Part shown: piece after piece, positions 1 through 64,000 of the stretch | How the letters are laid out: each line of letters begins with the position of its first letter | Numbering within the stretch: the first letter of the stretch is position 1 | Origin: a phage | Direction: 5' to 3' (one strand) | Assembly: GCA_012416205.1 (NCBI GenBank) | Contig: GCA_012416205.1_3033.2 | Length of the DNA stretch: 64,000 bases | The notes under the pieces: model-generated | Told to the model about the DNA's origin: nothing | What the model saw: the letters and a program-made list of their open reading frames with translations, nothing else | Database searches by the model: none | Made by a program: the position numbers and the translations under genes

Positions 1-1
1 T

Positions 2-589
2 ATTGATGGCGTGCCAATGCTTGAATCCCATGATGGAAAAGACTTAGGTTTAAAACCTGGTTTATACATCGAAGGAATATTCATGCAAGCGGAAGTCGTC
101 AATAGAAATAAACGTCTTTATCCAAAACGCATATTAGAAAAAGCGGTAAAAGACTATATCAATGAGCAAGTTTTAACTAAACAAGCTCTCGGAGAATTAA
201 ATCATCCTCCACGCGCTAATGTTGACCCGATGCAAGCCGCTATCATTATAGAAGATATGTGGTGGAAAGGAAATGACGTATACGGACGAGCTCGTGTTAT
301 TGAAGGTGACCACGGTCCTGGAGATAAATTAGCAGCTAATATTCGTGCCGGATGGATTCCAGGAGTTTCTTCTCGTGGATTAGGTTCATTGACTGACACA
401 AATAAAGGTTATCGTATCGTAAACGAAGGATTCAAATTAACTGTAGGTGTTGATGCAGTATGGGGTCCAAGTGCTCCAGATGCATGGGTAACTCCTAAGG
501 AAATTACCGAATCACAGACGGCGGAAGCCGATACAAGTGCCGATGACGCCTATATGGCTCTCGCAGAGGCCATGAAAAAAGCGTTATAA
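2..589 (+). CDS. 21: Prohead core protease gp21, 5'-truncated at window edge
   Basis: Open frame runs from window start with no upstream stop; lies immediately before gp22/gp23 as in the T4 head gene order; Ser/His-containing protease-like motifs (GELNHP, SSRGLGS). Confidence 0.8.
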   Translation: MDGVPMLESHDGKDLGLKPGLYIEGIFMQAEVVNRNKRLYPKRILEKAVKDYINEQVLTKQALGELNHPPRANVDPMQAAIIIEDMWWKGNDVYGRARVIEGDHGPGDKLAANIRAGWIPGVSSRGLGSLTDTNKGYRIVNEGFKLTVGVDAVWGPSAPDAWVTPKEITESQTAEADTSADDAYMALAEAMKKAL

Positions 590-592
590 ATA
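585..592 (+). promoter_or_regulatory. T4-type late promoter box TATAAATA upstream of gene 22
   Basis: Exact TATAAATA 28 bp upstream of the gene 22 start codon. Confidence 0.6.
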
Positions 593-619
593 TTATTATC
601 TAAACAACAGGACTACAAA

Positions 620-1429
620 ATGCTTAAAGAACAACTGATTGCTGAAGCGCAAAAAATTGATGCTTCCGTTGCTCTTGATAGTATTTTCGAATCAGTTAAT
701 ATTTCTCCGGAAGCAAAAGAAACTTTCGGCACTGTATTCGAAGCTACCGTCAAGCAGCACGCCGTTAAATTAGCTGAATCTCATATCGCTAAAATTGCTG
801 AAAAAGCAGAAGAAGAAGTAGAAAAAAATAAAGAAGAAGCCGAAGAAAAAGCTGAGAAGAAAATCGCTGAGCAAGCTTCTAAATTCATCGACCATCTTGC
901 TAAAGAATGGCTCGCTGAAAATAAATTAGCAGTTGATAAAGGTATCAAAGCCGAACTGTTTGAATCCATGCTTGGTGGATTAAAAGAGCTCTTTGTTGAA
1001 CACAACGTTGTTGTTCCAGAAGAATCAGTTGATGTTGTAGCTGAAATGGAAGAAGAGCTGCAAGAACATAAAGAAGAATCAGCTCGTCTGTTCGAAGAAC
1101 TCAATAAGCGTGACGCATATATCAATTATGTGCAGCGTGAAGTGGCATTGAGCGAAAGTACTAAAGATCTGACTGAGTCTCAAAAAGAAAAAGTCTCTGC
1201 TCTGGTCGAAGGTATGGATTATTCAGATGAATTCTCAAGTAAATTGAGTGCCATCGTAGAAATGGTGAAGAAGTCTAATAAAGATGAAAGCACTATTACT
1301 GAGGGTATAAATACTCCTGATACTGAAGCAGCCGGACTGAATTTCGTCACTGAAGCTGTAGAAGATAAAGCTGCACCTGGTGCAGAAGATATTGTAAGTG
1401 TATATGCGAAAGTCGCATCTCGTTTCTAA
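620..1429 (+). CDS. 22: Prohead core scaffold protein gp22
   Basis: 269 aa, highly acidic coiled-coil-like (E/K-rich), located between gp21 and gp23; same length as T4 gp22. Confidence 0.85.
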   Translation: MLKEQLIAEAQKIDASVALDSIFESVNISPEAKETFGTVFEATVKQHAVKLAESHIAKIAEKAEEEVEKNKEEAEEKAEKKIAEQASKFIDHLAKEWLAENKLAVDKGIKAELFESMLGGLKELFVEHNVVVPEESVDVVAEMEEELQEHKEESARLFEELNKRDAYINYVQREVALSESTKDLTESQKEKVSALVEGMDYSDEFSSKLSAIVEMVKKSNKDESTITEGINTPDTEAAGLNFVTEAVEDKAAPGAEDIVSVYAKVASRF

Positions 1430-1447
1430 TTTTAAAGGTTAACACAA

Positions 1448-3013
1448 ATGACTATCAAAACTAAAGCTGAACTTTTGAACAAATGGAAGCCATTACTGGA
1501 AGGTGAAGGTTTACCGGAAATTGCTAATAGCAAACAAGCGATTATCGCTAAAATCTTTGAAAACCAGGAAAAAGATTTCCAGACAGCTCCAGAGTACAAA
1601 GACGAAAAAATCGCTCAGGCGTTCGGTTCTTTCTTAACAGAAGCTGAAATCGGTGGTGACCACGGTTACAACGCTACTAACATCGCTGCTGGTCAGACTT
1701 CTGGCGCAGTAACTCAGATTGGCCCAGCTGTTATGGGTATGGTACGTCGTGCTATTCCTAACCTGATTGCTTTCGATATTTGCGGTGTTCAGCCGATGAA
1801 CAGCCCGACTGGCCAGGTATTCGCACTGCGCGCAGTATATGGTAAAGACCCAATCGCTTCCGGTGCTAAAGAAGCATTCCACCCAATGTATGGTCCAGAT
1901 GCAATGTTCTCTGGTCAGGGTGCTGCTAAGAAATTCGCTGCTTTGAAAGCAAGTGATACTCTTGAAGTTGGAACTATTTACACCCACTTCTTCCAGGAAA
2001 CTGGTACTGTATATCTGCAAGCTACAGAAGCTAAACAAATTGATTCTACTGCATCTGACGCAGCTAAATTAGATGCTGAAATTAAGAAACAAATGGAAGC
2101 TGGTGTACTGGTAGAAATCGCTGAAGGTATGGCTACTTCTATCGCTGAACTTCAGGAAGGTTTCAACGGTTCTACCGATAACCCATGGAATGAAATGGGC
2201 TTCCGTATCGATAAACAAGTTATCGAAGCTAAATCTCGTCAACTGAAAGCTGCTTACTCTATCGAATTAGCACAAGACCTCCGCGCTGTTCACGGTATGG
2301 ATGCTGATGCTGAACTGTCTGGTATTCTGGCTACCGAAATCATGCTGGAAATCAACCGTGAAGTTGTTGATTGGATTAACTACTCAGCTCAGGTTGGTAA
2401 ATCTGGTATGACCCTGACTCCGGGTTCTAAAGCTGGTGTGTTTGACTTCCAGGATCCAATTGATATTCGTGGTGCTCGCTGGGCGGGTGAATCCTTTAAA
2501 GCTCTGTTGTTCCAGATTGACAAAGAAGCAGTTGAAATTGCTCGTCAGACCGGTCGTGGTGAAGGTAACTTCATTATCGCTTCCCGTAACGTAGTTAACG
2601 TTCTGGCTTCAGTTGATACTGGCATTTCTTATGCTGCACAGGGTCTGGCTACCGGCTTTAACACTGATACTACCAAGTCAGTATTTGCTGGTGTTCTGGG
2701 TGGTAAATACCGTGTATATATCGACCAGTATGCTAAACAGGATTATTTCACTGTAGGTTATAAAGGTCCGAACGAAATGGATGCTGGTATTTACTACGCT
2801 CCATATGTAGCTCTGACTCCGCTGCGTGGTTCCGATCCGAAGAACTTCCAACCAGTAATGGGATTCAAAACTCGTTACGGTATCGGTATCAACCCATTTG
2901 CAGAATCCGCTGCTCAGGCTCCGGCTTCTCGCATCCAGAGCGGTATGCCTTCTATTCTGAATAGCCTTGGTAAAAACGCTTACTTCCGCCGTGTATATGT
3001 TAAAGGTATCTAA
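1448..3013 (+). CDS. 23: Major capsid protein gp23
   Basis: 521 aa ORF with T4 gp23 length and recognisable sequence; strong codon usage; position between 22 and 24. Confidence 0.96.
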   Translation: MTIKTKAELLNKWKPLLEGEGLPEIANSKQAIIAKIFENQEKDFQTAPEYKDEKIAQAFGSFLTEAEIGGDHGYNATNIAAGQTSGAVTQIGPAVMGMVRRAIPNLIAFDICGVQPMNSPTGQVFALRAVYGKDPIASGAKEAFHPMYGPDAMFSGQGAAKKFAALKASDTLEVGTIYTHFFQETGTVYLQATEAKQIDSTASDAAKLDAEIKKQMEAGVLVEIAEGMATSIAELQEGFNGSTDNPWNEMGFRIDKQVIEAKSRQLKAAYSIELAQDLRAVHGMDADAELSGILATEIMLEINREVVDWINYSAQVGKSGMTLTPGSKAGVFDFQDPIDIRGARWAGESFKALLFQIDKEAVEIARQTGRGEGNFIIASRNVVNVLASVDTGISYAAQGLATGFNTDTTKSVFAGVLGGKYRVYIDQYAKQDYFTVGYKGPNEMDAGIYYAPYVALTPLRGSDPKNFQPVMGFKTRYGIGINPFAESAAQAPASRIQSGMPSILNSLGKNAYFRRVYVKGI

Positions 3014-3028
3014 TCTTTGACGATTTAA

Positions 3029-3044
3029 GGGACCTTCGGGTCCC
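3029..3044 (+). terminator. GC hairpin GGGACC-TTCG-GGTCCC followed by T-run after gene 23
   Basis: Perfect 6-bp stem with TTCG tetraloop followed by TTT directly after the gp23 stop. Confidence 0.6.
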
Positions 3045-3061
3045 TTTAGTTGTTTTTATGG

Positions 3062-3069
3062 TATAAATA
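3062..3069 (+). promoter_or_regulatory. Late promoter box TATAAATA upstream of gene 24
   Basis: Exact TATAAATA 27 bp upstream of the gene 24 ATG. Confidence 0.65.
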
Positions 3070-3096
3070 AATCATATAAACCAAAAGGAAAGCGCA

Positions 3097-4380
3097 ATGG
3101 CTAAAATCAACGAACTTCTGCGCGAATCAACCACAACGAATAGCAACTCAATCGGTCGCCCAAATCTCGTTGCTTTGACTCGCGCTACCACTAAATTAAT
3201 ATATTCTGACATTGTAGCAACGCAAAGAACTAATCAACCTGTTGCTGCTTTTTATGGTATCAAATACCTTAATCCAGATAACGAATTTACATTTAAAACT
3301 GGTGCTACTTACGCTGGCGAAGCTGGATATGTAGACCGAGAACAAATCACAGAATTAACAGAAGAGTCTAAATTAACTCTCAATAAAGGCGATTTATTCA
3401 AATATAATAATATCGTTTATAAAGTATTAGAAAATACACCATTTGCTGATATTGAAGAAAGTGATTTAGAATTAGCTCTTCAGATTGCAATTGTTCTTTT
3501 AAAGGTTCGTCTATTTTCTGATGCTGCAGTAACAAGCAAATTTGAAAGCTCTGATAGTGAAATTGCGGATGCTAGATTCCAGATTAATAAATGGCAAACC
3601 GCAGTTAAATCTCGTAAACTTAAAACTGGCATTACAGTTGAATTAGCACAAGATTTAGAAGCAAATGGATTCGATGCTCCTAATTTCTTGGAAGATTTGC
3701 TTGCAACCGAAATGGCAGATGAAATCAATAAAGATATTCTGCAGTCTTTGATTACAGTGTCAAAACGCTATAAAGTTACAGGAATTACTGATACTGGATT
3801 CATTGATTTGAGTTATGCATCTGCACCTGAAGCCGGTCGTTCATTATACCGAATGGTGTGTGAAATGGTTTCACATATCCAGAAAGAATCAACTTATACA
3901 GCAACGTTCTGTGTTGCTTCAGCTCGTGCTGCTGCGATTCTTGCTGCATCAGGTTGGTTAAAACATAAACCAGAAGATGACAAATATCTTTCACAAAATG
4001 CCTATGGGTTCTTAGCTAATGGTTTACCGCTTTATTGCGATACCAACAGCCCATTAGATTATGTAATCGTTGGCGTAGTAGAAAATATTGGTGAAAAAGA
4101 AATTGTTGGGTCAATTTTCTATGCTCCGTATACAGAAGGTCTTGACTTAGATGACCCTGAACATGTAGGTGCATTTAAAGTTGTAGTTGATCCAGAAAGT
4201 TTGCAGCCATCTATCGGTTTATTAGTTAGATATGCTTTATCTGCAAATCCTTACACTGTAGCAAAAGATGAAAAAGAAGCAAGAGTAATTGACGGTGGAG
4301 ACATGGATAAAATGGCGGGTCGTTCAGATTTGTCTGTTTTATTAGGTGTTAAGCTACCAAAAATTATCATTGATGAATAA
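3097..4380 (+). CDS. 24: Capsid vertex protein gp24
   Basis: 427 aa, follows gp23, T4 gp24 length. Confidence 0.92.
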   Translation: MAKINELLRESTTTNSNSIGRPNLVALTRATTKLIYSDIVATQRTNQPVAAFYGIKYLNPDNEFTFKTGATYAGEAGYVDREQITELTEESKLTLNKGDLFKYNNIVYKVLENTPFADIEESDLELALQIAIVLLKVRLFSDAAVTSKFESSDSEIADARFQINKWQTAVKSRKLKTGITVELAQDLEANGFDAPNFLEDLLATEMADEINKDILQSLITVSKRYKVTGITDTGFIDLSYASAPEAGRSLYRMVCEMVSHIQKESTYTATFCVASARAAAILAASGWLKHKPEDDKYLSQNAYGFLANGLPLYCDTNSPLDYVIVGVVENIGEKEIVGSIFYAPYTEGLDLDDPEHVGAFKVVVDPESLQPSIGLLVRYALSANPYTVAKDEKEARVIDGGDMDKMAGRSDLSVLLGVKLPKIIIDE

Positions 4381-4386
4381 AACAAA

Positions 4387-4402
4387 GGGACCGAAAGGTC
4401 CC
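4387..4402. terminator. Bidirectional hairpin GGGACC-GAAA-GGTCCC between convergent 24 and rnlB
   Basis: Perfect inverted repeat with GAAA loop and T-run, placed between convergent stops. Confidence 0.55.
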
Positions 4403-4409
4403 TTTTTAT

Positions 4410-5414
4410 TTAACTTACCAATTCAATCCAAGCCGGACGAAGTACATCTTGTACCATTTTAACTAATTCCTTCTTAATCAAAGAAGGATTATCTGCTTGA
4501 GTTAAAGTAATACCTTCACGAGAAGTTTCTTCCAAAATATCTTGAACAGTTAGTCCCATCACCTTTCCAAAATCTTTTGGACCAATTTCGCCAATTTTAG
4601 AAATAACGTTATTTACTCGGTTCAGTGTAACGTAGCAAGCTAAAATTCCCAGCAATTTATTATCAGCTTCTGACAGCTCAACTTTAGCTTTAATAGGCTT
4701 ATCAGACTTTTTCTTTTCGCTAAATTTAGAGTTCTTGCATTTAATCGCTACACGATTGCCATTAGGCATCCAAGAAGGATAACAAGGTTTCAATACATAT
4801 CCTTCAGCGGTAAATACTTCGCCTTTTGCTTCGGCATTCCAAACGCATTTATTTGCATCAACTAATCCAGCATGGTCTACTGTAAAATTATAATCCTGGA
4901 CGACAGAATCTAAATCATTTGGCAATTTAATAAGTTCTTCAAATTTACCACGACCCAAAAGTGGAGCCATTTTAAATTTGAATGTATTACAGAATGATTC
5001 CATCATATAATCATCGACATAAGTCACATCACCACTTTCTGTAGTAACAATAATGTCAAATACATAAAAATCTTTATCACCATAATCGACATTCTTCTGA
5101 ATGCCAGGTCCAGCGAATTCGCCGAAGACTTGATAAGATACAACTGCTGAAGTTTCCATAATTTCTTGGACAGCTTTAATAGAATCTTCGTAATTCTTTA
5201 GAATAATTTCATACCCAAAGAAATCTTCAGCAGGAAGAATCGGTCCAGTACGTTTAGCGCAAGTTACTTTATCACGCTCAATAATCAAAGAAAAGTTTGT
5301 TCCATGAATTTTTTCACGAGCTACCCATTCGCCGCCAGTCAATCCCAAGCTATAAAGTTTTTCAATAAATTTAGAGTTGTAATGATTTTCAAGACTGCTA
5401 TACTTTTTAAACAT
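4410..5414 (-). CDS. rnlB: RNA ligase 2 (Rnl2)
   Basis: 334 aa; nucleotidyltransferase lysine motif KIHGTN; position after gene 24 as T4 24.1/rnlB. Confidence 0.9.
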
Positions 5415-5423
5415 AATTAATCC

Positions 5424-5702
5424 TCAAAATGTAATTTCTAACCAATCACCATCACGTTGATCACTATTGACTTTAAAGCTAAATCCTTCTTTTCTCAGCC
5501 AATCACCAATTTCTTCAGTAATCAATTTATCGCGAGCAGTACAATAATAACTAAAATATGTTTTACCTTGTTCAGCTGCTTTATTAGCAAGTTCTGAAAA
5601 ATCTTTAATAAAACACTCTAGCTTAAACTGTTTACTTTTTAATGCTTTTTCACGTAATTGATTAGCAAAAGATTCATTTTCATAAAGATCATACTGTTCC
5701 AT
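5424..5702 (-). CDS. Hypothetical protein (T4 24.2 position)
   Basis: 92 aa ORF tightly packed after rnlB on the same strand. Confidence 0.5.
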   Translation of the reverse strand: MEQYDLYENESFANQLREKALKSKQFKLECFIKDFSELANKAAEQGKTYFSYYCTARDKLITEEIGDWLRKEGFSFKVNSDQRDGDWLEITF

Positions 5703-5904
5703 TTTTCACCTTTTTATTGATATGTCTTTTTCTATAGACAACTTTTTCTCGAGTTTCAAATTTATTCTTAGCAGTCATAGCTCGAGCCCATAATACAGCC
5801 ACTTCTTTTGCCTGTAAGTTTAATTCACGAGCAATTTCAATGAATGACTTTCCAGACTCATGAAGAGTAAACACCACAACCTCAGTTCTCATAATCAATC
5901 TCAT
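5689..5904 (-). CDS. Hypothetical small protein with helix-turn-helix-like segment (T4 24.3 position)
   Basis: 71 aa ORF; segment SGKSFIEIARELNLQAKEV resembles an HTH; start may be the internal Met. Confidence 0.45.
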   Translation of the reverse strand: MRLIMRTEVVVFTLHESGKSFIEIARELNLQAKEVAVLWARAMTAKNKFETREKVVYRKRHINKKVKNGTV

Positions 5905-5973
5905 GTTATCGAGTTGGTGCCATTATATACATCATTTTCTGATTGTGTTTTGTGTGCTTTCAAAATGAAGAAA

Positions 5974-5987
5974 GGGGCCGAAGCCCC
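5974..5987 (-). terminator. Hairpin GGGGC-CGAA-GCCCC downstream of hoc
   Basis: Perfect 5-bp GC stem immediately 3' of the hoc stop on the minus strand. Confidence 0.5.
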
Positions 5988-5993
5988 TTATGA

Positions 5994-7412
5994 TTATGGA
6001 TAGGTATAGATGATACCAGTTTCTAAAGCAGTTTTATGAATGATGTATCCATTACGTGATTCTTGAACATCAACTTCTGGATAGTCTTTCATCATTTTCT
6101 GAAGAGTGTAACGATGCAAGTAGTACTTACTATCTGGATCATCAGTTTTCCAATCTTTACCTTCTTCGGTCATTTTTTGGATTTCATCCATAACCCACCA
6201 ACCACACCAGATGTAAGCTGAAGTACGATGTGGAAGAGGATGAACATAAGGCAATTCACCTTCTGGTTCTGGAGCAACTTTATCAGTTACCTGAACTTGG
6301 CCTTCTGCTGTAATAGTTTTGCTATCATAATCAGCAGCAGTAACAGTTGCAGTAACTTCAATAGTTTGACTTCCAATAGATGAGGTATCAACGGTATATA
6401 CATTAGTTGACCCTTCTACAGGAGAAGAATCTTTCTTCCATGAATACGCAATTTGTGCTTCTTCTGGAGCATCAGTGACATTAGCGGTAAATGTAGCTGA
6501 AGCATCTTGCTGAACATTAATAGAAGGAGGAGTCAATGTAACCTGCGGATTCATTGTCTTCTTATTAACTGTTAATGATACTTCATTCGAAGTAACTTCC
6601 TTTTCATTGTAATTTTCAGCAGTTACTTGGGCTACACATTTAATTCGTTTTACTCCACTTGTAGTTGGAGTATAGCTAAATGTAGAGTTAGTTTCTCCAC
6701 CAACTTGTGAATCATCTACATACCACTGATACGTAGCAGATGCTCCATCAGGTTGAGAAGCTAAGGCAGCAGTAAATTGAACTGGGGTTCCAATTACTCC
6801 AGCTGAAGGACTATCGGGAGTTACTGCCAAAGTAGTTGTCTGTGTCTTTTTATTAACAGTCAGTGACACTTCATTAGAAGTAACTTCTTTTGCATCATAA
6901 TCTGTCGCGGTTACTTGAGCCACACACTTAATTGTTTTAACTCCGCTTGTGTCAGGAGTGTAATTGAATGTAGCGCTAGTCGCTTCGCTCACAGGAGAAC
7001 CGTCAACGTACCATTGATACGTAGCAGATGCGCCTAATGGCTGCGAAGCCAAAGCAGCGGTAAATTCAACAGCTGTTCCAATCACTCCAGCAGCAGGACT
7101 ATCAGGAGTTACTGCCAAGGTAGTTGTCTGTGTCTTATTTTGAACTGTGATAGTTGTAGTAGCTTCTGCTGTTTCAGCTTCAGTATCAGGAACTGGATTT
7201 GTTGCAACTACCTTAATAGTCTTTTGACCGGCAGGACCTTTTAGTACATAACTAAAAGTTGCTTCAGCCCCATCTTGTGGAACATCGTCTACAGTCCAAG
7301 CATATGTAATAGGTCCATCTCCAGTTTGACCACTGGGTGTAGCAGTAAACTGCTTAGTTTCATCAATAACTCCAGTAGGTGTTTTAGGAGTTATATCAAC
7401 TGTAAAAGCCAT
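5994..7412 (-). CDS. hoc: Highly immunogenic outer capsid protein Hoc with duplicated Ig-like domain
   Basis: 472 aa T/S/V-rich beta-type sequence with two near-identical ~95 aa tandem repeats; sits between 24.x and inh as in T4. Confidence 0.85.
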   Translation of the reverse strand: MAFTVDITPKTPTGVIDETKQFTATPSGQTGDGPITYAWTVDDVPQDGAEATFSYVLKGPAGQKTIKVVATNPVPDTEAETAEATTTITVQNKTQTTTLAVTPDSPAAGVIGTAVEFTAALASQPLGASATYQWYVDGSPVSEATSATFNYTPDTSGVKTIKCVAQVTATDYDAKEVTSNEVSLTVNKKTQTTTLAVTPDSPSAGVIGTPVQFTAALASQPDGASATYQWYVDDSQVGGETNSTFSYTPTTSGVKRIKCVAQVTAENYNEKEVTSNEVSLTVNKKTMNPQVTLTPPSINVQQDASATFTANVTDAPEEAQIAYSWKKDSSPVEGSTNVYTVDTSSIGSQTIEVTATVTAADYDSKTITAEGQVQVTDKVAPEPEGELPYVHPLPHRTSAYIWCGWWVMDEIQKMTEEGKDWKTDDPDSKYYLHRYTLQKMMKDYPEVDVQESRNGYIIHKTALETGIIYTYP

Positions 7413-7421
7413 AAGTTATCC

Positions 7422-8102
7422 TTATTTTAATGTTACGAAAGAAGAATTGCGTGTTTCACGAATTAGAACTGATCCGTCGCGATTAATGTAATAAATTAAG
7501 CTAAATAAAGTTTGGTGTGCCGACGCATGTTCAAAACTAGTTGGGTGAGATTTCCAATCCGGAGTTTCAGCAATCCACTGATAAATCCACCAAGGAACAG
7601 TACAGAATCCTGGATTTTTTCCAATCAGCTGAAGATTCGGACTAAAGTTTTCCGGAAGAGTAAATACAGACGGCTTTTCAGATTCAATAATCTCAGCTAC
7701 AGCCTTCTCGAATTTTTCTTCAACAAAAGGAGTATCTTCAATCAAAACATCGGTATTTTCGGGAATTTTATCCGTTTCGACTACTTCAATTTTAATGTCA
7801 GATTTAACTGGAGAATCAATCAGAAGTGCTGCCTCTGGATTGACTTCTTCATCGTCATATTTTAATCCGTCTGCGGCATCAGCAGCATCAATTAAGTCTT
7901 TAATAGATAACCCATCAGTCTCTGGCATAGGTTCACTAGCGAGCTTCTGGAGGGCTTCTTCAATATCAATAACGATATTATCAAAAGATTTATTCTTTTT
8001 GACCTTTATACCAAACTGTTCAGCATATTCAGCTAATTTAGCTTTAGCTTCTTTATTATCATCAAGAGCCTTCAGCTCTGCAATATAATCTTTATCTATC
8101 AT
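7422..8102 (-). CDS. inh: Inhibitor of prohead protease Inh
   Basis: 226 aa ORF adjacent to hoc, T4 Inh length and position. Confidence 0.7.
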   Translation of the reverse strand: MIDKDYIAELKALDDNKEAKAKLAEYAEQFGIKVKKNKSFDNIVIDIEEALQKLASEPMPETDGLSIKDLIDAADAADGLKYDDEEVNPEAALLIDSPVKSDIKIEVVETDKIPENTDVLIEDTPFVEEKFEKAVAEIIESEKPSVFTLPENFSPNLQLIGKNPGFCTVPWWIYQWIAETPDWKSHPTSFEHASAHQTLFSLIYYINRDGSVLIRETRNSSFVTLK

Positions 8103-8115
8103 AATATTTCCTCAG

Positions 8116-8123
8116 TATAAATA
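8116..8123 (+). promoter_or_regulatory. Late promoter box TATAAATA upstream of the GIY-YIG endonuclease gene
   Basis: Exact TATAAATA 28 bp upstream of the ATG at 8152. Confidence 0.45.
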
Positions 8124-8151
8124 TAGATATATTTATTACTCGGAAAATAGT

Positions 8152-8769
8152 ATGTACCACTTTGTATATGAAACAACAAATCTAATAAATGGTAAAAAGT
8201 ATATAGGAAAACACTCTACTGATGACTTGAATGATGGTTACCTTGGTTCCGGTAAGGCAATTCAGCAGGCTATAAAGAAATATGGTGAAAACAATTTCTC
8301 TAGAACAATACTAAAAGAGTTTAAAACTTCCGAAGAAGCGTACATGTATGAAGAAGAAATTATAACTCCTGAAATAATAAAAAGCAAAAATTATTATAAT
8401 ATGAAACCCGGTGGAATTGGTGGAATTGTTATGACTACAGAGGTTATAGCAAAGATGAAAGAATCTTCCGCTAAGAGATTTGAAAACTCACCGGGCACGG
8501 TATTAGGTACAACTTGTTACACTAATGGAACTAAAAATATTTTTATTAAACCTGGAGAACTTGTTCCAGAAGGATTTGTAAAAGGGATGGTTCATCCTAA
8601 TAGAAAGTCCAGAAAAGGATGTAAAGTCAAACCGACTACCACAGGAACTTTTTGGGTCAATAATGGTGCAATAAATAAATTAATACAGCCAGACGGTATT
8701 ATTCCCGACGGATTTATTAAAGGTCGTCTCATGAAAAGAGATTCTAAAGGCAAATTTAGTAAGGCATAA
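8152..8769 (+). mobile_element. Free-standing GIY-YIG homing endonuclease (Seg family, SegE-like position)
   Basis: N-terminal KYIGKHS...DGYLGSG...EF GIY-YIG module, 205 aa; inserted between inh and uvsW where T4 carries a seg gene. Confidence 0.8.
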
Positions 8770-8771
8770 TT

Positions 8772-10280
8772 ATGGATATTAAAGTACATTTTCACGACTT
8801 CAGTCATGTACGCATCGATTGTGAAGAGAGCACGTTCCACGAATTAAGAGATTTCTTTTCGTTTGAGGCCGATGGATATAGATTTAACCCTCGCTTCAGA
8901 TATGGCAACTGGGATGGACGAATCCGTCTTTTAGATTATAATCGTCTTCTTCCATTCGGCTTAGTCGGGCAAATTAAAAAGTTCTGTGATAACTTTGGCT
9001 ATAAAGCCTGGATTGACCCACAAATTAATGAAAAAGAAGAATTATCAAGAAAAGATTTTGATGAATGGCTTTCTAAATTAGAAATCTATTCAGGAAATAA
9101 AAGAATTGAACCACACTGGTATCAAAAAGATGCAGTGTTCGAAGGATTAGTTAATCGTCGTAGAATTCTTAATCTTCCAACATCTGCAGGTAAATCGTTA
9201 ATTCAAGCTCTGCTTGCTCGGTATTATTTGGAAAATTATGAAGGTAAAATTCTTATCATTGTTCCAACAACTGCTCTGACAACTCAGATGGCTGATGACT
9301 TCGTTGACTATCGTTTATTCAGTCATGCAATGATAAAGAAAATTGGTGGCGGAGCATCAAAAGATGATAAATATAAAAATGATGCACCAGTCGTTGTTGG
9401 TACATGGCAAACTGTAGTAAAACAACCGAAAGAATGGTTCTCACAGTTTGGAATGATGATGAATGATGAATGCCATCTTGCTACAGGAAAAAGTATTTCA
9501 TCTATCATATCAGGTTTAAATAACTGCATGTTCAAATTTGGTCTATCGGGTTCATTACGCGATGGCAAAGCCAATATCATGCAGTATGTTGGAATGTTTG
9601 GTGAAATATTTAAGCCAGTAACGACTTCTAAATTAATGGAAGATGGACAAGTAACTGAGTTAAAAATTAATAGTATTTTTCTTCGCTATCCCGATGAGTT
9701 CACTACTAAATTAAAGGGAAAAACTTACCAAGAAGAAATAAAAATTATTACTGGGCTCAGTAAAAGAAATAAATGGATCGCTAAATTAGCTATTAAACTT
9801 GCACAAAAAGATGAAAACGCTTTTGTCATGTTTAAACACGTATCGCACGGTAAAGCTATTTTCGATTTAATTAAAAATGAATACGATAAAGTTTATTACG
9901 TATCAGGGGAAGTTGATACCGAAACACGCAACGTAATGAAAACCTTAGCTGAAAACGGTAAAGGAATAATTATAGTAGCTAGTTATGGTGTATTTTCTAC
10001 TGGTATTTCAGTTAAAAATCTGCATCACGTTATTTTAGCACACGGTGTTAAATCTAAAATTATTGTATTGCAAACAATAGGTCGCGTATTACGTAAGCAT
10101 GGTTCTAAAACAATCGCAACAGTCTGGGACCTCATAGATGATTGCGGTGTTAAGCCAAAATCTGCTAATACGAAAAAGAAATACGTTCATTTGAACTATC
10201 TTTTAAAACACGGCATTGATCGTATTCAGCGCTACGCAGATGAAAAATTTAATTACGTAATGAAAACAGTTAATTTATAA
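8772..10280 (+). CDS. uvsW: UvsW DNA/RNA helicase
   Basis: 502 aa; Walker A-like PTSAGKS and DECH box (MMNDECHLATG); T4 UvsW length. Confidence 0.92.
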   Translation: MDIKVHFHDFSHVRIDCEESTFHELRDFFSFEADGYRFNPRFRYGNWDGRIRLLDYNRLLPFGLVGQIKKFCDNFGYKAWIDPQINEKEELSRKDFDEWLSKLEIYSGNKRIEPHWYQKDAVFEGLVNRRRILNLPTSAGKSLIQALLARYYLENYEGKILIIVPTTALTTQMADDFVDYRLFSHAMIKKIGGGASKDDKYKNDAPVVVGTWQTVVKQPKEWFSQFGMMMNDECHLATGKSISSIISGLNNCMFKFGLSGSLRDGKANIMQYVGMFGEIFKPVTTSKLMEDGQVTELKINSIFLRYPDEFTTKLKGKTYQEEIKIITGLSKRNKWIAKLAIKLAQKDENAFVMFKHVSHGKAIFDLIKNEYDKVYYVSGEVDTETRNVMKTLAENGKGIIIVASYGVFSTGISVKNLHHVILAHGVKSKIIVLQTIGRVLRKHGSKTIATVWDLIDDCGVKPKSANTKKKYVHLNYLLKHGIDRIQRYADEKFNYVMKTVNL

Positions 10281-10292
10281 GGGCTTCGGCCC
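10281..10292 (+). terminator. Short hairpin GGGC-TTCG-GCCC after uvsW
   Basis: 4-bp GC stem with TTCG loop followed by TTT; weak. Confidence 0.35.
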
Positions 10293-10305
10293 TTTGGAGA
10301 AAAAG

Positions 10306-10536
10306 ATGTTACTAGAATTTAAACAATTTCTTTATGAAGCTTCTATTGATGAATTTATGGGTAAAATTGCCTCTTGTCAAACATTAGAAGGTCTAGAAGA
10401 ACTTGAAGCTTATTACAAGAAAAGAGTTAAAGAAACTGAATTAAAAGATACTGATGACATCTCTGTGAGAGATGCTTTGGCAGGAAAAAGAGCTGAATTA
10501 GAAGATTCAGACGATGAAGTAGAAGAAAGCTTTTAA
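10306..10536 (+). CDS. uvsW.1: Small acidic protein UvsW.1
   Basis: ORF from the first ATG (the track's 10294 start is a TTG); acidic C-terminus; position matches T4 uvsW.1. Confidence 0.6.
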   Translation: MLLEFKQFLYEASIDEFMGKIASCQTLEGLEELEAYYKKRVKETELKDTDDISVRDALAGKRAELEDSDDEVEESF

Positions 10537-10591
10537 ATTAAAAAAGGCCCAACCAAAAAGGAAGGGCCAAAACTATAGACTAAAGGTCACA

Positions 10592-10759
10592 CTATAGCAA
10601 AAGTTGTGTTTCATTTAATTGTTCTTCCGAACTTTCTGAAACTGGTAGTTCTTTAATGTAATTATAGCAAGGCCCAGGATGTACAGGACCTTTGTCTGTT
10701 TCAACAACCAATGCAGAATCGATTGGAGTTTTACAGACAACACAAATCTTATCTGACAT
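10592..10759 (-). CDS. 55-aa CxxC-containing small protein (not in the supplied ORF track)
   Basis: Own translation: MSDKICVVCKTPIDSALVVETDKGPVHPGPCYNYIKELPVSESSEEQLNETQLLL; GAGGAG Shine-Dalgarno 6 nt upstream of ATG; Cys6/Cys9/Cys31. Confidence 0.45.
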   Translation of the reverse strand: MSDKICVVCKTPIDSALVVETDKGPVHPGPCYNYIKELPVSESSEEQLNETQLLL

Positions 10760-10787
10760 GATTGTCTCCTCTAAATTATATATCTAT

Positions 10788-11012
10788 TTATATAACTCTC
10801 ATATGCATATCAATGCCCATATCTTTAGAATAAAAATATTCATCAAGATATCCGGCAAATTTTCCTTTAATATAAAGTACATCTTCACCGCATGGATGGT
10901 CGGCCAGGATACGAATATCCTGACGCTTGAGATTATACTTTTTCATTAAGAATTGAATTTCCGTTTCAAATTCTTCTTCATAATTAAAAGCATCATCAAT
11001 GCTATATCTCAT
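10788..11012 (-). CDS. Hypothetical protein (uvsY.-1/-2 region)
   Basis: 74 aa ORF directly downstream of uvsY on the same strand. Confidence 0.55.
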   Translation of the reverse strand: MRYSIDDAFNYEEEFETEIQFLMKKYNLKRQDIRILADHPCGEDVLYIKGKFAGYLDEYFYSKDMGIDMHMRVI

Positions 11013-11425
11013 TATTTTCCAGCCTCAAATGCCCGCATGTCTTGAATATGCTTAATAGCAAATCCACGTGATTTGATAGCATCAAGAGCTCCGCTACAGA
11101 AATCTAATAAAATTCCCCAATATTGTAATGAAGTATCAACCTTTAAAACATCCTTATCAGCTGATAGAACTGTCTTCATTTCTGATTTCTCGTAACGATC
11201 CATACTAAATTCATCACCATCTCCTCGTCCCGAGTAGTAGTCTAATTTAGCTTTAAGAGCAACTTTTTTCTGTGCATCAATTCTAAGCATTTCCTTTTTA
11301 ATACTTGAATGCTTATTAAGCCATTTACTATATAACATCACATTATTAGCTGCTTCATACTGTAATTTAGTCGAATCTATAAACACATCTTTCTTCAATT
11401 CTTCTTGAAGATCTTCTAATCTCAT
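11012..11425 (-). CDS. uvsY: Recombination mediator UvsY
   Basis: 137 aa, T4 UvsY length; located upstream of baseplate gene 25 as in T4. Confidence 0.9.
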   Translation of the reverse strand: MRLEDLQEELKKDVFIDSTKLQYEAANNVMLYSKWLNKHSSIKKEMLRIDAQKKVALKAKLDYYSGRGDGDEFSMDRYEKSEMKTVLSADKDVLKVDTSLQYWGILLDFCSGALDAIKSRGFAIKHIQDMRAFEAGK

Positions 11426-11491
11426 ATTGTTCTCTATTCAATTGTTATTGGATGGACTTAGATTCATTATACCACGTTTATACGTGAAGCA

Positions 11492-11890
11492 TTATACTCT
11501 ATTACTGGAAGCCAGTTGTAGTTTTATCTGCTCAATATCATCAGGGTTATCGATGACTGAAAAGCGTATTTCTACTATCAAAGTATAATCATCATAAACC
11601 GGTATTACATTAACTGCTAATTTATCAATACGTGGCTCATAGTTTCTTACTGCGCTTTCGATATTACGCTCAACCGTGTCAGCAGTAAGAGGAGTCATAT
11701 TCTCAAAAAGTTGGTCAGATAAATCACATCCAAATTCAGGGTCAAACGGTCTTGAACCTTTTCTTGTTGTAATAATTCCTAAAAGACTATTTTTAATTGA
11801 CCTTAATCCAAGTGATCTTGAAACGTCTTTGTTCCAATCCATTTTCATCTCTGGGTCAATATCAGAATAAAGCTTATTAATATTTGCCAT
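11492..11890 (-). CDS. 25: Baseplate wedge protein gp25
   Basis: 132 aa (T4 gp25 length); between uvsY and gene 26. Confidence 0.9.
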   Translation of the reverse strand: MANINKLYSDIDPEMKMDWNKDVSRSLGLRSIKNSLLGIITTRKGSRPFDPEFGCDLSDQLFENMTPLTADTVERNIESAVRNYEPRIDKLAVNVIPVYDDYTLIVEIRFSVIDNPDDIEQIKLQLASSNRV

Positions 11891-12516
11891 TACAATAGCT
11901 CAAAGAATTCTTTGAGTCCTCTTATTACATGAGCGTGAGTTTTTCCACACTCTGGACACTTAATTGGAACAGCCAAATAAACGGTAGGCTTTAAAAGCAT
12001 ATCTTTTATAGCTACAATATCTGACTCTGTGATGATAGAATATAAATCTTCCAGTTCTTTTTCATTTAAGTCTTCAACTGGAATGCTTTCCCCGTTAGCA
12101 TGAATCGTTTCTATACATGATACTATCATGTGGGCTATATTTTTATCATCAAAAATTTTAGGGTAATGGAATTTAATTTTAATGTCACCCAGTGTATACC
12201 AGAGGTCTTCTGGTGCATCTATTTGTGTATGTAATAGATTTATATGGGTTGGTATTTCAGTTCCACAGGTGCACTTCCAGGAGTTTTCGTGATTAACTTC
12301 ACCAAGAGAATGTGCCCATAAATGAATCAACAATAGTTCTGATTCTTGGCGGTTTAAATCTTTTGCATTTGTGCAGTCTTTGATTAGCTTTTTAACAATT
12401 ACTTCTACGGAACCATTATTTTTGGCAGTAATAAGTTCTAGATATTCTTTAAGCGTGAATGCGCGACAATTGATTATTTTAGAACCAACTCTCACATTAA
12501 ATTTGTATTCATACAT
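11890..12516 (-). CDS. 26: Baseplate hub protein gp26
   Basis: 208 aa ORF, position as in T4, divergent from gene 51. Confidence 0.85.
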
Positions 12517-12537
12517 ATTTAGCTCCTTTATTTATCA

Positions 12538-12549
12538 TATTTATAAATA
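12538..12549. promoter_or_regulatory. Overlapping divergent late promoters (palindromic TATTTATAAATA) for genes 26 and 51
   Basis: TATAAATA on the plus strand at 12542-12549 and on the minus strand at 12538-12545, sharing a TATA core. Confidence 0.55.
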
Positions 12550-12566
12550 GAATAAAAGGAGCATCT

Positions 12567-13316
12567 ATGGCAAACATTATTCGTTGTAAATTACCAGATG
12601 GTGTTCATCGTTTTAAACCATTTACGGTAGAAGATTATCGAGATTTTTTGTTAGTTCGAAACGATATAGAACATCGGTCACCACAAGAACAAAAAGAAAT
12701 AATTGCTGATTTAATTGCCGATTATTTTGGAGACTATCCGAAGACTTGGCAACCATTTATATTTTTGCAGGTATTTGTAGGGTCAATAGGTAAAACTAAA
12801 GTACCGGTCACATTTGTATGTCCAAAATGTAAAAAAGAAAAGACAGTTCCATTTGAAATATATCAAAAAGAATTAAAGGAACCTGTTTTTGATGTAGCTA
12901 ATGTTAAAATTAAATTAAAGTTTCCTTCTGAGTTTTATGAAAATAAAGCAAAGATGATTACTGAAAATATTCATTCTGTTCAAGTAGATGAAATATGGTA
13001 TGATTGGAAGGAAATTAGCGAGTCCAGTCAAATAGAACTAGTTGATGCCATCGAGATAGAAACATTAGAAAAAATTCTCGATGCAATGAATCCTATTAAT
13101 TTAACTCTACATATGTCATGCTGTAATAAGTACATTAAAAAATACACTGATATAGTAGATGTGTTTAAGCTATTAGTTAACCCAGATGAAATATTTACTT
13201 TTTATCAAATTAATCACACACTCGTAAAAAGTAATTATAGCTTAAATTCAATAATGAAAATGATTCCTGCCGAGCGCGGATTCGTATTAAAACTGATTGA
13301 GAAGGATAAACAATAA
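12567..13316 (+). CDS. 51: Baseplate hub assembly protein gp51
   Basis: 249 aa; Cys-rich (CPKCKK); T4 gp51 position and length. Confidence 0.85.
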
Positions 13317-14491
13317 TGAGTATGTTGCAACGCCCCGGATATCCAAATCTCAGCGTTAAATTATTTGATAGCTACGACGCTTGGAGTAATAATAGATTTG
13401 TTGAATTAGCTGCTACTATTACCACATTAACTATGCGGGATTCTCTTTATGGACGAAATGAAGGAATGCTGCAGTTTTATGATTCTAAAAATATCCACAC
13501 AAAAATGGATGGAAATGAAATAATTCAAATTTCTGTAGCTAATGCAAACGATATTAATAATGTTAAAACACGAATTTATGGATGCAAGCATTTTTCCGTG
13601 TCAGTAGATTCAAAAGGTGATAACATCATTGCTATTGAATTGGGAACTATTCATTCTATAGAAAATCTTAAATTTGGTAGACCATTTTTCCCTGATGCAG
13701 GTGAATCTATAAAAGAAATGCTTGGTGTCATTTATCAGGATCGCACATTATTAACTCCAGCAATAAATGCTATAAATGCTTATGTTCCTGATATTCCATG
13801 GACTAGCACATTTGAAAACTATTTGTCATATGTAAGAGAAGTTGCTCTAGCTGTAGGAAGCGACAAATTTGTATTTGTATGGCAAGACATCATGGGAGTT
13901 AACATGATGGACTATGATATGATGATAAATCAAGAACCATATCCAATGATTGTCGGCGAGCCATCTTTAATAGGTCAATTCATCCAAGAATTAAAATATC
14001 CATTAGCATATGATTTCGTTTGGTTGACTAAATCGAATCCTCACAAACGTGACCCAATGAAAAATGCTACTATCTATGCGCATTCATTTTTAGATTCTTC
14101 ATTGCCAATGATTACTACGGGAAAGGGCGAAAACTCTATTGTAGTGTCAAGGTCAGGTGCTTATTCTGAAATGACTTATAGGAATGGCTATGAAGAAGCT
14201 ATTCGTCTTCAAACTATGGCGCAATACGATGGCTATGCTAAATGTTCTACTGTCGGTAATTTTAACTTGACTCCTGGCGTTAAAATTATTTTTAATGATA
14301 GTAAAAACCAATTTAAAACAGAATTTTACGTTGATGAAGTCATCCATGAATTATCCAATAATAATTCAGTAACTCATCTATATATGTTCACTAATGCAAC
14401 GAAACTGGAAACAATAGACCCAGTTAAGGTTAAAAATGAATTTAAATCTGATACTACCACTGAAGAAAGTAGTTCTTCCAATAAGCAATAA
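13316..14491 (+). CDS. 27: Baseplate hub protein gp27
   Basis: 391 aa, T4 gp27 length and position. Confidence 0.9.
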
Positions 14492-14969
14492 AGAAGTTTC
14501 TATTCCTAAAATGGGTCTTAAACACTATAACATTTTAAAAGATGTTAAAGGTCCTGATGAAAATTTAAAACTTCTTATTGATTCTATTTGTCCGAATTTA
14601 TCACCGGCAGAAGTTGATTTCGTTTCTATTCATCTATTGGAATTTAATGGAAAGATTAAATCTCGTAAAGAAATAGATGGTTATACTTATGACATTAATG
14701 ATGTTTATGTATGCCAAAGATTGGAATTTCAATACCAAGGAAATACATTTTATTTTAGACCTCCTGGAAAATTTGAACAATTTTTAACGGTGAGCGATAT
14801 GTTATCTAAATGCTTGCTTAAGGTCAATGATGAAGTTAAAGAAATTAATTTTCTTGAGATGCCAGCATTCGTTTTAAAATGGGCAAATGATATTTTTACA
14901 ACTTTAGCAATTCCTGGCCCTAATGGTCCAATAACCGGAATTGGCAATATTATTGGATTATTTGAATGA
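14436..14969 (+). CDS. 28: Baseplate hub distal subunit gp28
   Basis: 177 aa, overlaps gp27 3' end as in T4. Confidence 0.85.
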
Positions 14970-16738
14970 AAAAGCCACAAGAAATGCAAACGATGCGTAG
15001 AAAAGTTATTTCAGATAATAAACCAACACAGGAAGCGGCTAAATCCGCTTCCAACACTTTATCTGGACTTAACGATATATCTACGAAATTGGATGATGCT
15101 CAAGCTGCCTCTGAATTAATAGCTCAAACTGTCGAAGAAAAATCGAATGAAATAATTGGAGCAATTGATAACGTAGAAAGCGCAGTGAGTGATACTACTG
15201 CCGGTTCTGAGTTAATTGCTGAAACTGTCGAAATTGGCAACAATATTAATAAAGAAATTGGTGAATCACTCGGAAGCAAATTAGATAAATTAACGAGTTT
15301 ATTAGAACAAAAAATTCAGACAGCTGGAATTCAACAAACAGGAACCAGTTTAGCCACGGTTGAAAGCGCTATTCCTGTTAAAGTTGTTGAGGATGATACA
15401 GCTGAATCTGTGGGTCCTTTATTACCGGCCCCTGAAGCAGTTAATAATGATCCTGACGCTGATTTTTTCCCTACCCCTCAGCCAGTTGAACCCAAACAAG
15501 AATCGCCAGAAGAAAAACAGAAAAAAGAAGCATTTAACTTAAAATTATCTCAAGCTTTAGATAAATTAACGAAGACTGTTGATTTCGGATTTAAAAAATC
15601 CATTTCAATTACTGATAAAATATCAAGCATGTTATTTAAGTACACCATCAGTGCTGCTATTGAAGCTGCTAAAATGACTGCAATGATATTGGCTGTTGTT
15701 GTTGGAATAGACCTGTTGATGGTTCATTTTAAATACTGGTCAGATAAATTTTCAAAAGCCTGGGATTTATTTAATACTGACTTTACTAAATTCTCTAGCG
15801 AAACCGGAACATGGGGTCCTTTATTACAGAGCATCTTTGATTCTATTGATAAAATTAAACAACTTTGGGAAGCGGGAGATTGGGGTGGATTGACGGTAGC
15901 TATTGTAGAAGGGCTTGGAAAGGTTCTTTATAATTTAGGAGAACTTATTCAGCTTGGAATGGCTAAATTATCTGCTGCAATTCTTCGAGTCATTCCTGGC
16001 ATGAAGGATACCGCTGATGAAGTAGAAGGAAGAGCACTAGAAAATTTCCAAAATTCTACTGGAGCATCTCTCAATAAAGAAGACCAGGAAAAAGTTGCAA
16101 ATTATCAAGATAAACGAATGAACGGAGACCTTGGTCCGATAGCAAAAGGATTAGATAAAATTGCTAATTGGAAAACTCGTGCATCTAACTGGATTCGTGG
16201 CGTTGATAATAAAGAAGCACTAACTACCGACGAAGAACGCGCAGCAGAAGAAGAAAAATTAAAGCAACTTTCACCAGAAGAAAGAAAAAATGCTTTAATG
16301 AAGGCTAATGAAGCTCGGGCCGCGATGATTCGTTTTGAAAAATATGCTGATTCAGCTGATATGAGTAAAGACTCAACGGTTAAATCAGTTGAAGCTGCCT
16401 ATGAAGACCTTAAAAAACGGATGGATGACCCGGATTTAAATAATTCACCGGCAGTTAAAAAAGAACTTGCTGCTAGATTTTCTAAAATTGATGCTACTTA
16501 TCAAGAGCTCAAGAAAAATCAGCCTAATGCCAAACCTGAAACTTCTGCTAAATCGCCAGAAGCAAAACAAGTCCAGGTAATAGAAAAGAACAAAGCACAG
16601 CAAGCTCCTGTTCAACAAGCATCTCCTTCAATCAACAATACTAATAATGTTATTAAGAAAAATACTGTCGTTCATAATATGACACCTGTCACAAGCACAA
16701 CTGCTCCTGGTGTATTTGATGCGACTGGGGTTAATTAA
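14966..16738 (+). CDS. 29: Tail tube initiator / tape measure protein gp29
   Basis: 590 aa (T4 gp29 length), coiled-coil-rich. Confidence 0.9.
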   Translation: MKKPQEMQTMRRKVISDNKPTQEAAKSASNTLSGLNDISTKLDDAQAASELIAQTVEEKSNEIIGAIDNVESAVSDTTAGSELIAETVEIGNNINKEIGESLGSKLDKLTSLLEQKIQTAGIQQTGTSLATVESAIPVKVVEDDTAESVGPLLPAPEAVNNDPDADFFPTPQPVEPKQESPEEKQKKEAFNLKLSQALDKLTKTVDFGFKKSISITDKISSMLFKYTISAAIEAAKMTAMILAVVVGIDLLMVHFKYWSDKFSKAWDLFNTDFTKFSSETGTWGPLLQSIFDSIDKIKQLWEAGDWGGLTVAIVEGLGKVLYNLGELIQLGMAKLSAAILRVIPGMKDTADEVEGRALENFQNSTGASLNKEDQEKVANYQDKRMNGDLGPIAKGLDKIANWKTRASNWIRGVDNKEALTTDEERAAEEEKLKQLSPEERKNALMKANEARAAMIRFEKYADSADMSKDSTVKSVEAAYEDLKKRMDDPDLNNSPAVKKELAARFSKIDATYQELKKNQPNAKPETSAKSPEAKQVQVIEKNKAQQAPVQQASPSINNTNNVIKKNTVVHNMTPVTSTTAPGVFDATGVN

Positions 16739-16746
16739 GGAATAAT

Positions 16747-17841
16747 ATGGCAATTGTTAAAGAAATAACTGCTGATTTAATTAAAAAGTCCGGTGAGAAA
16801 ATTTCAGCCGGACAGAGTACTAAATCAGAAGTAGGAACTAAAACATACACAGCCCAGTTTCCAACTGGGCGTGCTAGTGGTAATGACACTACAGGGGACT
16901 TCCAGGTAACAGATCTATATAAGAATGGATTATTATTTACTGCATACAATATGTCATCTAGGGATTCTGGAAGTCTTAGATCGATGAGATCTAACTACTC
17001 TTCTTCATCTTCGAGTATTTTACGTACAGCCAGAAACACTATCAGTAATACAGTATCAAAACTGTCAAATGGATTAATATCAGATAATAATTCAGGAACA
17101 ATAAGTAAAGCCCCTGTTGCAAATATTCTTTTACCAAGATCTAAATCCGATGTTGATACATCATCACATAGATTTAATGATGTTCAAGAAAGTCTTATCA
17201 GCAGAGGCGGAGGTACTGCTACTGGTGTGCTAAGTAATATTGCTTCAACTGCAGTATTTGGAGCACTGGAAAGTATAACACAAGGTATAATGGCTGATAA
17301 TAATGAACAAATATACACTACGGCTCGAAGTATGTATGGTGGTGCTGAAAATAGAACTAAAGTGTTTACTTGGGATTTGACTCCACGTTCAACAGAAGAT
17401 TTAATGGCTATTATTAATATCTATCAATATTTTAACTATTTTTCTTATGGTGAAACTGGTAAATCTCAATATGCTGCTGAAATAAAGGGGTATTTAGATG
17501 ATTGGTATCGTTCTACGTTAATTGAACCTTTATCTCCGGAAGACGCAGCTAAAAATAAAACACTATTTGAGAAAATGACATCGAGTTTAACTAACGTTCT
17601 AGTAGTTTCAAACCCGACAATTTGGATGGTGAAAAACTTTGGTGCAACATCTAAGTTTGATGGAAAAACGGAAATATTTGGCCCATGCCAAATACAAAGC
17701 ATCAGATTTGATAAAACACCTAATGGTAACTTTAACGGATTAGCTATTGCTCCAAACCTCCCTAGTACATTTACTCTTGAGATTACTATGAGAGAAATTA
17801 TCACGTTAAACCGTGCTTCTTTATATGCGGGGACTTTTTAA
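16747..17841 (+). CDS. 48: Baseplate tail-tube junction protein gp48
   Basis: 364 aa, T4 gp48 length and position. Confidence 0.9.
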   Translation: MAIVKEITADLIKKSGEKISAGQSTKSEVGTKTYTAQFPTGRASGNDTTGDFQVTDLYKNGLLFTAYNMSSRDSGSLRSMRSNYSSSSSSILRTARNTISNTVSKLSNGLISDNNSGTISKAPVANILLPRSKSDVDTSSHRFNDVQESLISRGGGTATGVLSNIASTAVFGALESITQGIMADNNEQIYTTARSMYGGAENRTKVFTWDLTPRSTEDLMAIINIYQYFNYFSYGETGKSQYAAEIKGYLDDWYRSTLIEPLSPEDAAKNKTLFEKMTSSLTNVLVVSNPTIWMVKNFGATSKFDGKTEIFGPCQIQSIRFDKTPNGNFNGLAIAPNLPSTFTLEITMREIITLNRASLYAGTF

Positions 17842-18806
17842 TGTATTCTTTAGAGGAATTTAATAATCAAGCAATAAACGCAGATTTCCAACGTAATAAT
17901 ATGTTTAGCTGCGTTTTTGCGACAACTCCATCAACTAAAAGCTCTTCGTTGATAAGTTCAATTAGCAACTTTTCTTATAATAACTTGGGCCTAAATTCAG
18001 ATTGGTTAGGATTGACTCAAGGTGATATTAATCAGGGAATTACCACGCTAATTACTGCTGGCACACAAAAACTGATAAGAAAATCAGGGGTTAGTAAATA
18101 TCTTATTGGTGCCATGAGTCAACGTACAGTTCAAAGTTTATTAGGCTCATTTACAGTTGGTACATATTTAATTGACTTCTTTAACATGGCATATAACTCA
18201 TCTGGATTGATGATATATTCTGTAAAAATGCCAGAGAATAGATTATCCTATGAAACTGACTGGAACTACAATTCTCCTAATATTCGCATAACCGGGAGAG
18301 AATTAGACCCTTTGGTTATTTCATTTAGAATGGATTCAGAAGCTTGTAACTATCGTGCAATGCAAGACTGGGTTAACTCCGTTCAAGACCCAGTAACTGG
18401 ATTACGCGCTTTACCGCAAGATGTCGAGGCAGATATTCAGGTTAATCTTCATTCTCGTAATGGATTGCCTCATACTGCGGTGATGTTCACCGGATGCATT
18501 CCAGTGTCAGTGAGCGCTCCTGAGTTATCATATGATGGAGATAACCAAATAACTACATTTGATGTTACTTTTGCGTATAGAGTGATGCAGGCTGGAGCAG
18601 TTGATAGGCAAGCTGCGCTTGAATGGCTTGAATCTGCTGCTATAAATGGTATTCAAAGCGTTCTCGGAAATAGTGGAGGTGTTACTGGACTATCTAATTC
18701 GCTTTCACGACTCAGTAGATTAGGGGGAACTGCAGGAAGCATTTCAAACATTAATACTATGACAGGAATTGTCAATTCGCAAAGTAAAATATTAGGAGCA
18801 ATATAA
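17841..18806 (+). CDS. 54: Baseplate tail-tube junction protein gp54
   Basis: 321 aa, T4 gp54 length and position. Confidence 0.9.
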   Translation: MYSLEEFNNQAINADFQRNNMFSCVFATTPSTKSSSLISSISNFSYNNLGLNSDWLGLTQGDINQGITTLITAGTQKLIRKSGVSKYLIGAMSQRTVQSLLGSFTVGTYLIDFFNMAYNSSGLMIYSVKMPENRLSYETDWNYNSPNIRITGRELDPLVISFRMDSEACNYRAMQDWVNSVQDPVTGLRALPQDVEADIQVNLHSRNGLPHTAVMFTGCIPVSVSAPELSYDGDNQITTFDVTFAYRVMQAGAVDRQAALEWLESAAINGIQSVLGNSGGVTGLSNSLSRLSRLGGTAGSISNINTMTGIVNSQSKILGAI

Positions 18807-18810
18807 CAAT

Positions 18811-18828
18811 GGGGACCGAAAGGTCCCC
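18811..18828. terminator. Bidirectional hairpin GGGGACC-GAAA-GGTCCCC between 54 and alt.-3
   Basis: Perfect 7-bp stem with GAAA loop and flanking T-runs, between convergent stops. Confidence 0.55.
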
Positions 18829-18834
18829 ATATTT

Positions 18835-19125
18835 TTATTTACGGAATGAAATAAAAGCAGCAACTGAAGCAACTAAACTGTCTTCAATATAAACCTCAAT
18901 TTTTACCGGAGCTTCTGACTCAAATTTACCTGTTACTACACCTTGGAAAATACTTTCAGTCTGTTCTGGCTTTGAAAAATTTTCAGAAGGAAAAATTCCG
19001 AACTTTTTATCTGTTCCAAAAATTTTGATAAATTCATCGTAAACTGCTTCATTAAAAGCATTATCAGCAGGAATAACGCCTTCAACTACAAGTTCTTGAC
19101 CTAAAAAGCGCAAAGAAGATTTCAT
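18835..19125 (-). CDS. Hypothetical protein (T4 alt.-3 position)
   Basis: 96 aa ORF between gene 54 and the Alt paralogs. Confidence 0.6.
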   Translation of the reverse strand: MKSSLRFLGQELVVEGVIPADNAFNEAVYDEFIKIFGTDKKFGIFPSENFSKPEQTESIFQGVVTGKFESEAPVKIEVYIEDSLVASVAAFISFRK

Positions 19126-19133
19126 TTTGTGTT

Positions 19134-19186
19134 CCTCATGTTATGTCAGTAAGACTACTATAACACAACACGAGGGACTTGTAAAC
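19134..19186 (-). promoter_or_regulatory. Early-promoter-like GTTTAC(18)TATAGT element embedded in a 9-bp inverted repeat that includes the RBS (copy 1)
   Basis: 53-bp block repeated with one mismatch at 34953-35005; arms CCTC(G/A)TGTT and AACATGAGG flank the -10 element; 3' arm contains the GAGG Shine-Dalgarno. Confidence 0.5.
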
Positions 19187-21243
19187 TACATTTTGAACTT
19201 TTTAGACATTCCGTTGATGTTAACCAAAGAAGCCAAGATTTGAGAAACTTCGTTTTCCTCTTCTTTTGATTCTTCTACAAGGAATTGATTAAATCCAGCC
19301 ATTGGACGAACTTCACCAGTTTCCATTAGATGGTCGCCATCATATACCGATTCCTCTAATTGTTCAGAAGGAGGAACGATTGTACCTTCTATTAGATACT
19401 TGTTATAAGCAGTTTCTTTCATAAAGTACGTGCTCACTTTATTAATCTTCAGTAAAATTCCACGCGGTAGAATAACTTCAGCTTCTGATGGAAATCCTGA
19501 TAAATGACCTGGAACGATAACTTTGATTCGCTCAGCTCCTTTAATTACCATACCCACGCTAGTTTCAGCATCTTCATTAGCATATGTAGAATGACTACCC
19601 ATATGCATCAAATCTTCTGCATCAACGGAACCTTCTCCTTCGCCAGAAAATACTGCGCCGGAATCATCTAGAGCCATATAGTTTTTACCATGCTCACCGA
19701 AGATATTTGGTTTAAGCGATGTGGATACGAAGTTCTTGAAATAGAACATTTTATTTTCAATGTTATGACGCAAAGTTTTAAAGGTAACTTCTTGTCCACG
19801 GTAAAGTGTAGTTCCTGGAGGAAGAACTGAACCTTTAGCGAATGCAGAATCAAGCGTCTCAATATGTTTAATAGCTCGTTCCATATATTCTTCACGGGTA
19901 GAATCTGGTTTACCCAAAAGGAACGAGTTCATTTCAACATATGAATCTGCACAATAATCTTCAATTACATCAGACTCAGCCTGAGTTAATCCTTTTGGAG
20001 TTACTTCAGTACTTGCATATTCATATGCCTGAGCGGCAGATTCATTAATCAATTTATAAATGCCATTCATGACAAATTGAATAATAGCTGTCTTTTCATC
20101 TGGTGTAGCTTTAGAACCTTTAACTAAATCATTGATAATTTTCTTAATAACATCAAAGCTATTAGAAATATTAATGTCAGCAAGATCGCTTAAAATTTTA
20201 TCAGTTTTATAATCAAAGAATTCTTTATTCTTTAAATATTCTTGAGAACCTTGATATGTTATATCGCTCTGCAGCTTGATAGATGGATCGCGTAAACGTG
20301 CATGGGCCAATGCAATATGATTTCGGAAGTTTTCTAGTTCATAATCGTTAGATTTAAAACGAGAAGCACTTCTCATACCACCGATAGCTCCTTTGCTAAA
20401 GTTTGAACCAATCTGAATAACGCCAGAGTTCATCGGACCTTCTGCTTTATATACCGGAACTTTAGATTCAAACTCTTGATATTTCTTAGCAGCGAAGCTA
20501 TCACCCTGAAGTGAAGCATCGACAGTAGAATATTGAGCTTGTGCTGCTAATCGACGACTAATTTTAGTTTTCTGAATAACAGCTTGATCCGTGCGCTTAT
20601 CATTTTCTAAGGCAATAGAAGCAGCAACAGCAACAGCTTTAGGAACAGCATTACCTGTTTTAACATCCACATAAACATCACCAACCTTTGATTCAACTTT
20701 TGTGAATAACTCAGTTGAAATAGGAGGTACACCTGGAATGTCTTCTAAATTGGCATTTTTACGGTAAACCATAATATATGCATACTTTTTATCATAATCC
20801 CAGATTTCCTTTAAAAGAACATATCGACCTGCTCCTTTAGTACGTACTAAACGGTCAGCAATAACTTGCATTTGACGAGCTGCGCCATTTGTTTTACTTT
20901 TTAGTACGCGGAATAAGCATGCATCAATTTTATACTGTTTCATTGTTTGAAGAGCAGTATCAAAAACGGCATTAATGACACCAATTGGATTTCCACCTAA
21001 GTTTTTAAGTTTAACTAATGATAGTTTCTCATTGACACCTATCATTACGATATGCATCATTTTATCGCCTGGCTTAACGTTTTTATTCGTATCACCGCCA
21101 GAGGTGTATGTACAAAATCTAAATCCAGGAAGCACGCTTTCTTCACCGGCTTGAATAGCAAAAATTTGAGGTATTTTATGCTTAGGATTTAAGTTAACAA
21201 CCGGCGCCGAAGCGCCGTCAAATAATTCTGTAATAAGTTCCAT
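19186..21243 (-). CDS. Alt-like ADP-ribosyltransferase paralogue (T4 alt.-2 position)
   Basis: 685 aa; N-terminal ~220 aa and C-terminal domain (YRGQ, FVSTSL, EAEVILPRG: R-S-E ART motifs) parallel the adjacent alt product. Confidence 0.85.
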   Translation of the reverse strand: MELITELFDGASAPVVNLNPKHKIPQIFAIQAGEESVLPGFRFCTYTSGGDTNKNVKPGDKMMHIVMIGVNEKLSLVKLKNLGGNPIGVINAVFDTALQTMKQYKIDACLFRVLKSKTNGAARQMQVIADRLVRTKGAGRYVLLKEIWDYDKKYAYIMVYRKNANLEDIPGVPPISTELFTKVESKVGDVYVDVKTGNAVPKAVAVAASIALENDKRTDQAVIQKTKISRRLAAQAQYSTVDASLQGDSFAAKKYQEFESKVPVYKAEGPMNSGVIQIGSNFSKGAIGGMRSASRFKSNDYELENFRNHIALAHARLRDPSIKLQSDITYQGSQEYLKNKEFFDYKTDKILSDLADINISNSFDVIKKIINDLVKGSKATPDEKTAIIQFVMNGIYKLINESAAQAYEYASTEVTPKGLTQAESDVIEDYCADSYVEMNSFLLGKPDSTREEYMERAIKHIETLDSAFAKGSVLPPGTTLYRGQEVTFKTLRHNIENKMFYFKNFVSTSLKPNIFGEHGKNYMALDDSGAVFSGEGEGSVDAEDLMHMGSHSTYANEDAETSVGMVIKGAERIKVIVPGHLSGFPSEAEVILPRGILLKINKVSTYFMKETAYNKYLIEGTIVPPSEQLEESVYDGDHLMETGEVRPMAGFNQFLVEESKEEENEVSQILASLVNINGMSKKFKM

Positions 21244-21246
21244 GAT

Positions 21247-23340
21247 TTATCCTTGAACGAACTTGTAAGGCATGTTTGTAATATCTATGCAAGACGCAAT
21301 AATTCCAAGAGATGATTCTACTTTCTGTTTAACATTTGATGAAACAAATGATGCAAAGTCAACTCTGTCTTCTATTTCAATATCACCTGTCATTGCAACC
21401 AATTCACCAGTTTCCATTAAATGGTCTCCGTCATAGATTACCGATTCGGTGAGTTCTTCGGTGGTCATAACTTCAGCTTGAATGAGTTTTGTATTATTAG
21501 ACGTGGTTCCGTCATTATTAGAAGCATCAGTTATTTTATTAACTTTGACCATCAATCCGCGCGGTAGAATAACTTCAGCTTCTGTTGCTATTCCGAGATT
21601 TCCTGGATATACAACATTAACTTTATGAGCTCCATCAATTGCCCATCCTATTTGAACTTTAACGTATTCAGGATTTTCTTTATACGCTCTTATTTCGTTT
21701 GGATTAATAGTTATTCCTTCTTCATTTTTATCAACTGTTAATTCATTGCGAGCTTCTGGTTCTAAAAGACCAATACCAGCATGTGTAATTCCAAAACGTC
21801 CAAAAATGATAGGAGTTAAAGAAGTAGATACAAAATTTCTGAAGTAGAACACTTTATTTTTAACTAGTGCTTCGTATATAGGAGCAGTCATACTTTGAGC
21901 ACGATAAACTGTGATGCCTTCCGGTATGCGGTCACCATTTTCAAAAGCTGAATCTAAGTTATTTATAGCAGATTCAATTTCTTTTTCACTCATTACATCA
22001 TATCGTTCTGGATTGTAACGACCTAAAAGAAGATTATTGATGTCAGTATATCCTGAACCGCAATATTCTCTAATGCCACGCTTTTGTGATGGAGTATATT
22101 TAGAACCATCGCGGGCAATAGTAATATCAATCATTGGACCAGCACCAATTCCAGAAAAACTGTAAATCATTCGTTTGAGGAATTTAGTTTTTGCTGCGTT
22201 CCAGGAATTTTTAGTTATTTCTTCCCAGACTTCATCTGGTTGTCCTTTACGATTTTTATTATGATTAGCAAGCCATTTATCTTTATAATCTTCAAAGAAT
22301 TGATTTACAGCTGCTGCGTATTTCTCTAAACATTTTATTGAAGTAGTTGGTTCATTTTTAATTGCATTAAAAATTACTTCTTTAATTTTTTCTGAAACTT
22401 CACCGACTTGACTCATTGGAAAGAATTTATAATCATAGTGAAGTTCATCTGCCGTTCCTTCAGCAATAATTTTTGCTGCCTTTGTTTTAGAAGCTAATGA
22501 ATTAATTCCAATTTTCATTTCTTCTGCTTCGGGAATTAAAGGTGCAGTAGCTGGTTTATTAAAATTAGCTGCTGTAGATTCATACTTCTGGAATAATTCA
22601 CTTTCAAATCTAGAAGATTCCAATGACTGACTTTGTGCAATTGCTCTACGGGAAATTTTAACTTTAACGATTACAGCTTGGTCAGAACGTTTATCATTTT
22701 CTTGCGCAATAGATGCTGCAATTGCCTCATTTTTAGTTACTTGGGCTCCAGTATCTTTATTGATATAAACATCACCGACTTTCGATTCAACTTTAGTAAA
22801 GAGCTCGGTACTAATTTCCGGAACTCCTGGAATGTCTTCTAGTGATACATTTTTGCGATGTATAAGAATATATGCATACTTTTTATCATAATCCCAGAGT
22901 TCCTTAAGAAGGACGTATCTGCCACCTGAACGACTACGGATAAGTCTATCAGCAATAACTTGAATTTGTCGAGCTTGACCAGCGGTTTTAGACTTAAGAA
23001 TACGAAGCATACAAGCATCAATTTTATACTGACGCATTGTTTGCATTGCAACAGTAAAAACTGAATTGATATAATTAATTGGGCTTGGACCAAGACCTTT
23101 TAATTTAGCAATTGAACCTTTAGCAGTTAATGTAAAAGGAACAATATGCATCATTTTATCGCCCATCTTTAAATCGCGATTAGTATCACCTCCAGATGTA
23201 TAGGTACATAAACGAAAGCCTGGCTGTTCAATTGCATCATCAACGTGAACTGAAAAAATTTGCGGTATTTTCTTCTTTGGATTTAAGTTTGTAATCGGAA
23301 GAGTAGTATCTTCGTCAAATAATTCTGTAATAAGTTCCAT
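21247..23340 (-). CDS. alt: RNA polymerase ADP-ribosyltransferase Alt
   Basis: 697 aa from the second Met (better RBS spacing); recognisable Alt N-terminus MELITELFDEDTT; ART motifs YRAQ, FVSTSL, EAEVILPRG. Confidence 0.9.
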   Translation of the reverse strand: MELITELFDEDTTLPITNLNPKKKIPQIFSVHVDDAIEQPGFRLCTYTSGGDTNRDLKMGDKMMHIVPFTLTAKGSIAKLKGLGPSPINYINSVFTVAMQTMRQYKIDACMLRILKSKTAGQARQIQVIADRLIRSRSGGRYVLLKELWDYDKKYAYILIHRKNVSLEDIPGVPEISTELFTKVESKVGDVYINKDTGAQVTKNEAIAASIAQENDKRSDQAVIVKVKISRRAIAQSQSLESSRFESELFQKYESTAANFNKPATAPLIPEAEEMKIGINSLASKTKAAKIIAEGTADELHYDYKFFPMSQVGEVSEKIKEVIFNAIKNEPTTSIKCLEKYAAAVNQFFEDYKDKWLANHNKNRKGQPDEVWEEITKNSWNAAKTKFLKRMIYSFSGIGAGPMIDITIARDGSKYTPSQKRGIREYCGSGYTDINNLLLGRYNPERYDVMSEKEIESAINNLDSAFENGDRIPEGITVYRAQSMTAPIYEALVKNKVFYFRNFVSTSLTPIIFGRFGITHAGIGLLEPEARNELTVDKNEEGITINPNEIRAYKENPEYVKVQIGWAIDGAHKVNVVYPGNLGIATEAEVILPRGLMVKVNKITDASNNDGTTSNNTKLIQAEVMTTEELTESVIYDGDHLMETGELVAMTGDIEIEDRVDFASFVSSNVKQKVESSLGIIASCIDITNMPYKFVQG

Positions 23341-23363
23341 CATAGCCTCTCTAGTGTTTATTC

Positions 23364-23371
23364 TATTTATA
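23364..23371 (-). promoter_or_regulatory. Late promoter box TATAAATA (minus strand) upstream of alt
   Basis: Reverse complement TATAAATA about 20 bp upstream of the alt start. Confidence 0.55.
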
Positions 23372-23378
23372 AAATTAA

Positions 23379-23392
23379 AGGCCCGAAGGCCT
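23379..23392 (-). terminator. Hairpin GGCC-CGAA-GGCC upstream of the alt promoter
   Basis: Short GC inverted repeat directly after the stop of ORF 23393-23581. Confidence 0.4.
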
Positions 23393-23581
23393 TTAGTAAT
23401 CTAGTGGTAAGAGAGTACGATATATTTCAAACTTTGGTCCTTTTTCATAGGCATCAAATGTTTCTGTAAATTTATTATAAGCGTATGCATCTACAAATTC
23501 GAGAATGACTTGTGATACAGAAGTAGAAACATCTCCGCCTTCTTTTTGAGCAATGACAATTGTTTCTAAGTAAGCTTTCAT
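23393..23581 (-). CDS. Hypothetical 62-aa protein between alt and gene 30
   Basis: ORF overlapping the gene 30 stop by 4 bp. Confidence 0.5.
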   Translation of the reverse strand: MKAYLETIVIAQKEGGDVSTSVSQVILEFVDAYAYNKFTETFDAYEKGPKFEIYRTLLPLDY

Positions 23582-25041
23582 AAACCAGTTACCTCATGAA
23601 AATCACCAAATACATCCTCGAATGTATTAGCTTTAGTTTTATCTTCACGTAAACGAATCGCAATCGGAAGAAATAATTTAACGTAATCAGTGCGGCCATC
23701 AGATTTTAACCAACCGTTGCATTCGCACTCTAGAATTTTTCCAATATAATAATTTTGGTTTTCCATAATGCGAGTACGGTCAAGTTCATGTGATTTTACG
23801 CCGGCTTTGTCTTTTAAGCCTGAACCAGCATTTACTTTAATTTTTCCACACTCTGACTCAAGAATAAATCCACCTGCTTTAGTAGGGTCTTTACGGTGAG
23901 GATAAATTCCTACAATTTTTAAATCAACATCAATTACTTCTTTAAATTTATAGAGATTTTTTGAACGGGCATTTTCCCATAACCCATCAACGTTTTTGAG
24001 AATAATACCTTCAAGACCTTGATCAATATACTTTTTGTAAATTACCTTAGCTTCATCTAGGTTATTTACTACCTGGTTTTCAATTAAAATTACTTTATCA
24101 TAGCCTGATGTCATTTGTTCTAGTTTAGAAAAACGTACATCATACTTTAAACGAAATGCAGGAAGACCATATATTTCTACTAATGGAACATAATCCCAGA
24201 CCTGAAACTTCATGCATTGTGCTTCTTTTTCGGAAATGGTTCCCTTTAAAGATTTATTAGCGATTCCATTAGAAGCAGTACGTGATTCAGCTACTTCGAC
24301 GAATTCTTTAGCTTTACTAATTTCAGGATAAGCATTAAAAAGAAAATCTAGGCCTTCTGGCTCCTTTTTAACTTGCTCATGGTATACCAATTCGCCATCA
24401 ATTAACACACCTTCTGGATGAATCTGGCGGGCTTCAGCGGTCATTTTAATTAACTCTTCCTTAAGAAGATCTAATCCTAGATATTCATTACCAGCTCGTG
24501 ATAAAAGACGAACATCATCTAATTCATCACCTCTGACTTCAGCAAAGCACCGAGCTCCATCAGCTTTTAACTGGGCAAAAGCTGGAAATTTGATATTCTT
24601 ATTAATGCCTTTTTCATCATAAGAACTTGCAAGCATTTGAGGTTGTTCAGGAATTAAACCTGGCCAAACTTTGTTTGCAATAGATACTGAAGCACCGCAT
24701 TCAAGGTCTCGCATCATCACTCGACGCAAAACTTCAACATCATCTTTTTTACCATCGGTGATATATCCAATTAATTCCTCAATTGCCGCATTTCCAGTCA
24801 ATTTCCGAGTAGCTAACGTGAATTCAATGAAGTCAAGCATATCGGTAAGAGTCAACATTCCAAAACTCTGGGTAGCAATACCCGGTTTAGGCCATTTCTT
24901 GATATAATACTGTAACCCACGAGAATAAGTCAGACGATATACTCGTTTAAGCAATTCATTATCTTTGTTCTTTTCAAGAATTGCTTGCTTCTGCTTAGTT
25001 GAACCAATAGATGCTATTTCGTTCAGAATTTTAAGAATCAT
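23578..25041 (-). CDS. 30: ATP-dependent DNA ligase gp30
   Basis: 487 aa (T4 DNA ligase length); adenylation motif KADGAR. Confidence 0.93.
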   Translation of the reverse strand: MILKILNEIASIGSTKQKQAILEKNKDNELLKRVYRLTYSRGLQYYIKKWPKPGIATQSFGMLTLTDMLDFIEFTLATRKLTGNAAIEELIGYITDGKKDDVEVLRRVMMRDLECGASVSIANKVWPGLIPEQPQMLASSYDEKGINKNIKFPAFAQLKADGARCFAEVRGDELDDVRLLSRAGNEYLGLDLLKEELIKMTAEARQIHPEGVLIDGELVYHEQVKKEPEGLDFLFNAYPEISKAKEFVEVAESRTASNGIANKSLKGTISEKEAQCMKFQVWDYVPLVEIYGLPAFRLKYDVRFSKLEQMTSGYDKVILIENQVVNNLDEAKVIYKKYIDQGLEGIILKNVDGLWENARSKNLYKFKEVIDVDLKIVGIYPHRKDPTKAGGFILESECGKIKVNAGSGLKDKAGVKSHELDRTRIMENQNYYIGKILECECNGWLKSDGRTDYVKLFLPIAIRLREDKTKANTFEDVFGDFHEVTGL

Positions 25042-25307
25042 TGTTCATCCTTTAGAGTTTGGTTTACAGCTCTATTATAAATCAATTCATCATTAAGCTC
25101 AGTCAAAGACCTGTGGTACGTGGTTCTAACTTTATTTCCTTGCATCCAGTGCTTGACGTAAATGAAACCTTGCTCTACACATTTTTTAAAAATTCGTTCG
25201 TCTTTTTGAGCTCGGAATTCTGGATTGCATCTAAAAAATTGATTTACGTGACCGTAATCACGTGTAGTATTACCTTCATTTTCATAAATAGTATGAACAA
25301 CAAACAT
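25038..25307 (-). CDS. Hypothetical protein (T4 30.1 position)
   Basis: 89 aa ORF, 4-bp overlap with gene 30. Confidence 0.5.
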   Translation of the reverse strand: MFVVHTIYENEGNTTRDYGHVNQFFRCNPEFRAQKDERIFKKCVEQGFIYVKHWMQGNKVRTTYHRSLTELNDELIYNRAVNQTLKDEQ

Positions 25308-26143
25308 TAAAATGCTCCTTGAAAAATATTATCACCACTAGTAGGTCTATTATACAAATACTCTATGCCACCAGGTTTAATATAGTTCCATGTCTGAAAC
25401 GGATGTGTCTGATATGGATGATATGGATTATAAGGATTAAATCCAGGAGTTCTCCAGGTAGTGTTCCAAGGAAAAGAATCGTTTTTGATCATCTTCTCAA
25501 TTACATCTTTTATAACTTTTTCACTATCAAAACTTTCTTTATTTTCCTTCGATGGAAAAAGCTTATTCTCGACATCATTCCATGTATAAACTCGCTGTGC
25601 AGTTTTTGGAATACTGTCACGCTCCCCTCGAGCCATCCAATAAACAGGAACATTTAATATTTCACTCGCGTGATCGCAGTGGTGAGCGAGATCGTCAATA
25701 TAACAAATTACGTTATATTTCTCTTTTGCCTTTTTGAACAACTCTTCTTTTGAAGAATCATGACCACACATCAATACTTCTGAGAAGGCACCAGGAAAAA
25801 GAGCATTCAAATTAAATTGACGATTCAGCAGAGCGTCAATAGAATCACCCAATGCTGTAACAGCTACAAAATTATAATCTTCTTTTAATTTGTTAATTAC
25901 ACACAGGGCATCTTTATATGGAGACAAGTAACGAATAAAATCTGAACGATTGTATTTTTCAATTAACTTGACGCCAAGTTCTTCATCACAATTAAAAAGT
26001 TTACCTGGAGAAATAAATTTCTCATCTTGGATCATTTTTAAAATATGTTCCAACGGAAGATTATATTTCTGGGCAAAATAAGGAAGTCCTGATTGCCAGC
26101 TTAAACATACTCCATCAATATCAGTTAAAATAGTAGGCTTCAT
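25307..26143 (-). CDS. HAD-like hydrolase (T4 30.2 position)
   Basis: 278 aa; N-terminal LTDIDGV (HAD motif I DxDG[VT]) and downstream YIDD. Confidence 0.6.
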   Translation of the reverse strand: MKPTILTDIDGVCLSWQSGLPYFAQKYNLPLEHILKMIQDEKFISPGKLFNCDEELGVKLIEKYNRSDFIRYLSPYKDALCVINKLKEDYNFVAVTALGDSIDALLNRQFNLNALFPGAFSEVLMCGHDSSKEELFKKAKEKYNVICYIDDLAHHCDHASEILNVPVYWMARGERDSIPKTAQRVYTWNDVENKLFPSKENKESFDSEKVIKDVIEKMIKNDSFPWNTTWRTPGFNPYNPYHPYQTHPFQTWNYIKPGGIEYLYNRPTSGDNIFQGAF

Positions 26144-26604
26144 AGAGAGTCTCTTAATAGGTTTAACACATCAATAAATTCAGCTTCGGTTAGTATTGTA
26201 TCATCTTTTGTTAGACCACTAGCCATGCTGTGCTTCAAAACTTTTCCTTTCGAGGCTAGTAATGCATCACGAAAGCCCTTGTTTTGAATCGCTGCTTCAA
26301 AATATGCATTTGTGTATAATTCTTTCCACGCCGGGGAGTATCTTGAAAACGGAACTCCGAGCCAGAAGAGGGTCCCACGGTCCTGAGCTCTTGCATAAGA
26401 CCTTCCAGCTTGCTGTGCGGCAAGCCCGGATAACCCAAATATACGACGTTGTTGTTCAACATTTTTCACCTTACACCCTTGGAGGAATCCTTCGAGACCT
26501 CCAAATTGAATACCATCCATGACGAAAGGCCATTGGGCGAAATTACTTAATGCACATGATGGCCACCTAAAATTGCTTCTAATCTCTAACTCAGACATTT
26601 TCAA
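26140..26604 (-). CDS. NADAR/YbiA-like (DUF1768) domain protein (T4 30.3 position)
   Basis: 154 aa; LSNFAQWPF...DGIQFGGLEGFLQGCKV matches the SNF...P...EH.FQ..K core pattern of YbiA/NADAR proteins. Confidence 0.7.
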   Translation of the reverse strand: MKMSELEIRSNFRWPSCALSNFAQWPFVMDGIQFGGLEGFLQGCKVKNVEQQRRIFGLSGLAAQQAGRSYARAQDRGTLFWLGVPFSRYSPAWKELYTNAYFEAAIQNKGFRDALLASKGKVLKHSMASGLTKDDTILTEAEFIDVLNLLRDSL

Positions 26605-26797
26605 TGCTTATAATTTCAACATCAGCCCAATGACCATAGCAAGGAAGACGAAATTCAACTGGCCAGTTAGGGTCCTTTTCTAATATAATAGACTTAACTT
26701 GTGGTTCTTCATGTTCATCAGTATATGGATTTTTATCTGTTACTTTATATGTGACCTTAATGTACTGAATTCCAAAAATCTTATTAATTATATTCAT
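26591..26797 (-). CDS. Hypothetical protein (30.x cluster)
   Basis: 68 aa ORF, tightly packed in the 30.x operon. Confidence 0.45.
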   Translation of the reverse strand: MNIINKIFGIQYIKVTYKVTDKNPYTDEHEEPQVKSIILEKDPNWPVEFRLPCYGHWADVEIISIENV

Positions 26798-26991
26798 ACT
26801 AATTCCTTTAATCCGTAAATAGGAGATAATTCATCACCCATGCGAAGGTCTTCATTTCCATCTACCCAGGAAACAATATAAGCCTCTTTTATTTGAATAC
26901 CACTCCATTTAAATGGAGGTAGAACCTTAGAAATTAATCCAGGTATACCAATTCCCTTTAATTCAACAGTTTGACCTAAAAAGAATTTCAT
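26794..26991 (-). CDS. Hypothetical protein (30.x cluster)
   Basis: 65 aa ORF, 4-bp overlaps with neighbours. Confidence 0.45.
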   Translation of the reverse strand: MKFFLGQTVELKGIGIPGLISKVLPPFKWSGIQIKEAYIVSWVDGNEDLRMGDELSPIYGLKELV

Positions 26992-27278
26992 TAGAACCTC
27001 ATCTGAAAACCGTGCGATTTAACATTACCGCCGCCAATATCAGAAATGTTAATTTCACGCGCAATTGAAGGGTCAATGTCAATTTCGCGATTGAGTTTAG
27101 TGATAGCTAAAGTATCGCGCCCATTTACAGTACGAAACTCTAAAGGACAAACCACATCAACGTAGTTTTTAATCGATTCGCTAGTAGGTTGCAAATGTGC
27201 AGGAAGGTCTTTAGGCGCCTTTGAGAAAACTACTTCGCAGAAGTTTTTACGGGTATCAAAATAAGTAGTCATAAACAT
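26991..27278 (-). CDS. Hypothetical protein (30.x cluster)
   Basis: Start moved to the internal ATG with a GAGGA RBS; the longer track ORF would run through the hairpin at 27297-27310. Confidence 0.5.
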   Translation of the reverse strand: MFMTTYFDTRKNFCEVVFSKAPKDLPAHLQPTSESIKNYVDVVCPLEFRTVNGRDTLAITKLNREIDIDPSIAREINISDIGGGNVKSHGFQMRF

Positions 27279-27296
27279 AATATTTTCCTCAGTAAG

Positions 27297-27310
27297 GGGC
27301 CGAAGCCCCC
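27297..27310 (-). terminator. Hairpin GGGGC-CGAA-GCCCC
   Basis: Perfect 5-bp GC stem between two 30.x ORFs. Confidence 0.4.
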
Positions 27311-27319
27311 TCATTTATT

Positions 27320-27697
27320 TTAAATATCAAATTCATTAAGAACTACATCAAAGATTGCTTCAAGATGCTCAGGTTTAGCTCTGTTACTCAGAATATGACG
27401 AATCCAAGTTTTAACCAAAAGCTTGCGATTAGCACCATTCCAGCAAGGATGAGTCCCTAAATCACGTTGACGAAAATCATCATCCAGAGCGATTTTGAAG
27501 TTTGAACCTTCCATTGTGATTGAAACCGTGATTCCATTTTCAAATCGCATATAAACGTAATTAGGAGTCATATACTGTTCAATTTCGCATACTGATCCAT
27601 TTTGATGTTTCCAAAGGCAAATAGTATCAATAGAACCTGCAATACCATTAGAAACATATTTACGTTCAAAGTTGATGTAGTTCATTTTATTCTCCAA
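27320..27697 (-). CDS. Hypothetical protein (30.x cluster)
   Basis: 125 aa ORF. Confidence 0.5.
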   Translation of the reverse strand: MENKMNYINFERKYVSNGIAGSIDTICLWKHQNGSVCEIEQYMTPNYVYMRFENGITVSITMEGSNFKIALDDDFRQRDLGTHPCWNGANRKLLVKTWIRHILSNRAKPEHLEAIFDVVLNEFDI

Positions 27698-27752
27698 GAT
27701 GTTTAATTGCGGTACAGGTATATAATATCATATCCTGTACCAAAGTAAACAA

Positions 27753-28085
27753 TTATTTTACTACTTTCCAATGCTGCATGTCAAGTTTACCAACTTTTTT
27801 CATCTTCTCAATTAAGCGTTCGGCACGTTGGCGAGCTGTAACATAATACCATTCACCTAATTCATTTTGTTCAATTTTTCCAACGATTACTGTATTCAAT
27901 TCATAAATCCAACCAGTAAAGAAATTATGAACTTGAATTGTAAAGGTGAAATCTGTTCCCATACCTTCTGTTGTTTCTACTTCAATAATATCACCTTCAA
28001 CTGCCATTAAGAACCACATAGTTTCATCATATTTACCATTGAAGCATTTAGTTTTAACTGCAGCGTTCAGATTAATCGTTTTCAT
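27753..28085 (-). CDS. Hypothetical protein (30.x cluster)
   Basis: 110 aa ORF with an early-promoter-like element upstream. Confidence 0.5.
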   Translation of the reverse strand: MKTINLNAAVKTKCFNGKYDETMWFLMAVEGDIIEVETTEGMGTDFTFTIQVHNFFTGWIYELNTVIVGKIEQNELGEWYYVTARQRAERLIEKMKKVGKLDMQHWKVVK

Positions 28086-28112
28086 TTTATTCTCCTTTGT
28101 TTGTGTAAGATA

Positions 28113-28190
28113 ATACTATCACAAAGGAGCTATACTGTAAACAACTTTATGCAATCTTTGGAAAATAAAAAAGGACTCCCGAAGGAGTCC
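28113..28190 (-). promoter_or_regulatory. Terminator hairpin (GGACTCC-CGAA-GGAGTCC) followed by AT-rich UP-like tract and GTTTAC(18)TAGTAT early-promoter-like element
   Basis: Same architecture as the cassettes at 44723-44804 and 61033-61113. Confidence 0.45.
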
Positions 28191-28195
28191 TCAAC

Positions 28196-28414
28196 TTATG
28201 CTTTCTGCTTACCAAAACGAGAAGCATCATCTCGAAGAACCGCACGTGCTCGGCGCATGATCTTCTCAACAGTTTGATTGATACGAGAGTTCGACCCACG
28301 CTTGTAGCCAGCGCGTTTAGAATCACCAACTTTCTTTTCAACTGCTTTCTTTGCTTTAGCTTGTTTTGCCATTATAAATTCTCTTTTAAATGAAAATGCA
28401 GGACTTATTGGCAT
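28196..28414 (-). CDS. Small lysine/arginine-rich basic protein of unknown function
   Basis: Core MAKQAKAKKAVEKKVGDSKRAGYKRGSNSRINQTVEKIMRRARAVLRDDASRFGKQKA; start is either 28414 or 28372. Confidence 0.5.
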   Translation of the reverse strand: MPISPAFSFKREFIMAKQAKAKKAVEKKVGDSKRAGYKRGSNSRINQTVEKIMRRARAVLRDDASRFGKQKA

Positions 28415-28616
28415 TGCCTGCGCAAGCCCTCAAGGGGAACATAGGTTTTTGGATATTTAACGACCAGGATAACCATAAACCCGTCATCATTCACATTCAA
28501 GAGGTACACCGTAAAACTGCCGGGGTCTTAAAACTATAATGATTCGCAAATCATTAATCAGACAGTTCGACGGCTCCTCGATTTAGCTCACACTAAGGCA
28601 GTGAATCTCCAATAAA

Positions 28617-28865
28617 TTACTTCAGTGTTACCACAAAGTGACGAACTGCTTTTCGTGCAGCAGAAGCCAGAGGCTTAGCATATTTAAGTTCATCTTTTTC
28701 CTGAAGCTCAGCAGCTAATGCAGTTTGAGCAGGATTCAGATGTTTGAAATAACGCAGGATTTCAAGAGCTTCGGCTTCAACATCAATAGATGCGCCATAG
28801 TTTTCGTGACCATTATTCCATGCGTTTCGTTGCAGTTCAAGAGCGTGTTGTAATTGTTTAATCAT
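28617..28865 (-). CDS. rIII: Lysis inhibition accessory protein rIII
   Basis: 82 aa, T4 rIII length; located just upstream of gene 31 as in T4. Confidence 0.85.
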   Translation of the reverse strand: MIKQLQHALELQRNAWNNGHENYGASIDVEAEALEILRYFKHLNPAQTALAAELQEKDELKYAKPLASAARKAVRHFVVTLK

Positions 28866-29012
28866 TTAAAAATTCTCGTTAGAGATTAAAACTCGGTAGT
28901 CACGTTCTTCTGAATTTCATCTTCTTTCGACAGATCTCTCAGTTGTAGACTACCACATAGAATTGTTCGGTTAACTTATTATTCCGACACCCAATTCATA
29001 TTATTATTTATA

Positions 29013-29348
29013 TCACTTATAAAGACACGGAATAGCTTTATAGTGACAAGTAACGAATTTTTGTTTAATTTCTTTTGGCTGCTTAAGACCCAGAGCTACA
29101 AAAGGATGCGGAACATTTCGAATTTGACCAACTGGAAGAGAAGTCAAATCACCAACTTCGCAGAAACCTTCAGGAACATCAGGACCGACAGAGTGAACTA
29201 CACATAGTTCAGGAACTTCACCTTGAACACGTTTACCGATAATAAGTCCTGATTCTGTAACTTCTTCATCACCGGCTTGTGCAGGTTCAGAAACTAAAAT
29301 AACATATTCACCGACAGCACGAATTGGTAGCTGTTGTACTTCAGACAT
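29013..29348 (-). CDS. 31: GroES-like co-chaperonin gp31
   Basis: 111 aa (T4 gp31 length); between rIII and 31.1/cd. Confidence 0.9.
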
Positions 29349-29404
29349 CGTTTTTCCTTTTTGTTAACAGATGAATTAATAATAACAAATAATTCTTAAA
29401 GCAT

Positions 29405-29713
29405 TTATTTACCAATAAATTGGAGTAAATGCTCAACTTTCATACCATTAACAGAAATCAATTTGTCAATAGAAAAACCTCGCCATGCACCAAGCTCAAC
29501 ATCAAATACTGGAATCATGTCAGTAGATTCTTTCCGAGTAGATTCAGTCAATTTACCAGTTTGCATGGTTGGCATAAAGTCTGCATCGCGAGTACCTTTC
29601 ATAGTACGAATAGTACCATCAGACTTTTCAAAAACTACGTTTGAAACACCCATGGACAGTTTAGTTTTCAAAATTTCACGAATTGCTACTTTCTGCTCAG
29701 TTGTCAGTTTCAT
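29405..29713 (-). CDS. Hypothetical protein (T4 31.1 position)
   Basis: 102 aa ORF. Confidence 0.55.
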   Translation of the reverse strand: MKLTTEQKVAIREILKTKLSMGVSNVVFEKSDGTIRTMKGTRDADFMPTMQTGKLTESTRKESTDMIPVFDVELGAWRGFSIDKLISVNGMKVEHLLQFIGK

Positions 29714-29950
29714 TTATTTACCTATCACAGTTTTAATATGAGTTGTTCCACGTTCTTTAAGGGTGGAAAGTAATTTTTGGCATTTTTCTAAATCAGATTT
29801 CCAACTATATGGTCTATCAATACTAGTCCAATCAGTTTTATAATACTGTTTCCATTTAGAGAAAAAATACTTCTTATACTCTACAGCAAATGAAATGTTC
29901 TCGTTAGAATAAGAACTAATTGCTGTGAGCTGTACCAAACGAAATTTCAT
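29714..29950 (-). CDS. Hypothetical protein (T4 31.2 position)
   Basis: 78 aa ORF. Confidence 0.5.
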   Translation of the reverse strand: MKFRLVQLTAISSYSNENISFAVEYKKYFFSKWKQYYKTDWTSIDRPYSWKSDLEKCQKLLSTLKERGTTHIKTVIGK

Positions 29951-30531
29951 TATTCACCACAGAATTCGTTGATATTTTCCCAGTTTAACTTATTCAAGTT
30001 TTTCTTAGGAACATTAAACACTTCAATACCCGCATTTCGCAGAATATCATCCCAGCCAGGTTTATTTTTATCATATGTTTCACAATAAACCAGCTTTTTA
30101 ATACCAGATTGAGCTATCGCTTTTGCACAATCTGGGCAAGGAGAAAGTGTTACATACATAGTAGCACCTTCAATAGAAGAACCATTTCGTGCAGCAAACA
30201 AAATTGCATTTAGTTCAGCATGAATTTCATTTTTAGACGACCATTCCGAGTGAGCGCTACGGTGTTCTTTCGCCAAGACAAAGCGATCAGTTGAACCAAA
30301 TGATACGCATTCAGGCTTATGGCCTTGAATGATAGTATGTTTAGGCTTATTCAGCAACCAACCTTGCTCAGCAGCATAATCACAACAGTTCACACCACCA
30401 GCAGGTGAACCATTATATCCGGTAGAAATAATACGTCCATTCTTTTCAATTACTGCTCCTACCTTCCAGGAGCAACATTTTGATTCTTGTGATACTAAAT
30501 ATGCAATTTGAAGTACTGTACTCGCTTTCAT
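29950..30531 (-). CDS. cd: dCMP deaminase
   Basis: 193 aa; cytidine/dCMP deaminase zinc motifs HAELNAI and PCPDCAKAI. Confidence 0.92.
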   Translation of the reverse strand: MKASTVLQIAYLVSQESKCCSWKVGAVIEKNGRIISTGYNGSPAGGVNCCDYAAEQGWLLNKPKHTIIQGHKPECVSFGSTDRFVLAKEHRSAHSEWSSKNEIHAELNAILFAARNGSSIEGATMYVTLSPCPDCAKAIAQSGIKKLVYCETYDKNKPGWDDILRNAGIEVFNVPKKNLNKLNWENINEFCGE

Positions 30532-30866
30532 TTCATAATCACCAGATAAGCAGATTTAGCAGTTTCAACACGATAAATTTCGTGACGAAGTTTAGTTATA
30601 CTTTTAATAACAGAACTAATTATATTCTGCCCATCTTTAAAGCGGTTTTTCTTATCAATAAAAATTGCACCAGCCATCTTTTTGTGAAGCTCAACTGGAT
30701 ACTTCGTCACAATAATAGCATCATACACAGAAGGATGAATACTATTCACTAGAGTGTCATTCATTAAAGTTATTCTAATGAACTGTGCTGTGTCAGAGTC
30801 AAGCGCTCTATGATCGCCAGTATCATTTTCAAGACAATTATCAATTATATCAGTTAAATTCATCAT
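30528..30866 (-). CDS. Hypothetical protein (cd.1 position)
   Basis: 112 aa ORF. Confidence 0.5.
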   Translation of the reverse strand: MMNLTDIIDNCLENDTGDHRALDSDTAQFIRITLMNDTLVNSIHPSVYDAIIVTKYPVELHKKMAGAIFIDKKNRFKDGQNIISSVIKSITKLRHEIYRVETAKSAYLVIMK

Positions 30867-31099
30867 AGTACGCCATACACCCTTTGTGCTTCAACTAATC
30901 CATCAAAATCCAATTTGAGATGTGTTATTTGGTCACCATCACCTGGATTCACAATTACTAATACTGAACGAGGAGTTTCGGTAATAACACGAACCGATGT
31001 TTCTGGAAATCGTTCAGAAACCTTATTTACCAATTCCTGAGCAAATAGTTTAACTTTTTCTTGGAATTCTTTAACAGTAATCGGTTTTTCACTTAGCAT
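30863..31099 (-). CDS. Hypothetical protein (cd.2 position)
   Basis: 78 aa ORF. Confidence 0.5.
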   Translation of the reverse strand: MLSEKPITVKEFQEKVKLFAQELVNKVSERFPETSVRVITETPRSVLVIVNPGDGDQITHLKLDFDGLVEAQRVYGVL

Positions 31100-31620
31100 G
31101 TTGATCCCAGCTCCTTACTTTCAACGTTTTTAACTAATTTGACAGAAACTAATTCAGCATCTTGAGTAATCATTACCGGGCCTTCTTCATACTCTTCAAG
31201 ATATTCTAGAGCTTTCTTTTTAGCTTCTTCCTTCGTATCAGTTTGAGCATAGATATAGAACATACAACCAGTAATACCTACTACTTTCCACTTAATTTCT
31301 TTATCAGTTTTAATTTCAAATTTACTGATAGAGTCATCTTTTTGAACTTCTTCGAAAAAATAATATTCTGACATATAAGTAATTGAAAATAACGGGCTAT
31401 CTTTATAAGATTCGCCCATTACATCAACAGCTTTATACCAGCAGTCATCAATTTCACGTTTAATGCTAATAACATTTTTCGCAGAATCTATTTTTACTTT
31501 AAATGAATTTTCCCCAATAAACTTGGCAATTCGTTTATTAGCCCCGCAAGTTTCATTAAAAATATCTTTATATCCAGCTTTAAAGCGATAAACCTTATCT
31601 TCTTCAAACCATTTGCTCAT
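31093..31620 (-). CDS. Hypothetical protein (cd.3 position)
   Basis: 175 aa ORF. Confidence 0.5.
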   Translation of the reverse strand: MSKWFEEDKVYRFKAGYKDIFNETCGANKRIAKFIGENSFKVKIDSAKNVISIKREIDDCWYKAVDVMGESYKDSPLFSITYMSEYYFFEEVQKDDSISKFEIKTDKEIKWKVVGITGCMFYIYAQTDTKEEAKKKALEYLEEYEEGPVMITQDAELVSVKLVKNVESKELGSTC

Positions 31621-31682
31621 TTCAATTTCCTCATTTGTTTTGGTAGAGCTATAATATCACAACTCTACCGTAAAGTAAACTG

Positions 31683-31958
31683 TTAAATTGCCTTGAATTC
31701 TGATGTCTGTGATTCAAAACGAATATCGCCTTTGATGACTAGCTCAGCATCAAGACCGAATACGACAATGATATGTGCGGAACCTGGATACAGCGTAATG
31801 GCAATAGAATCAACCTGGTCTGGAAGCAAAGTATTCAATACATGAGTCACTTGAGCATGAATTCGAAGCTCGGCTGCGTTATCAAGCTTTTCAAACATAT
31901 TATTAGCGATAATTTGGCTAAACACTACTTCTACGATTTTAGAATAAGTCGGAAACAT
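31683..31958 (-). CDS. Hypothetical protein (cd.4 position)
   Basis: 91 aa ORF. Confidence 0.5.
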   Translation of the reverse strand: MFPTYSKIVEVVFSQIIANNMFEKLDNAAELRIHAQVTHVLNTLLPDQVDSIAITLYPGSAHIIVVFGLDAELVIKGDIRFESQTSEFKAI

Positions 31959-31960
31959 AT

Positions 31961-32153
31961 TTACCTCACATAATTTTCTTCAAGCCAATCAATAACATCC
32001 AACGCATTATCAAAAGTTGAACCATCTACTTTATCTTCTGTTTCATAATCAAGAACATCTAAGCCTACTCTTCCATCAACAATAGGCCATAAACAAAATA
32101 GATATTTCTTTTCTTTTTCAATTTTATCACAAAGACGATAAATCTTTTCTATA

Positions 32154-32161
<8 letters not shown>
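31961..32161 (-). CDS. Hypothetical protein (cd.5 position)
   Basis: 66 aa ORF. Confidence 0.45.
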
Positions 32162-33576
<1,415 letters not shown>

Positions 33577-33579
33577 TTA

Positions 33580-33810
33580 TTATTTCTCAACCAATGATTG
33601 AATATAATCATGCAAGTCTTTAGATGCTTTACCCCACTTATTTTGGTATTCATTTTTAAGATTAGCCCGAGATTGAGCTAATAAAACATCATTAGTTGGA
33701 GGTAAAGATTCTAATCGTTGAATCTGGCGTCCATAAATCATTGCAGCCATCTCGGATTCATAAATCAATCCTTTGAGATGTTCAAATTGATGCCATGAAA
33801 TCATTTGCAT
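33580..33810 (-). CDS. Hypothetical protein
   Basis: 76 aa ORF. Confidence 0.45.
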   Translation of the reverse strand: MQMISWHQFEHLKGLIYESEMAAMIYGRQIQRLESLPPTNDVLLAQSRANLKNEYQNKWGKASKDLHDYIQSLVEK

Positions 33811-34100
33811 TTATCCTCTTTTAGCTCTTGACGATAATAACATATCATAGTTTTTTGGTCATGTACATATCGTTTTACATCATTAAGCCAAATACGAAAT
33901 TCCTGGGAATCTTCAAATGGCATACCGACCCAAGCTTTACCATCAATAACTTTAACTTGCCAAGATAGTTTAGCTTCATCATATGACTTTATTTGTACAG
34001 GCCAATTAGGATGAACTGTTTCTTTCTTTACTTCTAGAGGCTTTGTCGAACAACCAACTAGAAGACCAATAGATAATATTACTGCTGATAGTTTAATCAT
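33801..34100 (-). CDS. Outer-membrane spanin lipoprotein (Rz1-like; T4 pseT.2 position)
   Basis: Signal peptide with lipobox LLVGC-S; 99 aa; immediately downstream of, and overlapping, the i-spanin-like gene. Confidence 0.7.
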   Translation of the reverse strand: MIKLSAVILSIGLLVGCSTKPLEVKKETVHPNWPVQIKSYDEAKLSWQVKVIDGKAWVGMPFEDSQEFRIWLNDVKRYVHDQKTMICYYRQELKEDKCK

Positions 34101-34450
34101 TTAGAAAGGTCCTGGATGTCTTCTGCGAACTTGTTGAAGGAGTTGTTGATTTGTTTTTCAACCAATCCTGGCTTATGAGCCACCACATCCGCCTTCTTTG
34201 CGTCTTTGCGCAGTTTTTCATTTTCACGCTCAATAGCAGCAATTGCCTCACGATTTTTATTATTCATCGCATCAATATAATTATACTGAATTCGCAAATT
34301 ATTTAATGCTAAAGCGTTTTCATTGGCCGTTTTTGTAATTTCTACGACAGACGTTTCTAATCTTTCAATTTTATTTTTTAAAATTAAAGAAGTTCCGCCC
34401 AATGCAATTACAATTAATAGCAAGCCTGCTGTCGTATTACTTAATTGCAT
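34097..34450 (-). CDS. Inner-membrane spanin (Rz-like; T4 pseT.3 position)
   Basis: N-terminal transmembrane helix (LLLIVIALGGTSLIL) followed by a charged coiled-coil segment; 117 aa. Confidence 0.7.
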   Translation of the reverse strand: MQLSNTTAGLLLIVIALGGTSLILKNKIERLETSVVEITKTANENALALNNLRIQYNYIDAMNNKNREAIAAIERENEKLRKDAKKADVVAHKPGLVEKQINNSFNKFAEDIQDLSK

Positions 34451-34944
34451 AAAGTTTTAATAACCTCTATAATATCGTCTTGAGAAAGACCGTTAATTAA
34501 AATATGATGTTCAGCCGGAGATTTAGAAATTTTAAAGCACGCCGCAACATCTTCTGCCATATCCGATGCGCTACGATTTGGATTACTAATTCCAAGACGA
34601 TGCTTTCCTGTCAAAGGATTAACGATGATATAGCATTTGCAGCTATTGATATGAACATTAGGTTGAGTCTGATTAATAAACACTTCACAATCATACTTAG
34701 CGAGTTGATTTTCTAAAAAGACTTTCATCTCCTCAACCGCATCAGGAAGCATATCACGGGCTTGCTCAAGACGACGATTTCGATATTCTTTAATGGTCGT
34801 TTTCCGCTTGACTTGCTTAGCTAAATCTTTCTTAAGATCGGTGATATATCCAACTCGACGATTTCCTTTGAATACAGAAATCCCATCTGTAGTATCACCG
34901 TATGCTTCAACGACCATTTCAGTAGTAATAAGCTGCAAATCCAT
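34441..34944 (-). CDS. alc: Alc (transcription terminator of cytosine-containing DNA)
   Basis: 167 aa from the second Met; position between pseT.x and rnlA as in T4. Confidence 0.8.
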   Translation of the reverse strand: MDLQLITTEMVVEAYGDTTDGISVFKGNRRVGYITDLKKDLAKQVKRKTTIKEYRNRRLEQARDMLPDAVEEMKVFLENQLAKYDCEVFINQTQPNVHINSCKCYIIVNPLTGKHRLGISNPNRSASDMAEDVAACFKISKSPAEHHILINGLSQDDIIEVIKTLCN

Positions 34945-34952
34945 CATAAAGT

Positions 34953-35005
34953 CCTCATGTTATGTCAGTAAGACTACTATAACACAACATGAGGGACTTG
35001 TAAAC
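34953..35005 (-). promoter_or_regulatory. Early-promoter-like GTTTAC(18)TATAGT element embedded in a 9-bp inverted repeat that includes the RBS (copy 2, upstream of alc)
   Basis: 52 of 53 bp identical to 19134-19186; arms CCTCATGTT / AACATGAGG. Confidence 0.5.
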
Positions 35006-35008
35006 AGC

Positions 35009-36596
<1,588 letters not shown>

Positions 36597-36604
36597 AATA
36601 AAAT

Positions 36605-36618
36605 GGGCCTTGCGGCCC
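36605..36618 (-). terminator. Hairpin GGGCC-TTGC-GGCCC between nrdB and denA
   Basis: Perfect 5-bp GC stem directly after the nrdB stop. Confidence 0.45.
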
Positions 36619-36623
36619 ACTCC

Positions 36624-37802
36624 TTAAAAATATTTTTTAAAACTCATCATAACTTTATCATCAACATCATTATCAATCTGTGCAACAAGGTAAGATGACA
36701 GTTCTACTTCTTGCGGTGCAGATTGAACATTATCAGAATTAAGATATTCACGAATCCAAGGATACGGGTGTTTAACCGGAGCATCGGTAATTGGGCATGG
36801 AAGACCACACTGTTTCATACGAGATACAGTTAAGTAATCAATAAAGCTCCACATGCTATTTGTATTTAATCCAGGAACATCACCATCTTTAAATAAATGA
36901 ACTGCCCAGTCTTTTTCCTGGCGGTTAACTTCCATGAAAATATCAACTGCTTCTTGTTCACACTCTTGAGCAATTTTAACCCATTCATCACCATCAGTGC
37001 CAAGTTGAAGTTGACGAATAATATATTGTGTGCCTTTAAGGTGAAGCTGTTCATCGCGTGCAATGAACTTCATAATCTTGGCATTACCTTCCATGATTTC
37101 CATGTTTTTATGGAAGTTAAAGGTACACGCAAAGGATACATAAAAACGAATAGCTTCCAATGCGTTGATTACATGCAGGCAGAGGTAAAGAGAGCGCATT
37201 AGTTCACGTTTCCAATACATTTCATGCTCTATGGCATCTTCAATAACGTCTTCGTCTGCATTAATTTCTTTTTGGTACTCAATATCAGCTTTAGCATTCT
37301 GCCAATATCTAGTTTTCTCAATAACATCATCATAATAACGACCAATAGATTCAGCACGTTTCATGATAGCTTTATCTAATACAATCTCATCAAATACCTT
37401 TGACGGATCAGTATAAAGATTTCGCATAATATGAGTGTATGAACGACTGTGAATAGTTTCACTAAAAGTCCATGTAGCAACCCATGTATCAAGGCTTGGA
37501 TCTGAAATTAATGACATAAGTACAGCAGACGGCGCACGACCCTGAATGCTATCTAGAAGTGATTGATACTTCAGGTTGTTAGTAAAAATATCTTGCTGAT
37601 ATTGAGGAAGCTTGTTAAATTGCGCAGCATCCATCATTAAGTTTACTTCTTCAGGGCGCCAGAAAAATGATAATTGCTTTTCGGTCAAATCTTCAAAAAC
37701 TTTATGGCGTTGAATATCATAACGCGCAATACCAAGGCCTGAACCAAAAAACATAGGTTCTTTTAAAACATCAACTGGATTTGTATTAAAAACTGTAGAC
37801 AT
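36624..37802 (-). CDS. nrdB: Ribonucleotide reductase small subunit, intronless
   Basis: 392 aa from MSTVFNTNPVDVL; continuous frame with no intron-sized interruption. Confidence 0.9.
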   Translation of the reverse strand: MSTVFNTNPVDVLKEPMFFGSGLGIARYDIQRHKVFEDLTEKQLSFFWRPEEVNLMMDAAQFNKLPQYQQDIFTNNLKYQSLLDSIQGRAPSAVLMSLISDPSLDTWVATWTFSETIHSRSYTHIMRNLYTDPSKVFDEIVLDKAIMKRAESIGRYYDDVIEKTRYWQNAKADIEYQKEINADEDVIEDAIEHEMYWKRELMRSLYLCLHVINALEAIRFYVSFACTFNFHKNMEIMEGNAKIMKFIARDEQLHLKGTQYIIRQLQLGTDGDEWVKIAQECEQEAVDIFMEVNRQEKDWAVHLFKDGDVPGLNTNSMWSFIDYLTVSRMKQCGLPCPITDAPVKHPYPWIREYLNSDNVQSAPQEVELSSYLVAQIDNDVDDKVMMSFKKYF

Positions 37803-38533
37803 TAATTTTTCCTCTTTAAAATTCTGCCGCGTTTCCAACCTGGCGGTATAATATCATCTTTACCTATAAGCGTGCATTCACTTCCATTATTAATCCATTT
37901 CTTACCGCGGATTCCTTTATAATCTCTTGGTTGTATTTTATCAAACTTTGCATCAAGTTGATATGACCATCTAAATCCATAGGCATATTGAAATTTACCC
38001 TCAGCACAATATTTGATATTTGACCCGTTTCCATTAACTGACCTGGACGCTGCCGCAATAGAGTGAAAGGTTTCTATGAAATCCCCATCTAATGAGAATT
38101 TATGTATTTCGATAGATGGGCATGCATACCTATTCACGTTTGATACATGTCGTTTAGTTTCGTTTTTATGATGCTTGCCTAACATTCCTCTAGGATGAGG
38201 ATTATTTTTCCAATATTTCTTAAAGAAATCAGAATTAGCTTTAGCAAATAATTTTCTGTGCAAGCTATACAATCTGTTATTAATTCTATTACCAGCTTTA
38301 TCTGTTGCCATTAACGTTAACGCAGAGGCAAGCCCAAAATGGCCTTCATTTATCTTACATAGTAATAGATGCGCTATAAAATGTTCTCTAGCTGTTAATT
38401 CAACTAAATTTTCTTTATCATCAGAACCTCCCATGCATTTAGGGACTATATGATGTGTCTCTTTATATTCGGATAAAGGTTCCCGAGCCTGAGCTCGGGA
38501 AATTAGGTCATTATAGATTTTTTGATAATTCAT
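37802..38533 (-). mobile_element. mobE: Free-standing HNH homing endonuclease between nrdA and nrdB (MobE-like)
   Basis: HNH motif HHIVPKCMGGSDDKENLVELTAREH; 243 aa; sits in the nrdA-nrdB intergenic position where T4 carries mobE. Confidence 0.75.
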
Positions 38534-40797
38534 TACAATTTACACGCTGCACAATCGTCGGCTTTAGGAGTTTCTATTTCATAATCATCAGTACCAGAAC
38601 CATCACGGGTATTATGATAATAGAAATTTTTAATGCCATAATACCATCCGTATAGCATGTCATCAATCATTATTGACATTGGAACCTTTCCTTTTGGAAA
38701 AATCTGCGGGTCATAATATGTATTCGCTGAAGCTGATTGACATACCCATTTAAGCATAATAGCTACTTGCGTAAGATAAGGTTTATTACCTTTCTTAGCT
38801 AATTTCCACGTATAATCATAGAGGTCTATGTTATGCTCAATATTGGGCACGACTTGATTAAAGGAGCCCTCTTTTGATTCTTTAACAGAGACTGGTCCAC
38901 GTGGAGGCTCGATACCGTTTGTACTGTTAGAAACTTGGGAAGATGACTCACATGGCATAAGTGCTGATAATGTGCTATTACGGATGCCAAAGAGCTTAAG
39001 GTCTTCCCGCAGCGACGACCAGTCACAAACGTATTTTGGAGCTGCGATTTGGTCAATCTTTTTATTGTACCAGTCGATAGGTAATTCGCCTCGAGACCAA
39101 CGAGTGTCTGAATAATATTCGCAAGGTCCTTTTTCTTTGGCGAGCTTAATGGATGCTTTAATGAGTCCATACTGTAATCTCTCAAATAGTTCATGTGTTA
39201 AATCGTTAGCATCTTCATAAGAAGCAAAGTTACTTGCCAGCCAAGCCGCATAGTTGGTAACACCTACACCGAGGTTACGACGCTTTTTAGCTTTTTCTGC
39301 TTCAGGAACTGGATATCCTTGGTAATCCAAAAGATTATCAAGAGCACGAACTTGAACTTCTGCCAATTCATTAATTTTATCTTGGTCTTGCCAATCGAAG
39401 TTATCCAGCACAAATGCAGATAACGTGCACAATCCAATTTCAGCATCGGGGCTATTCACATCATTTGTTGGAATAGCAATTTCACAGCACAAGTTACTCT
39501 GACGAATAGGTGCCTTTTCACGAATAAATGGAGTATAGTTATTCGTATTATCAATGAACTGTACATAAATCCTTGCTGTTCCTGAGCGTTCAGTCATGAG
39601 CAATTCAAACAGTTCACGGGCTTTAATGCGCTTTTTACGAATATTAGGGTCTTTTTCTGCTGCTTCATATAATTCACGGAAACGGTCTTGGTCTTTAAAA
39701 TAAGAATAATAAAGCTCGCCACCCATTTCATGCGGACTGAACAAAGTAATGTAATCGTTCTTTCCGAATCGTTCCATCATCAAATCATTCAGTTGAACAC
39801 CATAATCCATATGACGAATGCGGTTTTCTTCTACGCCTTTGTTATTTTTCAAAACGAGAAGATTTTCAACTTCCAAATGCCAAATAGGATAATAAGCAGT
39901 AGCAGCGCCGCCACGAATTCCACCCTGTGAACATGATTTAACTGCAGTCTGAAAATGTTTCCAAAAAGGAATAACACCAGTATGGCGTACTTCACCCATG
40001 CCAATCTTAGAACCTTCGGCACGAATCATACCAACGTTAATACCAATTCCAGCGCGTTTAGAGATATATTCAACAATTGAAGCGGAAGCCTTATTGATAG
40101 ACTTCAGCGAATCACCTGCCTCAATAACAACACATGAACTAAACTGTCGAGTCGGAGTACGACAACCAGCCATAATAGGAGTTGGCAGTGAAATCTGTCG
40201 AGTAGATACTGCTTCATAAAAACGGATAACATGTTTTAATCTATCAACAGGTTCATCTTGATGCAGTGCCATTCCAATAGCCATAAATGCAAACTGTGGA
40301 GTTTCATAAATTTGACCGGTGGTTTTATCTTTGACTAGATATTTTTCTTTTAATTGCATCGCTCCGGAATAAGTAAATTCCATATCCCGCTCGTGCTTAA
40401 TTTTTGATTCTAAAAATGTAATTTCTTCCGCAGAATATTTTGACAGCAGTTCAGGGTCATATTTCCCTTCATTTACGCAATAAGAAATATGGTCAATAAA
40501 TGAACGCGGTTCATACTGCCCGTAAACATGCTTACGAAGAGCAAACATTAAACAGCGTGCAGCTACATATTGATAATCAGGCTCTTCAACCGAAATAGAA
40601 TTCGCAGCAGCCTTAATGACAATAGTCTGAATATCATCAGTTGTCATTCCATCACGGAGATAAGATTTAATATTTTCATATAATTCATAAGGATCGACTG
40701 ATGTTCCTTCAGCTGCCCAAGATAAAACTTTAATAATTTTTTGTGGGTCAAAGCTCTGAGAAACACCACTACTTTTGATAACATTAATTAATTGCAT
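38533..40797 (-). CDS. nrdA: Ribonucleotide reductase large subunit
   Basis: 754 aa (T4 NrdA length); class I RNR features. Confidence 0.95.
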   Translation of the reverse strand: MQLINVIKSSGVSQSFDPQKIIKVLSWAAEGTSVDPYELYENIKSYLRDGMTTDDIQTIVIKAAANSISVEEPDYQYVAARCLMFALRKHVYGQYEPRSFIDHISYCVNEGKYDPELLSKYSAEEITFLESKIKHERDMEFTYSGAMQLKEKYLVKDKTTGQIYETPQFAFMAIGMALHQDEPVDRLKHVIRFYEAVSTRQISLPTPIMAGCRTPTRQFSSCVVIEAGDSLKSINKASASIVEYISKRAGIGINVGMIRAEGSKIGMGEVRHTGVIPFWKHFQTAVKSCSQGGIRGGAATAYYPIWHLEVENLLVLKNNKGVEENRIRHMDYGVQLNDLMMERFGKNDYITLFSPHEMGGELYYSYFKDQDRFRELYEAAEKDPNIRKKRIKARELFELLMTERSGTARIYVQFIDNTNNYTPFIREKAPIRQSNLCCEIAIPTNDVNSPDAEIGLCTLSAFVLDNFDWQDQDKINELAEVQVRALDNLLDYQGYPVPEAEKAKKRRNLGVGVTNYAAWLASNFASYEDANDLTHELFERLQYGLIKASIKLAKEKGPCEYYSDTRWSRGELPIDWYNKKIDQIAAPKYVCDWSSLREDLKLFGIRNSTLSALMPCESSSQVSNSTNGIEPPRGPVSVKESKEGSFNQVVPNIEHNIDLYDYTWKLAKKGNKPYLTQVAIMLKWVCQSASANTYYDPQIFPKGKVPMSIMIDDMLYGWYYGIKNFYYHNTRDGSGTDDYEIETPKADDCAACKL

Positions 40798-41114
40798 AAG
40801 TCCTCAACTTGAAAATCGTCTTTAAACAATCGGTTAACTATATGAGCTATTATATCACCATGACACGGCTTTGGTTTACATGTGCATCCTAGCCTCATTC
40901 CACGTAAAGGCTCTAAATGTGCTTTAGTTATTTCTCCGGATTTAATTCGACGTATAAAATCTTTTTTGAATAATTCAATGGCAGCCTCCCGGCTGCCAGC
41001 ATCTTTACCGACGTAATTTCCCCAAAATGTACCACGGTGAATATTAACATCAAAGTCGGATTTGTATTTATTCACTACCCGGCATAGACGGCCCACGCTG
41101 GAATAATTCGTCAT
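40788..41114 (-). CDS. Hypothetical protein (nrdA.1 position)
   Basis: 108 aa ORF. Confidence 0.5.
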
Positions 41115-41343
41115 ATTGTTTTTCCGTTAATACAGTAATATCATAGTAACAATCGGAAGAAGTTTTAACTGTGGAAATTTTATTATCAAAATACTCACGA
41201 GTCATTTTATGAGTATAGTATTTTTTACCATAAATGGTAATAGGCTGTTCTGGTCCTGGAACTTCTAACTCGCTTGGGTTAGGAAGTGTAAAAAGAACAA
41301 CACCAGAAGTATCTTTAAATCGTAAAATCATATATCCTCGCAA
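41068..41343 (-). CDS. Hypothetical protein (nrdA.2 position)
   Basis: 91 aa ORF. Confidence 0.5.
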
Positions 41344-41351
41344 TAATAAAA

Positions 41352-42212
41352 TTACACCGCCATCTTTCCTTTAATAGGAGGGTGTGATTCATAGTTGTTA
41401 AGAATAAAATTATGCGGCTTTGCGAATTGACTCAACCAAAATACCTGCGATTCTGTGTCCCATTCATCAAATTCATCTGGAAATTTTAATTGTAATTCGC
41501 ATAAATCCATAGGTTCACGACGCAAAATTTCTTTACATTGTTCTACGTGATTCATATAGATATGAGTATTACCGCCAGAAAATATCAAATCTCCCGGAAT
41601 AAGATTACACATCTTAGCTACAATATGAACTAACGTAGCATATGATGCAATATTAAATGGAAGACCGAGGAAAACATCTACTGATCGTTGATACCACTGA
41701 AGGTCAAGGTATCCATTACGAACATTAAATTGATAGAACATATGACAAGGCGGTAATGCCATATATTTAAGTTCAGCTGGATTCCATGCAGAAACAATTT
41801 GACGCCTATCATTTGGCAGTTTTTTAATACGATCAATAACTTCTATAATTTGGTCTACACCGCCAAAATCACGCCACTGTTTTCCATAAATTGGACCAAG
41901 TTCACCGCTATGGTATCCTAAATCTTTTGCTTGATTTTCGTAATTTTCATCCCAGACTGTTTTGCCTTGAATTAATGAATCATGTTGAATTAATCGCAAA
42001 TCATTGACATTTGTGCTTCCTGATAAAAACCATATTAGCTCAGCAATGCATGCGTTCCAGGCGAGCTTTTTAGTTGTTACTGCAGGAAAACCTTTGGTTA
42101 AATCCCAACGCAATTTAGTACCGAACAGAGCAATTGTTCCTGTGCCCGTTCGGTCATCGGTTTCATAGCCATTTTCAAAAATGTCTTTAATTAAATCTTG
42201 GTATTGTTTCAT
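41352..42212 (-). CDS. td: Thymidylate synthase, intronless
   Basis: 286 aa continuous ORF, the length of spliced T4 Td. Confidence 0.95.
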
Positions 42213-42257
42213 TTAGTACCTTATATAAATTATAATACATTTTATGAAGCTAAATAA

Positions 42258-42605
42258 TCAATACGGTTTAGCATCAAATTTTCTCTCAATTTCAGGTGTG
42301 AAATATAATTCTTTACCGCGTTTGGAAAAACGACCAATAATATGATAATTATTCTCATCAAACGTGATATTACCAATATCCATAGCTTTCAACCAAATAT
42401 CAATATTTCTATCCAGCTTTATGTCAAAATTCCAATACGGAGAACTATTACCGAAAATACTGCAAGCGGATTCAGTGAAACAACTACTATAAATCTTGTC
42501 TTTAGGAACTACTAATTGATAAACGCCTTTAATAAACTGAGGACCCTGCCACTTTGGCTGTTTCTCATCTTTTTCTAATAGAATAGGGTAATAATTAAAA
42601 TTCAT
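42258..42605 (-). CDS. Hypothetical protein
   Basis: 115 aa ORF between frd and td. Confidence 0.5.
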   Translation of the reverse strand: MNFNYYPILLEKDEKQPKWQGPQFIKGVYQLVVPKDKIYSSCFTESACSIFGNSSPYWNFDIKLDRNIDIWLKAMDIGNITFDENNYHIIGRFSKRGKELYFTPEIERKFDAKPY

Positions 42606-42624
42606 ATTTCCGCCACGCGTTATT

Positions 42625-43451
<827 letters not shown>

Positions 43452-43461
43452 ATTATTTTCC

Positions 43462-43761
43462 TTAAACAGACTTTTTCACAATTTTCCAATCGGCTTTAAA
43501 CTGCTCGACGTCAGAATGGTAAATCCAAAATCCTGCGCTTTCACCGTCTTCATAAAGCGGACACCCATCACATTCATCTTCCCATCCCATGCCACGTAAA
43601 AGGTGTTCAGCTTTTTCAACAAGTTCAGAATCTTTACCGATGATATTAAAATACCATTTACCTCTAACTTCCGAATCTTTGATGCTCTGACGTTGTAATC
43701 TCATTTTATTCTCCTTAGTTGATAAGGCTATAGTATCATTACCATAGCCCGTTGTAAACAA
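43462..43761 (-). CDS. Hypothetical protein (frd.x cluster)
   Basis: 99 aa ORF. Confidence 0.5.
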   Translation of the reverse strand: MFTTGYGNDTIALSTKENKMRLQRQSIKDSEVRGKWYFNIIGKDSELVEKAEHLLRGMGWEDECDGCPLYEDGESAGFWIYHSDVEQFKADWKIVKKSV

Positions 43762-44064
43762 TTATTTTTGAATTTTATCGAGCCACTTACCAAGCTTAAT
43801 CATTTCTTTAGTAGCCTTTTCCATACTTCTGAACTTGACCAATAGAGGATAGGTATCGACACCCATAACTAAACTGGTTACAAGACTGTGTTCACCCACA
43901 AGCCATAACGAATACGTTTGAATATCGAGCCCGTAATTTCTGTCTTTATGGACCCGTACACCCATCACTTCAAATTTCTCACTAGCTTTTTCTACCGCAT
44001 CCAGGAAATCATCTTTAGTCATATTAGGCCTTAAAAGTTTTTCGCAAAAGTTCAATGATTTCAT
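43762..44064 (-). CDS. Hypothetical protein (frd.x cluster)
   Basis: 100 aa ORF. Confidence 0.5.
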   Translation of the reverse strand: MKSLNFCEKLLRPNMTKDDFLDAVEKASEKFEVMGVRVHKDRNYGLDIQTYSLWLVGEHSLVTSLVMGVDTYPLLVKFRSMEKATKEMIKLGKWLDKIQK

Positions 44065-44404
44065 CTACATTGTTTTCATCTACAATGCAGTGAATTTTTG
44101 TTACGCCAGAAACCTTGTCTTTGACTTCATCTTCTTCAGAAGTCGGTTCTTTATACTCACGAAAACAATGAAATTCATCTTCGCAAATTTCTAAAAGTCT
44201 ATCTTTGAGGTAAAAATGCTTTCCATTTGCGCATTCAATGTGTTTTACTGCTTTATATCCATTAGCGACGGAAACTTCTTTAACTTCAAACCATCCGCCA
44301 TTATCTCGAATAGCTTTAACGATTGATGAATTAGAACGTGGGCTATAATTAATAAATGTATCAATAAGTCTTGGAACAAGTTCATACTTTTTACCGGTAT
44401 ACAT
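44024..44404 (-). CDS. Hypothetical protein (frd.x cluster)
   Basis: 126 aa ORF. Confidence 0.5.
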   Translation of the reverse strand: MYTGKKYELVPRLIDTFINYSPRSNSSIVKAIRDNGGWFEVKEVSVANGYKAVKHIECANGKHFYLKDRLLEICEDEFHCFREYKEPTSEEDEVKDKVSGVTKIHCIVDENNVDEIIELLRKTFKA

Positions 44405-44425
44405 TACGGTTTCCTCATTTTAATA

Positions 44426-44441
44426 GGGGCTTGATAGCCCC
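44426..44441 (-). terminator. Hairpin GGGGC-TTGATA-GCCCC
   Basis: Perfect 5-bp GC stem between two frd.x ORFs. Confidence 0.4.
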
Positions 44442-44448
44442 TTGATAA

Positions 44449-44679
44449 TTATTGTTCAATCAGTCCCATGTAAAATTCTGCGTCTTCAGAATCCATGCCA
44501 TCACAATATTCATTAGCCATAAAGCGGGTGAGGTCTTCAAGAGGACCTTCAATGACAATAGAAAAATTGCAATAATTGGGATCATCGTGAATACTTGTGA
44601 TACTAAGTTCAGGATAACGATTACGAATAATTTCTTCGATATATTCAAAATCAACGATGTCAATATCAACTTTAGCCAT
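44449..44679 (-). CDS. Hypothetical acidic protein
   Basis: 76 aa from MAKVDIDIV with a GAGGA RBS; the longer track ORF would overlap the promoter element. Confidence 0.45.
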
Positions 44680-44722
44680 ATTATTTTCCTCTTTAATCAT
44701 CAGCAGTATTGCCGATAGTTGT

Positions 44723-44804
44723 ATAGTACCATGGAAGGACAAGGATGTAAACCATTTTGTGAAAAAATTTTTGAAATAAAAAAAAGGGGACCCTAGAGGT
44801 CCCC
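44723..44804 (-). promoter_or_regulatory. Gene 32 terminator hairpin plus early-promoter-like GTTTAC(18)TACTAT element (cassette copy A)
   Basis: Hairpin GGGGACC-CTAGA-GGTCCCC, T-run, AT-rich tract, -35 GTTTAC and -10 TACTAT; flanks repeated at 61033-61113. Confidence 0.5.
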
Positions 44805-44826
44805 AATTAATTAGTAATATAATCTA

Positions 44827-45735
44827 TTAAAGGTCATTCAAAAGGTCATCCAGGTCCGTGTCATCAGCACTAGATGAACTGCCAGAGCTTGAGCTCATAA
44901 AATCATCTTCAGTTTTTGTATTGAAGTCATCAACATTGAATGCATCCAAATCATCAGCAACTTTATCAGCTTTCTTAGCAGCAGTTGCAGCAGCACCGCC
45001 CATCACAGCAGTTCCCATAACTTGACCGAATTTAGTGCTCAGTTCTTCAAACGATTTGAATTTATCTTTAGAAGTCATTTCAGAAAGGTCAACCATTTGT
45101 TCGAACAGTTCTTTCTGGAAAGATTCATCGTCAATGTTTGGAATCGCAGATTGATTCAGGAATTTAGATTCATCGTAATTACTAAATCCAGAAACCTGTT
45201 TAACTTTCAGTACAAAGTTAGCACCTTCCCACGGACAAGTTACATCAACCGGAGTTTCACCCATTTCAACATCAACCGCAATCATCGCGTTGATTTTATC
45301 CCAGATTTTCTTACCGAAACGATATTTAAATACTTTACCTTCATTTTCTGGAGCAGCTGGGTCTTTTACAACAAGAATATTAGCCCAATAAGAAGTTTTA
45401 CGTTTAACAAGACTGTACTCTTTATTGTCAGTGTTGTACAAATCATTTTTACTGATGTACTGACATACTGGGCAAGAATCGTAATCACCGTGGGTAGATG
45501 AACAGTTTTCAATATACCATTTACCATTTTTCTTGAAACCGTGATTTACAAGAATTGCGAATGGTGCTTGTTCATCATTTTTAGACGGAAGAAAACGAAT
45601 TACTGCTTGACCGTTACCCGCATTATCGAGTTTCAGTTTCCACTCGCCTTTATCTTCAGAAGAAAAACCACCTTTATTTCCAGCCAGTTTAGCCATTTGT
45701 GCAGCGAGTTCAGCAGTAGATTTACGTTTAAACAT
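44827..45735 (-). CDS. 32: Single-stranded DNA-binding protein gp32
   Basis: 302 aa; recognisable gp32 sequence including the acidic Ser-rich C-terminus and zinc-binding Cys/His cluster. Confidence 0.96.
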
Positions 45736-45834
45736 TTTTATTTCCTTTTTAATTTAATTAACAGTTGGTGCTATGACGATGTATGACCTCATAGCTGGTC
45801 AGTGAGATAATTATAATCTATTTATAATAAGCAA

Positions 45835-46488
45835 TTAATATTTGCAAGATTTCACAGTTTCAATAAAAACACTTTTAGCTTTCTGTGAATCAATATTTAA
45901 AATTTTTCTATAAGCCTTTAACTTTATAGAATAATTATTCCAGACTAAATTATCAGTCTGTTCATCATGTTTATCAATTATATTTAAAAATGAATCAAGC
46001 AAGATAAACGTCTCAAACGAAATTATATTCGATTGAAGTAGTTTAAAAATATAACTTGATTGAACTTTTGGATTATACTCAAAGATTTCTTTAAAAGCAG
46101 AAACTTCAACTTTTTTACTAAAATAATAGATATTCCTAATATCTTCTTCAAATTTAAATTTAACTTGCTTTAAGCGACCGATATATTCACGATAAAATAC
46201 TAATGCATCAGCGTCAGAGATATCACCAATCCAAGCATCTTGGTTAGCTACAAGATTGCTAATAAAAATTAAAGTCAATTCTTTTAATTTATACTTTTCT
46301 GATAGCTTTTGGAAAAAATACTTATCTCTTCGTTTTTGATAAGCGGCATCAGACACCCGCATGCACCAATTATACTTAATAACATCATACTTTCCATTCA
46401 TATGTTGTTTTATCATTAAGTATAATTTATAAACTGATTTACCATCAATGTATCTTTCACCACCAGCAGGCATGCGGAGTTTAATCAT
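45835..46488 (-). CDS. 59: Helicase loader gp59
   Basis: 217 aa (T4 gp59 length), adjacent to gene 32. Confidence 0.85.
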   Translation of the reverse strand: MIKLRMPAGGERYIDGKSVYKLYLMIKQHMNGKYDVIKYNWCMRVSDAAYQKRRDKYFFQKLSEKYKLKELTLIFISNLVANQDAWIGDISDADALVFYREYIGRLKQVKFKFEEDIRNIYYFSKKVEVSAFKEIFEYNPKVQSSYIFKLLQSNIISFETFILLDSFLNIIDKHDEQTDNLVWNNYSIKLKAYRKILNIDSQKAKSVFIETVKSCKY

Positions 46489-46823
46489 AGCAGAAAATCT
46501 AATGTATTAGTTTTTTCACAACGAACAACAGAAGGACGTAAAAGATTTTCGTCAATAGCTTCTGACTGAATTTTTTCAATTATACCCGAAGGAATAAATT
46601 TAGCAAATTGAGTTTCAGGAATAGAGTTTTCTTCTAAGAATGCTGTCGTAGCTTCAAGATAACTCATTCCAAACTCTTCTACCATTTTTTCAATAATAAA
46701 TCCATTTTCTTGACGATCAAGAAGCTTTGCTATTTCATCCTTTTCTTTCTTGATTGAAAGTTCTTTTTCTGAAAGACCGGTCTCATCGACCGGGCGAATA
46801 TCATTTAGAGAAAACTGTGTCAT
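46485..46823 (-). CDS. 33: Late transcription co-activator gp33
   Basis: 112 aa from MTQFSL; position between 59 and dsbA. Confidence 0.8.
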   Translation of the reverse strand: MTQFSLNDIRPVDETGLSEKELSIKKEKDEIAKLLDRQENGFIIEKMVEEFGMSYLEATTAFLEENSIPETQFAKFIPSGIIEKIQSEAIDENLLRPSVVRCEKTNTLDFLL

Positions 46824-47070
46824 AAAGTTCAACTACCTCTTCGGTTTCAGCTTCAAACACATCACGGTTATCTTTATGATATAGAGCCAAAAGACGATTA
46901 AACATCTTGCCATCAACACCAAGTTCATCTTTGGCACGAATTCGAATATCTTTAATCAATTCATTATAACCGGAAATTTTCAGTTTATGATCAGATGCTT
47001 CTTTAATAAATTTAGCCAAGTCTTCGCCATGGATAGCTTCATCAAATTCAACCATTTCTTTTTTAGCCAT
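46801..47070 (-). CDS. dsbA: Double-stranded DNA-binding protein DsbA
   Basis: 89 aa (T4 DsbA length), between rnh and 33. Confidence 0.8.
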   Translation of the reverse strand: MAKKEMVEFDEAIHGEDLAKFIKEASDHKLKISGYNELIKDIRIRAKDELGVDGKMFNRLLALYHKDNRDVFEAETEEVVELYDTVFSK

Positions 47071-47078
47071 TATTCACC

Positions 47079-47996
47079 TCAAAATTCATTAATGCTATTA
47101 GTTAATTTAGAAAGACCCGCTTTTACAAAATATGAATAAATTTTGCCACGCGGTGGTAATTTATATGAATTATAGTAATTCACAATGTTTGAAGCAATAT
47201 TATCAGGAATATAATCAAAATCAATTAGAACTAAATTTTCTTTATAACGATTATATTCAGATTCTGTGAGAAGCACCTTAGCTTGCTCACGGTCATTAGC
47301 AATAGCTTCAACGATTGAAGTTTTCATTGAAGGAGTTCGTTCACCTTCAACTTTGGTAAACCAAAAGTCAGATCGTACTTTAACTGAAGCAACGTTATCC
47401 TTTTTATCGCCTTTAAGGATTTTAGTCATACAGTCAATTTCAGCAGAACCGCTTTTAATTTTAACCCATTTCTTGTGCATCGGTGACCATTGCTTAACAT
47501 TTGGATATTTGTGAAGTTGAGTAAAGTCACCATCAGATGAAATGATTAAAATCTTGTGTCCTTCTAAAGAGAACTTTTTAACAAGAACAGCAATGTGGTC
47601 ATCTGCTTCATACTTATCAATATCCATAACAATGTATGGCATATAAGCTTTCAATTCATCTATAACTTTATGGCTGGATTCAAAATAACCTTCCCAGTCC
47701 CAAGTAGATTCTTCTCGTGCTTTTCCACGGTTTTTCTTGTAATAGTAAGCAAAATCACGACGCCAGTATCCAGATTTCGCGTTATCAATACACAGTACAA
47801 TTTTAGTGTATCCAAGCGTTTTTGCTTTTTTGACATTAAACTTAATTGAGTTCAATATCAAATGACGAACCATTGATAAATTAATTTTTTCTTTATCTGG
47901 GAAGTTTACTAAAGCAGTTGAAAGCGCAATTTGACTAAAGTCAATAAAGCAAATTCCTTCTTTGTAATCTTCATCCAACATCATTTCTAAATCCAT
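47079..47996 (-). CDS. rnh: RNase H (5'-3' exonuclease, FEN family)
   Basis: 305 aa from MDLEMMLDEDYKEG; recognisable T4 RNase H sequence. Confidence 0.92.
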   Translation of the reverse strand: MDLEMMLDEDYKEGICFIDFSQIALSTALVNFPDKEKINLSMVRHLILNSIKFNVKKAKTLGYTKIVLCIDNAKSGYWRRDFAYYYKKNRGKAREESTWDWEGYFESSHKVIDELKAYMPYIVMDIDKYEADDHIAVLVKKFSLEGHKILIISSDGDFTQLHKYPNVKQWSPMHKKWVKIKSGSAEIDCMTKILKGDKKDNVASVKVRSDFWFTKVEGERTPSMKTSIVEAIANDREQAKVLLTESEYNRYKENLVLIDFDYIPDNIASNIVNYYNSYKLPPRGKIYSYFVKAGLSKLTNSINEF

Positions 47997-48058
47997 ATGA
48001 ACCTCGTTCAATTAGTGAGATTTCTATTATATACCATCCAAATCTTAAAGTAAACAAG

Positions 48059-48066
48059 TATAAATA
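48059..48066 (+). promoter_or_regulatory. Late promoter box TATAAATA upstream of gene 34
   Basis: Exact TATAAATA 34 bp upstream of the gene 34 ATG. Confidence 0.65.
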
Positions 48067-48100
48067 CTTATTATTGAAAACACAATAGGAGCCCGGGAGA

Positions 48101-51100
48101 ATGGCCGAGATTAAAAGAAAGTTCAGAGCAGAAGATGGTCTGGACGCAGGTGGTGATAAAATAATCAACGTAGCTTTAGCTGATCGTGCCGTAGGAACTG
48201 ACGGTGTTAACGTTGATTACTTAATTCAAGAAAACACAGTTCAACAATACGATCCAACTCGTGGATATTTAAAAGATTTTGTAATCATTTATGATAACCG
48301 CTTTTGGGCTGCTATAAATGATATTCCAAAACCGGCAGGAGCTTTTAATAGCGGACGCTGGAGAGCATTACGTACCGATGCTAACTGGATTACGGTTTCA
48401 TCTGGTTCATATCAATTAAAATCTGGTGAAGCTATTTCGGTTAACACCGCAGCTGGTAATGATATTACATTTACTTTACCATCTACCCCAATTGATGGTG
48501 ATACTATCGTTCTCCAAGATATTGGAGGAAAACCTGGAGTTAACCAAGTTTTAATTGTAGCTCCGGTGCAAAGTATTGTAAACTTCAGAGGTCAACAAGT
48601 ACGTTCAGTACTAATGACTCATCCAAAGTCACAGCTAGTTTTAATTTTTAGTAATCGTCTGTGGCAAATGTATGTTGCTGATTATAGTAGAGAAGCTGTA
48701 ATTGTAACACCAGCGAATACTTATCAAGCGCAATCCAACGATTTTATCGTGCGTAGATTTACTTCTGCCGCACCGATAAATATTAAACTTCCAAGATTTG
48801 CTAATCATGGAGATATTATTAATTTCGTCGATTTAGATAAACTAAATCCACTTTATCATACAATTGTTACTACATACGATGAAACGACTTCAGTACAAGA
48901 AGTTGGAACTCATTCCATTGAAGGCCGTACATCGATTGACGGTTTCTTGATGTTTGATGATAATGAGAAATTGTGGAGATTGTTTGACGGGGATAGTAAA
49001 GCGCGTTTACGCATTATAACGACTAATTCTAATATTCGTCCAAACGAAGAAGTTATGGTATTTGGTGCGAATAACGGAACAACCCAAACAATTGAGCTTC
49101 AGCTTCCAACTAATATTTCTGTTGGTGATACTGTTAAAATTTCCATGAATTACATGAGAAAAGGACAAACAGTTAAAATCAAAGCTGCCGGTGAAGATAA
49201 AATTGCTTCTTCAGTTCAATTGCTGCAATTCCCAAAACGTTCAGAATATCCGCCTGAAGCTGAATGGGTTACAGTCCAAGAATTAGTTTTTAACGGTGAA
49301 ACTAATTATGTTCCAGTTTTACAACTTGCTTATATTGAAGATTCTGATGGAAAATATTGGGTTGTACAGCAAAACGTTCCAACTGTCGAAAGAGTAGATT
49401 CTTTAAATGATTCTACTAGAGCAAGATTAGGCGTAATTGCTTTAGCTACACAAGCTCAAGCTAACGTCGATTTAGAAAATTCTCCACAAAAAGAATTAGC
49501 AATTACTCCAGAAACATTAGCTAACCGTACTGCTACAGAAACTCGTAGAGGTATCGCAAGAATAGCAACTACTGCTCAAGTGAATCAGAACACCACATTC
49601 TCTTTTGCTGATGATATTATCATCACTCCTAAAAAGCTGAATGAAAGAACTGCTACAGAAACTCGCAGAGGTGTTGCAGAAATTGCTACTCAGCAAGAAA
49701 CAAACGCAGGAACAGATGATACAACCATCATTACTCCTAAAAAGCTTCAAGCTCGTCAAGGTTCTGAATCATTATCTGGTATTGTAACTTTTGTATCTAC
49801 TGCAGGTGCTACTCCAGCTTCTAGCCGTGAATTAAATGGTACGAATGTTTATAATAAAAACACTAATAATTTAGTTGTTTCGCCAAAAGCTTTGGATCAG
49901 TATAAAGCTACTCCAACACAGCAAGGTGCAGTAATTTTAGCAGTTGAAAGTGAAGTAATTGCTGGTCAAAGTCAGGAAGGATGGACAAATGCTGTTGTAA
50001 CGCCAGAAACGTTACATAAAAAGACATCAACTGATGGAAGAATTGGTTTAATTGAAATTGCTACGCAAAGTGAAGTTAATACAGGAACTGATTATACTCG
50101 TGCAGTCACTCCTAAAACTTTAAATGACCGTAGAGCAACTGAAAGTTTAAGTGGTATAGCTGAAATTGCTACACAAGTTGAATTCGACGCAGGCGTCGAC
50201 GATACTCGTATCTCTACACCATTAAAAATTAAAACCAGATTTAATAGTACTGATCGTACTTCTGTTGTTGCTCTATCTGGATTAGTTGAATCAGGAACTC
50301 TCTGGGACCATTATACCCTTAATATTCTTGAAGCAAATGAGACGCAACGTGGTACACTTCGTGTAGCTACACAAGTTGAAGCTGCTGCAGGAACATTAGA
50401 TAATGTTTTAATAACTCCTAAAAAGCTTTTAGGTACTAAATCTACCGAATCGCAAGAAGGTGTTATTAAAGTTGCAACTCAGTCTGAAACTGTGACTGGA
50501 ACGTCAGCGAACACTGCTGTATCTCCAAAAAATTTAAAATGGATTGTGCAGAGTGAACCTACTTGGGCAGCTACTACTGCAATAAGAGGTTTTGTTAAAA
50601 CTTCATCTGGTTCAATTACATTCGTTGGTAATGATACAGTCGGTTCTACCCAAGATTTAGAACTGTATGAGAAAAATAGCTATGCGGTATCACCATATGA
50701 ATTAAACCGTGTATTAGCAAATTATTTGCCATTAAAAGCAAAAGCTGCTGATACAAATTTATTGGATGGTCTAGATTCATCTCAGTTCATTCGTAGGGAT
50801 ATCGCACAGACGGTTAATGGTTCACTAACCTTAACCCAACAAACGAATCTGAGTGCCCCTCTTGTATCATCTAGTACTGCTACGTTTGGTGGATCAGTTT
50901 CGGCAAATAGTACATTAACTATTTCTAATACTGGAACGGCAACTCGTCTGATTTTTGAGAAAGGACCTCAAACTGGAACTAACCCAGCACAGACGATGAC
51001 TATCAGAGTTTGGGGAAATCAGTTTGGTGGCGGATCAGATACAACGCGTTCTACTGTATTTGAAGTTGGTGATGAAACATCTAATCACTTTTATTCTCAA

Positions 51101-51970
51101 CGTAATAAAGATGGGAATATAACGTTTAGCATTAATGGTACTGTGATGCCAATAAATGTTAACGCTTCAGGCACGTTAAATGCGAATGGCGTTGCAACAT
51201 TCGGTCGTTCAGTTACAGCCAACGGTGAATTCATTAGCAAGTCTGCAAATGCTTTCAGAGCAATTAGTGGTGATTACGGATTCTTTATTCGCAATGATGC
51301 TGCTAATACCTATTTTATGCTCACTGCATCCGGTGATCAGACTGGCGGATTTAATGGATTACGTCCTTTGTCTATTAATAATGCATCTGGCCAAGTAACG
51401 ATTGGTGAAAGCTTAATCATTGCCAAAGGTGCTACTATAAATTCTGATGGTTTAACTGTTAACTCGAGAATTCGTTCTCAAGGTACTAAAACATCTGACT
51501 TATATACCCGTGCGCCAACATCTGATACTGTAGGATTCTGGTCAATTGATATTAACGATTCAGCCACTTATAACCAGTTCCCGGGTTATTTTAAAATGGT
51601 TGAAAAAACTAATGAAGTGACTGGACTTCCGTACTTAGAACGTGGCGAAGAAGTTAAATCTCCTGGTACACTGACACAGTTTGGTAACACACTTGATTCG
51701 CTTTACCAAGATTGGATTACTTATCCAACGACACCAGAAGCACGTACCACTCGCTGGACCCGTACATGGCAGAAAACCAAAAACTCTTGGTCGAGTTTTG
51801 TTCAGGTATTTGATGGAGGTAACCCTCCTCAGCCGTCTGATATCGGTGCTTTACCATCTGATAATGCTACAATGGGGAATCTTACTATTCGTGATTTCTT
51901 ACGAATTGGTAATGTTCGCATTATTCCTGACCCAGTGAATAAAACTGTTAAATTTGAATGGGTTGAATAA
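48101..51970 (+). CDS. 34: Long tail fibre proximal subunit gp34
   Basis: 1289 aa (T4 gp34 length); repeated TPKKL/ETRRG motifs. Confidence 0.93.
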   Translation: MAEIKRKFRAEDGLDAGGDKIINVALADRAVGTDGVNVDYLIQENTVQQYDPTRGYLKDFVIIYDNRFWAAINDIPKPAGAFNSGRWRALRTDANWITVSSGSYQLKSGEAISVNTAAGNDITFTLPSTPIDGDTIVLQDIGGKPGVNQVLIVAPVQSIVNFRGQQVRSVLMTHPKSQLVLIFSNRLWQMYVADYSREAVIVTPANTYQAQSNDFIVRRFTSAAPINIKLPRFANHGDIINFVDLDKLNPLYHTIVTTYDETTSVQEVGTHSIEGRTSIDGFLMFDDNEKLWRLFDGDSKARLRIITTNSNIRPNEEVMVFGANNGTTQTIELQLPTNISVGDTVKISMNYMRKGQTVKIKAAGEDKIASSVQLLQFPKRSEYPPEAEWVTVQELVFNGETNYVPVLQLAYIEDSDGKYWVVQQNVPTVERVDSLNDSTRARLGVIALATQAQANVDLENSPQKELAITPETLANRTATETRRGIARIATTAQVNQNTTFSFADDIIITPKKLNERTATETRRGVAEIATQQETNAGTDDTTIITPKKLQARQGSESLSGIVTFVSTAGATPASSRELNGTNVYNKNTNNLVVSPKALDQYKATPTQQGAVILAVESEVIAGQSQEGWTNAVVTPETLHKKTSTDGRIGLIEIATQSEVNTGTDYTRAVTPKTLNDRRATESLSGIAEIATQVEFDAGVDDTRISTPLKIKTRFNSTDRTSVVALSGLVESGTLWDHYTLNILEANETQRGTLRVATQVEAAAGTLDNVLITPKKLLGTKSTESQEGVIKVATQSETVTGTSANTAVSPKNLKWIVQSEPTWAATTAIRGFVKTSSGSITFVGNDTVGSTQDLELYEKNSYAVSPYELNRVLANYLPLKAKAADTNLLDGLDSSQFIRRDIAQTVNGSLTLTQQTNLSAPLVSSSTATFGGSVSANSTLTISNTGTATRLIFEKGPQTGTNPAQTMTIRVWGNQFGGGSDTTRSTVFEVGDETSNHFYSQRNKDGNITFSINGTVMPINVNASGTLNANGVATFGRSVTANGEFISKSANAFRAISGDYGFFIRNDAANTYFMLTASGDQTGGFNGLRPLSINNASGQVTIGESLIIAKGATINSDGLTVNSRIRSQGTKTSDLYTRAPTSDTVGFWSIDINDSATYNQFPGYFKMVEKTNEVTGLPYLERGEEVKSPGTLTQFGNTLDSLYQDWITYPTTPEARTTRWTRTWQKTKNSWSSFVQVFDGGNPPQPSDIGALPSDNATMGNLTIRDFLRIGNVRIIPDPVNKTVKFEWVE

Positions 51971-51978
51971 GAGGTATT

Positions 51979-53094
51979 ATGGAAAAATTTATGGCAGAGT
52001 TTGGACAAGGATATGTCCAAACGCCATTTTTATCGGAAAGCAATTCAGTAAGATATAAAATAAGCATAGCGGGTTCTTGCCCGCTTTCTACAGCAGGACC
52101 ATACGTTAAATTTCAGGATAATCCTGTAGGAAGTCAAACATTTAGCGCAGGCCTTCATTTAAGAGTTTTTGACCCTTCCACCGGAGCATTAGTTGATAGT
52201 AAGTCATATGCTTTTTCTACTTCAAATGATACTACATCTGCTGCCTTTGTTAGTTTCATGAATTCTTTTTCAAGCAATAGACTTGTTGCTATATTAACTA
52301 ACGGAAAGGTTAATTTTCCTCCTGAAGTAGTATCTTGGTTAAGAACAGCAGGAACGTCTGCTTTTCCATCTGACTCTGTATTGTCAAGATTCGACGTATC
52401 ATATGCTGCTTTTTATACTTCTTCTAAAAGAGCTATTGCATTAGAGCATGTTAAACTGAGTAATAGAAAAAGCACAGATGATTATCAAACTATTTTAGAT
52501 GTTGTATTTGACAGTTTAGAAGACGTCGGAGCTACCGGGTTTCCAAGAAGAACGTATGAAAGCGTTGAGCAATTTATGTCAGCGGTTGGTGGAACTAATA
52601 ACGAAATTGCCCGTCTACCTACAGCATCTGCAATAAGTAAACTTTCTGACTATAATTTAATTCCTGGAGATGTTCTTTATCTTAAAGCACAACTATATGC
52701 TGACGCTGATTTATTAGCGTTGGGAACTACTAATATTTCAATTCGTTTTTATAATGCGTCGAATGGATATATTTCCTCGACACAAGCTGAGTTTACTGGA
52801 CAGGCTGGGTCTTGGGAATTAAAGGAAGACTATGTAGTTGTTCCAGAAAATGCAGTTGGATTTACGATATATGCACAGAGAACTGCTCAAGCGGGACAAG
52901 GCGGTATGCGAAATTTAAGCTTTTCTGAAGTATCAAGAAATGGCGGAATTTCAAAACCTGCTGAATTTGGCGTCAATGGTATTCGTGTTAATTATATTTG
53001 TGAATCTGCTTCACCTCCGGATATAATGGTACTTCCTACGCAAGCATCGTCTAAAACTGGTAAAGTGTTTGGGCAAGAATTTAGAGAAGTATAA
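51979..53094 (+). CDS. 35: Long tail fibre hinge protein gp35
   Basis: 371 aa, follows gp34. Confidence 0.88.
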   Translation: MEKFMAEFGQGYVQTPFLSESNSVRYKISIAGSCPLSTAGPYVKFQDNPVGSQTFSAGLHLRVFDPSTGALVDSKSYAFSTSNDTTSAAFVSFMNSFSSNRLVAILTNGKVNFPPEVVSWLRTAGTSAFPSDSVLSRFDVSYAAFYTSSKRAIALEHVKLSNRKSTDDYQTILDVVFDSLEDVGATGFPRRTYESVEQFMSAVGGTNNEIARLPTASAISKLSDYNLIPGDVLYLKAQLYADADLLALGTTNISIRFYNASNGYISSTQAEFTGQAGSWELKEDYVVVPENAVGFTIYAQRTAQAGQGGMRNLSFSEVSRNGGISKPAEFGVNGIRVNYICESASPPDIMVLPTQASSKTGKVFGQEFREV

Positions 53095-53099
53095 ATTGA

Positions 53100-53117
53100 G
53101 GGAGCCTTCGGGTTCCC
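53100..53117 (+). terminator. Hairpin GGGAGCC-TTCG-GGTTCCC after gene 35
   Basis: 7-bp stem (one G-U pair) with TTCG loop followed by a T-run. Confidence 0.5.
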
Positions 53118-53125
53118 TTTTTCTT

Positions 53126-53133
53126 TATAAATA
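53126..53133 (+). promoter_or_regulatory. Late promoter box TATAAATA upstream of gene 36
   Basis: Exact TATAAATA 23 bp upstream of the gene 36 ATG. Confidence 0.6.
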
Positions 53134-53156
53134 CTATTAAAATAAAGGGGCATACA

Positions 53157-53819
53157 ATGGCTGATTTAAAAGTAGGTTCAACAACCGGAGGCTCTGTCAT
53201 TTGGCATCAAGGAAATTTTCCATTGAATCCAGCCGGTGACGATGTACTCTATAAATCATTTAAAATATATTCAGAATATAATAAACCGCAGGCAGCTGAT
53301 AACGATTTCGTTTCTAAAGCTAATGGTGGTACTTACGCCGCGACTGTTCGATTTAATGGAGGAGTACATGTTCCTACTATAGGTAGTAGTCAACAGTGCG
53401 GTGTTTATCCAGGTAACGGTGATGCAGCTACCTTTGCTATGGCAAATATTGATATTGTTTCGTGGAATGGTATTGGTTTTAAATCATCACAAGGTTCAGC
53501 AGACCGAACTGTTGTAATTAATGCACGTAATGGTGATATTAGTACAAAAGGCGTTATGACAGCAGTAGGTCAAATAAGAAGTAATGCAGTTGCTCCTATA
53601 GCAGCGAATGACCTTACTAGAAAGGACTATGTTGATGGAGCAATAAATACTGTTACAGCAAATGCGAACTCTAGGGTGCTACGATCTGGTGACACCATGA
53701 CAGGTAATTTAACCGCGCCAAACTTTTTCTCGCAGAATCCTGCATCTCAACCTTCACATGTTCCACGATTTGACCAAATCGTAATTAAGGATTCTGTTCA
53801 AGATTTCGGCTATTATTAA
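53157..53819 (+). CDS. 36: Long tail fibre distal connector gp36
   Basis: 220 aa, T4 gp36 length and position. Confidence 0.88.
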
Positions 53820-53827
53820 GAGGACTT

Positions 53828-56800
53828 ATGGCTACTTTAAAACAAATACAATTTAAAAGAAGCAAAACTGCAGGTCAACGTCCTGCTGCTTCAGTATTAG
53901 CCGAAGGTGAATTGGCTATAAACTTAAAAGACCGTACTCTTTTTACTAAAGATGACTCGGGAAATATTATTGATTTAAGCATTACCGCTGGCGGTAATAT
54001 TAGTGGAAATATCACTCAAACTGGCGATTATACACAGACTGGAAAATTTAATTTAATTGGTCCGCAAATTGTAGCAAGCGGTGGATATATTGAGTTTAAT
54101 TATCGTACTACTGGAAGTGGGGCTTGGTCTGGTCAACACACTGCAAAAGCTCCAATTTTTGTAGATTTAAGCTCAGCTACTTCCACATCTGAATATAATC
54201 CTATAATTAAACAGCGCTTTAAAGATGGAACTTTTTCATTAGGTACTTTAGTTTCTGAAGGTTCGTTGAAGATTCATTATATCAATGAATCTGGCGATTC
54301 GAAATATTGGACGTTTCGACGTGACGGCGGATTTGTTGTTGACGGTGGAGGTTTAGCAGTATCAGGAGGTAGTATAACTACATCTGGAAATATTGCAGCT
54401 CTCGGAAATATTACTTCGCCTCAGATTAATACTAAAAATATTATTTTAGATACAAAAGCATTTGGACAATACGATTCGCAATCATTAGTTCAATATGTTT
54501 ATCCTGGAACAGGTGAAGAAAATGGTATAAACTATCTTCGTAAAGTTCGAGCTAAATCAGGCGGAAGCATTTACCATGAAATCGCTTCAGCTCAAACCGG
54601 TAAAAATGATGAAATTTCTTGGTGGACCGGAAATACACTTACTACTAAATTAATGGGTCTTCGTAATGATGGCGCAATGGTATTACGTCGTTCACTTGCT
54701 ATTGGCACAATTACCACTGACGAAAATACTAACAACTATGGTTCTCCTACTCCAATGGGAGAAAGATATATTGCTTTGGGCGATGCTGCCACTGGTTTAA
54801 AATACATTAAGCAGGGTGTTTATGATTTAGTAGGTAATTGGAATTCTGTTGCTTCTATTACTCCTGATAGTTTCCGTAGTACTCGTAAAGCGTTATTTGG
54901 ACGTTCAGAAGACCAAGGCGGAACCTGGACAATGCCTGGAACGAACGCTGCCTTTTTATCAGTTCAAACACAGGCTGATGAAAACACTGCTGGAGACGGC
55001 CAGACGCATATTGGCTATAACTCAGGCGGAAAAATGAACCACTATTTCCGTGGTAAAGGCAAAACTAATATTAATACTCAGGAAGGTATGGAAGTTAATC
55101 CGGGTATTTTGAAATTGGTAACTGGCTCTAATAACGTACAGTTTTATGCCGACGGAACAGTATCTTCAATACAAAGAATTAAATTTGATAACGGATTAGT
55201 TCTTACTGGTGCTAGACCCGACGGTATTCAACTTGACGCTCCTACAGCAACAGATGGCACTAAAACTATATTGTGGGCCGGCGGTACTCGCCCAGGTCAG
55301 AATAAAAGTTATCTATCTATCAAAGCATGGGGTAATGCCTTTAATGCATCTGGCGATCGTGCTCGTGAAACAGTTTTTGAAGTATCAGATGGACAAGGTT
55401 ACCATTTTTATTCTCAACGAGTTGCTCCCGGATCAGGTTCTACCGTCGGACCTATTCAATTTCGAGTTAATGGTGGTTTATTAACTTCTGGTGGTATTAC
55501 ATCATCTGGTTCTATTGTTACTGAATCAAGTTTAGTTGCAAATAATGGATTATCTGTAAATGGTCAGGCTAAATTCGGTGGAACGGCAGATGCATTAAGA
55601 ATTTGGAATGCCGAATACGGTGCTATTTTCCGTCGCTCAGAAACAGCATTGCATATTATCCCGACTCCTAAAGATGCCGGTGAAAGTGGTGGAATAAGTA
55701 ATCTCCGCCCGTTAAGTATTAGTCTTAATAATGGTATGGTACAAATGCGCCATTCTGTTACGTTAGGCGATGATGGCGCTGGCGGTAATATGATTACTGT
55801 GGACAACGATACCAAACTTGTTGTTGTTACTAGTAATAGTCGTATTTCTCCTAATTTCAGAATGCAATTAGGACAAAATTCTTATATAGATATCGAGGCT
55901 TCTGATGGCGTTCGCCCAGCAGGGTGTGGTTCATTTGCATCCCAGAATGACGTAAACGTCAGAGCTCCAATTTATATGAATATAGAGCGTACTGCTGCTT
56001 CTGAATATATCCCTATTATCAAACAACGTTACGTACAAGGTGATAGTACTTATTCTATTGGTACCTTAATTTCTCAAGGAGACTTCCGTGTCCATTATCA
56101 CCAGGGTACTAGTACTACCGGAACTGATTTAAGCTGGGAATTCCGTCGAAATGGTGATTTCCGCGCGACAGGTAAAATTATTGCCGGTGCTGCTACTTTT
56201 GGCACTGATGGCAATATTACGGGTGGTTCAGGAAACTTTGCTAACTTAAACAGTACAATTGAATCACTTAAAACTGATATTGTTTCAAGTTATCCTATTG
56301 GAGCTCCAATTCCATGGCCAACGGATACTCCTCCTGACGGTTACGCTATTATGGAAGGTCAGACTTTTGATAAGTCTGCATATCCAAAGCTAGCTGTTGC
56401 ATATCCTAGCGGTGTTATTCCAGATATGCGCGGGCAGACTATCAAGGGTAAACCAAGCGGTCGTGATGTTTTGAGCGCAGAAGCAGACGGTGTTAAGGCT
56501 CATAACCATAGTGCATCGGCTTCAAGTACTGACTTAGGCACTAAAACCACGTCAAGTTTTGATTATGGTACTAAGACAACAAGTAGCTTCGACTATGGTA
56601 CTAAGACCAGCAATACCACTGGTGACCATGCTCATAATAGAGGTAACATGGAAATTTCTGGTGTGTTTGGTTGGTTCAGAAGTGATAGTAGTGCATTCTA
56701 CACTGCTAGTGGTGCATTCGTGATGGGTAGTAGTCAGGGTTCACATGGTTTCACAGGTTCTAACTTCACTAATGGTGCTCCTGTTGATTTTCGCGCGTCA

Positions 56801-57007
56801 AGAACTTGGACAGGTGTAACCAACACGACAGGTAAGCATGCTCATACCGTAGGTATTGGTGCTCACACACATACCGTAGGTATTGGTGCTCACACGCACT
56901 CAGTAGCAATTGGTTCGCACGGTCATACTATCACTGTAAATAGTACAGGTAATACAGAAAACACAGTTAAAAACATTGCTTTTAACTACATCGTTCGTTT
57001 AGCATAA
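53828..57007 (+). CDS. 37: Long tail fibre distal subunit gp37 (receptor-binding tip)
   Basis: 1059 aa; C-terminal [10 protein letters not shown] repeats and HxH boxes ([31 protein letters not shown]) as in the T4 gp37 needle domain. Confidence 0.93.
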
Positions 57008-57012
57008 GGAGA

Positions 57013-57026
57013 GGGGCTTCGGCCCC
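57013..57026 (+). terminator. Hairpin GGGGC-TTCG-GCCCC after gene 37
   Basis: Perfect 5-bp GC stem with TTCG loop followed by a T-run. Confidence 0.55.
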
Positions 57027-57034
57027 TTCTAAAT

Positions 57035-57586
57035 ATGAAAATATATCATTATTATTTTGACACTAAAGAATTTTACAAAGAAGAAAATTACAAACCGGTT
57101 AAAGGACTCGGTCTTCCTGCTCATTCAACAATTAAAAAACCTTTAGAACCTAAAGAAGGATACGCAGTTGTATTTGATGAACGTACTCAAGATTGGATTT
57201 ATGAAGAAGACCATCGCGGCAAACGAGCATGGACTTTTAATAAAGAAGAAATTTTTATAAGTGACATTGGAAGCCCGGTTGGTATAACCTTTGATGAGCC
57301 CGGCGAATTTGATATATGGACTGATGACGGTTGGAAAGAAGACGAAACATATAAACGCGTTTTAATTCGCAATAGAAAAATTGAAGAATTATACAAAGAA
57401 TTTCAAGTTTTAAATAATATGATTGAAGCTTCTGTCGCGAATAAAAAGGAAAAATTCTATTATAAAAACCTTAAGCGATTCTTTGCTCTTTTAGAAAAGC
57501 ATGAGCATTTAGGTGGTGAATTTCCCGCATGGCCTGAAAAAGAACGGAAACCTTGGTATAAGCGTTTATTCAAGCATTACGTATAA
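57035..57586 (+). CDS. 38: Tail fibre assembly chaperone gp38 (T4 type)
   Basis: 183 aa; recognisable T4 gp38 sequence starting MKIYHYYFDTKEFYKEENYKPVKGLGLPAH. Confidence 0.93.
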   Translation: MKIYHYYFDTKEFYKEENYKPVKGLGLPAHSTIKKPLEPKEGYAVVFDERTQDWIYEEDHRGKRAWTFNKEEIFISDIGSPVGITFDEPGEFDIWTDDGWKEDETYKRVLIRNRKIEELYKEFQVLNNMIEASVANKKEKFYYKNLKRFFALLEKHEHLGGEFPAWPEKERKPWYKRLFKHYV

Positions 57587-57589
57587 ATA
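57582..57589 (+). promoter_or_regulatory. Late promoter box TATAAATA upstream of t
   Basis: TATAAATA overlapping the gene 38 stop, 17 bp upstream of the t ATG. Confidence 0.6.
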
Positions 57590-57606
57590 TCTTAAAAGGA
57601 GGGTCT

Positions 57607-58263
57607 ATGGCAGCACCTAGAATATCATTTTCGCCCTCTGATATTCTGTTTGGTGTTCTAGATCGCTTGTTCAAAGATAACGCTACCGGGAAAGTTCTTG
57701 CTTCCCGGGTAGCTGTCGTAATTCTTTTATTTATGATGGCGATTGTTTGGTATAGGGGAGATAGTTTCTTTGAGTACTATAAGCAATCAAAGTATGAAAC
57801 ATACAGTGAAATTATTGAAAAGGAAAGAAATGCACGCTTTGAATCTGTCGCCCTGGAACAACTCCAGATAGTTCATATATCATCTGAGGCAGACTTTAGT
57901 GCGGTGTATTCTTTCCGCCCTAAAAACTTAAACTATTTTGTTGATATTATAGCATACGAAGGAAGATTACCTTCAACAATAACTGAAAAATCACTTGGAG
58001 GATATCCTGTTGATAAAACTATGGATGAATATACAGTTCATTTAAATGGACGTCATTATTATTCCAACTCAAAATTTGCTTTTTTACCAACTAAAAAGCC
58101 TACTCCCGAAATAAACTACATGTACAGTTGTCCATATTTTAATTTGGATAATATCTATGCTGGAACGATAACCATGTACTGGTATAGAAATGATCATATA
58201 AGTAATGACCGCCTTGAATCAATATGTGCTCAGGCGGCCAGAATATTAGGAAGGGCTAAATAA
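57607..58263 (+). CDS. t: Holin T
   Basis: 218 aa (T4 holin length); single N-terminal TM segment and large periplasmic domain; follows gene 38. Confidence 0.9.
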   Translation: MAAPRISFSPSDILFGVLDRLFKDNATGKVLASRVAVVILLFMMAIVWYRGDSFFEYYKQSKYETYSEIIEKERNARFESVALEQLQIVHISSEADFSAVYSFRPKNLNYFVDIIAYEGRLPSTITEKSLGGYPVDKTMDEYTVHLNGRHYYSNSKFAFLPTKKPTPEINYMYSCPYFNLDNIYAGTITMYWYRNDHISNDRLESICAQAARILGRAK

Positions 58264-58536
58264 TTATTTGTTCGTATACATCTCTAGATATCGATATACA
58301 CCCTCAAAACCCTCGTTGAATTCGTCGATGAGGGTTTTCTTATCTTCTTGAGTTAATTCAGAAACAATTTTACGGAATGAATTCTGATTTAATTTTCTAC
58401 CTTCATGCGTTACTCCAATCTCATTCAGAAATGCAATAAAATTAGCACGATTTTCAACAATATCTTCTCTGGAAAATTTAATCAAAATAGACGCAACAGT
58501 AATAATTTCACGAACTGTATCAATGTTTTTATTCAT
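58264..58536 (-). CDS. asiA: Anti-sigma-70 factor AsiA
   Basis: 90 aa; recognisable AsiA sequence MNKNIDTVREIITVASILIKFSRED. Confidence 0.95.
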   Translation of the reverse strand: MNKNIDTVREIITVASILIKFSREDIVENRANFIAFLNEIGVTHEGRKLNQNSFRKIVSELTQEDKKTLIDEFNEGFEGVYRYLEMYTNK

Positions 58537-58548
58537 TAACTATACCAC

Positions 58549-58701
58549 TCAATTAGTTGACTTTGTTATAATATCATCAGACGCTTGATTTGTAAACTGG
58601 TCTGTGTTATTTTCTTCAAAAATTTTTTCTACGAATTCTTTGAACGACTCACGTTCCTGAGCTACATTATGCTCGATTACCTTTTCAAGATTATGACTCA
58701 T
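58549..58701 (-). CDS. 50-aa acidic small ORF between arn and asiA (not in the supplied track)
   Basis: Own translation MSHNLEKVIEHNVAQERESFKEFVEKIFEENNTDQFTNQASDDIITKSTN; ATGA overlap with the arn stop; contains GTTTAC(18)TATTAT early-promoter-like element for asiA (58568-58597). Confidence 0.35.
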   Translation of the reverse strand: MSHNLEKVIEHNVAQERESFKEFVEKIFEENNTDQFTNQASDDIITKSTN

Positions 58702-58976
58702 TCGAAATAATCTTCAATTTCGTAATCATGGACATAAATCATTATAGTTTTTAATACATCATCAATACTTTTTCCTGGAGCTGGAATTACATAAAAATAT
58801 CCTGCTTTTGAGAGGTCTTTATAAGTTCCAACCAAGAAATCGTTATTCTCAAGATGTAGTTCTTCAACTAATTCATTGACAATTGAGTGGTATAAATTTG
58901 GTAGAAACTTATATAGCTTTTCTAGAATATCAATTTTGATTGTATATTGAACCACGGATTGAGAATCAATAATCAT
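58698..58976 (-). CDS. arn: Anti-restriction nuclease Arn
   Basis: 92 aa (T4 Arn length), highly acidic, adjacent to asiA. Confidence 0.85.
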   Translation of the reverse strand: MIIDSQSVVQYTIKIDILEKLYKFLPNLYHSIVNELVEELHLENNDFLVGTYKDLSKAGYFYVIPAPGKSIDDVLKTIMIYVHDYEIEDYFE

Positions 58977-59059
58977 AGACCTTCCCCTTATGTTTCTGTT
59001 TGCGATTAGATTCTTTAAACGCTTTCTTCTTATCCTTATGAACAGAAGCTTTATTAAAA

Positions 59060-59278
59060 TTATGTTTTGCGACTAAATTGTTCATAGTGCTGAATTACCT
59101 CTCTTAAACATTTGCATGTGAATGAAAACTTTTTAGCTACACCACATTCAAATATATGTTCTCTTAAATCACGTGTATCGGTATATCCCATCTCAACAAT
59201 AAAATGCCGTATTAAATTTTTATCTTTATCATTGAGAGAATTAAAATAGTCAGATTTTGAATTAATTTCCCTGGCCAA
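59060..59278 (-). CDS. Hypothetical protein (arn/motA intergenic cluster)
   Basis: 72 aa ORF. Confidence 0.45.
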   Translation of the reverse strand: MAREINSKSDYFNSLNDKDKNLIRHFIVEMGYTDTRDLREHIFECGVAKKFSFTCKCLREVIQHYEQFSRKT

Positions 59279-59558
59279 ATTGAATCACCTTCAGTTGACG
59301 TTTTAATTCTTTTATCATTTCTTCGTTCATCGCAATATAAAGATCGCGTAAAGCAGGTTTTAGCATTCCATTTATTGGAGAACTAAATGGACATACATAA
59401 TCTTTTCCTACAAGCTTTTTGGTGAATTCCATATCACAGAACTTAAATCCCGGCTCATTGGTATAAATTCCCCAATTAGTTGACATCATTTTATTAGCAT
59501 ATTCCAGCGCCTGGATTTGATTCATAATTCCATCAATTTGAAACTTTTTAATATTCAT
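59262..59558 (-). CDS. Hypothetical protein (arn/motA intergenic cluster)
   Basis: 98 aa ORF. Confidence 0.45.
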   Translation of the reverse strand: MNIKKFQIDGIMNQIQALEYANKMMSTNWGIYTNEPGFKFCDMEFTKKLVGKDYVCPFSSPINGMLKPALRDLYIAMNEEMIKELKRQLKVIQFGQGN

Positions 59559-60019
59559 TAGTAAAGGTCCTCAGAGTAAAGTTCTTTTTCACTACCACCG
59601 CGTTCAATACGTACTTGTCCGGCGTAAGTTGCAATAATCATTGCTTCTTCACGTGTCCAATAATTACTATATTGGTCAATAAACCCTTGGTCATCATCAC
59701 AAACTTGCTGAGTAACTAATTGAGGTTTAACTACATCTAAAACTTCTGCCATATCTTTAGAATAATGACGAGCACCTGGAATAATAAGAGTTCGTCCATC
59801 TTTTAATTTAAAACGGTTGGCTGCGCAAACAATTCGTCGTTGATATTTTTGATTTTCGTCCCAATATGCAGACTGCCAACAGATTTCAGGAACTTCTTTC
59901 AGAATATCTTCTTCTGTGCATTTATAACCATGCGCTTTAAATTTTTCAACAAGACTTTCTGGAGTCTCACGAAATAAAGGAACATTCAACATTTTTAAAC
60001 GATTAATAAATGGGTTCAT
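59558..60019 (-). CDS. Hypothetical protein (arn/motA intergenic cluster)
   Basis: 153 aa ORF. Confidence 0.5.
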
Positions 60020-60345
60020 TTAAACCATCCTTTAATACGCTGCCACAAAGTTTTCTGTTGAGCTTTGTTAACACCAATTGAGCGAATAACTGGTTGAGAT
60101 TCCTGGAATTCTTTATAATCAGCAAGGTAAATTTCATAAGCCGCTTGAACAAAAGTACTGATCGCTGCCATAAAGTTCTTGCGAATTCCCATAGAGGCTT
60201 CAGAACCGCCACGGATGATTAAATATTTACCAGTCTTAATCTTTACGATACTTCCAAGATAAGCTCCATGGTACCAGATATCCCAACCCTCTTGAGTAGG
60301 TTCTGCACAACGACGAAGTTCATTGATAATTTCTAACTTGTTCAT
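60016..60345 (-). CDS. Hypothetical protein (arn/motA intergenic cluster)
   Basis: 109 aa ORF. Confidence 0.5.
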
Positions 60346-60355
60346 TATTTATTCC

Positions 60356-60991
60356 TCACAGTTCAGATGCTACAGCGATTACAGCTTCAATGTTTTCTGC
60401 TGAACGTTTAATGTCAAGATACACATTACCGTTTTTAGCGATTTTACATGACATTCCGATATCAGTAAATTTCTGAATATGATGTTCCATCATTTTGTAT
60501 CCAAAAATTCGCATATTTCCATTATTGTTAATTTCAAAATTACGAATTCCGTGAGTGCGTTTTTCTAAAATAGCGAGATAGTTACTGCGATAAGTTTCAA
60601 CCTTTTTAAGAACAAATCCATTTTCATCTAAAAGTTTTAACATGAAGTCTTTATCTTCTTCCATATCAGAAGTAATCTCACGAGCTTTACGAGTTGCTCG
60701 TTTTTTCAGCAGTTCCGGAGCATTTTCCTGCGCGTATAAAGTTGCTGCGTTTGAAATAATATCCTGAGCTTCACCTGTAATGATTAATCCATCACCAGAT
60801 TTCTCCACCAGGCCTTTTTTAATCAATACCCCAATATTACTATTAACTACTGCGTTACCTAAATCTGGATGCACCTCACGAACTTCTGCAGCTGTAATGA
60901 AATCTTTCTTAGCAATGGTAATTAAAATCGCAGCAGTTTTTTCATTCAGAACATCGTTAGAAGCTTTGATGATGTAAGTTACTTTAGACAT
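60356..60991 (-). CDS. motA: Middle transcription activator MotA
   Basis: 211 aa (T4 MotA length); located beside gene 52. Confidence 0.92.
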   Translation of the reverse strand: MSKVTYIIKASNDVLNEKTAAILITIAKKDFITAAEVREVHPDLGNAVVNSNIGVLIKKGLVEKSGDGLIITGEAQDIISNAATLYAQENAPELLKKRATRKAREITSDMEEDKDFMLKLLDENGFVLKKVETYRSNYLAILEKRTHGIRNFEINNNGNMRIFGYKMMEHHIQKFTDIGMSCKIAKNGNVYLDIKRSAENIEAVIAVASEL

Positions 60992-61032
60992 TTTCTAATC
61001 TCCGTAATTCTATATCAGTAGTTGATAGTTGT

Positions 61033-61113
61033 ATAGTACCACAGTATGCTTTGGTTGTAAACCGTTTTGTGAAAAAATTTTTGAAATAAAAAAGGGAGAG
61101 CCTCAGCTCTCCC
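61033..61113 (-). promoter_or_regulatory. Terminator hairpin plus early-promoter-like GTTTAC(18)TACTAT element upstream of motA (cassette copy B)
   Basis: Hairpin GGGAGAGC-CTCA-GCTCTCCC, T-run, AT-rich tract, GTTTAC and TACTAT; flanks near-identical to copy A at 44723-44804. Confidence 0.5.
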
Positions 61114-61118
61114 TAAAA

Positions 61119-61268
61119 TTACTGCATGACTGTGATAACTGTCATGATAACACGTTGAATTCCGAACGCAAGAAGACCTCCTGCTACGGCTGGAACAACA
61201 CCTAAACCCGCCAGTAAAATGCCACCGGATACTAATGCAGCGCTTGTAATACCAATTAATGGACTCAT
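61119..61268 (-). CDS. 49-aa hydrophobic glycine-rich membrane peptide (not in the supplied track)
   Basis: Own translation MSPLIGITSAALVSGGILLAGLGVVPAVAGGLLAFGIQRVIMTVITVMQ; ATGA overlap with the gene 52 stop. Confidence 0.4.
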   Translation of the reverse strand: MSPLIGITSAALVSGGILLAGLGVVPAVAGGLLAFGIQRVIMTVITVMQ

Positions 61269-62593
61269 TTGATTTCCTCTAAATCTTTAGTGTATTCTGT
61301 AACTACATCAGTAGTTTTCCAATATTCGTTTTCTTCTTTTTTAGCTTTAGCTTCTTCAGCAAGTTTCTTTGCTTCGTCGGAAGTCATATGAAAAATGTTC
61401 ATTCCAACTAGTTTATCAACATAAGAAGAATACATATCAATTTTAGAAAGTTCTTCGGTCAGTTCTTTACGAGTTTTACCTTGTACAACAATTTCACCTG
61501 AAATTACTTTCTTAATGAAATGTGCCTTGGCAAAGGCTAAACGAAATGCCGATTCAGTTTCTTTGATTTTGTTATCAATTCGTTTTTGGACATAAGTTTT
61601 ACGAACTTCAACGAAGTCTTTGATTAAATCAACTACGTTATCGTAAACTTGTAGTTTTCCTTTCTCATTAATAACGGTAATATTCTGGGAACGACGCTCA
61701 ATCAACCCGAAGTCTTTCATGATTTTTGCATGGCGTTCTTCTTCGTTATCGCTCAAAGAGTATTCTTTGCGGAATTTAATTTTAAAGCCAAAACCATGCT
61801 CACCACAAGCATCATCCCATGTAATGAAGCCTTTATCTTCAAGCGGGTCTAAGATTTTACTCACGTAAGTTTCACGATCATACTTATACGGAATCTCAGT
61901 GATATTCATTTGAGTTCGTGAAGTAAACTTGTACGTTCCACGAATTTCATATTGACCGTCAATTTCAACGACTTCACCACGAAATTCTGGGAATTCTACC
62001 TTCGGTTTAGTTACTTTCTTTCCTTGAAGAGCTTGTAATACAGCTTTCTTGACAGAAGAAACGCTATGAGGAAGAATGTAAGTTGCATAACCAGTTGCAA
62101 TACCGGAAACACCATTAAGAAGAACGGTAGGAATAATAGGCAAATAGAAAGCAGGCGGAATGTGTTCTTTATCTTGATGTACCGGAGCATATTCAATATC
62201 TTTATATACGTTATAGAAATTTTTACTTACACGAGCAAAAATATAACGACTTGCTGCTGCTTTTTGGACGGTACGAGAACCAAAGTTTCCTTGACCATCT
62301 AACAGAGGAAAGTTATTATTCCAAGTGTTAGCCATCAAAGCACCTGCGTCTTGCGCAGAGTTTTCACCATGATGATATCCAAGGTCCGCTACACCACCTG
62401 CAATAGAAGCGAGTTTATGAAATTTATCTTTATTTCCTCGTGCCAAATCAAGAGCTCGAGCAATAACAAATCGTTGAACTGGCTTAAATCCGTCAATCAT
62501 ATTTGGGATAGCACGATTTTCAACCGTGTACATAGCATAAGCCAGTGCTTCATTATCAATGATACTTTTTAAATCGCGATTATTCAGTTGCAT
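61265..62593 (-). CDS. 52: DNA topoisomerase II medium subunit gp52
   Basis: 442 aa (T4 gp52 length); type II topoisomerase GyrA-like N-terminal domain. Confidence 0.93.
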   Translation of the reverse strand: MQLNNRDLKSIIDNEALAYAMYTVENRAIPNMIDGFKPVQRFVIARALDLARGNKDKFHKLASIAGGVADLGYHHGENSAQDAGALMANTWNNNFPLLDGQGNFGSRTVQKAAASRYIFARVSKNFYNVYKDIEYAPVHQDKEHIPPAFYLPIIPTVLLNGVSGIATGYATYILPHSVSSVKKAVLQALQGKKVTKPKVEFPEFRGEVVEIDGQYEIRGTYKFTSRTQMNITEIPYKYDRETYVSKILDPLEDKGFITWDDACGEHGFGFKIKFRKEYSLSDNEEERHAKIMKDFGLIERRSQNITVINEKGKLQVYDNVVDLIKDFVEVRKTYVQKRIDNKIKETESAFRLAFAKAHFIKKVISGEIVVQGKTRKELTEELSKIDMYSSYVDKLVGMNIFHMTSDEAKKLAEEAKAKKEENEYWKTTDVVTEYTKDLEEIK

Positions 62594-62730
62594 AAATTTA
62601 CCATACTAGTGAATGTAGTGCCATAATAACATCAGAAATGAAAAGCACGATTTGAATTAATCCGAACATTACTCCATAATATAGTGCTACTAATAAAGTA
62701 GCAAGGGCTAATGAATAGCCCAAGATTTTC

Positions 62731-62889
62731 TTAATCATTAGTAGATAACAACACAAATGTTAAATATGCACACATACCCTGAGCTAAAGCTTGCGAAAAC
62801 ACACTGCTGACATCAATACAGATAGTTAAAACACATGCTACTATCCAACAAATAAATGAAATAACTCCTAATAATTTTGCGATATTCAT
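62731..62889 (-). CDS. Small membrane protein (Ac-like), paralogue 1
   Basis: 52 aa from MNIAKLLGV; hydrophobic with F-CW...C...T...SVF.QA.AQG pattern shared with the neighbouring ORF. Confidence 0.5.
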   Translation of the reverse strand: MNIAKLLGVISFICWIVACVLTICIDVSSVFSQALAQGMCAYLTFVLLSTND

Positions 62890-62899
62890 AATATTCTCC

Positions 62900-63055
62900 T
62901 CAACTATTTTTAGAACCAATGTACGCGAATAATGATAAAATCGCTAATACACCCTGAGCTGATGCTTGCAAAAATACTGAAGTTTCTCCAGTTATTACTG
63001 TTCCGATGCATAAAAAGAACCAACAGAAAAAGGCTATACCGTGAACAAATTTCAT
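62900..63055 (-). CDS. Small membrane protein (Ac-like), paralogue 2 (not in the supplied track)
   Basis: Own translation MKFVHGIAFFCWFFLCIGTVITGETSVFLQASAQGVLAILSLFAYIGSKNS (51 aa); same motif pattern as paralogue 1. Confidence 0.45.
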   Translation of the reverse strand: MKFVHGIAFFCWFFLCIGTVITGETSVFLQASAQGVLAILSLFAYIGSKNS

Positions 63056-63062
63056 ATTTTCC

Positions 63063-63143
63063 TCACTGGCGTCCGAAGACGCCTTTGGTTTTAAGATTGT
63101 TACGATAGAACTGCATCACATGTTCGTTATGGAAATTACTCAT
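63063..63143 (-). CDS. stp: Stp peptide (suppressor of three-prime phosphatase; anticodon nuclease activator)
   Basis: Own translation [26 protein letters not shown] (26 aa), matching the T4 Stp peptide as I recall it; TAATG overlap with the ndd stop; sits between ac-like genes and ndd as in T4. Confidence 0.8.
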
Positions 63144-63586
63144 TAATATGCCTGCAAAACAAATTTAAAGTTATCAGCCAACATACGGTTCATTTCTTCA
63201 AGTGTTTGATACTCAGAATGATGATTACGAGTAAACGCTAAAGCTAACTGACCTTTTCCAAATCCCGTCGTCAGAGGTTTCATCTTAGAAGCAGGAAGAT
63301 AAAATACAGTGTATGCCATATTGTTATTTGCAATAGTACGCGCAAGCTGAGACCGGCGTTGACGAATATGACTTAGAACTGCGCTGAATCCTTGCTTAGA
63401 ACGCTGATTACCCACATAAAATCGTGCGGATACGCATGAACCATCGAATTCATTTACTAAAAAGTAAAATCCAGGTTTAGATAAAATATCTTTATGCGGA
63501 GTTCCCAAAAACCACTCACCACCCTTGATTGTACCAATAACAGTAGCGCCTGCGTTGTTCAGATCAGTAACAGTCATGTATTTCAT
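63143..63586 (-). CDS. ndd: Nucleoid disruption protein Ndd (probable)
   Basis: 147 aa ORF in the T4 ndd position immediately upstream of stp. Confidence 0.65.
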
Positions 63587-63645
63587 TTTAATTTCCTCTA
63601 ATTATTTTCTACTCCAAGGCCGCATGAATACACACGGCCATTAAA

Positions 63646-63861
63646 TTAATCGTCGCAGTCGACGCTCAATTCCCAGAATTCTTCTACGGTGTAAGTTTCA
63701 GTATCATTTTCAATACAGAAACGTTCATTACTATTATTTGCTAAAGTAGCATTAACTGTCGGTTTCTCGCTAGTGCTCTTAAGAGGTGAAATACGAATTA
63801 ACTGATCACCGTTATCTAAACAGAAAATTTCACCAACTTTTACATCTTTAAAACTTTTCAT
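63646..63861 (-). CDS. Hypothetical protein (ndd.1 position)
   Basis: 71 aa acidic, Cys-containing ORF. Confidence 0.45.
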   Translation of the reverse strand: MKSFKDVKVGEIFCLDNGDQLIRISPLKSTSEKPTVNATLANNSNERFCIENDTETYTVEEFWELSVDCDD

Positions 63862-64000
63862 AATTCACCTCAAGGAGTATAAAATCCAAATGCAGTTGTT
63901 GACCATCCCATCCAATATGGGAAATTTGCACCAATGTAAAACATAAGAATATAAAACCAACCGCTCAACAAATTCATCATTTTACACCATTCCAAATTGT

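Follow-up and report, generated by a model that had tools for sequence, protein, structure and literature searches.

The 64,000-nucleotide stretch of phage DNA analysed here (the window) comes from a Tequatrovirus, a relative of T4, and carries two copies of a composite regulatory unit, copy A at 44714-44806 and copy B at 61024-61116, both on the minus strand. These are very probably known T4 regulatory cassettes, in which an intrinsic terminator lies directly 5' of a very strong early promoter, and which occur several times per genome and exchange segments via recombination. The same composite has been published from T4-like phages by Arbiol, Comeau and Krisch, who called it PeSL, for "promoter-early stem-loop" (Arbiol et al. 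2010, PMC2839356; Comeau et al. 2014, PMC4122927); the original prediction of such a cassette is thus supported, and is not new. The anatomy and folding of the copies, the hairpin covariation, the multi-copy status, the mosaic sharing of segments and the cassette indels were all established directly.

Anatomy of the two cassettes

Copy A comprises the gene 32 terminator and the frd.3 early promoter. On the minus (coding) strand it reads GGGGACC-tctag-GGTCCCC, T8, ATTTCAAAAATTTTTTCACAAAATG, GTTTAC, 18 nt, TACTAT and ACAACTATC. Gene 32, encoding the ssDNA-binding protein of 302 aa, was assigned to 44827-45735 (minus strand) from the ORF list and the T4 annotation, and its DNA matched the annotated gene 32 of phage teqhal at 99.9%. 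The hairpin (44786-44804) begins 22 nt past the gene 32 stop codon and was identified by folding (-16.5 kcal/mol, z = -3.2), a terminator scan and covariation among orthologues; the T8 run that completes the terminator (44778-44785) was recognized from the sequence and the same scan. There follow a UP-element-like AT tract, ATTTCAAAAATTTTTTCACAAAATG (44753-44777), the -35 region GTTTACA (44746-44752, with the sigma-70 hexamer TTTACA at 44746-44751), and a spacer core (44732-44745) that proved variable in comparison with other cassettes. The remainder (44714-44731; sequence and promoter scan) consists of the extended -10 TGG, the -10 element TACTAT (44723-44728), ACAACT and ATC (+1 to +3). The -35 assignment follows the T4 early consensus, which has GTTTAC at -36 to -31 (PMC1524935). 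The first gene under this promoter is frd.3 (44449-44679, minus strand; ORF list and T4 annotation). An independent GenBank record (fPS-65) bears "terminator" and "predicted early promoter" annotations at the gene 32/frd.3 site, and the terminator 3' of gene 32 is kept in 5/6 genomes (PMC1524935).

Copy B comprises the motA.1 terminator and the motA early promoter, and reads GGGAGAGC-tgag-GCTCTCCC, T6, ATTTCAAAAATTTTTTCACAAAACG, GTTTAC, 18 nt, TACTAT and ACAACTATC on the minus (coding) strand. By the T4 annotation, motA.1 (61119-61268, minus strand; 49 aa, predicted membrane/periplasmic) comes last in the transcription unit of gene 52. Sequence, folding (-18.3 kcal/mol, z = -4.0) and the terminator scan placed hairpin B, (A)GGGAGAGC-tgag-GCTCTCCC(T), at 61093-61114, starting 4-5 nt past the motA.1 stop codon, with its T6 run at 61088-61093 (sequence and terminator scan). 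A UP-element-like AT tract, ATTTCAAAAATTTTTTCACAAAACG (61063-61087), precedes the promoter core (61024-61062; sequence, pattern and promoter scans), which is made up of GTTTACA, the spacer aaccaaagcatactgtgg, TACTAT (61033-61038) and ACAACTATC. Under this promoter lies motA (60356-60991, minus strand; T4 annotation), the activator of middle transcription.

A stop codon precedes each copy and a Shine-Dalgarno/ATG follows it. In both, a perfect GC hairpin with a T-run leads into a near-consensus UP element, and GTTTACA, a 17-bp spacer and TGgTACTAT complete the unit. Hairpins A and B were the top two terminator-like matches in a consensus scan of 43-62 kb. The main statements of the predicted common architecture were thus confirmed on the minus strand, and sequence and folding bore out that the two stems differ while both remain perfectly paired. 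The proposed 18-bp spacer stood as 18 nt counted from GTTTAC; with TTTACA as the sigma-70 -35 hexamer, it becomes the canonical 17 bp.

Promoter activity, terminator activity and polymerase contacts at A and B are what the literature, orthology and consensus lead us to expect. Each cassette would form a boundary between transcription units of a T4-type phage. The Rho-independent terminator (GC hairpin and U-run) would close the upstream unit, the gene 32 mRNA at A and the gene 52-motA.1 mRNA at B, and the strong early promoter less than 30 nt further on would restart transcription. Its reader would be the E. coli sigma-70 RNA polymerase, unmodified or Alt-modified, immediately after infection. 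The C-terminal domains of the alpha subunits are expected on the UP element (AAAAATTTTTT-CA-CAAAA), and sigma regions 4, 3 and 2 would contact GTTTACA, TG and TACTAT, respectively. Starts are predicted at the A located 7 nt downstream of the -10 element, that is at 44716 for frd.3 and downstream genes and at 61026 for motA, by a rule taken from the T4 annotation "Pe133295" relative to GTTTAC at 133331.

Early promoters of the window and of T4

T4 early promoters are of the UP/-35/TGn/-10 type with extra consensus regions (PMC2988021). Copies A and B are orthologous to T4 sites at 146875 and 163673. The T4 genome contains 37 GTTTAC-N18-TAnn[AG]T sites, all 37 on the early-gene strand, and all 27 sites of teqhal likewise lie on its early-gene strand. 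Within the window the expected number of GTTTAC-N18-TANNAT sites is 0.31, yet eight are present, all of them minus-strand, and 0/100 shuffles reach that many; a generic sigma-70 scan of the window gave no overall enrichment (66 matches vs 68.5 expected), the enrichment being confined to the T4-specific pattern. Consensus match, T4 orthology and the GenBank annotation at gene 32/frd.3 together uphold the predicted membership in the canonical T4 early promoter family, with related copies present genome-wide beyond A and B. This class (Pe) was reportedly described by Liebig and Rueger in 1989, Wilkens and Rueger in 1996 and Miller et al. in 2003. Its members share with A and B the position of GTTTAC, TGn plus TAnnAT, the UP element, the extended consensus around the start and the location on the early-transcription strand. 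Those of motA and cd.2 are among the named T4 early promoters. There is no difference in kind, except that A and B fall in an unusually homogeneous subfamily.

A third, more diverged copy had also been predicted, and sequence, folding and T4 orthology show it to be real. It spans 28106-28191 (minus strand), with the hairpin AGGACTCC-ttcg-GGAGTCCT (28172-28191; -16.4 kcal/mol, z = -4.6), a T-run, and GTTTAC (28137-28142)-N18-TAGTAT (28113-28118). Its orthologue in T4, the cassette at 130310, separates genes 30.9 and 30.8. The claimed recurrence of GTTTAC(18)TAnnAT held only in part. It is found at 58568-58597 (TATTAT), upstream of asiA and without an adjoining hairpin, but the sites at 19157-19186 and 34976-35005 both read TATAGT. 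The first of these early-promoter-like sites is the orthologue of T4 site 123093, upstream of alt.-3, the second is orthologous to T4 site 136336 (rnlA/alc), and together they lie in a 54-nt repeat pair of 98% identity (family D8; 19133-19186 and 34952-35005, minus strand). The earlier list was also incomplete. Pattern search and T4 comparison added, all on the minus strand, early promoters at 31651-31680 (orthologue of T4 "Pe133295" between cd.3 and cd.2), 43730-43759 (frd.2/frd.1 boundary) and 48026-48055 (upstream of rnh), and the pattern search added a candidate site, GTTTAC-N18-TACAAT, antisense within gene 34 (48554-48583).

The original prediction did not recognise the conserved AT-rich tract for what it is, a near-consensus UP element. 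As in E. coli UP elements such as rrnB P1, AAAAATTTTTT fits the distal subsite and the A-tract the proximal subsite, at about -38 to -60, although the register is displaced by ~1 nt. The distal consensus AAAWWTWTTTT was reportedly defined by Estrem et al. in 1998. T4 promoters are described as responding to the ADP-ribosylated alpha subunit differently from host promoters (PMC2988021). A UP-element function would explain part of the tract's conservation with no recombination required.

Conservation and role of the hairpin

Across genera, the gene 32 hairpin was perfect in 27/28 loci with six different core stems. In the alignment 97.1% of cells were paired, compensatory two-sided changes occurred in 7/8 pairs, and the covariation score was 0.651 compared with 0.199 for shuffles, a value reached in 0/500 shuffles. 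These orthologues bear out selection of structure rather than sequence far more strongly than the comparison of A with B from which it had been proposed; hairpins A and B differ because only pairing matters. At A, and likewise at B, loops of either orientation occur. The stem GGGGACC/GGTCCCC and its position after gene 32 match the T4 gene 32 terminator, reportedly described by Krisch and Allet in 1982 and used in the Omega interposon of Prentki and Krisch in 1984. Two differences from T4 are the 5-nt loop, which is reverse-complemented here (TCTAG vs CTAGA), and the U-run of 8 instead of 6.

The main task of the hairpins might instead be to stabilise mRNA 3' ends or block processing, shielding the gene 32 mRNA from 3' exonucleases, more than to terminate efficiently, and their place next to a promoter would be incidental. 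Among T4 messages the gene 32 mRNA is the most stable, with RNase E processing near its stop codon (PMC3014915), and one natural relative lacks any hairpin, gene 32 running into the UP element, which indicates that the hairpin is dispensable. We consider this unlikely as the main role, although both roles are compatible. The 6-8 U after both hairpins are a signature of intrinsic termination, hairpin and promoter are paired at six T4 loci and, in every genus sampled, 3' of gene 32, and PeSL stem-loops were comparable to rrnB T1 in termination in reporter assays (PMC2839356).

Exchange of segments among cassettes

Copies A and B constitute direct-repeat family D6, a 93-nt repeat with 77% ungapped identity whose two copies are separated by 16,310 bp. 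Tracts of 29, 18 and 8 nt match exactly between them, and GATAGTTGTATAGTACCA is the same at 44714 and 61024. Both are members of a subfamily of about 8 early promoters that is specific to Tequatrovirus and within which non-core identity is 0.63-0.84, compared with a median of 0.36 among T4 early promoters. Altogether 542 phage genome records carry 2,659 cassette copies, about 5 each. Within Tequatrovirus, A and B are 0.69-0.74 identical; in other genera the orthologous promoter at gene 32 reaches an identity to A of just 0.28-0.36.

At locus A the spacer comes in at least three alleles, each fitting another paralogous cassette: that of the tRNA region (18/18), nrdC.10/.11 (18/18) and denB (16/18). 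The full 18-nt spacer in the window, atccttgtccttccatgg, is the 18/18 match to the tRNA-region cassette of teqhal. Whatever the spacer allele, locus A keeps its own hairpin and, from +4 onward, its own 5'UTR, and allele frequencies are bimodal over 532 records. The three paralogue-matching alleles indicate ectopic gene conversion, and these comparisons demonstrate that A has exchanged segments with further members of the family. Together with ORF indels at locus B, this mosaic bears out the predicted recombinational spread, an idea already in print as the PeSL model (PMC2839356, PMC4122927). The promoter halves are alike because of purifying selection on many polymerase contacts together with repeated ectopic recombination or gene conversion among ~5 dispersed copies per genome. 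Locus B is almost invariant, the motA spacer being the same in 6/7 Tequatrovirus genomes compared, with a one-base difference in ime09, and its likeness to the promoter family could be old. A candidate co-varying SNP between A and B, ATTT[C/T]AAAAA, a possible sign of direct A-to-B exchange, broke down in a larger sample, in which HY01 and RB27 were discordant.

Rather than passive substrates of homologous recombination, the cassettes could be ends or targets of a dedicated site-specific system, acting through PeSL mini-circles or a hairpin-binding recombinase. Work on phi1/RB49 detected such mini-circles physically and raised the speculation of a factor that binds the hairpin (PMC2839356). 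Both loop orientations are seen at each locus, and at locus B many relatives, among them Sf21, YUEEL01 and PYps55T, have an additional 75-aa ORF together with another early promoter; in the Sf21 type, the ORF is flanked by the two promoters, and the same 23-nt repeat CTATCAAATAAATGAACTGAAAC follows both of them. Active mobility is nevertheless improbable. No recombinase is known or was found, the exchange boundaries at locus A lie within shared homology (the UP element and -15 to +3), as homology-driven conversion predicts, and the hairpin is not transferred along. T4 recombination reportedly needs <50 bp of homology. Moreover, the 5'UTRs of window-type and Sf21-type loci differ, and a single excision between both Sf21 promoters cannot yield the window arrangement.

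Pure convergence, with A and B alike solely through selection for optimal E. coli RNA polymerase contacts and neither recombination nor common descent involved, would suit the shared tracts, which are known contact regions (UP, -35, TGn, -10 and start region). It would also suit the variability of parts with fewer contacts (hairpin, spacer core and 5'UTR), the extended consensus regions noted in reviews (PMC2988021) and the near absence of variation at locus B. Identity, however, reaches positions left free by the UP consensus, four T4 cassettes have an identical 20-nt 5'UTR, and orthologous promoters of other genera using the same host polymerase are only about 30% identical. Convergence alone is thus very unlikely, and the spacer alleles largely refute it. 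Chance resemblance, for all the AT-rich genome and low-complexity tract, has practically no probability and was ruled out by the repeat simulation (longest exact direct repeat in 100 Markov-1 64-kb sequences, mean 16.3 and maximum 19 nt, against the 29-mer and 18-mer), the pattern enrichment and conservation over 542 genomes.

The published PeSL cassettes likewise combine a terminator in stem-loop form with an AT-rich region, an early promoter of the sigma-70 type and Shine-Dalgarno/ATG, are multi-copy with about 100 bp conserved, show ORF indels and have been proposed as recombination linkers. TTTACA-N17-TACTAT of A and B is an exact fit to the T4/PST consensus TTTACW-N17-TAYWAT, which has an AT-rich region and stem-loop just upstream (PMC4122927), and lacZ reporters revealed both promoter and terminator activity of phi1/RB49 PeSLs (PMC2839356). 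Unlike those cassettes, A and B adjoin conserved core or regulatory genes (32, motA) and not ORFan-rich hyperplastic regions, and the exchange at locus A is a promoter spacer swap by gene conversion instead of an ORF insertion or deletion. The donor-like cassettes for the locus A spacer lie 20-91 kb away in T4 coordinates.

Two terminator-promoter cassettes of the T4 early class

Over 2 kb near position 45 kb, the window was 99.9% identical to teqhal and FriedrichZschokke, both Escherichia phages. The same stretch matched 879 phage records, almost all of them T4-like, so that the window is a portion of a Tequatrovirus genome. It covers approximately T4 coordinates 102-166 kb, with the prereplicative genes on the minus strand. 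Copy A of the repeat (44714-44806, minus strand) comes after the gene 32 stop (gene at 44827-45735) and before frd.3 (44449-44679). Copy B (61024-61116, minus strand) sits between the stop of motA.1, a 49-aa reading frame after the topoisomerase gene 52, and motA (60356-60991). Both copies adjoin core genes (32 and motA), and also small genes without an assigned function (frd.1-3, motA.1, arn.x). The genome of teqhal is 99.9-100% identical to the window around gene 32, but its UP tract and loop at the motA.1/motA site (locus B) are different.

On the minus strand, copy A reads GGGGACC-tctag-GGTCCCC, T8, ATTTCAAAAATTTTTTCACAAAATG, GTTTAC, 18 nt, TACTAT and ACAACTATC, and copy B reads GGGAGAGC-tgag-GCTCTCCC, T6, ATTTCAAAAATTTTTTCACAAAACG, GTTTAC, 18 nt, TACTAT and ACAACTATC. 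The repeat finder returned the two as a direct repeat of 93 nt with 77% ungapped identity, 16,310 bp apart. The common exact tracts are 29, 18 and 8 nt long, compared with a longest exact direct repeat of 16.3 nt on average, and 19 nt at most, in 100 Markov-1 simulations of the same size, so that the repeated architecture proposed for these loci is real. The hairpins, described in the original prediction as perfectly paired despite different stems, do fold as drawn (A, −16.5 kcal/mol, z = −3.2; B, −18.3 kcal/mol, z = −4.0). They were the two best terminator-like matches in a scan of 43-62 kb, and have the structure of intrinsic terminators, with GC-rich stems of about 8-9 bp, loops of about 3-4 nt and then 6-8 U. 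Hairpin A is the well-known gene 32 terminator, at which termination is known in T4. A third, diverged copy had been placed near 28113, and the same layout was indeed found there at 28113-28191 (copy C), with greater divergence.

The AT-rich tract conserved between A and B lies at about −37 to −61, with the core AAAAATTTTTT followed by an A-tract. Within it, A/T-rich AAAAATTTTTTCACAAAA at about −39 to −56 corresponds to the UP element of T4 early promoters (Pe), and AAAAATTTTTT fits the distal UP subsite, for which Estrem and colleagues reportedly gave the consensus AAAWWTWTTTT in 1998. The 18-mer identical in A and B, TGGTACTATACAACTATC on the coding strand, occupies −15 to +3, from the TGn extended −10 through the −10 hexamer and the discriminator into the first bases of the transcript. 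In both copies GTTTAC occupies −36 to −31, where the T4 early consensus places it (PMC1524935). The 18-bp spacer of the original prediction holds as an 18-nt gap after GTTTAC, and becomes the canonical 17 bp if TTTACA is taken as the −35 hexamer; with TGG-TACTAT, both copies then agree with T4 Pe in spacer, TGn and TAnnAT. Both point in the early-gene (counter-clockwise) direction, with frd.3 and motA directly downstream. T4 early promoters have been reviewed by Hinton as UP/−35/TGn/−10 promoters with extra consensus regions (PMC2988021). The T4 annotation names one early promoter 'Pe133295', the GTTTAC of which starts at 133331; the start is therefore 36 nt 3′ of the G, in agreement with PMC1524935. 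By this T4 rule, transcription is predicted to start at an A at 44716 (copy A), 61026 (copy B) and 28106 (copy C). Independently, this very gene 32/frd.3 site is annotated with a 'terminator' and a 'predicted early promoter' in the GenBank record of Yersinia phage fPS-65. From the match to the consensus, the orthologous sites in T4 and this annotation, the promoters of A and B belong to the classical T4 early class, as had been proposed. Promoters of this class work directly after infection with unmodified host sigma-70 polymerase and need no phage protein synthesis, and such activity is predicted for A and B from their sequence.

A generic sigma-70 scan gave no enrichment (66 matches against 68.5 expected), and only the T4-specific pattern was informative. 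GTTTAC-N18-TANNAT has eight sites in the window, every one of them on the minus strand, where 0.31 would be expected. The recurrence of this spacing had thus been noticed correctly, although the sites at 19157 and 34976 carry TATAGT and those at 31651, 43730, 48026 and 48554 had been overlooked.

The cassettes also correspond to the published "promoter-early stem-loop" (PeSL) elements, which are composite terminator/early-promoter motifs of about 100 bp, conserved and present in multiple copies (PMC2839356, PMC4122927). The PeSL consensus of T4/PST is TTTACW-N17-TAYWAT with a stem-loop just upstream (PMC4122927), and PeSL stem-loops have been assayed for termination in phi1/RB49 (PMC2839356). 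A and B show this architecture: a stem-loop adjoins an AT-rich region and an early promoter, and a Shine-Dalgarno/ATG follows downstream. Since they match the published PeSL, the classical Pe class and the gene 32 terminator, the original reading of the cassette is correct and well made, and already known. Its value is mainly confirmation and annotation, in that the gene 32 terminator and the frd.3 and motA early promoters are placed and start and stop positions predicted.

Covariation in the gene 32 terminator

The different stems of A and B had been taken as a sign that structure rather than sequence is selected. This comparison is weak evidence, because A and B need not be homologous. Orthologous loci were therefore compared. 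As an IMG/VR exact-pattern scan for the UP/−35 tract returned only 10 loci, too few to analyse a population, loci were collected via gp32 and MotA. The gene 32 set comprised 26 loci with gp32 relatives (57-99% amino acid identity), T4 and the window, 28 in all. A perfect GC hairpin with a T-run directly follows the gene 32 stop in 27 of the 28, with six different core stems. The covariation test was run on the 13 distinct terminator sequences, aligned with MAFFT; since a gapless run misregistered 4-nt and 5-nt loops, an N was padded into the 4-nt loops, in an unpaired column that leaves the pair counts unaffected. Paired cells amounted to 97.1%, and 7 of 8 pairs had changed on both sides. The covariation score was 0.651 against 0.199 for shuffles, none of which (0/500) reached it, and pairing fell to about 63% when the partner was shifted by one column. 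Selection on structure is thus borne out by the gene 32 orthologues. At locus B, the hairpin varied among relatives only in its loop and in one shorter stem (GGGAGC/GCTCCC). A GTTTAC-type promoter follows the hairpin in all 27 hairpin-bearing gene 32 loci, which indicates that the layout of terminator and then early promoter 3′ of gene 32 is ancient.

One natural variant, L029 (IMGVR_UViG_2974787500_000001), is without the gene 32 terminator hairpin; its gene 32 has a changed C-terminus (...DDTDLFQKIFS*), and the frame stops only within the UP element that belongs to the frd.3 promoter. The loops vary in another way, on identical stems. The gene 32 loop is CTAGA in T4, ime09, HY01 and YUEEL01, and TCTAG in the window, fPS-65, PYps55T and RB27; the motA.1 loop is CGAG in T4 and ime09, and CTCG in RB27, YUEEL01 and PYps55T. 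Both terminators, with window loops at 44793-44797 (A) and 61102-61105 (B), therefore occur in reverse-complementary loop orientations among close relatives, a pattern that suggests repeated inversion of the palindrome or its loop, through template switching for instance.

Segment exchange among dispersed cassettes

T4 has 37 GTTTAC-N18-TAnn[AG]T sites, and 27 were counted in the portion of teqhal that lies beyond the window; in both cases all are on the early-gene strand. At six of the T4 sites, 15288, 55384, 58780, 130310 (C), 146875 (A) and 163673 (B), a perfect hairpin and T-run lie directly 5′. Over 70 non-core positions, the 666 pairs of T4 promoters had a median identity of 0.36 (95th percentile 0.57), and a subfamily of about eight members (27080, 53943, 55384, 70696, 146875, 163673, 166807 and 167086) reached 0.63-0.84. 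A 62-nt query from copy A matched 542 phage records at a total of 2,659 places, and the records listed had 3-7 of these per genome. The motif is thus conserved and repeated many times per genome, as described for PeSL, and the likeness predicted to extend beyond two loci does so, with related copies throughout the T4 genome and in these 542 records.

Comparison of cassettes across genomes revealed mosaics. At the gene 32/frd.3 site (locus A), the hairpin GGGGACC and the 5′UTR from +4, ggcaatactgc, are constant, and the spacer is not. The window spacer atccttgtccttccatgg is identical (18/18) to that of a tRNA-region cassette at teqhal 138920, which has no hairpin and the 5′UTR aactactgata. In T4 and ime09 the spacer is aagcataaagctttatgg, identical (18/18) to that of the nrdC.10/.11 cassette (T4 55384, teqhal 154690), which has the hairpin AGGGAGCC and the 5′UTR aactgatacgg. 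In HY01 it is ataccacaaggactatgg, matched at 16 of 18 positions by the denB cassette (T4 167086; no hairpin, 5′UTR aactactgata), and CACAAAACA before GTTTAC is common to this HY01 allele and the denB cassette. Copy B carries the hairpin GGGAGAGC and the spacer aaccaaagcatact[g/a]tgg in all seven genomes compared, with aactactgata from +4, or aataaatgaac in YUEEL01 and PYps55T.

Locus A therefore has at least three spacer alleles, each matching a different paralogous cassette, with a locus-specific hairpin and leader from +4. As the segments occur in different combinations across cassettes, each allele appears to have been copied from a different paralogue. This pattern is apparently the mark left by homology-driven gene conversion whose end points lie within the common UP and −15 to +3 tracts. 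The T4-type allele is a minority at locus A, with 59 of 532 records at ≥95% identity against 422 at 80-90%. The likeness of A and B is lineage-specific: they are 0.69-0.74 identical within Tequatrovirus, while in other genera the orthologous promoter at gene 32 reaches an identity of only 0.28-0.36 with that of Tequatrovirus. The putative exchange concerns locus A and other cassettes, not direct transfer from A to B. A C/T polymorphism (ATTT[C/T]AAAAA) seemed to co-vary between A and B, being T/T in T4 and C/C in the window and one IMG/VR genome, and was rejected on discordance in HY01 and RB27.

Locus B is about 340 bp longer in many relatives. In Sf21 the extra DNA comprises a 75-aa ORF (L012 998-1225), predicted to be driven by cassette B, and then a second early promoter for motA, and an identical 23-nt sequence follows both promoters; YUEEL01 and PYps55T have the same arrangement. 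This ORF, which has no assigned function, separates motA.1 from motA in many Tequatroviruses and is absent from the window and T4. A single deletion between the two promoters of the Sf21 type, as the origin of the motA leader of the window, was rejected because the 5′UTRs differ; the two haplotypes are therefore more than one simple event apart. Recombinational spread, as originally suggested, is thus supported by the segment mosaics and by the ORF indel at locus B. Together with the hairpin loss in L029, the extra ORF and promoter at locus B and the spacer swap at locus A are indels and replacements of the kind described for PeSL.

PeSL have been proposed as linkers for gene-shuffling homologous recombination (PMC2839356, PMC4122927), and excised mini-circles are described as arising when tandem cassettes recombine (PMC2839356). 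A and B resemble them in composite structure, copy number and consensus, whereas the published picture has ORFs shuffled between cassettes that neighbour each other in plastic regions, with exceptions allowed outside hyperplastic, ORFan-rich regions (PMC2839356). Three-allele conversion at a core-gene locus, together with the loop inversions, may go slightly beyond those papers. We consider the chances evenly balanced that dispersed Tequatrovirus early-promoter cassettes convert often and over long range, even beside core genes, in tracts from the UP element to +3, with at least three spacer alleles at gene 32/frd.3 each derived from a different donor 20-91 kb away (T4 coordinates), and with terminator loops flipping independently. 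If so, early-promoter strength and regulation would be a quickly reassorting trait in natural T4-like populations. The data lend natural-population support to terminator-promoter cassettes as portable recombination linkers in T4-like genomes, and the gene 32 spacer alleles offer a neat system in which to measure ectopic gene conversion between regulatory elements. They also advise caution in phage engineering, where dispersed repeats of about 60-90 bp are recombination substrates.

Other repeats, hairpins and gene order

An Rfam scan of the whole 64-kb window gave no family at gathering score; in contrast to T4, the td/nrdB region thus showed no group I introns, and the gene 32 leader pseudoknot was not matched either. 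The segG gene, between genes 32 and 59 in T4, appears absent from the window, where the gap is only about 100 bp. On the minus strand at 19186-23343 lie two full-length alt-like ORFs in tandem (685 and 698 aa), with 72-80% DNA identity and a 2,094-bp period; T4, by contrast, has a single alt and the remnants alt.-1 and alt.-2, annotated as an old partial duplication.

The sites at 19133-19186 and 34952-35005 (54 nt, 98% identical) contain the longest exact repeat of the window, 38 nt. They are GTTTAC-N18-TATAGT promoters upstream of the alt.-3 and alc orthologues, each embedded in a long hairpin around the −10 hexamer (−23 and −24.8 kcal/mol; z = −4.1 and −5.5), and their T4 counterparts at 123093 and 136336 are likewise alike (0.71). 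Perfect inverted repeats of ≥6 bp, with arms in the spacer and just 3′ of the −10, were found at 14 of the 37 T4 early promoters (control mean 3.2, maximum 9), and repeats of ≥7 bp at eight (control mean 0.5, maximum 3). Examples are 20612, 57990, 73939, 66498 and 130310 in T4, and copy C in the window (28106-28142). Because the 3′ arm takes in the Shine-Dalgarno at several T4 promoters, read-through transcripts could have it masked. The frd.2/frd.1 promoter keeps the repeat with a different sequence (AGGGTA/TACCCT in T4, GGCTAT/ATAGCC in the window).

The hairpin GGGACCGAAAGGTCCC occurs at 4387-4433 and 18812-18858, 14.4 kb apart (repeat family D16), and these are probably further terminators at late-gene boundaries. 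In YUEEL01 (about 17440-17515), the gene 32/frd.3 UP element is altered to ATTTCATTTTTTTTTTTTTCACAAAACG, with a long T-run replacing the A-tract, apparently from slippage or local inversion in the AT tract.

Follow-up and report, generated by a model that had tools for sequence, protein, structure and literature searches.

The window, that is, the whole stretch of 64,000 nucleotides of phage DNA analysed here (contig GCA_012416205.1_3033.2), carries gene 37, coding for the distal subunit of the long tail fibre, followed by gene 38, which starts 27 nt past the gene 37 stop codon and codes for a tail-fibre assembly chaperone. The features recognised in this pair of genes are gathered in Table 1.

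Table 1. Features of the gene 37-38 region (positions are those of the window)
Feature	Position	Strand	Basis or remark
Gene 37 (gp37, distal long-tail-fibre subunit, 1059 aa)	53828..57007	+	ORF
Collar domain (T4 D10 equivalent), aa 825-872	56300..56443	+	Pfam PF07484 Collar, E 2.8e-11
His box 1 (HNH, aa 892-894), at the foot of the ascending strand	56501..56509	+	aligned to T4 H883/H885
Repeat array of the ascending strand, three 30-nt units	56531..56620	+	TRF period 30; three in-frame units
His box 2 (HAH, aa 934-936), bordering the head cassette on the left	56627..56635	+	S1P5QW and TuIb similarity stops at 56636
Head cassette, presumed receptor-binding knob, aa 937-1003 (about 67 codons)	56636..56836	+	between His boxes 2 and 3; without T4 likeness
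Descending-strand His-box array, HAH/HTH/HTH/HGH, 9-aa spacing	56837..56926	+	27-nt tandem units and HxH positions
C-terminal strand back to the collar, 26 residues	56927..57004	+	same as T4 gp37 aa 1001-1026
Gene 37-38 junction: AAGGAG, hairpin GGGGC-UUCG-GCCCC, gene 38 AUG	57006..57034	+	sequence; fold -15.6 kcal/mol, z -2.3
Gene 38, T4-type tail-fibre assembly chaperone, 183 aa	57035..57586	+	181/183 identical to T4 gp38

An earlier note had taken positions 56530-56935 for the C-terminal tip of gp37. This assignment was borne out by the Pfam Collar match and by a phmmer comparison of gp37 with 2xgf_A, which gave an E-value of 1e-92 in two stretches, one on each side of the head. The collar is close to identical with the 2XGF residues, and in T4 the D10 domain takes in residues 1010-1026 (PMC6957217). 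Over its full length gp37 is 58% identical to T4 gp37, and the first 673 nt of its gene are 96.7% identical to T2 and 100% identical to SHBML-50-1. The exact protein is EFD8933508.1, the sole member of its 90% cluster. By its sequence, gene 37 is a mosaic gene. We consider it highly probable that the region codes for the D11 needle and the head of gp37, the distal protein of the long tail fibre, in a T4-like phage, and that it is organised into rungs and a head cassette.

The product of gene 38 falls in the same 90% cluster as TFA_BPT4, in agreement with the earlier reading of it as a T4-type chaperone; a Pfam search of gp38 returned zero matches. Since gp38 is a chaperone of the T4 type, the adhesin must be in gp37 itself, and the claim that receptor recognition belongs to gp37 and not to gp38 follows. 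In our model, gp38 would be a folding chaperone only, presumably acting on the conserved stem and collar, and the head would carry receptor specificity. The junction hairpin may bring the Shine-Dalgarno sequence closer to the AUG, as described in the literature on T4 gene 38.

Six T4-type HxH boxes were found in the gp37 tip, at aa 892, 934, 1004, 1013, 1022 and 1031, the first two being ascending and the other four descending; the HxH numbering that we used for T4 reproduces H929/H931 of the literature (PMC6957217). The tandem 10-residue repeats already noticed in the distal tail fibre correspond to the three in-frame units of the ascending array, each of the form DxGTKTxxxx, for which TRF reported a period of 30, 2.3 copies and 75% matches at 56540-56609. 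These units are only 17-21/30 (57-70%) identical to one another in DNA, which points to an old repeat retained at the protein level. For the descending array, TRF reported a period of 27, 2.0 copies, 100% matches and a score of 106. The direct 26-bp repeat described in it was recovered with the same coordinates and sequence: 56843-56868 is exactly equal to 56870-56895, far above chance expectation in 64 kb. Extended to 27 nt, the units 56843-56869 and 56870-56896 are 26/27 identical and differ by their last base alone, and a third unit at 56897-56923 is degenerate (17/27). Two 27-nt units were also detected at the equivalent place in TuIb (24/27), CJY920 (25/27) and ZQ3 (21/27).

Judged from the order and spacing of these motifs, the gp37 tip fits a hairpin topology with matched stems. 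The chain would climb the needle through His box 1, the three DxGTKTxxxx units and His box 2, form the 67-residue head, and then descend via four His boxes placed 9 residues apart to reach the collar. The two tandem arrays would be opposite faces of the same rungs, formed by the ascending and the descending needle strands, one 10-aa ascending unit pairing with one 9-aa descending His-box unit. In the trimer each HxH box would, as in T4, supply one octahedral metal site with two histidines from every chain, and six metal sites are predicted here versus seven in T4. Metal binding, trimer topology and rung pairing are proposed for this tip by analogy with 2XGF, an intertwined homotrimer whose histidines bind iron ions. 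An AlphaFold2 monomer model of the tip calculated from a 62-sequence alignment was unusable (mean pLDDT 58.6, pTM 0.23).

The stem lengths (ascending/descending) of fibres bearing the same head were 42/27 in 3 T-evens, 32/18 in 16 prophage fibres and 24/9 in 9 Ounavirinae long tail fibres. The copy-number differences between fibre classes come paired, with 10 aa added on the ascending side for 9 aa on the descending side. Expressed as rungs, the Ounavirinae long fibres have 1, the prophage fibres 2, T4 2 plus a distal 14/14, and the window 3, as do TuIb, S1P5QW, CJY920 and ZQ3; the descending boxes number 4 here, 3 in the prophage fibres and 2 in the Ounavirinae long tail fibres. Other fibres gave 46/32, 56/41 and 59/45, their head being assigned automatically as the largest HxH gap, and the ascending minus descending length is 14-15 in all seven length classes; this automatic rule mis-assigns small-headed fibres, so that the paired-length claim is based on the 28 sequences whose heads are homologous, together with T4, S1P5QW and TuIb. 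A change in a single array would break the register between the needle strands, and copy number should therefore be alterable just in matched pairs.

The earlier note had also proposed that the short direct repeats make the region prone to slippage and host-range variation. Alignment with T4 gp37 confirmed that the tip is not identical and that the repeat number differs, T4 having one unit fewer in both arrays; the slippage-prone host-range switch itself found no support. In such a scheme, the tandem DNA repeats would be a contingency region where slippage or unequal crossing-over yields host-range variants within populations. Adjoining 27-nt units that are almost the same do make a slippage substrate, and the number of units is two in T4 versus three in this phage. 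T4 host-range mutants with duplications in this part of gene 37 are also reported to exist. Against this, the copy number is equal in all five T-evens with the same stems (the window, TuIb, deposited in 1990, S1P5QW, CJY920 and ZQ3), although these were sampled decades apart and their copies have diverged (21-26/27). No copy-number polymorphism was seen among these close relatives, the differences lying between fibre classes only. Moreover, the low DNA identity of the ascending units makes them poor slippage substrates, and length differences that are always matched on both strands are not producible by one slippage event. We thus regard a slippage-driven contingency region as improbable.

The earlier note overlooked the head, which lies between the second and the third His box. 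It is the presumed specificity part, and its type is not that of T4 but one found mainly in the long tail fibres of Ounavirinae and in the fibres of E. coli prophages. No alignment was possible between this head and the T4 gp37 head (residues ~932-965), and the length from His box to His box is 70 residues here versus 37 in T4. T4 DNA matches just 56209-56575 and 56876-57040, and TuIb matches up to 56636 and then from 56804. With the closest genome, S1P5QW, the alignment runs to 56636 and resumes at 56837, the cassette being its sole gap.

A tblastn search with the head recovered 60 phage records, the matches listed being mostly Ounavirinae with identities up to 91%; only 3 of the 60 are confirmed T-evens. 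The head is 90% identical in protein to that of the long tail fibre of Felixounavirus SP22, and the DNA is 88.2% identical, without gaps, over 56588-56867 (280 nt). The similarity to SP22 is limited to this segment and the remaining gene is T-even. The whole His-to-His module measures 73 aa and shows zero indels in 28 sequences; its identity to the window is 90% for SP22, 85% for EC6, 81% for Sf14 and 71% for wV8. The same head type is present in Mooglevirus and in E. coli prophage fibres. Two head subtypes could be distinguished: the window and CJY920 group with SP22 (90-97%), ZQ3 groups with wV8 (90%), and the window and ZQ3 are 73% identical. In a scan of species-representative bacterial genomes the head was not found, all matches being at most 42% and confined to the stems. 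A protein database search with the 66-aa head gave 2 short matches, and one with the 180-aa needle gave listed matches all of at most 315 aa, 3 of them with the head; neither is usable as a census.

We compared the tip with the closest known systems. The T4 gp37 tip (PDB 2XGF, Bartual et al. 2010) shares with it the collar, both needle strands, the HxH boxes, the final 26 residues and the adjoining downstream gp38. It differs in having seven HxH boxes instead of six, two proximal rungs instead of three, an additional distal 14/14 rung and a shorter head of unrelated sequence. TuIb (X55191; Montag et al. 1990) and vB_EcoM-S1P5QW (OL956808) are like the window in their stems, with all three DxGTK units and the tandem 27-nt units, and their DNA is 88-96% identical up to 56636 and from 56804/56837. 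They are unlike it in having an extra distal rung (56/41), eight HxH boxes and a small unrelated head. The long fibres of the wV8-species Felixounaviruses (SP22, EC6, wV8, HY02) and of Mooglevirus Sf14 share the head cassette and the adjoining stem blocks, FDYGTKT...TTGxHAH and HxHxVGIGAHxH. Their needle, in contrast, has one rung (24/9) and four HxH boxes, the remainder is unrelated to T-even gp37, and there is no downstream chaperone gene (PMC11821841).

The E. coli prophage fibres with Tfa, either of the lambdoid Stf type or of a short Mu/P2-like type, have a head 67-74% identical to that of the window, the collar, the stems and an adjoining gp38/Tfa-like chaperone gene. They differ by their two rungs (32/18), their five HxH boxes, their temperate context and a chaperone start that overlaps the fibre stop codon. 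The C-terminus of lambda Stf is said to replace functionally the receptor-recognising part of T4 gp37. CJY920 (PQ349265) and Mosigvirus vB_EcoM-ZQ3 (MW630116) are the only deposited T-evens that we found with these stems, this head and the gp38 chaperone together. The head of ZQ3 is nevertheless of the wV8 subtype, and in CJY920 the remaining gp37 differs for the most part and the tract resembling SP22 reaches further 5'. The LPS-binding T4-like phage PSD2001 (PMC12323348) was considered as a member of the same type and rejected, its gp37 C-terminus being just 16% like that of T4.

Relative to S1P5QW, the similarity is lost exactly at the two His boxes, which is what recombination in conserved motifs should give when a cassette is swapped. 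The head would thus be a portable cassette with His-box codons at its edges; fibres of the Felixounavirus or prophage type would have been its exchange partners, with homologous recombination taking place in the conserved stem sequences on either side. Its break points are resolved to the shared stem blocks 56588-56636 and 56804-56867, informative-site counting being no finer. As the heads of T-evens fall in two Ounavirinae subtypes, at least two separate exchanges are implied. The GC content is uninformative on the donor (44.5% for the cassette versus 44.4% for the T4 tip), and any direction of transfer would be conjectural. Alternatively, the likeness of the heads could reflect ancient common descent of gp37-type tips, with no lateral exchange. 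The whole collar-needle-head architecture is indeed common to these phage groups (PMC12609058), all of which have conserved stems. Ancient descent is, however, hard to reconcile with 88% DNA identity over 280 nt between virus families whose genes here have no other detectable similarity, with the sharp break at the His boxes relative to the nearest T-even genome, with the split of the T-even heads between two subtypes, and with the scarcity of confirmed T-evens among the head-carrying phages. We therefore hold common descent without exchange to be very improbable, and retain cassette exchange.

Regarding the receptor, T4 contacts map to head residues 933-953, and I933, N937, G938, G940, G942, G943, S947 and Y949 of T4 have no counterpart in this head (PMC6957217). 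Because the head is unrelated to that of T4, the mapped OmpC/LPS contact residues are absent here; because the head type is not T4-like, the receptor is probably not bound as T4 binds OmpC. In Ounavirinae, the fibres have a collar, a needle and a head resembling those of T4 gp37, HxH motifs included (PMC12609058, PMC4690856), and the LPS core is needed by Felixounaviruses (PMC8594841).

The head might nonetheless be another allele of an OmpC-binding T4-type tip, using OmpC, and LPS glucose if OmpC is absent, as in T4, TuIb and those BASEL T-evens that depend on OmpC and have a chaperone-type gp38. Other gp37-type tips do bind OmpC, including the side tail fibre of the original lambda, which has such a tip. 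Among OmpC-binding T-evens the tip varies widely between alleles (bioRxiv 10.64898/2026.04.02.716166). A head about twice as long as that of T4, which cannot be aligned to it and lacks its contact residues, argues against this allele hypothesis. So do the 90% relatives in Ounavirinae, a group for which dependence on LPS rather than on an outer-membrane protein has been reported (PMC8594841, PMC4690856). The same is true of the hosts of the 60 head-carrying phages, which are mostly O157:H7, other STEC and Shigella flexneri. We consider an OmpC-binding allele rather unlikely. In the literature that we searched, a receptor had been determined neither for long tail fibres of the SP22/wV8 type nor for ZQ3 or CJY920. 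As a guess, we would place the LPS core first, with somewhat less than an even chance, then OmpC or another porin, as a somewhat weaker candidate, and something else as a minor one. We tentatively propose, as a conjecture that may well fail, that the head moves by recombination within His-box codons among virulent T-evens, virulent Ounavirinae and temperate E. coli phages, on needles of 1-3 rungs, with or without gp38/Tfa, and that here it retargets the fibre from OmpC to an LPS-core receptor of the sort used on O157:H7, other STEC and Shigella flexneri, hosts that generally share the R3 core type.

It is already known that tail fibres are mosaic, that His boxes serve as recombination points, that HxH motifs bind metal and that gp38 acts as a chaperone. 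The present analysis adds a rule set by which a gp37-type tip is built from a collar, n matched rungs, in some cases a distal rung as well, and a head cassette with His boxes at its borders. A chaperone-type gp38 alone does not predict the use of OmpC, so that in such T-evens the receptor should be predicted from the type of head. For host-range engineering, a 200-nt cassette could be moved among T4-like, Felix-O1-like and prophage fibres, its natural cut sites, 56636 and 56837, being set within a few codons.

The most noteworthy feature of the gp37 tip is its head cassette, the presumed receptor-binding knob, which is common to the window gp37, to the fibres of Felix-O1-like phages (Ounavirinae) and to prophage fibres. 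The surrounding tail-fibre block agrees with that of T4 in both gene order and products. Gene 37, encoding the distal long-tail-fibre subunit, is a mosaic, since its N-terminal part is T2-like (96.7% nucleotide identity) and not T4-like; this part is 100% identical to Shigella phage SHBML-50-1. The tip region studied here, 56530-56935, lies within the final 160 codons of the gene. An insert in the N-terminal part is an internal paralogue of a more distal segment of gp37 (39% identity, E 4e-20), both having the motif EYxPIIKQR...GTL...HY...W.FRR.G.F.

Features of the tail-fibre region, in positions of the whole stretch
Feature	Position	Strand	Length	Remark
Gene 34	48101-51970			T4 late tail-fibre block
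Gene 35	51979-53094			T4 late tail-fibre block
Terminator-like hairpin	53098-53119	+		3' of gene 35; GAGGGAGCC-TTCG-GGTTCCCTT and T run
Gene 36	53157-53819			T4 late tail-fibre block
Gene 37	53828-57007		1059 aa	T4 late tail-fibre block
Gene 37, N-terminal part	53828-54500			T2-like
gp37 paralogous segment	54110-54397			aa ~95-180
gp37 paralogous segment	55895-56197			aa ~690-790
Ascending array	56531-56620			three 30-nt units
Stem block, left	56588-56636
Head cassette	56637-56836		~67 codons	between His boxes 2 and 3
Stem block, right	56804-56867
Descending unit 1	56843-56869		27 nt
Descending unit 2	56870-56896		27 nt
Descending unit 3	56897-56923			degenerate; encodes HSVAIGSHG
Gene 38 upstream region	57006-57037
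Gene 38	57035-57586		183 aa	T4 late tail-fibre block
Holin t	57607-58263
Terminator-like hairpin	58306-58338	+		3' of holin gene, within 3' part of convergent asiA CDS
asiA		minus		T4 late tail-fibre block

The C-terminal 262 residues of gp37 match the solved T4 gp37 tip (2XGF; E 1e-92) in two stretches on either side of a non-matching middle, with a Collar domain N-terminal to them; the alignment breaks down between His boxes 2 and 3. In T4, domain D10 comprises residues 811-881 and 1010-1026, D11 (needle and tip) residues 882-1009, the HxH motifs hold seven irons and the receptor contacts are residues 933-953 (PMC6957217). We located the T4 motifs at positions 883, 915, 929, 966, 980, 989 and 998, in agreement with the published H929/H931 (PMC6957217). 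The window gp37 has six (residues 892, 934, 1004, 1013, 1022 and 1031), as against seven in T4, and the His boxes reported in the earlier note are real. Its direct repeat was also correctly placed, descending units 1 and 2 being identical at 26 of 27 positions; the ascending units share just 17-21 of 30 nucleotides.

Stem lengths, measured on each strand as the distance between its outermost His boxes and given as ascending/descending, fall into three classes among 28 fibres carrying the window-type head. They are 42/27 residues in T-evens (n=3; three 10-residue DxGTK units, four descending His boxes, gp38 downstream), 32/18 in prophage fibres (n=16; two units, three boxes, the gp38-like chaperone Tfa downstream) and 24/9 in Ounavirinae long fibres (n=9; one unit, two boxes), where no adjoining chaperone gene was found (see also PMC11821841). 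T4 (46/32) can be read as 32/18 extended by a distal rung of 14/14, and the T-evens TuIb and S1P5QW (56/41) as 42/27 plus the same rung. Ascending minus descending length is 14-15 in every class measured, and because of these matched lengths the two arrays are partners, one 10-residue ascending unit per 9-residue descending His-box unit. Going by 2XGF, such pairing would fit two antiparallel strands in the needle. The window stem has one additional paired unit relative to T4 and lacks the distal rung. A shorter Ounavirinae fibre (~391-397 aa; loci L005-L008, L012, L013), encoded upstream of the long tail fibre, has nine HxH motifs and stems of 59/45, and hence a longer needle than the long fibre that accompanies it in the phage (24/9, four boxes).

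The proposal that these repeats are prone to slippage is not supported. TuIb, S1P5QW, CJY920 and ZQ3, all T-evens, match the window in both the units and their copy number, 21-25 of 27 positions being identical between copies, so the duplication is old, stable and not private to the window phage. No change confined to one array was found among the fibres compared. The repeats are best read as structural rungs, not as a slippage switch, and the window tip, paired with a T4 chaperone, is unexceptional within the gp37 collar-needle-head family.

Searching with the head segment (tblastn) retrieved 60 phage records. The matches listed are mostly Ounavirinae (Felixounavirus SP22, EC6, wV8 and HY02, Mooglevirus Sf14), with identities reaching 91%, and include only CJY920 and ZQ3 among T-evens. 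At the DNA level, window 56588-56867 aligns ungapped to the SP22 long-tail-fibre gene at 88.2% identity; T4 matches are restricted to 56209-56575 and 56876-57040, and those of TuIb to the sequence up to 56636 and from 56804. S1P5QW, the closest genome overall, is 93.6% identical up to 56636 and 96.2% from 56837, its sole discontinuity being the cassette between the GDHAH and GKHAH codons. The same head occurs in IMG/VR prophages, either in a short fibre with Tfa beside baseplate-like genes or in a 915-aa Stf-like fibre with Tfa, and among complete E. coli genomes it is present in 15 of 5426. Across the 28 sequences examined, the His-to-His module has a fixed length of 73 residues. In a lambdoid prophage Stf (L016, 1158-3905) the cassette has 40.8% GC in a gene of 51.8% GC, which suggests that it is foreign there, from an AT-richer (virulent phage) source. 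Phage lambda stf has a gp37-type tip, and identical 38%-identity matches in unrelated bacterial assemblies (loci L093-L107 and L136; Chromatium, Leeuwenhoekiella, Pseudomonas, Neobacillus, Paenibacillus, Kitasatospora, Bradyrhizobium and others), several on contigs of ~48.4-48.5 kb with coverage near 1, look like lambda contamination, not resident prophages.

The gp38 protein, identical to T4 gp38 at 181 of 183 positions and clustering with TFA_BPT4, is therefore a T4-type chaperone and not a T2-type adhesin, in agreement with the earlier note. Since it is nearly identical to that of T4 while the head is unrelated, its presumed targets are the conserved collar and stems, unless the head makes no difference to it. 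Upstream of gene 38, AAGGAG and the AUG are 24 nt apart and are separated by a GGGGC-UUCG-GCCCC hairpin (-15.6 kcal/mol, z -2.3), an arrangement which we take to resemble the split ribosome-binding site of T4 gene 38.

No receptor determination for this head was found in the literature on SP22/wV8-type long fibres, ZQ3 and CJY920. Published work describes Felixounaviruses as dependent on LPS rather than on an outer-membrane protein (PMC8594841, PMC4690856), and O157:H7, other STEC and Shigella flexneri were the main isolation hosts of the same-head phages among the matches listed; both points favour the LPS core, our tentative first choice. A porin is somewhat less probable: T-evens with receptor-binding function at the gp37 C-terminus bound OmpC in published screens, and the tips of such OmpC binders vary widely (PMC8594841; bioRxiv 10.64898/2026.04.02.716166). 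Some other receptor is rather unlikely.

The two stem blocks flanking the head are conserved and common to all lineages, and both would supply the recombination homology for head exchange. Tetart and Krisch reportedly proposed the same mechanism for T-even adhesins. In the second ascending unit, CJY920 (L002) has SP22-like codons (TCT TCA TCA TTT for SSSF) where the window (56576-56590) is T-even-like, so the Ounavirinae-like tract has a different left-hand break point in each of these two T-evens. The heads of the window and CJY920 group with SP22 (90-97%) and that of ZQ3 with wV8 (90%), window and ZQ3 being only 73% identical. With T-even heads in both of these subtypes, T-evens and Ounavirinae must have taken part in no fewer than two exchanges. 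Head exchange between fibre types agrees with the work of Montag in 1989 (listed in PMC13517834), in which the lambda Stf C-terminus is said to have been able to stand in for the portion of T4 gp37 that recognises the receptor.

Follow-up and report, generated by a model that had tools for sequence, protein, structure and literature searches.

We found that a T4-like phage carries two strongly diverged types of the ac gene side by side. The window, the whole 64,000-nucleotide stretch of phage DNA that was analyzed, is by sequence comparison a Tequatrovirus (T4-like phage), and the interval under study is on the same grounds the ordinary early block ndd > stp > ac > 52.1 > 52 > motA.1. Every short open reading frame (ORF) of the block is a genuine protein-coding gene that is already catalogued. 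The sole departure from T4 itself is a second copy of ac, of the type found in phage RB51, and the cassette is also present in about 1/10 of the sequenced relatives. We regard the identification of the short genes and the cassette structure as highly probable. Much less certainty attaches to the mechanisms proposed below for Ac, 52.1 and MotA.1.

Gene content of the early block

The locus is 97% identical to Tequatrovirus genomes over 2.8 kb (nucleotide comparison of the locus). The T4 annotation lists motA.1, 52, 52.1, ac, stp and ndd in the order found in the window, and the short proteins are nearly those of T4: 26/26 residues are identical for Stp, 44/46 for 52.1, 47/49 for MotA.1, and 49/51 plus one inserted Thr for Ac. 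The block is read on the minus strand, as are all features for which positions are given here. It is closed by an intrinsic terminator (61093..61114), a 9-bp stem followed by a T-run, that parts motA.1 from motA. The terminator has a folding energy of -17.6 kcal/mol (z=-3.25), and phage Aplg8 has a terminator annotated at the equivalent site.

A preliminary description of this DNA had listed four short minus-strand ORFs, and all four are present exactly as listed (49, 52, 51 and 26 aa). It placed them between gene 52 and ndd. This is correct for stp and both ac genes, but the 49-aa ORF, motA.1, is sited downstream of gene 52, between 52 and motA. In addition, 52.1 (62598..62738, 46 aa) had been left out, and there are four short genes between ndd and 52 rather than three. 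The ORFs were said to have been missed by the ORF track. This reflects only its 60-aa cut-off: motA.1, 52.1, ac and stp are all part of the T4 annotation, and in close relatives each of the two ac copies is annotated. The proposed comparison with T4 ac, stp and their neighbors was run, and each T4 counterpart was found in order.

The stp gene (63063..63143, 26 aa) directly follows ndd, and its ATG shares bases with the stop codon of ndd (TAATG). Compared with T4 stp, it encodes the same 26 residues (100% identity, including the N-proximal 18 residues), has the same overlap with the ndd stop and has the same downstream neighbor. No difference was detectable at the protein level, and there are two synonymous nucleotide differences. 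The peptide scored 75.3 bits against the anticodon nuclease activator family of Pfam (PF08133; cut-off 25), also matched phrog_6763, and had a dN/dS of 0-0.16 against relatives. The earlier naming of this ORF as Stp is borne out by the identity to T4 and the PF08133 score. Stp is known to inhibit the type Ic enzyme EcoprrI and to activate PrrC, and its N-terminal 18 residues have been implicated in activity (reviewed in PMC3014915). By this mechanism, established elsewhere, the soluble 26-mer would inhibit type Ic restriction (EcoprrI/EcoR124I) and so unmask the PrrC anticodon nuclease.

The 3' end of stp contains a GGCGUC-UUCG-GACGCC tetraloop hairpin (63068..63083; -12.2 kcal/mol, z=-2.87) just before the Shine-Dalgarno sequence of the first ac gene. 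The stem is kept in T4, RB51 and UFV-AREG1. The C-terminus of T6 Stp is different, so the sequence at the hairpin site must differ in T6.

We take the short ORFs to be genuine genes because they are identical or nearly identical to T4 genes, belong to curated families, are under purifying selection, and have either translational coupling or good Shine-Dalgarno sites. The dN/dS values ranged from 0.0 to 0.43 across all five short genes, indicating purifying selection. There are stop/start overlaps at the starts of stp, 52.1 and motA.1, and Shine-Dalgarno sites precede motA.1 and both ac copies. Family matches were to PF08133 (Stp), PF24129 (52.1), phrog_2501 (both ac copies), phrog_3487 (MotA.1) and phrog_3595. 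The T4 transcripts of motA.1, 52.1, ac and stp belong to the early class (PMC9697503 Table S2).

A literature search found no ribosome-profiling study of T4 small proteins. Shotgun proteomics routinely misses tiny hydrophobic peptides. Ac, Stp, 52.1 and MotA.1 were not detected in a T4 proteome study (Class_P = NA; PMC9697503), so the case for translation of 52.1 and MotA.1 is made entirely by conservation. Some of the short ORFs, especially these two, might be untranslated and conserved for signals in the RNA or in regulation, for example the terminator, a gene 52 promoter or mRNA structure. The missing proteome signal would be expected if this were so, the terminator abuts motA.1, and there is a sigma-70/MotA-box-like match within 52.1 (62704-62676). 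However, the substitutions are of the coding type. Divergent homologs of MotA.1 have 17 synonymous changes and 1 non-synonymous change, 52.1 has a dN/dS of 0.08-0.09 at a dS of 0.56-2.5, and reading frames and lengths are preserved across genera. The Rfam search gave just two matches, both below threshold, and we rejected the RNA-element explanation. We consider it very improbable that any of the short ORFs is untranslated.

Two diverged types of ac

The two ac genes are sited between ndd/stp and 52.1, as expected for the synteny of the family. The upstream copy (AcA; 62900..63055, 51 aa) is the extra gene, an allele of the RB51 type. The downstream copy (AcB; 62731..62889, 52 aa from its ATG) is the ortholog of the T4 acridine-sensitivity gene. 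The preliminary description had called these two paralogous Ac-like peptides, and as a claim of homology this holds. Both are members of phrog_2501 (E=4.9e-26 for AcA and E=2.7e-24 for AcB), and the reported pattern F-x-C-W-x3-C-x2-T-x6-SVF-x-QA-x-AQG is indeed shared by both. The peptides are 43% identical over 40 aa (BLASTP, E=1e-9). Their local alignment score was 84, compared to 23.3 +/- 4.6 in 5000 composition-preserving shuffles (z=13.1, 0/5000), which rules out compositional bias as the source of the similarity. In the same test, the remaining pairings among the hydrophobic peptides of the block gave shuffle-like scores.

Both Ac peptides are ~50 aa long, with two hydrophobic helices and a short acidic turn (from hydropathy profiles and, for AcA, an AF2 model). 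The model of AcA is a predicted two-helix membrane hairpin with helices at residues 2-22 and 27-50 (pLDDT 76). A recent preprint describes T4 Ac with the same two-helix, acidic-turn layout (10.1101/2025.06.30.662393). Helix 2 has a conserved polar stripe at i, i+4 and i+8 followed by a Gly (S26/Q30/Q34/G35 in AcA and S29/Q33/Q37/G38 in AcB), and this Gly of the AQG motif is present in both copies. To look for relatives beyond the T4-like phages, an exhaustive search of 1.84 billion representatives was run with an Ac-family profile. It gave 7 matches, 6 of which were phage-like peptides of ~50 aa. The seventh, a 2254-aa Ser/Ala/Thr-rich repeat protein, was rejected as spurious.

AcB is a close counterpart of T4 Ac. 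It differs by A27V and by a Thr insertion near the C-terminus (LLSTND). In 10.1101/2025.06.30.662393, the Thr-insertion variant is reported to be functionally neutral, and phage PP01, which has the variant, is still sensitive. AcB and T4 ac are of the same length class, have the same 8-nt overlap with 52.1, and keep the functional G38. They differ in that AcB is preceded by another ac gene and T4 ac by stp, and in the Shine-Dalgarno sequence, which is GAGGAG in the window and GAGGAA in T4. AcB is at least 80% identical in ~460 GenBank phages. We also considered whether the classical higher proflavine sensitivity of T6 comes from an RB51-type ac, and rejected this, as T6 Ac is identical to that of T4.

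AcA has no counterpart in T4. Its own Shine-Dalgarno sequence (GAGGA) lies 7 nt past the stp stop. In GenBank, 48 phages have it at 95% identity or more, its relatives carry the precomputed Pfam tag PF26944, and its dN/dS (~0.42) is above that of the neighboring genes. The ac genes of RB51, RB68, Ac3 and UFV-AREG1 are of this 'GETSVF' type, which also occurs in RB69/Mosigvirus and in Klebsiella Jiaodavirus phages. AcA shares with the RB51-type genes the motif TGETSVF-QA-AQG, the position after stp and the Shine-Dalgarno sequence, and is 74-76% identical to them within Tequatrovirus (76% to ac of RB51 and RB68, 74% to the single ac of UFV-AREG1). In RB51, RB68, Ac3 and UFV-AREG1 this gene is the sole ac, ends in ...KND and overlaps the start of 52.1. 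In the window, by contrast, a new TGA stop ends AcA with ...KNS, and a T4-type gene comes next.

A three-way alignment of the window, RB51 and T4 showed that the window has the RB51 arrangement, then a 16-nt linker, AGTTGAGGAGAATATT (62890..62905, delimited by this alignment and by comparison of the junctions), and then the T4-type ac. The linker holds the last sense codon of AcA with its TGA stop and the GAGGAG Shine-Dalgarno sequence of the T4-type gene. Among GenBank phages, the T4 type is alone in roughly 410 and the RB51 type in ~40, and ~50, such as PhiZZ6, pSs-1 and ECML-134, carry both; by records, there are 460 with the T4 type, 91 with the RB51 type and 48-51 with the tandem, of ~550. 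The flanks are 95-99% identical whichever of the three arrangements is present. The locus is polymorphic for a cassette with three states: either type alone, or the two together.

The pair had been explained by tandem duplication and divergence. This holds only in part: the copies are homologous and strongly diverged, but they do not stem from a recent local duplication. Their nucleotide identity is 53%, third codon positions (22/48 identical) are saturated, and they are not each other's closest relatives: the upstream copy is nearer to the ac genes of RB51, UFV-AREG1, RB69 and a Klebsiella phage. It is 45% identical to Ac of RB69 and of the Klebsiella phage vB_KpnM_5N, compared to 35% for the neighboring T4-type copy. 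We rejected recent in situ duplication on these grounds. The two types instead diverged long ago and persist as a cassette polymorphism.

Two histories could produce this polymorphism. In one, ac would have been duplicated in tandem long ago in an ancestor within Tequatrovirus; the copy next to 52.1 would then have diverged quickly into the T4 type, and either copy could later be lost, giving the single-type phages. In the other, the copies would be alleles that diverged as orthologs in separate phage lineages and were brought together when co-infecting phages recombined unequally or illegitimately (stp-acA-52.1 x stp-acB-52.1). The composition of the window, an RB51-type gene, a short linker and a T4-type gene within common flanks, is what such joining would give. 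The 95-99% identity of the flanks indicates that cassettes move on a common background, the tandem form is a minority (~50/550 records), and modular shuffling of small ORFs in T4-type genomes is documented (PMC2839356 and PMC4122927). Against this, the T4 type would have had to reach 23-40% identity to every other Ac without the relaxed constraint of a spare copy, and the reverse order, with the T4 type upstream, was not seen in any phage. The linker looks like a degenerate copy of the stp stop and Shine-Dalgarno region, as a duplicated unit would leave. Since it is similar to the stp/ac junction and to the ac/52.1 junction alike, the junction sequence cannot decide between duplication and unequal recombination. 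A metagenomic protein (P0025) is intermediate between the types, 52-57% identical to the T4 type with the TGES-VFLQA motif kept. It speaks for joined alleles, and is equally compatible with a gradual divergence of alleles and with duplication. We judge old duplication with later loss to be slightly the likelier history, and the joining of separate alleles to have somewhat less than an even chance.

Function of the Ac peptides

The ac gene has posed a puzzle from the 1960s onward. T4 becomes acridine-resistant when ac is lost, and the G38R change in T4 Ac abolishes function and gives acriflavine resistance (10.1101/2025.06.30.662393). We suggest that Ac would be an inner-membrane two-helix hairpin with its N and C termini in the cytoplasm and the acidic turn outside. 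Its conserved surface would then be the turn plus the Ser-Gln-Gln-Gly stripe of helix 2, including the Gly affected by G38R. Most probably, Ac raises intracellular acridine by binding a host membrane component. That it does so by inhibiting AcrAB-TolC efflux is a published hypothesis (10.1101/2025.06.30.662393; assumed too in PMC13250531), and we use it here as such.

The 49-aa E. coli peptide AcrZ, which binds AcrB, offers an analogy only: it is a small inner-membrane peptide of similar size, and the pump to which it binds is the proposed target of Ac. AcrZ has one helix, whereas a two-helix hairpin is predicted for Ac, and the effect proposed for Ac is inhibitory, not modulatory. The Ac-family profile found no solved relatives in the PDB at E<=10. 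Structures of AcrABZ-TolC exist, so AcrZ chains are expected among the solved chains, and Ac thus has no detectable sequence similarity to AcrZ.

Instead of blocking a pump, Ac peptides could form small oligomeric pores or raise the permeability of the envelope to cationic dyes (the classical Silver model), in which case two copies would give hetero-oligomers or a higher dose. The polar stripe and Gly of helix 2 would suit helix-helix association in the membrane, but the stripe is equally suited to docking on a host membrane protein. The available sections of 10.1101/2025.06.30.662393 summarize the classical uptake interpretation and report that Ac expression sensitizes cells to ampicillin, an effect equally compatible with a general change in permeability and with an efflux block. 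However, those sections do not describe toxicity of Ac expression in the absence of drug. In them, viral titers on the Ac-expressing host are unaffected without acriflavine, and a drop in CFU is described only with acriflavine or ampicillin. Searches of Pfam, NCBIfam, PADLOC and the PDB gave no match to a pore-former family, and no toxin or defense relatives of Ac were found in Pfam, NCBIfam or PADLOC, or in the PDB with the Ac profile. Pore formation is possible, at well under even odds, and we favor the binding of a host membrane component.

Membrane peptides coupled to gene 52

Gene 52 (61265..62593), identified from the ORF list and annotated relatives, encodes the topoisomerase II medium subunit and has a small gene on either side. 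Upstream, the hydrophobic peptide 52.1, 44/46 identical to T4 gp52.1, matches Pfam DUF7396 (PF24129) with 82.5 bits (cut-off 27) over residues 1-46 of 46. The 52.1 ATG lies within the ac stop (ATGATTAA), an 8-nt overlap, and the gene ends 5 nt before gene 52. The dN/dS of 52.1 is 0.08-0.38 across genera. It was recognized in 23/41 surveyed loci; elsewhere there are divergent candidates at the same position that end in ...LIW. DUF7396 was the sole match of 52.1 in Pfam, NCBIfam and PADLOC, and no toxin or defense relatives were found there.

Downstream, the 49-aa Gly/Ala-rich hydrophobic peptide encoded at 61119..61268 is T4 MotA.1 (47/49 identical), the last gene before the terminator. As described previously, its start overlaps the gene 52 stop (ATGA). 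It matches phrog_3487 (E=2.1e-29) over residues 1-49 of 49, all 16 relatives have the precomputed Pfam tag PF26886, and it is at least 90% identical in 472 phage records. The AF2 model is a single helix spanning residues 3-48 (pLDDT 90). Both 52.1 and MotA.1 have the same coupling to the gene 52 start and stop as in T4, with no differences of note. They appear to be small membrane peptides translated in coupling with gene 52.

The preliminary description had likened the glycine-rich peptide to toxins, and we considered whether MotA.1 is a membrane-active peptide that depolarizes or permeabilizes the host. Its size and composition (49 aa, GRAVY 1.63, 16% Gly, 12% Ala), its small-xxx-small spacings (for example, G23-A27-G31), the confident prediction of a single long helix and the early class of the T4 transcript are all in keeping with such a role. 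However, the resemblance is purely compositional. No similarity to toxins, bacteriocins, holins or defense proteins was found at E<=1 in Pfam, NCBIfam or PADLOC, and the MotA.1 profile gave only a chance-level match in the PDB (E=1.1). The start of motA.1 is strictly tied to the stop of a replication gene, and other genera have unrelated hydrophobic mini-ORFs of 22-77 aa at this place, which points to a position-linked role and away from a single toxic activity. The likeness to toxins is not borne out, and we consider a toxin-like activity of MotA.1 unlikely.

Our working guess is that 52.1 and MotA.1, like the neighboring peptides, target host components at the inner membrane in takeover or exclusion and are not toxins. 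More speculatively, they might anchor the phage topoisomerase to the membrane or regulate it there; this would account for the strict translational coupling to gene 52. A membrane link of the T4 topoisomerase subunits was reportedly seen in fractionation papers of the 1970s; our literature search found no support for it.

Across Tevenvirinae, exchangeable genes for small membrane peptides flank gene 52. It is conceivable, though improbable in our estimate, that the hydrophobic peptides flanking gene 52 are a fast-evolving toolkit against host inner-membrane proteins, in which the Ac types have different targets (for example, RND pumps or pump alleles) and carrying both copies broadens the range. 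Such a toolkit would consist of an exchangeable array upstream (the Ac types, 52.1 and further families in relatives) and a stop-coupled mini-ORF downstream (MotA.1 or unrelated substitutes).

For annotation, the value of these results is that five ORFs of less than 60 aa are real T4 genes, all of them already known, with their number, order and names now corrected. The interchangeable membrane mini-genes coupled to gene 52 are a pointer for research on phage small proteins and no discovery in themselves. For ac, there are at least two strongly diverged types that are able to sit side by side. Recent functional work on Ac covered the T4 type only (BLASTN matches of 93-100% identity; 10.1101/2025.06.30.662393). 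Natural phages with one or both types on near-identical backgrounds are a ready-made test of action on AcrAB-TolC and of target differences between the types.

Small genes between ndd and motA

We describe the interval 61119-63586 on the minus strand, in transcription order. It begins with ndd (63143-63586), followed by stp (63063-63143; 26 aa), an extra ac-family gene of the RB51 type that we call AcA (62900-63055; 51 aa), a T4-type ac that we call AcB (62731-62889; 52 aa counted from the ATG), 52.1 (62598-62738; 46 aa), the large gene 52 (61265-62593) and motA.1 (61119-61268; 49 aa). motA (60356-60991) lies beyond a strong hairpin with a T-run. The preliminary description had the four short ORFs motA.1, AcA, AcB and stp at exactly these coordinates. 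It omitted 52.1, and it placed the 49-aa ORF between gene 52 and ndd, whereas motA.1 is downstream of gene 52. The ORFs were indeed missing from the ORF track, because of its 60-aa length cut-off, but they are known small early genes already annotated in T4.

The T4 reference record gives the same order as the window (ndd, stp, ac, 52.1, 52, motA.1, motA), and many Tequatrovirus genomes match the 2.8-kb stretch at 96-97% identity. By direct translation, the window and T4 agree at 26 of 26 residues in Stp, 44 of 46 in 52.1 and 47 of 49 in MotA.1; the ORF at 62731-62889 differs from T4 Ac by A27V and one inserted Thr. In a Pfam scan, Stp matched PF08133 (75.3 bits; cut-off 25), bearing out its earlier identification, and 52.1 matched DUF7396 (82.5 bits; cut-off 27). 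In a family profile scan, MotA.1 matched phrog_3487 (E=2e-29) and both Ac-like ORFs matched phrog_2501 (E=2.7e-24 for 62731-62889; 4.9e-26 for 62900-63055). MotA.1 and Ac were blank in the Pfam scan because PF26886 and PF26944, with which their respective relatives are tagged in a large protein collection, are newer than the version scanned. All genes here are already catalogued in T4 or close relatives.

Mis-annotation of these small genes is common and name-driven. MotA.1 is wrongly called 'transcriptional regulator' or 'flagellar motor protein MotA' (GenBank/NCBI records matching 61119-61268), Ac is mislabelled 'naphthalene 1,2-dioxygenase' or 'sugar ABC transporter permease' (records matching 62731-63055), and Stp is frequently left unannotated. 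Ndd (147 aa in the window, 151 aa in T4) differs by the replacement of a short stretch around residues 45-55 (13 residues in the window, VSKLGGPFSNPCVSARF in T4), and the remainder is nearly identical; over the replaced stretch, DNA identity falls to 88-93% in several relatives.

Shine-Dalgarno sequences at normal spacing precede motA.1 (GAGG), AcA (GAGGA) and AcB (GAGGAG), and three genes start within the stop region of the preceding gene: ndd/stp (TAATG), ac/52.1 (ATGATTAA) and 52/motA.1 (ATGA). Pairwise Nei-Gojobori counts against relatives gave dN/dS values of 0-0.16 for Stp, 0.08-0.38 for 52.1 (dS reaching 2.5), 0.15 for the T4-type ac, ~0.42 for the extra ac and 0.01-0.36 for MotA.1, two divergent homologues of which had 17 synonymous and 1 non-synonymous differences. 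As for an RNA alternative, an Rfam search gave no match above threshold. Classical genetic evidence exists for Ac and Stp; translation of 52.1 and MotA.1 is predicted from evolutionary evidence only. In the T4 data of PMC9697503 (Table S2), motA.1, 52.1, ac and stp have early-class transcripts, but mass spectrometry detected none of the four proteins.

The terminator sets motA.1 apart from motA, and motA.1 is coupled to gene 52 instead. Among the close relatives compared (L002 and the gp52-anchored viral loci L010, L011 and L019), some have ~270-350 additional bases between this terminator and motA, annotated as a 75-aa ORF in vB_SsoM_113; the window (~61000-61090), T4 and PhiZZ6 are without them. 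Inside 52.1 (62676-62704, minus strand) is a promoter-like match, TTGCTA, a 17-nt spacer and TATTAT. Its upstream element resembles a MotA box (TGCT); going by this consensus match, a middle promoter of gene 52 might lie here.

Two types of ac in tandem

We found that AcA and AcB are homologous. BLASTP aligned them at 43% identity over 40 residues (E=1e-9), and their local score of 84 compares with 23.3 +/- 4.6 for 5000 shuffles (z=13.1), so compositional bias does not refute the similarity. Scores for the remaining pairings among these hydrophobic peptides were at shuffle level. The pair had been read as a tandem duplication followed by divergence; the homology holds, but as an origin this is over-simple, and the history of the pair is not a simple local duplication. 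The two genes are only 53% identical in nucleotides (22 of 48 at third positions). AcA is 76% identical to the annotated ac of RB51/RB68, 74% to the sole ac of UFV-AREG1, 68% to that of pEC-M719-6WT.2, and 45% to the Ac of RB69 (Mosigvirus) and of a Klebsiella Jiaodavirus, compared with only 35% to the adjoining T4-type copy. T4-type Ac stands apart in the family (23-40% identity to all other Ac).

When 1.84 billion representative proteins were searched exhaustively with a profile, only six true Ac relatives emerged, each ~50 aa, so the family is small and appears confined to T4-like phages. One of the six, the metagenomic protein P0025 (50 aa), is intermediate between the types, combining TTGESRVFLQALSQG (TGES-VFLQA) with the T4-type CAYLTF. 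Its identity to T4-type Ac is 52-57%, and GenBank phages hold no nearer match.

In a three-way alignment of the window, RB51 and T4, the window follows the RB51 arrangement through GGTTCTAAAAAT. A 16-nt linker, AGTTGAGGAGAATATT (62890-62905), then supplies a new stop and Shine-Dalgarno, and is followed by the whole T4-type ac and the common AATGATTAA/52.1 junction. Flanks are 95-99% identical among phages of all three arrangements (T4-type ac only, RB51-type ac only or both), and one locus without the extra ac copy (L010) nevertheless shares 100% gp52 protein identity with the window. T4-type Ac (at least 80% identity) occurs in ~460 GenBank phage records and the AcA type in 91; AcA at 95% identity or more is in 48, and the whole tandem interval is covered in 51. 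From these we estimate roughly 410 phages in which the T4 type occurs alone, 40 in which the RB51 type does and 50 that carry the two together. In several records both copies already go by the name 'acridine resistance protein'.

Two histories fit these data, and the linker is too short to discriminate between them. Allelic divergence followed by unequal recombination would account for the arrangements as well as an ancient duplication followed by differential loss. We slightly favor the ancient duplication, since the accelerated divergence of the T4 type would then be explained by redundancy.

The T4-type Shine-Dalgarno in the tandem arrangement, GAGGAG, includes GGAG; that of T4's own ac is GAGGAA. 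The T4 endoribonuclease RegB cuts at GGAG, so tandem carriers might differ in how the downstream ac copy is regulated.

Small membrane-peptide genes around gene 52

We compared 41 viral loci, anchored on gp52 (47-100% gp52 identity). The gap from ndd to gene 52 is a changeable array of genes for hydrophobic peptides of 43-72 aa. Besides Ac types and 52.1 it includes three families that are absent from the window and T4 (L015-L035, L047, L049, L050; L005:947-1120; L009:1055-1210). One (57-72 aa) directly follows ndd, ends in ...ER(L/I)..(C/T)G(V/L/I/F).(K/E/Q) and is also in UFV-AREG1 and vB_KpnM_5N; another (51-54 aa) has the N-terminus M..LVFIELI...; the third (43-49 aa) is weakly similar to Ac (E=6e-4 to 8e-3). 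Stp was recognized in only 11 of the 41 loci, namely those of Tequatrovirus and a group whose gp52 identity is 80-82%.

At the other end of gene 52, ~27 of 39 Tevenvirinae loci (L010-L050) have a hydrophobic mini-ORF of 22-77 aa that starts at the gene 52 stop or within 7 nt of it, compared with 29 of 247 other long-ORF ends in the same loci. The junction is usually an ATGA overlap (61265-61268 in the window). These mini-ORFs fall into six or more unrelated sequence families, MotA.1 being one. This suggests that a small membrane peptide beside gene 52 has a role linked to its position. The pattern agrees with the modular shuffling of small ORFs known in T4-type genomes (PMC2839356 and PMC4122927). 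MotA.1 itself was modeled as a single long helix (pLDDT 90). It had been called toxin-like, but we found no similarity to toxin, bacteriocin, holin or defense families, so that label reflects a compositional impression only.

Stp and Ac function

The Stp 26-mer inhibits the type Ic restriction enzymes EcoprrI and EcoR124I, which releases the latent tRNA-Lys anticodon nuclease PrrC; the phage answers with polynucleotide kinase and RNA ligase 1 (PMC3014915). Activity resides in the N-proximal 18 residues (PMC3014915). The 3' end of stp (63068-63083, minus strand) can form a GGCGUC-UUCG-GACGCC tetraloop hairpin (-12.2 kcal/mol, z=-2.9) that codes for the Stp residues GVFGR and lies just upstream of the next gene's Shine-Dalgarno. 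T4, RB51 and UFV-AREG1 all keep the stem; T6 Stp has 28 aa and a different C-terminus, so the sequence at this site must differ in T6. Conservation of the Stp C-terminus may thus owe something to RNA structure.

According to a preprint (10.1101/2025.06.30.662393), loss of ac causes acridine resistance, T4 ac expressed in E. coli makes cells sensitive to acriflavine and ampicillin, the G38R change removes function, and a Thr insertion, as in AcB, is neutral. Interference with AcrAB-TolC efflux is its authors' proposal and is likewise assumed in PMC13250531. The preprint took in BLASTN hits of 93-100% identity only, so the second Ac type was not met.

Both Ac copies in the window keep the Gly equivalent to G38, and a Ser/Gln/Gln stripe at i, i+4 and i+8 of helix 2 is conserved in most of the family. 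A structure model predicts that AcA is a hairpin of helices 2-22 and 27-50 with a turn at GETS. Both copies have basic residues at the N-terminus, AcA alone also has them near the C-terminus, and there is an acidic residue in the turn. This suggests that both termini face inward (N-in/C-in) and that the conserved turn and stripe form an interaction surface. The Ac profile found no relative among solved structures, and so gives no sequence link to AcrZ. Ac could act either by inhibiting a pump or by forming a pore, and the natural phages with one or two ac types could serve to test its mechanism.
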